The position numbers and the translations under genes are program-made. Below the pieces are notes generated by a model. That model did not search any database. It saw only the letters and a list, made by a program, of their open reading frames with translations, and was not told the origin of the DNA. Of a stretch of 20,000 bases of DNA, positions 1 to 20,000 are shown piece by piece. Every line of letters starts with the position of its first letter. Within the stretch, counting starts at the first letter, position 1. This DNA comes from an uncultured virus (IMG/VR IMGVR_UViG_3300025120_014716) (taxonomy: Duplodnaviria > Heunggongvirae > Uroviricota > Caudoviricetes), in the IMG/VR virus record IMGVR_UViG_3300025120_014716; one strand, given 5' to 3'.

Positions 1-48
1 AATTTTGCTAAATATTTAATAGAGCATCATGATCAAAAAGAAAAGTAA
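1..48 (+). CDS. 3' end of an upstream ORF (partial, ...NFAKYLIEHHDQKEK*)
   Basis: Frame 1 is open from the window start to TAA at 46-48 and abuts the next ATG at 49. Confidence 0.45.
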   Translation, partial: NFAKYLIEHHDQKEK

Positions 49-135
49 ATGGGGTTTATGATATTAATATTTTGTTCCTGGGTTATATTAGAATTAGCCT
101 GGAACTTTTCAAAAGATAAAAAAGATAAAAAATAA
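49..135 (+). CDS. Small putative membrane peptide (28 aa, MGFMILIFCSWVILELAWNFSKDKKDKK)
   Basis: Manually translated. Hydrophobic N-terminus with a basic tail, and it fills the gap between flanking ORFs. Confidence 0.45.
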   Translation: MGFMILIFCSWVILELAWNFSKDKKDKK

Positions 136-138
136 ATT

Positions 139-519
139 ATGAATAATAGTAAATTTATGGAGGAATTTCCTCCTTTGACAAGGAAAGAAGTACATGCTCT
201 TTTAAAAAATAAGGAAGAGTATAACCAATTAGAGGCTATTCCAGGATGGGTTCATAAAGAGGGTATTTTATGTAAGTCAGATGCTGAGATGTCCTTATAC
301 TTTGCAGAAAATGAACTTTCAGAGGTTGAGACTTTTTGTGAGGTTGATAAGAAAATCGAAAGGCTAAGGCACATATTAAGTTTGCCATTTCAATCAAAAA
401 TTGAAGTTGAGATATTGACTGATGAGTTAATTGAGCCAGGAATAAAAATGTTAGCACTGGTTAAAAGAATAGAAGTTTTAAAAGAAATACTTTCAGCATG
501 TCAGAAAAGCAATACATAG
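139..519 (+). CDS. Hypothetical phage protein (126 aa)
   Basis: ORF track; A-rich upstream context (AAATTATG); overlaps the next gene. Confidence 0.75.
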   Translation: MNNSKFMEEFPPLTRKEVHALLKNKEEYNQLEAIPGWVHKEGILCKSDAEMSLYFAENELSEVETFCEVDKKIERLRHILSLPFQSKIEVEILTDELIEPGIKMLALVKRIEVLKEILSACQKSNT

Positions 520-1100
520 GTATTGATCCTGGTAAGTCAGGTCACCTGGTAATAATACAAGGGAGAGAAGTTATCAAATACCCATTTCCTAAAATAGGAA
601 AAGAGTATGACTACAGGGGTATGTTGGATTTGTTCCTGAAACTTGAAGAGAACAACTGTCACATTGTTATTGAAGATGTCAAGGCTCTCCAGGGAAACAT
701 GAAGGCAGGTAACTGGTCCTTAAGTGAGGGTAAAACAATACTTATTATGTGTTGTGTTGCATTAGGCTTGAGACATACCCTGGTACACTCAAAGACATGG
801 CAAAAAGAGGTTTGGCAAGGTGTCCCTCTCCAGAAAAAAGCAGATGGTAAGGGTAAGGATGGTAAGATCAAATATAAAACAGATACAAAGGCAATGACAT
901 TGATTGCAGTTAAAAGGTTATTTCCAGGTGTGGACCTGAGAGTGGACCAGGAGGCTAAATATTATGCAGACTCAGCAACCAACAGAAAAAAAGGAATAGC
1001 AGGCACTGAAATTCCAAGAAAAGGAAATAAACCAGATGATGGAGTTTGTGATGCACTGGCAATGGCATATTATTGTAAACTAAAATTTGGAAAGTCATGA
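498..1100 (+). CDS. ruvC: RuvC-like Holliday junction resolvase (RNase H fold), phage type
   Basis: N-terminal YIGIDPGKSG, central VIED and C-terminal DGVCDALAMA acidic catalytic motifs. Confidence 0.85.
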   Translation: MSEKQYIGIDPGKSGHLVIIQGREVIKYPFPKIGKEYDYRGMLDLFLKLEENNCHIVIEDVKALQGNMKAGNWSLSEGKTILIMCCVALGLRHTLVHSKTWQKEVWQGVPLQKKADGKGKDGKIKYKTDTKAMTLIAVKRLFPGVDLRVDQEAKYYADSATNRKKGIAGTEIPRKGNKPDDGVCDALAMAYYCKLKFGKS

Positions 1101-1363
1101 GTAATGTAAGTAGATTGAATTTAAAAAATGTTATTGATAAACCATTTTTGAAAAAAAGACTGAGGCAAATAATGATCAACTCAGGTAGGCATCAGATGTT
1201 GGAGTCCCTGGACAACAAATCAATTGCCAGGGTTATGTATTTCCTTAAAGGATACCTAAAATGTATTGAGTACCATGGAATACAACCAATTAATACAAGT
1301 GAACTGCAGGATCTCCTGGTAAGGGAGGCATATGATTTCATTGAGGAATATACAACACATTAA
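1097..1363 (+). CDS. Hypothetical protein (88 aa)
   Basis: ATGA overlap with the resolvase gene; ends just before a terminator. Confidence 0.75.
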   Translation: MSNVSRLNLKNVIDKPFLKKRLRQIMINSGRHQMLESLDNKSIARVMYFLKGYLKCIEYHGIQPINTSELQDLLVREAYDFIEEYTTH

Positions 1364-1367
1364 AAAC

Positions 1368-1397
1368 AAAAGGGAACCTTAAACAGTTCCCTTTTTT
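1368..1397. terminator. Bidirectional intrinsic terminator
   Basis: AAAAGGGAAC(1368-1377)-loop-GTTCCCTTTT(1386-1395) hairpin flanked by A and T tracts, between convergent ORFs. Confidence 0.85.
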
Positions 1398-1411
1398 ATT
1401 TGTGTATTCTA

Positions 1412-1906
1412 TTACTTTCCAAGGTTTGCATCCTTAAACTCCTTTAATTTAGCATCCTTTATTTCTTTTACTTCATGAGATTTAGTGTTGGCTCTTGCAG
1501 CAAAGTGATTTTTTATTCTCTCTCTGCCATCAGCAGTCCCTGTGTTAAACTTTCCAATGGTATTTGTACCAAAACCTCTATCTCTTTTTATAGGGACCAG
1601 GAGAGCCTTATTTTCTAAATTTATAAGAGGTTTTTTCCATTTGTCCAGGTAAATAGTTTCAGATCCTTCAAATTTTGTAGAATACTGAGATACAAAAAAT
1701 TCCTTTCCAGTCTCAGGACATTTGAAGTTATTAGAAGATGTTTTTTTGTCATCCACATCCTCTGTTTTATAAAAAGCAGCACCACATGCAACACAACATT
1801 TTTCTTGGTGGAACCTGGTAGGAGGCTTACAGGTTAAAAACTTTGAGGTTATAACCTTATATTCACTACATAGGTCATTCATACACACACTTTGATTCTT
1901 TTCCAT
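1412..1906 (-). CDS. Hypothetical Cys-rich (possible zinc-ribbon) protein (164 aa)
   Basis: Long minus-strand ORF with CMNDLC, CCVACG and CPETG; ends at the bidirectional terminator. Confidence 0.75.
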   Translation of the reverse strand: MEKNQSVCMNDLCSEYKVITSKFLTCKPPTRFHQEKCCVACGAAFYKTEDVDDKKTSSNNFKCPETGKEFFVSQYSTKFEGSETIYLDKWKKPLINLENKALLVPIKRDRGFGTNTIGKFNTGTADGRERIKNHFAARANTKSHEVKEIKDAKLKEFKDANLGK

Positions 1907-1948
1907 AGTTTTATTAGTTATTTTAATTTGTGTTAAAATGAGGTGATC

Positions 1949-2215
1949 TTATGAACTTGTGTACCATTTCCAGGCAAAGCTAATTGATAGTTTTATATTC
2001 ATTATTTCAAGTTTATCAATTTGACCTTTTACTACTCCTGCCTGGTATCCAATGTTAAGGTTGTTTTTTAAAACCTCAGTAATGTTTTTACCATTTAAGG
2101 TATGAAATTGTAAGTTTCTGTCTCCTGGTATAAACTCAAATGTAATGTAATACTGATCATCTATAAGCAATATGCTATAGCCTTCATCATTTAATAATTT
2201 AATAATTCCCTCCAT
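1949..2215 (-). CDS. Hypothetical protein (88 aa)
   Basis: ORF track; co-oriented with 1412..1906; no competing plus-strand ORF. Confidence 0.6.
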   Translation of the reverse strand: MEGIIKLLNDEGYSILLIDDQYYITFEFIPGDRNLQFHTLNGKNITEVLKNNLNIGYQAGVVKGQIDKLEIMNIKLSISFAWKWYTSS

Positions 2216-2230
2216 ACAAATGTATTTTAT

Positions 2231-2269
2231 ATTTAAGTGGTAAATATACTAATTTACTACTTACATTTG
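2231..2269 (+). promoter_or_regulatory. Conserved promoter/operator motif, copy 1, ending in Bacteroidota -7 element TACATTTG
   Basis: ATTTAA-gtgg-TAAATA-tact-AATTTA-ctac-TTACATTTG; same spacing as the copies at 5510 and 11153. Confidence 0.55.
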
Positions 2270-2381
2270 CAGTAAATAGGTCTATTCTTGATTTGTACTC
2301 CTATGTATTCAGGATCTATATATACATTATAATTAAATAAACATATGTATCTATATAATTATAATTTTATGACTATTTAAT

Positions 2382-2412
2382 TTTGTAGGTTTAAATTTAA
2401 GAGTTAGATTTG
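2382..2412 (+). promoter_or_regulatory. Bacteroidota housekeeping-sigma promoter (-33 TTTG / -7 TAGATTTG)
   Basis: TTTG(2382-2385)-N19-TAGATTTG(2405-2412) matches the Bacteroides/Flavobacterium consensus TTTG-N19-21-TAnnTTTG. Confidence 0.7.
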
Positions 2413-2417
2413 CAACC

Positions 2418-2551
2418 GAAGACAAAGTTTTGAGTACAAATCATTTTAGCAAAAAATAAGAAATTAAAATACAAAGAACCAGGATCAAATACATTTGCAA
2501 AACTGTACTATTAGGTTATCACAAATACTTTGTCTTCTACCCTGGTTCTTT
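2418..2551 (+). ncRNA. Candidate structured 5' leader or ncRNA (long hairpin plus pseudoknot)
   Basis: Two perfect 11-bp inverted repeats in interleaved order (2418-2428/2527-2537 and 2473-2483/2541-2551), starting at the predicted TSS. Confidence 0.4.
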
Positions 2552-2572
2552 TTTAAATTGTAGTAGAAGGCA

Positions 2573-3436
2573 GTGATTAAAGTAGCAGAGAACACTTATA
2601 AATTGGCAAATAGTAACGGAATACTTAAAGAGTATTTGACATATTGCCAGTTGAAGTCCTACAGTAATAGTGGATGCATTAATAAAAGAGATGTAAGTTC
2701 TGCAGCAAAATTCATTAAAAAGGGTGTTTCTACTCTTAGAGATCATTTGACAGTATTGGTAAACCAGGGACTTGTTAGAAGAGGCAAGCATCACTATAGC
2801 CTGGTTTCATATGATACAGCCTGGAGCATGCTTGGTCAGGATCTTTCTCCAAATAAAAACGGTAAGAGAAATGGTAACTTTGCCATATTTAAGTTACCAT
2901 TAAAATACTTAAAAGAAAATATTGAATTTAATGAAATAGAATTGGAAGTAAAGAGGTCTGCAGTTAAGGCAAAAAGTTTTATACTGTGCAATTACAAGTC
3001 ACTTTCCGACATAGAAATAAAAAGGATCAAGTCATGCTCATTAACCGATCTAAGGTCCATCCTGGATGATCTATATGTGGAGCAAATGTCAGTTGAGAAA
3101 GGAGTTAAAAATTGCATTGATAATAAAATTAAAGCCAGGTACAGTAGGGCAAAAGATAAAGAATTTAAGTACACAAAAATAACTCCATTTCCAACTTGTA
3201 GAAGGATAGCCTTAATTTTGGGTTATTCCAACTCAGTAAGGACTGGGAGTTTAATAAGAGAAAGGATTCAAAAGGCAGGGTTTGCCAAGTGGATCTCCAG
3301 GAGGGTGAATTTTTGTAAAACTGTAAGTTTTGAGGGTACAAAGACAGTCAGGGAGTTAGCCTGTAAGTATGGACCTGTAAAGGATAACGGTGCATTTGGT
3401 ACGGTTGAATTAATATCTAAATTTACAGTAAAATGA
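2573..3436 (+). CDS. Basic DNA-binding protein with N-terminal winged HTH; possibly replication-initiator-like or a regulator (287 aa)
   Basis: GTG start. The segment SAAKFIKKGVSTLRDHLTVLVNQGLV resembles a wHTH, and a second HTH-like segment TCRRIALILGYSNSVRTG lies near the C-terminus. Function inferred. Confidence 0.6.
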   Translation: MIKVAENTYKLANSNGILKEYLTYCQLKSYSNSGCINKRDVSSAAKFIKKGVSTLRDHLTVLVNQGLVRRGKHHYSLVSYDTAWSMLGQDLSPNKNGKRNGNFAIFKLPLKYLKENIEFNEIELEVKRSAVKAKSFILCNYKSLSDIEIKRIKSCSLTDLRSILDDLYVEQMSVEKGVKNCIDNKIKARYSRAKDKEFKYTKITPFPTCRRIALILGYSNSVRTGSLIRERIQKAGFAKWISRRVNFCKTVSFEGTKTVRELACKYGPVKDNGAFGTVELISKFTVK

Positions 3437-3879
3437 ATACTGTTTACGTTTACACAGATGGATCTTGTAACTATAAGGATAAAAAAGGTGGCATTGGAAT
3501 ACACATGAGGTACCAGGATCATGAAAAAAACATTTCAAAGGGTTACAGTAATACCACTACAGGTAGAATGGAGTTAAGAGCAGTCCTTACAGCACTTAAA
3601 ACAATAAATAACAAGTCAGTTAAGGTTGAGGTACATTCAGACTCACAGTATGTTGTTAATACAGTCAATACCTGGATGTATTCCTGGGAGAAAGAAAATT
3701 ATTCAGGTAAGAAAAATGTTGACCTTGTAAAGGCTATTATGGCTGAGGTTAAAAAATTCTCACCTGGTAGTGTTATTCTCACCTGGGTAAAGGGTCACAG
3801 TGGGGTCCCTGGTAATGAATTAGCAGACTTATTGGCAAATGAAGGTAGACTATCAGAAAATTTAGAATTATGTCAGTAG
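3433..3879 (+). CDS. rnhA: Ribonuclease HI
   Basis: Canonical motifs YTDGSC, TTxxRMELRA, SDSQYV, KNVDL and WVKGHSGxxGNELADLLA. Confidence 0.95.
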   Translation: MNTVYVYTDGSCNYKDKKGGIGIHMRYQDHEKNISKGYSNTTTGRMELRAVLTALKTINNKSVKVEVHSDSQYVVNTVNTWMYSWEKENYSGKKNVDLVKAIMAEVKKFSPGSVILTWVKGHSGVPGNELADLLANEGRLSENLELCQ

Positions 3880-4109
3880 TACCAGGTAACACAGTCTTGA
3901 TAATTACAAAAATAAATGGAGAGGTTGAGTATGGGGTTTATAAAAATGAAATGTTTTTTATATTTCAGAAAATAATAAGCAAACCATGCAATTGTGTAAC
4001 AGGTCACAACTGTTTAGAGTTACCAGGTGATCAATTAAAAAATTGGTCCCTTCCAGGTAATAGTTATTCTGAAAGTCTTAACTATATTTATTCAGAATAC
4101 TTAATTTAA
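3870..4109 (+). CDS. Hypothetical protein (79 aa)
   Basis: ORF track; tightly packed in the operon. Confidence 0.6.
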   Translation: MSVVPGNTVLIITKINGEVEYGVYKNEMFFIFQKIISKPCNCVTGHNCLELPGDQLKNWSLPGNSYSESLNYIYSEYLI

Positions 4110-4114
4110 TAAAA

Positions 4115-4459
4115 ATGATAACAAATTTACTATTGGGTGACATTGGTTTCACAGAGTCTGAAAAAATATGTAAAAACTTATTTACAAAAAGTCTTGAGTA
4201 TGAAAGTTGGCAGTTAATATACTTTCAAGGTTGGATTTTTTTAAATAAGGGTTTGGATTTGGACTATATGGCTTATGCATATCCAGATGAAGATGTATGG
4301 ATGGACTCCTTGGAAAAAATGCAAAAAATTCCTACTTCTAATTTGACAGAGGATGACTTCATTAAAATAATGAACAAAATAACTCAAACCTTTGTTGATC
4401 TTGAGATGTCAATAGATTTGATTTTTGCATCAAATACTAACCTTGGTAATTACAACTAA
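4115..4459 (+). CDS. Hypothetical protein (114 aa)
   Basis: ORF track; A-rich start context. Confidence 0.7.
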   Translation: MITNLLLGDIGFTESEKICKNLFTKSLEYESWQLIYFQGWIFLNKGLDLDYMAYAYPDEDVWMDSLEKMQKIPTSNLTEDDFIKIMNKITQTFVDLEMSIDLIFASNTNLGNYN

Positions 4460-4473
4460 ACTAAAATAATCCA

Positions 4474-4677
4474 ATGTATGAAAATATAGTAAATGCAAAA
4501 GTATCCTCTGAAATTAAAGATACTTACTTTGGCATAAGATACTCTGCCTGCATCCTGGTAGGGAGGTTAAATAAACAACAGGAAATGGAAGGAGAGGTGG
4601 ACAAAAGTGATGTTGCAATCCTGGACATATATAATTTAATTCTTACTGACTTTAAATATCAAATTTTAAAAAAATGA
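4474..4677 (+). CDS. Hypothetical protein (67 aa)
   Basis: ORF track; ATGA overlap with the next gene. Confidence 0.65.
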   Translation: MYENIVNAKVSSEIKDTYFGIRYSACILVGRLNKQQEMEGEVDKSDVAILDIYNLILTDFKYQILKK

Positions 4678-4967
4678 AGTGGTTTATAGCATCATATTGT
4701 GTATTTATATTCTTTTCAACAGGCATTGAGGTTCCTTTTTACAATGTAGGGGTAAAAGAAGATGTCCAGGAGGTTTACAATCCAATGCCAAGGCTAAAAA
4801 AGATGGTTGGTATTCCAGACAGTGCAAATTTCCAGGATCATAGGTATTGTACAATAGGATGGGAAAAGAGAGTAAAATTTGTTTTAGATAGTTTGCAAAA
4901 AAATATTGATAAAAGGAGAAAAATTAAAAGAGATTTATTAAATTTAAAGAGCAAAGATCCAATCTAA
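4674..4967 (+). CDS. Hypothetical protein with N-terminal signal/TM segment (97 aa)
   Basis: Hydrophobic N-terminus MKWFIASYCVFIFFSTG. Confidence 0.65.
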   Translation: MKWFIASYCVFIFFSTGIEVPFYNVGVKEDVQEVYNPMPRLKKMVGIPDSANFQDHRYCTIGWEKRVKFVLDSLQKNIDKRRKIKRDLLNLKSKDPI

Positions 4968-4969
4968 AA

Positions 4970-5218
4970 ATGACCAGAGAATTATTCAAATTAGACTCTA
5001 CTATCTCATGGGGAAAACATGAGGGTCAAACCATAAAATACATAATAGATAACGAAATAAGCTACATTAAATTGTTAGTTGAGGATGTTACATGGTTTGA
5101 ATTGGACCGTAAGTCATGGGAGTGCTATATTAAAAAGAGTAGGGACCTGGACAAATTTAACAGATCTAAAAATATTGAAAAACAAAAAAGGAGCATAAAT
5201 TATGGAGAAGGATATTAA
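4970..5218 (+). CDS. Small protein with FGKYKG-like motif (DUF3820 / ExoX C-terminal-like)
   Basis: ISWGKHEGQTIKYIIDNEISYIKLL resembles the (F/W)GK(Y/H)KG-x-xI-xx-I-xxx-D-xxY motif. Confidence 0.6.
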   Translation: MTRELFKLDSTISWGKHEGQTIKYIIDNEISYIKLLVEDVTWFELDRKSWECYIKKSRDLDKFNRSKNIEKQKRSINYGEGY

Positions 5219-5360
5219 TGGTACAGAACTTATGACAGAAAACTCAAGTTTTATAAAAGGTTTTCCATGCCTGGAAGTAAGTGTTGGGCATGTGCCAGAT
5301 TATAATGAAGAGGAAGAGTCTGAGGTTCCAGGAAATTGGTACCATCCTTTGAAGGATTAA
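5202..5360 (+). CDS. Small acidic hypothetical protein (52 aa)
   Basis: Manually translated (MEKDINGTELMTENSSFIKGFPCLEVSVGHVPDYNEEEESEVPGNWYHPLKD); below the ORF-track cutoff. Confidence 0.55.
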   Translation: MEKDINGTELMTENSSFIKGFPCLEVSVGHVPDYNEEEESEVPGNWYHPLKD

Positions 5361-5461
5361 ATAATATTACATAATATAGTTTTAACTGCAAATGCTTAAC
5401 GGTGTATGTTAGTAATGGGAGAGTAACTCAAAAAGTTTCTTGTTTTGTTTGTTTATAGTTT

Positions 5462-5495
5462 AGAGGGGCATTATGTTTGGTGCCTCTCTTTTTTT
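5462..5495 (+). terminator. Intrinsic terminator
   Basis: AGAGGGGCA-loop-TGCCTCTCT stem with one G-U pair, followed by a T run. Confidence 0.8.
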
Positions 5496-5509
5496 ATTAA
5501 ATAATTACC

Positions 5510-5548
5510 ATTTAATGCTTAAACTTTAAAGTTTATTATTTATATTTG
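5510..5548 (+). promoter_or_regulatory. Conserved promoter/operator motif, copy 2 (-7 TATATTTG), upstream of the helicase operon
   Basis: ATTTAA-tgct-TAAACT-ttaa-AGTTTA-ttat-TTATATTTG, directly after a terminator and about 30 nt before the ATG. Confidence 0.7.
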
Positions 5549-5577
5549 ATGTTATTATACACATAAGATCTAAAGGT

Positions 5578-7029
5578 ATGAGTAAAAGCTATCCAAAGTA
5601 TGTGGACCAGGACAACAAAGAAATGGTTCAAATTTATAATTCATTGGAAGATGGGAGTGAAAGCATCTTATTATTGGGAAAGGCAGGGTCAGGTAAGACA
5701 ACCTTTTTGCAAAATTACATAAAAGATAAGTTTTCAAAAAGCATAGTTACAATTGCACCAACAGGAATTGCTGCATTAAATGCAGGAGGTCAAACCATAC
5801 ATAAGTTTTTTGGATTTTCGTTTGAACCAAAGGTTCCAAATGACAGTGCATCACTTGGAAGGGTTAAGGGTTCAAATGTTGGAGTTATTGAGGGCATGGA
5901 CATCCTGGTAATTGATGAGGTAAGTATGGTAAGGGCAGACTTGCTTGATGCAATAGATTATACAATGAGGTCAATAAGGATCAATGATTCACCATTTGGA
6001 GGTGTTAAGGTATTGATGGTTGGTGATCCTTACCAACTTTCACCAGTGTATAAGTTTGAGGAAAAGAAGGTTTTGTCAAAGCATTATAAGGATCTTAACT
6101 TTTTTGATGCAAAAGTATTCCAGGGTGACATAAAGTGTATAGAGTTAAAAAAAGTTTACAGGCAAAATGACCAGGAGTTTCTGGACATATTAAACAACAT
6201 AAGATTAAATAGGGATGTGTTTAAAAGCGTAACTAAATTAAACAAAACTTGCATACATAGGGAGTTGGAAGGTGCAGCCATTGAACTTGCACCAACAAAC
6301 GCAGTAGCAAAGGAAATTAATTCCAGGCACTTGTATGAACTTACAACAAACGAGTATGATTTTTCAGGATCATTCCAGGGAGAGTTTGATAAAAATTCAC
6401 TTCCAACAGATGAGGTGTTAAAGTTAAAGGTAGGCTCTCAGGTTATGTTTGTTAAAAATGACCAGGAGGAAAGATATGTTAATGGAACTATAGGAATAGT
6501 AAAAGAAATATCCAATGGTATTGATCCATACATTAAGGTCCAGGTCTCAGATGATAAGGAATTGATTAAGGTGGGAAGGCATATGTGGGAGAACTTTCAA
6601 TATAAGTCAGTAAAAGGAAGGGTTGAGAAAAAAATAACAGGATCATTCACTCAAATACCTTTAAAATTAGCCTGGGCAGTTACCATACATAAAAGCCAGG
6701 GTTTGACCTTTGATAAAATGAGGCTAAACATGGGTAAGGGTATGTTTAATGCAGGGCAATTGTATGTGGCATTATCCAGGTGTAAAACATTAGAGGGACT
6801 TTCTATCATTGGAAGGATCAGACCATCAGATGTCAAGTCAGTAGATGTAATAAATGAATTTATTGTAAAGACAAAGAGAGGTGAAATAAACCTGGCTAAG
6901 ATGTCAGAGGAGGAAAGAGTGGTCCAGGAGTTTATTGATGAAACACAGCCATCAGAATGGGCATTAGAAAACGGTGTTATGATTGAGCACTTAGTTGATT
7001 TTTATAAATATATAAATTCAAGATTATGA
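5578..7029 (+). CDS. Pif1/RecD-like superfamily 1B DNA helicase
   Basis: Walker A GKAGSGKT, APTGIAA..GGQTIH, IDEVSM, GDPYQL, VYRQ, AWAVTIHKSQGLT and YVALSR motifs. Confidence 0.93.
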   Translation: MSKSYPKYVDQDNKEMVQIYNSLEDGSESILLLGKAGSGKTTFLQNYIKDKFSKSIVTIAPTGIAALNAGGQTIHKFFGFSFEPKVPNDSASLGRVKGSNVGVIEGMDILVIDEVSMVRADLLDAIDYTMRSIRINDSPFGGVKVLMVGDPYQLSPVYKFEEKKVLSKHYKDLNFFDAKVFQGDIKCIELKKVYRQNDQEFLDILNNIRLNRDVFKSVTKLNKTCIHRELEGAAIELAPTNAVAKEINSRHLYELTTNEYDFSGSFQGEFDKNSLPTDEVLKLKVGSQVMFVKNDQEERYVNGTIGIVKEISNGIDPYIKVQVSDDKELIKVGRHMWENFQYKSVKGRVEKKITGSFTQIPLKLAWAVTIHKSQGLTFDKMRLNMGKGMFNAGQLYVALSRCKTLEGLSIIGRIRPSDVKSVDVINEFIVKTKRGEINLAKMSEEERVVQEFIDETQPSEWALENGVMIEHLVDFYKYINSRL

Positions 7030-7427
7030 TTATTGAGGAAAATGGTATTTTAGCAGTGTCTATTGCATCACTTGTAGGATTATCAATTGGAGTATTTTTG
7101 GTAGAAAGGGAAAGGTACCTGGAGAAAAAATACTATGTGTCAAATTGGAAGGTTGCATACAACCATGAGGGTAGGTCCTTTAAGGATGCACTTTATAGGG
7201 CAGATGTCCATGTACCAGTGCATACTGTTAAAATAGAGTTAACTTATATTTACAATAAGGAAGAGGTTTCTGGAGTGTTTGTAAAAGCCAGAGATACAGG
7301 TTTATGGATGGACCACTATACAGGAGATCCAGTAAGAGCAGATGATGAAAATTTATCAGATATTCTTGATTATATTACTCACAGCAGCAGTGGAGATTTT
7401 AACGGAAACAAGGAATTTAACTTTTAA
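7026..7427 (+). CDS. Hypothetical membrane-anchored protein (133 aa)
   Basis: N-terminal TM segment GILAVSIASLVGLSIGVFLV; ATGA overlap. Confidence 0.7.
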   Translation: MIIEENGILAVSIASLVGLSIGVFLVERERYLEKKYYVSNWKVAYNHEGRSFKDALYRADVHVPVHTVKIELTYIYNKEEVSGVFVKARDTGLWMDHYTGDPVRADDENLSDILDYITHSSSGDFNGNKEFNF

Positions 7428-7439
7428 TAATTTAACTTT

Positions 7440-7946
7440 ATGGTTTTAGAATTAGAAAATTTGGAAAAGACAATATCTGCAATATTGGAGGCAGATCCAG
7501 GTTGTATAAAAAATGATCAGATGCTACACATAGCAGTATGGGCAGAGCAAAATAATTCTCTGACAGATGAAGGTAGGTTGTCAATTGACTTTATAAGAGA
7601 TTATACAGGTGGTTTTTATGTTAGTACTGAGGTAATTAATAAAGTTAAAAAAAGACTTGTAAGCAAGGGAAGGCTAAAAGAGAACAGTCACTTTCATGGT
7701 CATACATATGATAAGAATAGAGATCATGTGAGGTTAACTAAAAAGATAAAAGAGTTGTATGATTTGATGAAGGATGGCACCTGGAGAACAGTTGCTGAGA
7801 TCCATGAAATATTGGGTCATAAACATTCAACAATAGATGCAAACCTTAGAAATTTGAGAAGGGAGGACAAAGGCTATCACCAGACTCCAGGTAGAAAAAG
7901 GAATGGAATAGGTGACTTTGAATACAAATTAATTCCAAATGAGTGA
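7440..7946 (+). CDS. Phage protein with C-terminal HTH (168 aa)
   Basis: WRTVAEIHEILGHKHSTIDANLRNLRR is HTH-like. Confidence 0.7.
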   Translation: MVLELENLEKTISAILEADPGCIKNDQMLHIAVWAEQNNSLTDEGRLSIDFIRDYTGGFYVSTEVINKVKKRLVSKGRLKENSHFHGHTYDKNRDHVRLTKKIKELYDLMKDGTWRTVAEIHEILGHKHSTIDANLRNLRREDKGYHQTPGRKRNGIGDFEYKLIPNE

Positions 7947-8025
7947 GACAGAGAAGAGAGTGATGAACAGGTGTATATATTTATTAATCCTGGTTGCCAT
8001 GATCGTAAGACTGAGTATAGTTTAA
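7939..8025 (+). CDS. Small putative membrane peptide (28 aa)
   Basis: Manually translated (MSETEKRVMNRCIYLLILVAMIVRLSIV); fills the intergenic gap. Confidence 0.45.
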   Translation: MSETEKRVMNRCIYLLILVAMIVRLSIV

Positions 8026-8035
8026 TTAGTAGTGA

Positions 8036-8626
8036 ATGAAATTTTTGAGAAAGACAAAATACTATGATGGAATAGTATTTGAGTGGAATTTACCAAGTGG
8101 ATCTTCATGTCCATCAGCATTAGAGTGTTTGGTAAAAGTGGACAGGAAAACAGGAAAGTTCAACAACAAAAGTAAGGCATACAGGTGCTATTCAGCTATG
8201 CAGGAGAGGTTCCCTGCAGTAAGAGAGCACAGGTGGAAAAACTTTGACTACCTGAGAGCAGGTGGTATTCCAGAAATACCTGCAAAGGCAAAACACATAA
8301 GGATCCATATGAGTGGAGATTTTTATTCCCAGGATTATTTTGACATGTGGTTAAAATTGTGTGCAGAGCATCCAGATGTGGAGTTTTGGGCATATACTAA
8401 AAGTCTTAACTATTGGATAAAAAGCATAAACAATGTACCAGATAATTTGACAATTACAGCAAGTAAGGGAGGAAAGCATGATCACCTTATTGATGAACAT
8501 AACCTTAAGTATGTTGAAATAATAAAAAAACCTGAACAGGCAAAAGGTAGACCAATTGATGAAAAGGACAGAGAGGCAAGAAAGCCAGATGTAAACTTTT
8601 GCTTATTAGATAATTTTGCAAAATAA
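8036..8626 (+). CDS. GP88-family (radical-SAM-related) phage protein
   Basis: NLPSGxSCP..C...CY, RIHMSGDFYS and FWAYTKS motifs typical of the GP88 family. Confidence 0.8.
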   Translation: MKFLRKTKYYDGIVFEWNLPSGSSCPSALECLVKVDRKTGKFNNKSKAYRCYSAMQERFPAVREHRWKNFDYLRAGGIPEIPAKAKHIRIHMSGDFYSQDYFDMWLKLCAEHPDVEFWAYTKSLNYWIKSINNVPDNLTITASKGGKHDHLIDEHNLKYVEIIKKPEQAKGRPIDEKDREARKPDVNFCLLDNFAK

Positions 8627-9002
8627 TTTAAAACATAAGATAGTAATGGATAGACAGTATAATATTCCAGAAAGAGCGTTTAGTCATAAAATTAGTGGTA
8701 ATGAGTTAATGGTCCAGGTTAATGTCCTGGTACCAGTAACAGAGTTTAAAATGAAAAAGAGACTGGTTTTAACCACAACCAGGGACATGGGTGTATTAAG
8801 TGAGGTAATGGACCAGGACCAAAAAAAAGAGGTTGCTACCAAAATGAGCCATATAGACCTTAAGAGACAGCTACAGTTTGAAATAGACAGAGGATCAATT
8901 GATATAGATGGTAAAGTATATAAAGTTAGTCAAAGCAGGATAGGAGGCATTGCCTTTGACTCTGGAAAGGCAACAAATCACATAACACACAATACCAAAT
9001 AA
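8616..9002 (+). CDS. Hypothetical protein (up to 128 aa; start may be the later ATG, MDRQ)
   Basis: ORF track. Confidence 0.7.
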   Translation: MQNNLKHKIVMDRQYNIPERAFSHKISGNELMVQVNVLVPVTEFKMKKRLVLTTTRDMGVLSEVMDQDQKKEVATKMSHIDLKRQLQFEIDRGSIDIDGKVYKVSQSRIGGIAFDSGKATNHITHNTK

Positions 9003-9003
9003 A

Positions 9004-9180
9004 ATGTCAAGGTTAAAGGAGTTAATGCAAGAGAGAGAAACTATAAAAAAAGAATTGTCAAAGGCTACAGATGCATCAAATGATGCAATGAGGCACTGGA
9101 AAGATAGTTGTAAGTCAGTCTCTGAGATCCAGGATAAATTGATGAAAATAAATTCAATGATAACAATAGAGAAAATATGA
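9004..9180 (+). CDS. Small coiled-coil protein (58 aa)
   Basis: Manually translated (MSRLKELMQERETIKKELSK...ITIEKI); ATGA overlap with 9177. Confidence 0.65.
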   Translation: MSRLKELMQERETIKKELSKATDASNDAMRHWKDSCKSVSEIQDKLMKINSMITIEKI

Positions 9181-9773
9181 CATACTTAAACCACAAAAAC
9201 CACATACTATCTTTTACAAATGTATTCACTGCAAAGGAGTGCAAAAAGGTGGTTGAATTTATAAAAAAAAATATTGACAAATTTGAAAAGTCAAACCAGG
9301 GAGAAAGAAGTCCAACAACCTCAAACCAACTACACATAACTAATTTGTATAAAGAATTACAATTTGATGAGATAGACCAAATTATATATGATGGACTGGC
9401 AAAGGTTACAGGTAATGCAGTAAGTAAAGGACAGAGGTTTCCATGTGATAGGTTATCAGATACTGGTTACATACTGAGAGAGGTAACAGGACCAACAGCA
9501 ATGCATTCAGATGGAATTGCTATGGAGTACAGCAGTAAAACAAAACTATCAAGTTATAGAGTGGCAAGTCTAATAGTGTCCCTGGAGGATACAGGTGATA
9601 AATTGTCCTTTCCTGAGTATAACCTGGACATACCTTTAAGAGAGGGAACGGTTGTATTTTTCCCTCCATTTTGGACCCATAGACATGGTACTGAGTGGTC
9701 AGGTAAAAAAGGGTACAGAATACAAACCTGGTTAAAAAATTCATTTGGTGAATCTGTTTTAAATGAAGGGTGA
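9177..9773 (+). CDS. 2OG-Fe(II) oxygenase (prolyl-4-hydroxylase-like)
   Basis: N-terminal NVFTAKEC, HxD (MHSDG), FPPFWTHRHG distal His and a downstream basic residue. Confidence 0.85.
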   Translation: MTYLNHKNHILSFTNVFTAKECKKVVEFIKKNIDKFEKSNQGERSPTTSNQLHITNLYKELQFDEIDQIIYDGLAKVTGNAVSKGQRFPCDRLSDTGYILREVTGPTAMHSDGIAMEYSSKTKLSSYRVASLIVSLEDTGDKLSFPEYNLDIPLREGTVVFFPPFWTHRHGTEWSGKKGYRIQTWLKNSFGESVLNEG

Positions 9774-9864
9774 TAAGAAGATCATAGAGGGTTCAGATAA
9801 GTTTGCAGTTACTTGTACAATATGTTTTATTTTTGCTATGTTAATTGTGGCAATGTTAAGTTAA
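9763..9864 (+). CDS. Small putative membrane peptide (33 aa)
   Basis: Manually translated (MKGDKKIIEGSDKFAVTCTICFIFAMLIVAMLS). Confidence 0.45.
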   Translation: MKGDKKIIEGSDKFAVTCTICFIFAMLIVAMLS

Positions 9865-9975
9865 TTCAGCATATACACATTTTCGTTTAAAGTATATATT
9901 AAACATAGTAAATTAACAGGAATTGAGTATATTGGGGGTATAAAGTAAATTAAATCGGTCAAAATTATTTAATAT

Positions 9976-11133
9976 ATGGCTAAAGCTAAAGGTGTGGGAA
10001 CCAAAAAGACTGTTAATCAGATAGATAGAGACCTTAAAAAGCAAATCACAGAATTATCAAAGCATCCATTAGTTATTGAAAGTCCTATCAGGGTCCTGGG
10101 GAACGGTGAAGAGGTCACCATAAAAAGTCCTACACACATACTCAGAAAAACACTCACAAAGTATGGTATGGAGGAGGCAGACATGGAGCCATTATTGGAG
10201 GAGTCCAGGCAGTTTAGATCACTAAGTTCAAAATTAACTCAGCTAAGATTAAAGGTTGAAGGTGTTACCAGAGGATCCAGGCATACAACAAAGGCACTGG
10301 AGAGATCACAGGAGTTACTGGATCTATTTGGTAAGTACTACAATGCAAAGGAGGTGCATCAAATTGCAACACAGCACTGGGGTCTGTCAAACCTTACATA
10401 TAACTGGGTAATTGAGTTTAAAAATAAGAATGTAGAGTATATAGCAGAACTAAGAGAAAAGTATGCAGGTGATCACAGTAATGTAAGGTTGGGTCATAAG
10501 AGGTCCAGGTTGGATGAGTTAACATACATGTACCAGACCAGAAAACAAAAATATGATGGTTCCAGTTCCAGGGATGATGAAAACCAATTATTGAAAATAG
10601 TTGAGCAGATCAGAAAAGAGATAGAGGGTAATAAGTTGACAATAGATGGATCTCTATCTGTCCAGAATGAAATTGGCATCCAGAACCATGTTAACCAGGA
10701 GATGATCAAATACCTAAATATAAATGATCTTATTGTCTCCAGGCTATGTGCAAGGTTAAAGGTAAATCCAAAATTGATCCTTCACAGGCTACACAATAGC
10801 TATTATAGAAAGTTTACAGGATTTGTCCAGGCAGAGGGAGAGTCAGACTACCAGGAAATACAATACCCATCTTCTATGGTATATGACTTTGGTAGAATTG
10901 AGAAAGAGCATGAAAACATAGAGATAGAAGAGGCTAAATATGTTGAGGTTGTTTCTGTAAATGATAAAGATAAAAAAGAAGTCATGTCAGTAAAGGAAAG
11001 GATCCTGGCAAAGCTAAAGGAGCAGAAAGATAAGGTTGAGAGAAACAAGGCACTGACAAAAGTAGTTGAGGCTAAGGCTAAAAAGCCAAGTGTCAAGGCT
11101 AAAAGAAAACCAAGAGTCATAAAGAAAAAATAA
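9976..11133 (+). CDS. DUF2280-like protein, candidate terminase small subunit or packaging-associated protein (385 aa)
   Basis: HTH-like segment followed by VRLGHKRSRLDELTYMYQ...LLKIVEQIRKEIEG, resembling DUF2280; lies upstream of the portal; basic tail. Confidence 0.55.
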   Translation: MAKAKGVGTKKTVNQIDRDLKKQITELSKHPLVIESPIRVLGNGEEVTIKSPTHILRKTLTKYGMEEADMEPLLEESRQFRSLSSKLTQLRLKVEGVTRGSRHTTKALERSQELLDLFGKYYNAKEVHQIATQHWGLSNLTYNWVIEFKNKNVEYIAELREKYAGDHSNVRLGHKRSRLDELTYMYQTRKQKYDGSSSRDDENQLLKIVEQIRKEIEGNKLTIDGSLSVQNEIGIQNHVNQEMIKYLNINDLIVSRLCARLKVNPKLILHRLHNSYYRKFTGFVQAEGESDYQEIQYPSSMVYDFGRIEKEHENIEIEEAKYVEVVSVNDKDKKEVMSVKERILAKLKEQKDKVERNKALTKVVEAKAKKPSVKAKRKPRVIKKK

Positions 11134-11152
11134 AATAATTGAAAATAATTGC

Positions 11153-11191
11153 ATTTAATTGTTAAACTTATTAGTTTAATGCTTATATTAG
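11153..11191 (+). promoter_or_regulatory. Conserved promoter/operator motif, copy 3
   Basis: ATTTAA-ttgt-TAAACT-tatt-AGTTTA-atgc-TTATATTAG, 23 nt before the ATG at 11215. Confidence 0.65.
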
Positions 11192-11214
11192 CATTCTAAT
11201 TAAGAGAGATAGTT

Positions 11215-12054
11215 ATGAGACAGTTAATTTACAGTAAAATCTATAAGAGTGGGGTTCCAGTTATAGATGCTATAATCAAGGATCAATTTGATTTGATCAA
11301 GGTTTATACTGAGAGAGTAAGGCAGCATCAAATAGAGGCTTTTCAAAAGAGAGATCAGATTTTTATTGAGTGGGATGAATTGAACTACCAGGATACAGCA
11401 ATTTCATGTGTGATTGACCTGGTAAGGGCACTGGGAAAGGTGGTTGTTAAGACTGACAAGTTTTTAAGGTGTGATATGAAGGTAAGGAACGGTTTACTTC
11501 AGGGCACTGGATACTTTAAAAGAGGTGGTAAAGAGGAATACTTTGAGACTCAAAGTATTTATGCAGGTGGTTATGACATCCAATGCTTACACATAAGGTA
11601 CCTGATCCAAACATCTTTGCCAAAGGTTAAGGTTGACAAATCACTTACTAAGGAACTTAAGCAACAGCAAAAGTTGATCCAGGAAAAGAAAATTGCTAAA
11701 AGACAATTGGAAGGGTACCTGAGAAGACTTAAAGATTCACAGGGTAAGGTGGAGGAATTTAAGTCCAGGACAAAAAAGCAAACTGACATAAGCATCCTGG
11801 ATGAGGTGAGACATAGAAAAGAGGAGGGTCTTCAACGTGTGGATGATAAAGGACAGTTTGTTTGGGTAATAGGTGAACGTATTTTTTCTAAAGGTTGTCA
11901 CAGGAAAGTCACTAAAGAGGTCACTGAGGAGGTCTTCACTGCCTTCAGACAAGAGCAAGCATGGTCAGCAGTAAAAAGGTTGTTGGTTAGCTATAAAAAA
12001 GAGGTTAAGGATTATAAGGAAAGAATTAAGGACCTTAAGGAAAGAATAAAATAG
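11215..12054 (+). CDS. Hypothetical phage protein with an AGGYDIQCLH motif and coiled coils (279 aa)
   Basis: Long ORF; the motif SIYAGGYDIQCLHIRYL resembles one I recall from uncharacterised phage proteins. Confidence 0.8.
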   Translation: MRQLIYSKIYKSGVPVIDAIIKDQFDLIKVYTERVRQHQIEAFQKRDQIFIEWDELNYQDTAISCVIDLVRALGKVVVKTDKFLRCDMKVRNGLLQGTGYFKRGGKEEYFETQSIYAGGYDIQCLHIRYLIQTSLPKVKVDKSLTKELKQQQKLIQEKKIAKRQLEGYLRRLKDSQGKVEEFKSRTKKQTDISILDEVRHRKEEGLQRVDDKGQFVWVIGERIFSKGCHRKVTKEVTEEVFTAFRQEQAWSAVKRLLVSYKKEVKDYKERIKDLKERIK

Positions 12055-12086
12055 TCAAGTAGTATTAATCATTAAAAATTTATAAA

Positions 12087-12389
12087 ATGTACAACAGTAA
12101 TAAGGATCATAAATTGGAAAGGATAGGGAACAAATTATTTAAAGAGGAAAGAGCAACCAGGTCAAAATTAGAAAGGATGGAAAGAATAGGTAAAACATTG
12201 TTCCCAGAGAGCGAGGGTGAAAAGAAGTTTACTTTTAACCAAATACAGGCTATGCAGTTTTTAACAAGAACAGGAGACATGCAAAAATTTAACACATATA
12301 CCTCATCATGCAAAATGACATTTTTGCAAATAGAGCAGTGTCTAAACGAGGTTACTATTGGAGAGATAAACTTGGAGGGAAGGGTATGA
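12087..12389 (+). CDS. Hypothetical protein (100 aa) with a short internal repeat
   Basis: ORF track; KLERIGNKLF / MERIGKTLF repeat. Confidence 0.7.
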   Translation: MYNSNKDHKLERIGNKLFKEERATRSKLERMERIGKTLFPESEGEKKFTFNQIQAMQFLTRTGDMQKFNTYTSSCKMTFLQIEQCLNEVTIGEINLEGRV

Positions 12390-12562
12390 TAAGTTTGCTT
12401 AAAGATCCTCAGAATGTTGTTGAGGAGGAAAGAGATTATATCCTGGAGGTAATTGATAAAATTTATTTGAAGGGTAAAAATAAAAAAACTAATTTAGACA
12501 ATGCAGAGTTAGAACCTGGTGAGGGTGGCTCTGCATTTCATATAATAGAAAAACATTATTAA
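12386..12562 (+). CDS. Hypothetical protein (58 aa; start revised from 12308)
   Basis: ATGA overlap at 12386-12389 gives MISLLKDPQ... Confidence 0.6.
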   Translation: MISLLKDPQNVVEEERDYILEVIDKIYLKGKNKKTNLDNAELEPGEGGSAFHIIEKHY

Positions 12563-12565
12563 TGT

Positions 12566-12829
12566 ATGTCAGAAATATTTGATGCTATCCTGGATAGGTA
12601 TGAGGACCTTGAGGGTCATGAAACTCTTAAGGCAGATGGTCTTGATGATGCCATAATTGGAATAGATGACAATAGCATGAGGTTGATCTACTCAGTGACT
12701 TTAATTTTTAAGATCTTAACAGAAAATGATGAAATGACTCAGGAGGATGCCATGGATCATTTTAATTACAATATTGCAGGTGCCTATGTGGGTCCATATA
12801 CTCCTATATGGTGCTATGATTATTTTTGA
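12566..12829 (+). CDS. Conserved small acidic phage protein (87 aa)
   Basis: ADGLDDAIIG...LIYS...EDAMDHFNYNIAGAYVG..TP, a pattern I recognise from uncharacterised phage proteins. Confidence 0.8.
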   Translation: MSEIFDAILDRYEDLEGHETLKADGLDDAIIGIDDNSMRLIYSVTLIFKILTENDEMTQEDAMDHFNYNIAGAYVGPYTPIWCYDYF

Positions 12830-12830
12830 T

Positions 12831-13088
12831 ATGAAGACTATAGCTAAAATATTAACTGTTTTATTCACTGCCTTAAGCATTGTATGCATGGTGGTAACTC
12901 TTTACAATGGTAATTGGATCATGTTGGGACTGGTTAACATCCACTACCTGGTATCGGTTGCAGGTGCAAATTATGCCAGGTCAAAGGGGAGGTGCTACTG
13001 GAAAGGGTTTGCATTGTGTTGGAACTATCCAATAATGGCTCACATTATTATTGCATTCCTGAAGGTTAAAAGAGTATTTAGAAGATAG
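12831..13088 (+). CDS. Small multi-pass membrane protein (85 aa; start revised from 12747)
   Basis: ATG at 12831 just after the upstream stop; 2-3 hydrophobic segments. Confidence 0.7.
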   Translation: MKTIAKILTVLFTALSIVCMVVTLYNGNWIMLGLVNIHYLVSVAGANYARSKGRCYWKGFALCWNYPIMAHIIIAFLKVKRVFRR

Positions 13089-13137
13089 ATGTAGGTATAA
13101 AGAAAATTTATTTATATTTTAGGGTCAAAAATTTTCT

Positions 13138-13634
13138 GTGAAAATATCCTACGGTCTACTGCACAGCCTATCAGATGGTCAAATAAAATATCTTAAGAGG
13201 GCATGCTTTAATGCACTAACTGTTTCAGATGTAGGGTCCAGACTTATTGCTAAACAGATGTTAATGGACCTGGGGATCATTCAAAGAGATCACAGAGGTT
13301 CAACTATAGCCATCCAAAAGGTACTTATTGAGTTAAGGAGAATCTCACCAGATCCAGAAATGGTAAAAAAGGAATACAAAAAGCCAGTACCAACTTACAT
13401 GCTTATAGTTGTAGATGTCCTGGATGTGGTTCCATTTCCAGTCAAATCACCACTGCACAAATACCAGGAACATTTCCAGTCAAATCACCACTGCACAAAT
13501 ACCAGGAATTTTTTTACAGGCTTGGCAAAATGTCTTTCCAGGTAGAGAAGGGTAATTCACTTTATGAGGACATCATAGAGGAGATCCAGTTTAATCCTCA
13601 CTTGAATTTAATATATGAGAAACCTATTTGGTAA
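13138..13634 (+). pseudogene. Hypothetical gene frameshifted by a 38-bp tandem duplication (135 aa as read, 152 aa if repaired)
   Basis: Removing one repeat copy extends the frame (...HKYQE-FFYRLGKMSF...YEKPIW*) to TAA at 13632-13634. Confidence 0.7.
13433..13508 (+). repeat. Exact 38-bp tandem direct repeat (2 copies)
   Basis: CATTTCCAGTCAAATCACCACTGCACAAATACCAGGAA at 13433-13470 and 13471-13508. Confidence 0.97.
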
Positions 13635-13691
13635 GTAGAATTTTGTTATATTTAATATTAGTATATAATATTAAAAATAAATCAAAAAATT

Positions 13692-13991
13692 ATGTTATCA
13701 GCAAACGAAATAAAAAAAGCCAATGCAGAGTCAAGAAAGGCTCTTAAGGATAGGTTTTTTAGTGAAGGTGATCAACCAAGTGAAAGTATTGAAAAATCAG
13801 AGGATTCTGAAAAGGACTTTTTTATTACTCAGGATGGTTTGGATAAGTACAAAGAGGACTTATTCAAATCCATTGATAATGGTGAAATGAATGATGAGTC
13901 ACTTGAAAAGTCACTTGATCAAATTAGTTCCTTAAAAAAGGAAACCAGAAATATAGATGGTAAAGAAGTATTAGTTTACACAAAATCTTAA
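13692..13991 (+). CDS. Small acidic protein heading the portal operon (99 aa)
   Basis: ORF track; contains IEKS, LFKS and LEKS motifs; ends 2 nt upstream of the portal ATG. Confidence 0.8.
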   Translation: MLSANEIKKANAESRKALKDRFFSEGDQPSESIEKSEDSEKDFFITQDGLDKYKEDLFKSIDNGEMNDESLEKSLDQISSLKKETRNIDGKEVLVYTKS

Positions 13992-13993
13992 AG

Positions 13994-15640
13994 ATGACCA
14001 GTAGTCAAATTGATAACTTGGCACAATTTGAACTGGAAAAGAGAAAACTGGACATTCAAAAGGGGTTGGTTGTTAAATCCTGGATGGAATCAAATGATCC
14101 AGATCAGATCTTAAAGGCTCAAATGTACCTTGAGGATGTAGAAAACAGAAAAGCATCAGGTGTTAAGTCTGTTATCTTTGATCCAAATAACAGATACCAG
14201 GGAGATGGGTATAAGAACAAACTTGTACCTCTGACCTATGCTACATTGAGAGCAATGGCAAAGACTCCTATTATCTCAGCCATAATAAAAACAAGGGTTG
14301 AGCAAATATCAGAGTTTACAACTCCACAGACAAGCAAGTTTCAACCAGGGTTTGTAATTAGAAAAAAAAGAACAAACTACTTTTCAGATAAGGTTGAAAA
14401 AATGTCTAAGGAGGATGACAAGGCTATCAATGACATGACAGAATCCATATTGAATTGTGGATCTGACTATAATGCATGGCATGGAGATTCACTTGACTCA
14501 CTGACCAGAAAATTTATTCCTGATTGCCTGGCATTGGACCAGGGTACATTTGAGATAATCAGAAACAGAAAAGGGATACCAATAGAAATGATGGCAGTTG
14601 ATGGTGCAACCGTAAGGGTAGCAGACTCAATTGATGATGATGAGTACAGAGGGTCAAGAAAGCAAATAAACGGTTACTATCCATCCTATGTTCAGGTCCT
14701 GGACCAAAACATAAAAACGGAATATTATCCATGGGAGTTATGTTTTGGTGTAAGGAATCCAAGTTCAAACATTCACAATAATGGGTATGGTAACTCAGAG
14801 TTGGAAGAGTTAATGAATGTTGTAACCTGGATGTTAAACAGTGACTCTTATAATGGTAAGTTTTTTAGCCAGGGGTCATCTCCAAAAGGAATCTTAAAAG
14901 TATCAGGAAATGTTAATGCAGCCAGGCTAAAAGAATTTAGACAGGAATGGCATTCAACAACAACTTCAGTAGCTAATGCTCATAAGGTGCCAATTATTGA
15001 TGGTGAAAATGTTGACTTCATAAACCTGCAGAGTAGTAACAGAGACATGGAATTTAGCCAATGGCAGGAATACCTTATTAAGGTGTCATGTGCTCTTTAT
15101 AAAATAGATCCAACAGAGATCTTTGACTTTGTTAATTCAAAGCCAGGATTAAGTGGAGAGAATACAGAGGAAAAGGTTAAGTACTCAAGAGACAAAGGAT
15201 TAAAACCTTTGTTGAGATCTTATCAAACCTGGTTAAATAAATATTGGGTCAATCCAAGGAATCCAGAGTTAGAGTTGGTATTTGTAGGATTAGATACAGA
15301 CAGTGAACAAAAAGAGTTAGAGTTGGACATCAAAAGAGGTCAATCTTTCATGGGACTTAATGAATTAAGAGAGAAACATGAACTTGGAAAACTTTCAGAT
15401 GATGACATGTTGTTAAATCCAGTATGGATCCAGATGAAACAAATGGAGTCTATGGAGAATGAGATGTCAGATTCTGCAGTAGGAGAGTTTGAGGGAGGTG
15501 ATCAAGAGGAGGATCCTATAGCAGCAAGAGAGGCTGAGTTAACTCAGTATGAAAAGTCTCAAGATGCAAATCCTTTTATTGAAGAGTTAAATAAATTCAC
15601 ACAAAGGGAGTTGGGTGCAGAGACTAAAATTAACATTTAA
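13994..15640 (+). CDS. Phage portal protein (SPO1/Twort-like large-myovirus type)
   Basis: 548 aa with AVDGATVR, GYGNSELE, YNGKFFSQGSSPKGIL, RDMEFSQWQEYLI..CALYKIDPTEI, GLKPLL and LNELR motifs. Confidence 0.92.
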   Translation: MTSSQIDNLAQFELEKRKLDIQKGLVVKSWMESNDPDQILKAQMYLEDVENRKASGVKSVIFDPNNRYQGDGYKNKLVPLTYATLRAMAKTPIISAIIKTRVEQISEFTTPQTSKFQPGFVIRKKRTNYFSDKVEKMSKEDDKAINDMTESILNCGSDYNAWHGDSLDSLTRKFIPDCLALDQGTFEIIRNRKGIPIEMMAVDGATVRVADSIDDDEYRGSRKQINGYYPSYVQVLDQNIKTEYYPWELCFGVRNPSSNIHNNGYGNSELEELMNVVTWMLNSDSYNGKFFSQGSSPKGILKVSGNVNAARLKEFRQEWHSTTTSVANAHKVPIIDGENVDFINLQSSNRDMEFSQWQEYLIKVSCALYKIDPTEIFDFVNSKPGLSGENTEEKVKYSRDKGLKPLLRSYQTWLNKYWVNPRNPELELVFVGLDTDSEQKELELDIKRGQSFMGLNELREKHELGKLSDDDMLLNPVWIQMKQMESMENEMSDSAVGEFEGGDQEEDPIAAREAELTQYEKSQDANPFIEELNKFTQRELGAETKINI

Positions 15641-15645
15641 CCAAA

Positions 15646-15987
15646 ATGAGCACTGGACAAAATAATTTGCAAAATGGTTGGGGTGAGTATAGCCATCTTG
15701 TATTGACTAAGTTGGATGATCTACAAAAGGAGCAAAGGGAAATAAGAAAGTCCCTGGATACCGTACACTCAAGACTCACAAAACTTGAGAGTAATCAGGA
15801 AAAAATAAAGGACCTATCTTCCTGGAAAAATATGGTAAATGATGTTTGGAGTCCTGCCCAAATGAAAGAGGGTAAGGATGAAATTTATAAGCAAAAAGAG
15901 AGATGGACAGGTGCAACCTGGTTGTTTATAGCTGCACAGGTAATGTGGGCATTAATTATGGCATTTAAGGATAAGATATTCAATTAA
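15646..15987 (+). CDS. Coiled-coil protein with C-terminal TM helix (holin/XhlA-like architecture)
   Basis: Heptad-like LTKLDDLQKEQREIRKSLDTVHSRLTKLE and TM WLFIAAQVMWALIMAF. Confidence 0.6.
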   Translation: MSTGQNNLQNGWGEYSHLVLTKLDDLQKEQREIRKSLDTVHSRLTKLESNQEKIKDLSSWKNMVNDVWSPAQMKEGKDEIYKQKERWTGATWLFIAAQVMWALIMAFKDKIFN

Positions 15988-15989
15988 GA

Positions 15990-16382
15990 ATGTGTGAGAA
16001 GATTGATAGGATAAGAGAGTTGACTCATGAGATCTCTAAGCAAATGTGCTTAGTTGACAGGCTAACCTCAGCACTTGACTCATCCAGTGAGGGCATAGCC
16101 ATATTGGACAGGGATGGAAAGTTTGTCTGGTTAAATAGAGTTCATGAGGAAATGTACAAGTACGGTCCAGGTGAACTAACAGGAAAGTCTTGGGAGATCC
16201 TTTATGATGATGATCAGATCCAGGACATTAAGAATGAGGTTAGTTTGATAATTAACAAAGAGGGAAGTTGGCATGGTAAAAAGGTTGGTTTGTGTAAAGA
16301 TGGATCTTACATAAAAGAAAGGCTATACCTTACAGGTTTGAAAGGTGGTGGTATGGTTTGCACATGTATAAAAATTGATTAA
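15990..16382 (+). CDS. Stand-alone PAS-domain protein
   Basis: ALDSSSEGIAILDRDGKFVWLN...MYKY..GELTGKSW...GSWHG....KDGS is a PAS/PAC signature; no output domain. Confidence 0.85.
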   Translation: MCEKIDRIRELTHEISKQMCLVDRLTSALDSSSEGIAILDRDGKFVWLNRVHEEMYKYGPGELTGKSWEILYDDDQIQDIKNEVSLIINKEGSWHGKKVGLCKDGSYIKERLYLTGLKGGGMVCTCIKID

Positions 16383-16829
16383 TTGGCAGATGAAAAGCAT
16401 ATAACAGGAGCCATAAAAACATTAATGTTTTTAGGTAAGTTCGTTGGAATGATGGTTGCATTATGTACAGCCATGTGGTTTTTTGGGGAGCCATTCCTGG
16501 AGGATTATGTTGAGAGCCATTTTGAGGAGTATGACAGCAAAAAAGAGGCTGAGTATAAGCATAAGGAAAGTCAAAGGATTAGTTTTAGATCACTACTTTC
16601 AGATAAGATGTCAGTTGATAATGATGAGGTCCACATAGAACTTGGAAGGCTATACAAGTCAGAGAAAATTGAAAGAAAGGCTATGTACAATTACATTGAC
16701 TCTATTTATAAAAAATTAAAAAAGCAAATTGATGCAGATTATTCTCACAGTGCCAGGATGAGAAAGATAATAAAGAAAGAAATAAAACTTTGGAATCCAA
16801 AGTCAAAAATAATGCTTAAAAATAATTAA
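16383..16829 (+). CDS. Membrane-anchored helical protein (148 aa)
   Basis: TTG start (alternative ATG at MFLGK); TM segment FVGMMVALCTAMWFF followed by a charged helical region. Confidence 0.7.
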   Translation: MADEKHITGAIKTLMFLGKFVGMMVALCTAMWFFGEPFLEDYVESHFEEYDSKKEAEYKHKESQRISFRSLLSDKMSVDNDEVHIELGRLYKSEKIERKAMYNYIDSIYKKLKKQIDADYSHSARMRKIIKKEIKLWNPKSKIMLKNN

Positions 16830-16830
16830 A

Positions 16831-18420
16831 ATGGACAATAGTAATTTATCACTTGGATTTGAAGACTTCAAAGGTTCTGAAATTGCCAAATCATTCCAAG
16901 ATGAAATTGAAAAGGCAGAGGGTTTCAAACCACATATAATGTATGATCCTAAAACAGGTAAGGGTTATAAGGCTGAAAAAAAGCAGGATCATGAAAGGAT
17001 GTCCAAATTGGGGTATGTACATGAAAAACCAAGTATTGATGAAATTGAAAAAGCTAAAAAACTGGGACCTTTGGGACCTGGTAATTGGGTTACTATTGAT
17101 GGTAGGCATGTGTACCTTGATGGTAAAGGTAATGTAAAGGCAGGTAAGGTCTATGGTAAGGATGGAGACAATGTTAAAACTGTTAGTTCATCAGGATCAA
17201 ATAGTTCTGGAGGGTCCAAAGAGGGAGGATCTGGTGCAAGTGGAATGAGCGACAAAGAACTTAACTCAGCAATAAAAGAGGCAAAGTCAGCAAATGATAA
17301 AGCATCCTTTGCAGATGGATCTAAGAATAAAACAGTAGCTGACTTAAAAAAGTTAACTAATGAAAAGAAGTCCAGGACAGCATCCAAAAAAGAGGCTAAA
17401 TCAAAAGAGACTAAAGAAAAAAAGAAGGTAGATATTGCAGCAATGAATGAGAAGATGGCTGCCATGATCCAGGCATCAGGTGTCAAAGATGTTAGTATGA
17501 AAGCAGATGATGTTTCATTTGGTAAAAATACAGATGTCATTATTGATGTGAATGGTAAGAATAAGGACATGGCAGGAATGCAGATCATATTTGATGGTGA
17601 TAAGTATGAAGTTAGTGAATACCAGGCAGGTCCAAAAGGAGAAGACATGCTGATCTTTGGAGACCACAAAACTCTGGGTTCTGCAGTAAAGCAAGCATTG
17701 AAGGGTAACTATACAGATGGAGGTCAAAAACCACAAAAGGTATTAGATGGTAGTGATGGACCAGGAACTGATCTATACAAACCATTTGATAAGTATAAGA
17801 AGGAGCAGGATGCAAAAAAGTCTGGAGGTAAGAAGGATGAAAAGATGCCTATTAATCCAAAGGATTGGAAAGATGAACCAGGTAGCAGCAAACCTTCAAA
17901 AAAGAAAGAAACTCCAAAAGATGTGATCACTGAGGGAGGTGCAAATCCACAGGACTATAAAGGTGGCAAGCATCAAAGTGATCCAGGCTATAAGTCACAG
18001 TCAAAGGCTGATCAAAAAAATATTGATACACTTGCATCCACTAAGACTGTAGACTGGAATAAAACAGATCCAGATCTTAAGGCACAGTTTGATGAAGATA
18101 TGGACTATGTGAGAGAGAACCTTAACGATATGTCAGACAAGCAAATAAATGAGGCTCTTGAAGGTGATGACAAGGATAAGGCTGAACTGGCAAAAGAGGT
18201 TGTTAAGTTAAAGAAAATAAAGGATCCATTGGACCAGGCAATTGCCTTTTCCTCATCCAGTATGGCAGGTAATTATGAGTACCTTGAAGAGTCAAAAGTT
18301 GCACTTTTAGCTACAGTTGCACAAATTAAAAAAGATACTCCAGAGGCATTCAAAACATTTAATCCAAAACAAACAAGGTTATTCAAATCAATTATTATCA
18401 AAGCGTTAAACAGAATATAA
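16831..18420 (+). CDS. Modular Lys/Gly-rich protein with conserved leader; putative internal head (cargo) protein 1
   Basis: Leader NLSLGFEDFKGSEIAKSF; two DEIEKA sites; short modules (FKPHIMYDPKTG..., WVTIDGRHVYL) separated by low-complexity linkers. Confidence 0.75.
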   Translation: MDNSNLSLGFEDFKGSEIAKSFQDEIEKAEGFKPHIMYDPKTGKGYKAEKKQDHERMSKLGYVHEKPSIDEIEKAKKLGPLGPGNWVTIDGRHVYLDGKGNVKAGKVYGKDGDNVKTVSSSGSNSSGGSKEGGSGASGMSDKELNSAIKEAKSANDKASFADGSKNKTVADLKKLTNEKKSRTASKKEAKSKETKEKKKVDIAAMNEKMAAMIQASGVKDVSMKADDVSFGKNTDVIIDVNGKNKDMAGMQIIFDGDKYEVSEYQAGPKGEDMLIFGDHKTLGSAVKQALKGNYTDGGQKPQKVLDGSDGPGTDLYKPFDKYKKEQDAKKSGGKKDEKMPINPKDWKDEPGSSKPSKKKETPKDVITEGGANPQDYKGGKHQSDPGYKSQSKADQKNIDTLASTKTVDWNKTDPDLKAQFDEDMDYVRENLNDMSDKQINEALEGDDKDKAELAKEVVKLKKIKDPLDQAIAFSSSSMAGNYEYLEESKVALLATVAQIKKDTPEAFKTFNPKQTRLFKSIIIKALNRI

Positions 18421-18421
18421 A

Positions 18422-19321
18422 ATGGAAAACTTAGGACTAAATTTAGAAGACTTTGAAGGATCAGGAATTGAGAAAGGTTTTATTGGTGATATTTCAAAAG
18501 GTAAAAAAGTTCCAGTTGGAACAGTAACCAATGGTTACAAAAAAATGGGGGAAGGAAAATGGGTCCCTGTTAAGAAAGACAAAAAGAGTAAGTCTTCACC
18601 AGTTGTTAAAGAGGGTAAATACCAAAAAACTTGGCAAACACAAAAATATGTAAAGGCAGGTAATATTGAGTTGGTAGGTGATAAGCATTCCAGTCCATCC
18701 AAGCAAGTATATAAAATTAATAAAGACAAAGAGCAGGTTGGGTCATTTAGTTATGATAAGGACTCTGGATCTTATAATTTATTAGATGGTACTAAACAGT
18801 CATTTCAAAATATTGATGAGTTAGTAAAATTTTCAAAAGAGAACCTTACTTCAACAAATCCAAATCAAGAGGAGGATACTTATTTCTCTGATGGTGCAGA
18901 CAGACAGCCAATAAGAAAGGTCCAGGTAGGAAAATTTCTATTAGATGGGTCTAAGAGTGACATCAAAGTTGGTGTTTATGATGGTGAAAATCAAGTTGGT
19001 GAAGTTTACTTTGATGAGGATGACAATGGTTTTTGGACAAGTGGCAGTGGTAGTAATATTTTACTTAAAAAAGAGGGTGGTCAAACCTGGTATCCTTCTA
19101 TACAAAAAATTGTTGATACTCTTAAAGATAATCAGGGTTCATCAAACACTGGTAAGGATGTTGCAGAAAGAATGAAAAGTTCTAAGTGGGGAGGTCAAAG
19201 TACTTTTCCTACAAGTGTAATTGAAAAGGTTTCCAAGATGGACAATGTTACCAGAGAGGACCTTGAGAAAGTAGTTCCAGATTATATTGCAGGATCAGAG
19301 TTAACAAAAGTTTTAAAGTGA
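18422..19321 (+). CDS. Modular protein with conserved leader; putative internal head (cargo) protein 2
   Basis: Leader NLGLNLEDFEGSGIEKGF; VPVGTVxNGYKKMxEGKWVPVK module shared with the next ORF. Confidence 0.75.
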   Translation: MENLGLNLEDFEGSGIEKGFIGDISKGKKVPVGTVTNGYKKMGEGKWVPVKKDKKSKSSPVVKEGKYQKTWQTQKYVKAGNIELVGDKHSSPSKQVYKINKDKEQVGSFSYDKDSGSYNLLDGTKQSFQNIDELVKFSKENLTSTNPNQEEDTYFSDGADRQPIRKVQVGKFLLDGSKSDIKVGVYDGENQVGEVYFDEDDNGFWTSGSGSNILLKKEGGQTWYPSIQKIVDTLKDNQGSSNTGKDVAERMKSSKWGGQSTFPTSVIEKVSKMDNVTREDLEKVVPDYIAGSELTKVLK

Positions 19322-19327
19322 TAAATT

Positions 19328-20000
19328 ATGGATAGTTTAAGTTTGAATATAGAAGACTTCAAGGGATCAGGAATTGACAAAGGGTTTGTCAATAACAACC
19401 TGGAAAAGGGTAAGGCAGTACCTGTAGGAACTGTTTCAAATGGTTATAAGAAAATGGCTGAGGGTAAGTGGGTCCCTGTTAAAGAAGGAGGATCTGGTTA
19501 TAAAGAAAACAAACCAAGTGGCTATACAGATAACATGGCAAATAAGGAAGGTAAGATGCAAGCAGCCAAAGATGCAATGCCAAAGCCAACTGAAGATGAC
19601 AAAGCGTACTTTAAGGAAAACAAAGAGGCTATAATGGCTATCATTGAAAATGATCCATTTGTATCTGTAAAGGAGGTTATTGATGATCATAGAAAGGATA
19701 ATAAAGAGTCAAAGATTAAGCAGGCAGGTAAGGCAATTAAAAAAATGGCAAATAGGTTTACTGAGGATATTAAGGACATCCTTGGTGCATCAGATCCATC
19801 CTATATGCCAAAAGGTCCAGATGTATCCAAAGGTGAAGTAAACCTTGGATTAAATACAGATCACTTCAAAGGTTCTCCAGTTGAAAAGGGTCTCCAGGGA
19901 CTTGACAAAAGCCTATGGGCAAACATAAGGGCAAACAGGGGATCAGGTAAGCAACCAACTCCTGAGATGTTGGAGCAAGAAAGAAAGATCAAGGCAAGCG
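19328..20000 (+). CDS. Modular protein with conserved leader; putative internal head (cargo) protein 3 (partial, runs off the window)
   Basis: Missing from the ORF track. Manually translated as MDSLSLNIEDFKGSGIDKGFVNNNLEKGKAVPVGTVSNGYKKMAEGKWVPVK..., open to position 20000. Confidence 0.85.
   Translation, partial: MDSLSLNIEDFKGSGIDKGFVNNNLEKGKAVPVGTVSNGYKKMAEGKWVPVKEGGSGYKENKPSGYTDNMANKEGKMQAAKDAMPKPTEDDKAYFKENKEAIMAIIENDPFVSVKEVIDDHRKDNKESKIKQAGKAIKKMANRFTEDIKDILGASDPSYMPKGPDVSKGEVNLGLNTDHFKGSPVEKGLQGLDKSLWANIRANRGSGKQPTPEMLEQERKIKAS

Follow-up and report, generated by a model that had tools for sequence, protein, structure and literature searches.

The closest known kind of sequence to the word surplus reported here is that of the cyanobacterial highly iterated palindromes (HIP1, GCGATCGC, and the alternate HIPs). 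The literature ties these palindromes to orphan methylases, and whether HIP1 reflects repair or selection is a question that is now three decades old. In E. coli, very-short-patch repair by Dcm and Vsr reportedly shapes oligonucleotide frequencies, a view said to go back to Bhagwat and McClelland and to Merkl et al., both in 1992. In phages, the expectation is a loss of restriction-type palindromes. For HIP1, the available parts of two articles argue for a methylation-dependent biased mismatch repair (Elhai 2015, PMC4390886) and for selection instead (Xu et al. 2018, PMC5861425). In marine viral genomes, CCWGG, GGWCC and GATC are among the methylated motifs reported in the available parts of two further studies (PMC8919816; PMC9516812), the second of which found a methylase gene in only 14 of the 83 viral genomes that were methylated.

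Here we describe a marine phage from which most short restriction-type words have been erased, yet whose genome is packed with CCWGG far beyond what its proteins, its codon usage or a ban on the erased words would call for. The window, that is the whole stretch of 20,000 nucleotides that was analysed, contains exactly 127 CCWGG over positions 1-20000 (72 CCAGG and 55 CCTGG on the plus strand), one per 157 b on average, and the position list places 36 of them within the initial 4.1 kb. The preliminary description had arrived by eye at about 127 and about 36 sites, and its rough mononucleotide expectation of about 10 agrees with the computed value of 10.7. CTAG, of which its non-exhaustive scan had noticed none, is indeed at 0 in the window, and GGWCC (44) and GATC (115), which it had called frequent, do lie above expectation, but their surplus is smaller than that of CCWGG. 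Markov models of order 1, 2 and 3 raise the CCWGG expectation to 25.6, 44.3 and 81.7, respectively, and at order 3 no other 5-mer is as over-represented as CCTGG (z 5.9) and CCAGG (z 5.6).

Codon-aware nulls for the window were run on 33 ORFs containing 119 of the 127 sites. Synonymous permutation predicts 39.1 ± 3.7 CCWGG for these 119 (z 21.5), and 48.6 ± 3.8 when CG, CTAG, GGCC and AGCT are barred from rising. With the proteins, the codon usage and every dinucleotide count fixed, 75.8 ± 4.2 are expected (z 10.3), and the maximum over 150 such runs was 85. CTAG, at 0 in the same ORFs, would be found 28.4 times under synonymous permutation, or 18.3 times with dinucleotides also fixed.

A near-identical virus record of 69,120 b (G001), a linear fragment estimated to be 67% complete, gives the surplus at genome scale. 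It differs from the window by 8 base substitutions, one 38-b indel and 2 letters given as N in G001. It contains 371 CCWGG and 0 CTAG, which is about 5 CCWGG per kb. Its genes hold 357 CCWGG, where 122.0 ± 6.9 are expected with proteins and codon usage fixed (2.9-3.0x over the window and G001) and 212.8 ± 7.0 with all dinucleotides fixed too (1.6-1.7x over the window and G001, the dinucleotide-preserving nulls for G001 spanning 212.8-223.6). Keeping proteins and codon usage and forbidding 23 purged words, a ban stricter than the real one, gives 160.7 ± 7.2 (2.2x). A large surplus remains under every word-ban null run, whether with 4 words, with dinucleotide-preserving swaps and 11 banned strings (both strands listed) or with the 23 words. 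The preliminary description held that its observation would fall if the enrichment disappeared after codon or dinucleotide correction, or if CTAG occurred at its expected frequency; the enrichment persists through codon, dinucleotide and word-ban corrections, and CTAG stays absent.

The sites and genes of the window that bear on how the word is distributed are the following:

77-102: two CCWGG, at 77 and 98, in the intergenic leader upstream of the first ORF (G001 segment 21830-22081, 2 sites)
1412-2215, minus strand: two ORFs with six CCWGG (1597, 1645, 1814, 1970, 2041 and 2124)
2479-2545: two CCWGG in the divergent intergenic region 2216-2572 (G001 segment 19396-19752, 2 sites)
5578-7029, plus strand: Dda/PIF1-like helicase gene (G001 14939-16390), with 13 of 23 possible synonymous CCWGG positions realised
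7989-7993: one CCWGG in the brief interval that separates ORF 7440-7946 from ORF 8036-8626
12442-12593: three CCWGG in the stretch 12390-12746, which is uncalled in the gene set and contains two overlapping ORFs of 84-87 aa
13994-15640, plus strand: portal gene (G001 6366-8012), with 11 of 29 possible CCWGG positions realised

The surplus acts on DNA, not on translation, since it is found between genes, in all frames and on both strands. The intergenic DNA of G001 carries 14 CCWGG in 3,809 b against 1.77 ± 1.25 expected, about 8x, and the maximum among 200 shuffles was 5. Within genes of the window the three frames hold 20, 34 and 65 sites (n=119), and the six sites in the two minus-strand ORFs make the surplus independent of the coding strand, so that the earlier remark about all frames and both coding strands was well founded. 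No flank consensus was found around CCWGG, which led us to reject a longer motif containing it. The distances between pairs of sites, tested up to 300 b, have no period of 10-11 b or 21 b, and the spacing is near random. It is slightly more even than when sites are drawn at random among all possible positions (CV 0.917 vs 0.982; largest gap 976 vs 1227), but 7% of simulations were as low in CV, and this evenness is not significant.

The surplus is specific to the whole five-letter word. In G001 the related palindromes CCWWGG and GGWWCC are at 0.76x and about 1.0x, and CCAG plus CTGG outside the full site reach only 345 vs 322.4 (1.07x). CTTGG plus CCAAG are at 104 vs 112.6 (0.92x, z -0.9; Model A), and at 104 vs 129 under dinucleotide-preserving nulls (z -3.2, or -3.6 in the other null), so that their depletion is weak or absent. 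The relaxed signature of an E. coli-type Vsr, to judge from the 1.07x and 0.92x values, is not seen here.

CCWGG overrides codon habit and touches proteins. Among the positions of G001 where synonymous choice can spell the word, 357 of 948, about 40%, are realised, and 93 of the 199 CTG codons lie inside CCWGG. The Pro-Gly dipeptide has an observed/expected ratio of 1.58, about double that of nine relatives (0.48-1.00), and all 73 of the 73 Pro-Gly pairs spell CCWGG because CCC and CCG are nearly unused. At the level of single proteins the numbers are small: the portal has 2 Pro-Gly in the window, 4 in the relative P0001 and 1-2 in others, and the orthologue comparison aimed at ancestral Pro-Gly states covered 33 pairs, 31 of them via one distant relative only, too thin a basis for such states.

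This gain stands against a wide purge, which spans some 23 word families. CpG is at 0.07-0.08 of expectation, GGCC, CCGG, GCGC, CGCG, CCSGG, GAAGC, AGCTC and CCAGC have zero counts, and the counts of GAATTC, GATATC, AAGCTT and a number of words that are not palindromes are zero or close to it. In G001, codon-aware nulls predict 65-104 CTAG and 35-42 GGCC, where there are none of either. A test for restriction-site avoidance found depletion for CTAG, GGCC, CpG and others, and a departure of opposite sign for CCWGG. Among palindromes, a surplus is confined to CCWGG, GGWCC and GATC, with TGCA, CATG and GTAC at 1.0x. Since the loss of CTAG is one part of this wider purge, it needs no Vsr. The Dcm+Vsr-like drive put forward in the preliminary description is therefore left with a CCWGG enrichment that withstands correction, but without the CTAG loss as a sign of Vsr.

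The same description had asked whether the phage encodes the methyltransferase or the Vsr, and neither was found in the 69 kb of G001 (about 67% of the genome). Six-frame searches of this DNA gave 0 matches to PF00145 (C5-methylase) and to PF03852 (Vsr), and no N4/N6-methylase or Dam-type gene (PF01555, PF02086). Likewise, ORF scans of the seen DNA against Pfam, PHROGs and NCBIfam returned no base-modification gene (methylase, TET/JBP, DpdA/Que or active dNMP hydroxymethylase). The ThyA-like protein has a Ser where the catalytic Cys is expected, and the folE and queE carried by the relative MA9V-3 were not seen in G001. Two candidates for such an enzyme gained little from the scans. The 2OG-Fe(II) oxygenase-like ORF at 9177-9773 matches only 2OG-FeII_Oxy_3, weakly (E 0.015), and PHROG 61, with no match to TET_JBP, and the 403-aa protein adjoining the ThyA-like gene looks gp32-like in the atlas and is no modifying enzyme.

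An exact 43-base search and a portal-protein search of viral contigs gave no match to the window, nor did a blastn search with 7 kb of it against phage records. Relatives, found via the portal protein, show on the sequences compared that the surplus is lineage-specific. The closest ones with DNA, at 60-62% portal identity, realise 7% of possible CCWGG (L087 19/260, L083 7/100), the nearest relative of all, P0001 at 88% portal identity, being represented by protein only. More distant relatives realise 3-4%, gut relatives avoid the word, and the surplus occurs in 0 low-GC loci among 80 viral and 25 metagenome loci. L087 has the same composition and a CpG purge of 0.12, yet its CCWGG count is 19 vs 18.3 expected. 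The phage itself was seen again at 99% identity in marine samples four years apart, and population data separating the causes should therefore exist. The marine runs X1-X3 contain contigs of it of 50-66 kb; runs X4-X6, with small shares of sequence only, were left out of the habitat assignment. Among 40 of the 1097 read-set differences (X2-X5), none was in CCWGG by eye, where about 1 was expected.

We also surveyed Bacteroidota genomes. A Vsr gene is present in 103 of 401 sampled, and the CCWGG:GGWCC pair ratio is slightly higher in those that have it (median log2 1.79 vs 1.44, p 0.004, a comparison that carries no phylogenetic control). In 20 unpicked genomes the realised share of possible CCWGG positions is 0.10 at the median and does not exceed 0.20. 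Three of the five CCWGG-rich genomes checked have neither C5-methylase nor Vsr, so that these two enzymes are not required for a milder surplus. When five CCWGG-rich genomes were searched at the DNA level for a host trace, one 29-b A/T-rich chance match emerged, outside any repeat array, and the best RecA match among genome contigs (61%) is on a 107-kb contig of a Bacteroidota MAG without CCWGG surplus.

As an explanation we tentatively prefer, short of a firm belief, a host-borne and methylation-linked push, via T:G repair bias or via selection for methylated sites; methylation, the host as its source and the repair or selection step are what we infer. CCWGG would be the target of a Dcm-like cytosine methylase of the host, so that it would never be restricted, and this lineage of phages would actively acquire and retain it as a DNA word, atop the purge of restriction-type words. 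The push could be a T:G-to-C:G correction of the Vsr kind, site-specific and exerted on heavily recombining and replicating phage DNA, or else a weak selection favouring more methylated sites. Either may raise CCWGG to about 40% of spellable positions, bending codon choice and Pro-Gly content, and GATC and GGWCC could be milder cases of the same process. Since the phage encodes RecA, SbcCD, a RuvC-like resolvase and also a Dda-like helicase, heteroduplexes should form often in its DNA. Against this reading, a Vsr drive leaves the surplus of GATC unaccounted for, and phages of Dcm+/Vsr+ E. coli are not, to our knowledge, known for a CCWGG surplus. Nor do we know of any general protection by plain methyl groups that grows with site density. 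At equilibrium, repair drive and selection yield identical composition, and sequence alone therefore cannot separate them. It is possible, though we doubt it, that the lineage was remodelled, down to its proteins, by a force that pushes a single methylase-type palindrome in one direction, be it a site-specific T:G repair drive whose effect on phage DNA undergoing recombination far exceeds that on the chromosome of the host, or selection for a dense CCWGG self-mark by which the phage is distinguished from host DNA.

Other causes have to be weighed against these. CCWGG may have been selected, independently of methylation, as a word that some protein of the phage or the host binds or recognises, for instance in genome compaction, in packaging or as a self-mark against a phage nuclease that destroys host DNA, much like the structural role proposed for HIP1. 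This is unlikely. It would suit a palindromic, whole-word surplus that acts on DNA inside genes as well as between them, the slightly more even spacing, the failure to find modification genes in 69 kb and the majority of phage proteins that belong to no known family, and for HIP1 the available text of Xu et al. favours selection over repair bias (PMC5861425). But no protein emerged as a candidate reader, a word of 5 bp is too short to be bound with much specificity, neither a helical nor another short period is seen and the evenness is not significant; moreover, the rise of GATC and GGWCC, likewise classic methylase words, is left unexplained. The unseen third of the genome might instead encode an enzyme that acts on CCWGG, either a cytosine methylase or a hypermodifying one, perhaps accompanied by a T:G repair nuclease; dense sites would then be selected since each bears a protective modification. 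G001 is an incomplete linear fragment, three classic methylase words are enriched, and marine myovirus-like genomes average 2.2 methylase genes, with m4C at CCWGG and GGWCC, in the available part of one study (PMC8919816). We nonetheless consider such an enzyme decidedly improbable: synteny with the complete relative MA9V-3 indicates that head and tail genes should make up most of what is missing, a C5-methylase is present in 0 of 4 relatives (MA9V-3 and three from IMG/VR), and in the erasure of some 23 word families the genome behaves as unmodified DNA would.

The surplus could also be a by-product, if a skewed composition and a ban on CpG, CCSGG, CTAG, GGCC and others funnelled C and G into safe words such as CCWGG. 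Pro-Gly can here only be written CCW GGN, and the ban on purged words does lift the expectation from 122 to 161. Nevertheless, this explanation is largely refuted and keeps a very slim chance, as the 23-word ban with protein and codon usage still predicts less than half of the 357 sites and fixed dinucleotides leave a clear excess, intergenic DNA is enriched about 8x, L087 shares the composition and the CpG purge without the surplus, and Pro-Gly is itself doubled. Least credible of all is a codon-pair or translation effect, by which C-ending codons would be preferred before CAG or CTG and then G. It could account for the 65 of 119 genic window sites in frame xxC CWG Gxx, but the other two frames are enriched too, as is the palindrome on both strands, relatives with similar codon usage have no surplus, and we reject it on the roughly 8-fold intergenic surplus.

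The phage thus purges palindromes to an extreme and yet fills about 40% of its possible CCWGG positions, at a cost in codon choice and protein sequence. If repair bias is the cause, host DNA repair would write a strong signature into a virus, which bears on host prediction from word usage and on models of phage genome evolution. If selection is the cause, dense CCWGG would have a hitherto unknown use, whether as a mark, as a shield or as a word to be bound. The literature searched, where most subscription journals fell outside the scope, yielded no report of a phage with a CCWGG surplus. Should the directional-force reading hold, the highly iterated palindromes of cyanobacteria would have their first counterpart in a phage, and a natural system for separating repair bias from selection would be at hand.

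How does this phage compare with the systems already described? The avoidance of restriction sites by phages, as set out in the available part of Rusinov et al. 2018 (PMC6286503), is matched by its near-zero words and reversed for CCWGG, GGWCC and GATC. These are the three words methylated in marine viruses, in the same habitat, according to the available parts of Hiraoka et al. 2022 (PMC8919816) and Seong et al. 2022 (PMC9516812), which report methylation and not over-representation, and which give no frequencies for these words. As in E. coli with Dcm/Vsr, CCWGG is up and CTAG down. However, the effect is far larger in the phage (2.2-2.9x codon-corrected, about 12x over base composition), CCAG/CTGG is not raised outside CCWGG, CTAG is one of many erased words, and the phage DNA seen has no Dcm or Vsr gene. 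The HIPs differ in that HIP1 is an 8-bp word of cells and the phage word a 5-bp one (the Dcm/EcoRII word) at about 5 per kb; the phage lacks periodicity to 300 b, the periods reported for HIP1 being 10-90 kb and beyond the reach of 69 kb; no gene for a cognate methylase accompanies the word in the available 69 kb, an estimated 67% of the genome; and the surplus goes with an extreme purge of other palindromes. Like the HIPs, on the other hand, CCWGG is a short palindrome many-fold over-represented genome-wide, in genic and intergenic DNA, and HIP1 and the phage word raise the same debate between repair bias and selection.

The CCWGG surplus of this phage is real, strong, genome-wide and lineage-specific. 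The preliminary description, working by eye, had put the number of sites in the window at about 127, and this figure proved exact (72 CCAGG and 55 CCTGG), as did the 36 sites it placed in the first 4.1 kb; the absence of CTAG (0 in the window) and the frequent GGWCC and GATC (44 and 115 sites) were equally borne out. The window has 34.9% G+C and is strongly skewed between strands (A 37%, T 28%, G 22%, C 13%). Its base composition predicts 10.7 CCWGG, and Markov models built on dinucleotides, trinucleotides or tetranucleotides raise the figure to 25.6, 44.3 and 81.7, respectively. Even in the tetranucleotide model, the strictest of these, CCTGG (z 5.9) and CCAGG (z 5.6) are the top two over-represented 5-mers of all.

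The DNA comes from a large tailed phage. Among the products of the window are a portal protein (PF04860), a Dda/PIF1-like helicase, RNase H and a RuvC-like resolvase, as well as GP88-family, 2OG-Fe(II)-oxygenase-like and PAS-domain proteins; the small PAS-domain protein (130 aa, 15990-16382) is encoded among head genes, directly after the portal. All of the window's sampled words are contained in G001, a linear virus record of 69,120 b estimated to be 67% complete, of which the window is the reverse strand (about 2006-21967); 8 base substitutions and one 38-b indel separate the two, and 2 further positions read N in G001. G001 additionally carries genes for terminase, DnaB, primase, a DnaE-type polymerase with separate exonuclease, RecA, SbcCD and a ThyA-like protein, and tail and baseplate genes. 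By portal sequence, the nearest named phages are Chryseobacterium phage MA9V-3 (44.5% identity) and, at 40%, Bacteroides phages, with SPO1-like Firmicutes phages coming next (35-38%); it is only from the relatives that we infer a host in the Bacteroidota.

The phage was found in runs labelled marine or seawater metagenome: a 2017 run (X1), which may be the source run, holds 0.98 of its words, and two runs of another study (X2 and X3, 2021) hold 0.94 and 0.80, in long contig pieces with few differences. The 38-b stretch of the indel (window 13433-13470, within ORF 13138-13545) is missing from G001 and from the X2 and X3 contigs, and a shifted version occurs in a further run, X4; the indel removes one CCWGG site. 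Three consecutive ORFs at 16831-19999 start with N-terminal sequences that resemble one another (M-x-N/S-L-x-L-N-x-E-D-F-x-G-S...). In contigs of X2 and X4, position 18443 runs straight into 19350 with 906 b left out; a variant without the middle paralogue therefore circulates. Outside the window, the ThyA-like protein (G001 29075-30130, minus strand, 351 aa) aligns to solved thymidylate synthases with Ser at the catalytic Cys position, Asn-Tyr-x-Ile in place of the phosphate-binding Arg-Ser-x-Asp stretch, the FNIASY Asn kept and roughly 40 inserted residues; the enzyme may have lost its activity or been repurposed. Between its recA and dnaE, MA9V-3 (L001 45868-48854) carries the 7-deazaguanine pathway genes folE and queE, whereas the matching place in G001 is taken by SbcD, ThyA-like and gp32-like genes.

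Codon usage was taken into account with four nulls. Synonymous codons were permuted inside each gene in Model A; Model B further barred CG, CTAG, GGCC and AGCT from rising; the codon swaps of Model C kept proteins and codon usage together with every dinucleotide count; and Model D, whose final state is stricter than the real genome, was Model A with 23 non-redundant purged words, including CG, barred from rising. They were applied to 33 ORFs of the window, containing 119 of the 127 sites, and to 77 ORFs of G001, containing 357.

CCWGG sites expected under the codon-aware nulls (observed: 119 in the window, 357 in G001)
Window, Model A: 39.1 ± 3.7 (z 21.5)
Window, Model B: 48.6 ± 3.8 (z 18.5)
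Window, Model C: 75.8 ± 4.2 (z 10.3; maximum 85 among 150)
G001, Model A: 122.0 ± 6.9 (2.93x)
G001, Model C: 212.8 ± 7.0 (1.68x)
G001, Model C with 11 banned word strings, both strands listed: 223.6 ± 7.1 (1.60x)
G001, Model D: 160.7 ± 7.2 (2.22x)

The surplus claimed from raw counts persists, in the window and in G001, after correction for codons, dinucleotides and purged words. Model C is too conservative, since roughly one in four CC dinucleotides of the window (127/492) belongs to a CCWGG site. When all words were scanned under this model, CCWGG led the 5-mers (z 23.8), the runner-up reaching z 8.7.

A directional pressure at the DNA level favours the complete word. Outside the full site, CCAG/CTGG and CAGG/CCTG stand at 1.07x and 1.09x; CCWWGG is at 0.7-0.8x and GGWWCC at 1.0x, and the flanks of CCWGG show merely an A/T lean. 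By frame, the genic sites of the window comprise 20 CCW GGN (Pro-Gly), 34 xCC WGG and 65 xxC CWG Gxx. Where synonymous codon choice could spell CCWGG, it does so at 119 of 272 positions in the window and 357 of 948 in G001; the odds of such a position being realised are about 4-5 times those of the null, which is the magnitude of a weak per-site force. The pressure is strong enough to override codon preference and to shift dipeptide content. Of the codons of G001, 93 of the 199 CTG (Leu) and 97 of the 384 CAG (Gln) lie inside CCWGG. With CCC and CCG hardly ever used, this phage can write Pro-Gly only as CCWGG, and the dipeptide has an observed/expected ratio of 1.58 versus 0.48-1.00 in nine relatives.

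This pressure is lineage-specific and uniform across the genome. Realised sites are near-randomly placed among the possible positions (CV 0.917 versus 0.982, 7% of simulations as low), no 10-11 b period was found in their spacing, and the variation in realised fraction between genes is borderline (chi-square p 0.05). A tail-fibre-like gene outside the window (G001 63585-65372, 595 aa) realises only 4 of 34 possible positions (binomial p 0.0008, uncorrected for some 60 genes). No other gene has as high a G+C (0.41) or as many CpG per kb (8 CpG in this gene), and we read it as a recent import whose conversion to the genome's word usage is still under way.

Many other words have been purged. CpG reaches only 0.08 of its expected count in the window, and 0.074 in G001, the remainder being concentrated in ACCGT/ACGGT (51 versus 22.7 expected) and AACGG words (39 versus 22.0). 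CTAG, GGCC, CCGG, GCGC, CGCG and CCSGG are all at 0 in the 69 kb of G001, as are GAATTC, GATATC, GTATAC, CAGCTG and AAGCTT; the loss of CTAG, which the preliminary description had related to Vsr, belongs to this wide purge and needs no Vsr. Non-palindromic words that are erased (GAAGC, 0 versus 45-69 expected; AGCTC, 0 versus 41-61; CCAGC, 0 versus 40-44; AGCCC, 0 versus 23) or near zero (GAAGAA, 4 versus 34-58; CAGAAG, 4 versus 34-44) suggest avoidance of Type IIS/III-like targets. The purge is the pattern of an unmodified lytic phage meeting many restriction systems. Three palindromes only are in surplus, CCWGG, GGWCC (128 versus 59-92) and GATC (321 versus 232-250); TGCA, CATG and GTAC are at expectation. 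A surplus of AGGCTA/TAGCCT in the genes of G001 (50 versus 23.4 under Model C, or 38.6 with bans) is strand-biased, the coding strand carrying 37 AGGCTA and 13 TAGCCT.

Among the relatives, L087, whose portal is 60% identical, matches the phage in base composition and has 57 CTAG and 19 CCWGG versus 18.3 expected. A closer relative by portal (88% identity), P0001, is represented by a protein only. Possible positions are realised at 7% each in L083 (62% portal identity) and L087, and at 3-4% in MA9V-3 and two IMG/VR relatives. Of 80 viral and 25 metagenome loci, none with low GC has a CCWGG surplus, and a gut group avoids the word (0-15 sites, mostly 5 or fewer, versus 8-16 expected), GGWCC and CTAG being near zero there too. 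GATC is bimodal among the relatives (loci L003-L107), with 0 in L010, L020, L023, L024, L079, L085, L092, L094 and others and about 5 per kb in MA9V-3. As for cells, 20 unpicked Bacteroidota genomes have CCWGG at 0.77x of Model A (range 0.34-1.17) and a median realised fraction of 0.10 (maximum 0.20). Seven genomes picked for many CCWGG pairs (G189, G174, G297, G102, G090, G240, G117; loci L137, L138, L142, L143, L153-L155; G+C 41-45%) reach 1.5-2.4x under Model A, 1.25-1.45x under Model C and realised fractions of 0.15-0.30. A codon-corrected surplus is thus present in a minority of Bacteroidota genomes; the phage (2.9-3.0x Model A, realised 0.38-0.44) lies beyond every cellular sample scored, in the same direction as this minority.

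What produces the surplus? Codon-pair effects are hardly credible, being refuted by the intergenic DNA (3,809 b, some gaps containing ORFs <60 aa), where 14 CCWGG are found versus 1.77 ± 1.25 in dinucleotide-preserving shuffles (maximum of 200, 5). The same intergenic surplus, together with the nulls in which dinucleotides were kept or purged words banned, largely refutes a by-product of the word purge, which we consider very improbable; furthermore, L087 shares the CpG purge (0.12) without the CCWGG surplus. Six-frame search of G001 (69 kb, about 67% of the genome) recovered neither the C5-methylase (PF00145) nor the Vsr (PF03852) that the preliminary description had envisaged as possibly phage-encoded, nor N4/N6-methylase (PF01555) or Dam-type methylase (PF02086), and no modifying or T:G-repair enzyme was found among the scanned ORFs (Pfam, PHROGs, NCBIfam). 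That such an enzyme sits in the unseen third of the genome is improbable; by synteny with MA9V-3 this third would consist mostly of head and tail genes, and C5-methylase is absent from MA9V-3 and from three relatives in IMG/VR (0/4).

We tentatively favour a host-supplied, putatively methylation-linked process, for three reasons. The phage itself apparently lacks a gene for such an enzyme. CCWGG, GGWCC and GATC are classic orphan-methylase words, and methylation at these words has been reported for marine viral genomes, the majority of the methylated ones encoding no methylase (PMC8919816, PMC9516812). Finally, replication that relies heavily on recombination should present a site-specific T:G nuclease with many mismatches, and mismatches in recombining phage DNA may escape competition from strand-directed repair. 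Vsr occurs in 103 of 401 sampled genomes of the likely host phylum, and the positive ones have a slightly higher CCWGG-pair/GGWCC-pair ratio (p 0.004, uncorrected for relatedness). Against this reading, the GATC surplus is not explained by Vsr, and a milder CCWGG surplus exists in cells without Dcm or Vsr (3 of 5 CCWGG-rich Bacteroidota genomes checked have neither C5-methylase nor Vsr). Of the earlier proposal of a Dcm/Vsr-like drive or selection for dense sites, the real, DNA-level surplus stands; the relaxed Vsr signature is absent, as the CCAG/CTGG ratio indicates. Retention of CCWGG for a methylation-independent binding or marking role appears unlikely. Selection and one-position T:G-to-C:G conversion yield the same equilibrium composition if the stationary weight of CCWGG rises; therefore neighbour-word counts cannot separate them, a distinction that takes enzymes, methylation data or polarised polymorphisms.

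In the literature searched, we found no phage for which a CCWGG surplus is described. With respect to restriction-site avoidance, the phage is the opposite for CCWGG and a textbook case for many other words; the interest lies in this reversal of the expected sign and in an effect that reaches protein sequence. The Dcm/Vsr system of E. coli affects word frequencies, and the phage resembles it in sign only. Repair bias and selection could be tested against each other with existing marine population data. The closest system in its working is that of the cyanobacterial highly iterated palindromes, hyper-abundant palindromes tied to orphan methylases, of which the phage, without a cognate methylase in 69 kb and without periodicity over pair distances up to 300 b, is not a strict member; for them a methylation-dependent biased repair model is argued in PMC4390886, and selection in PMC5861425.
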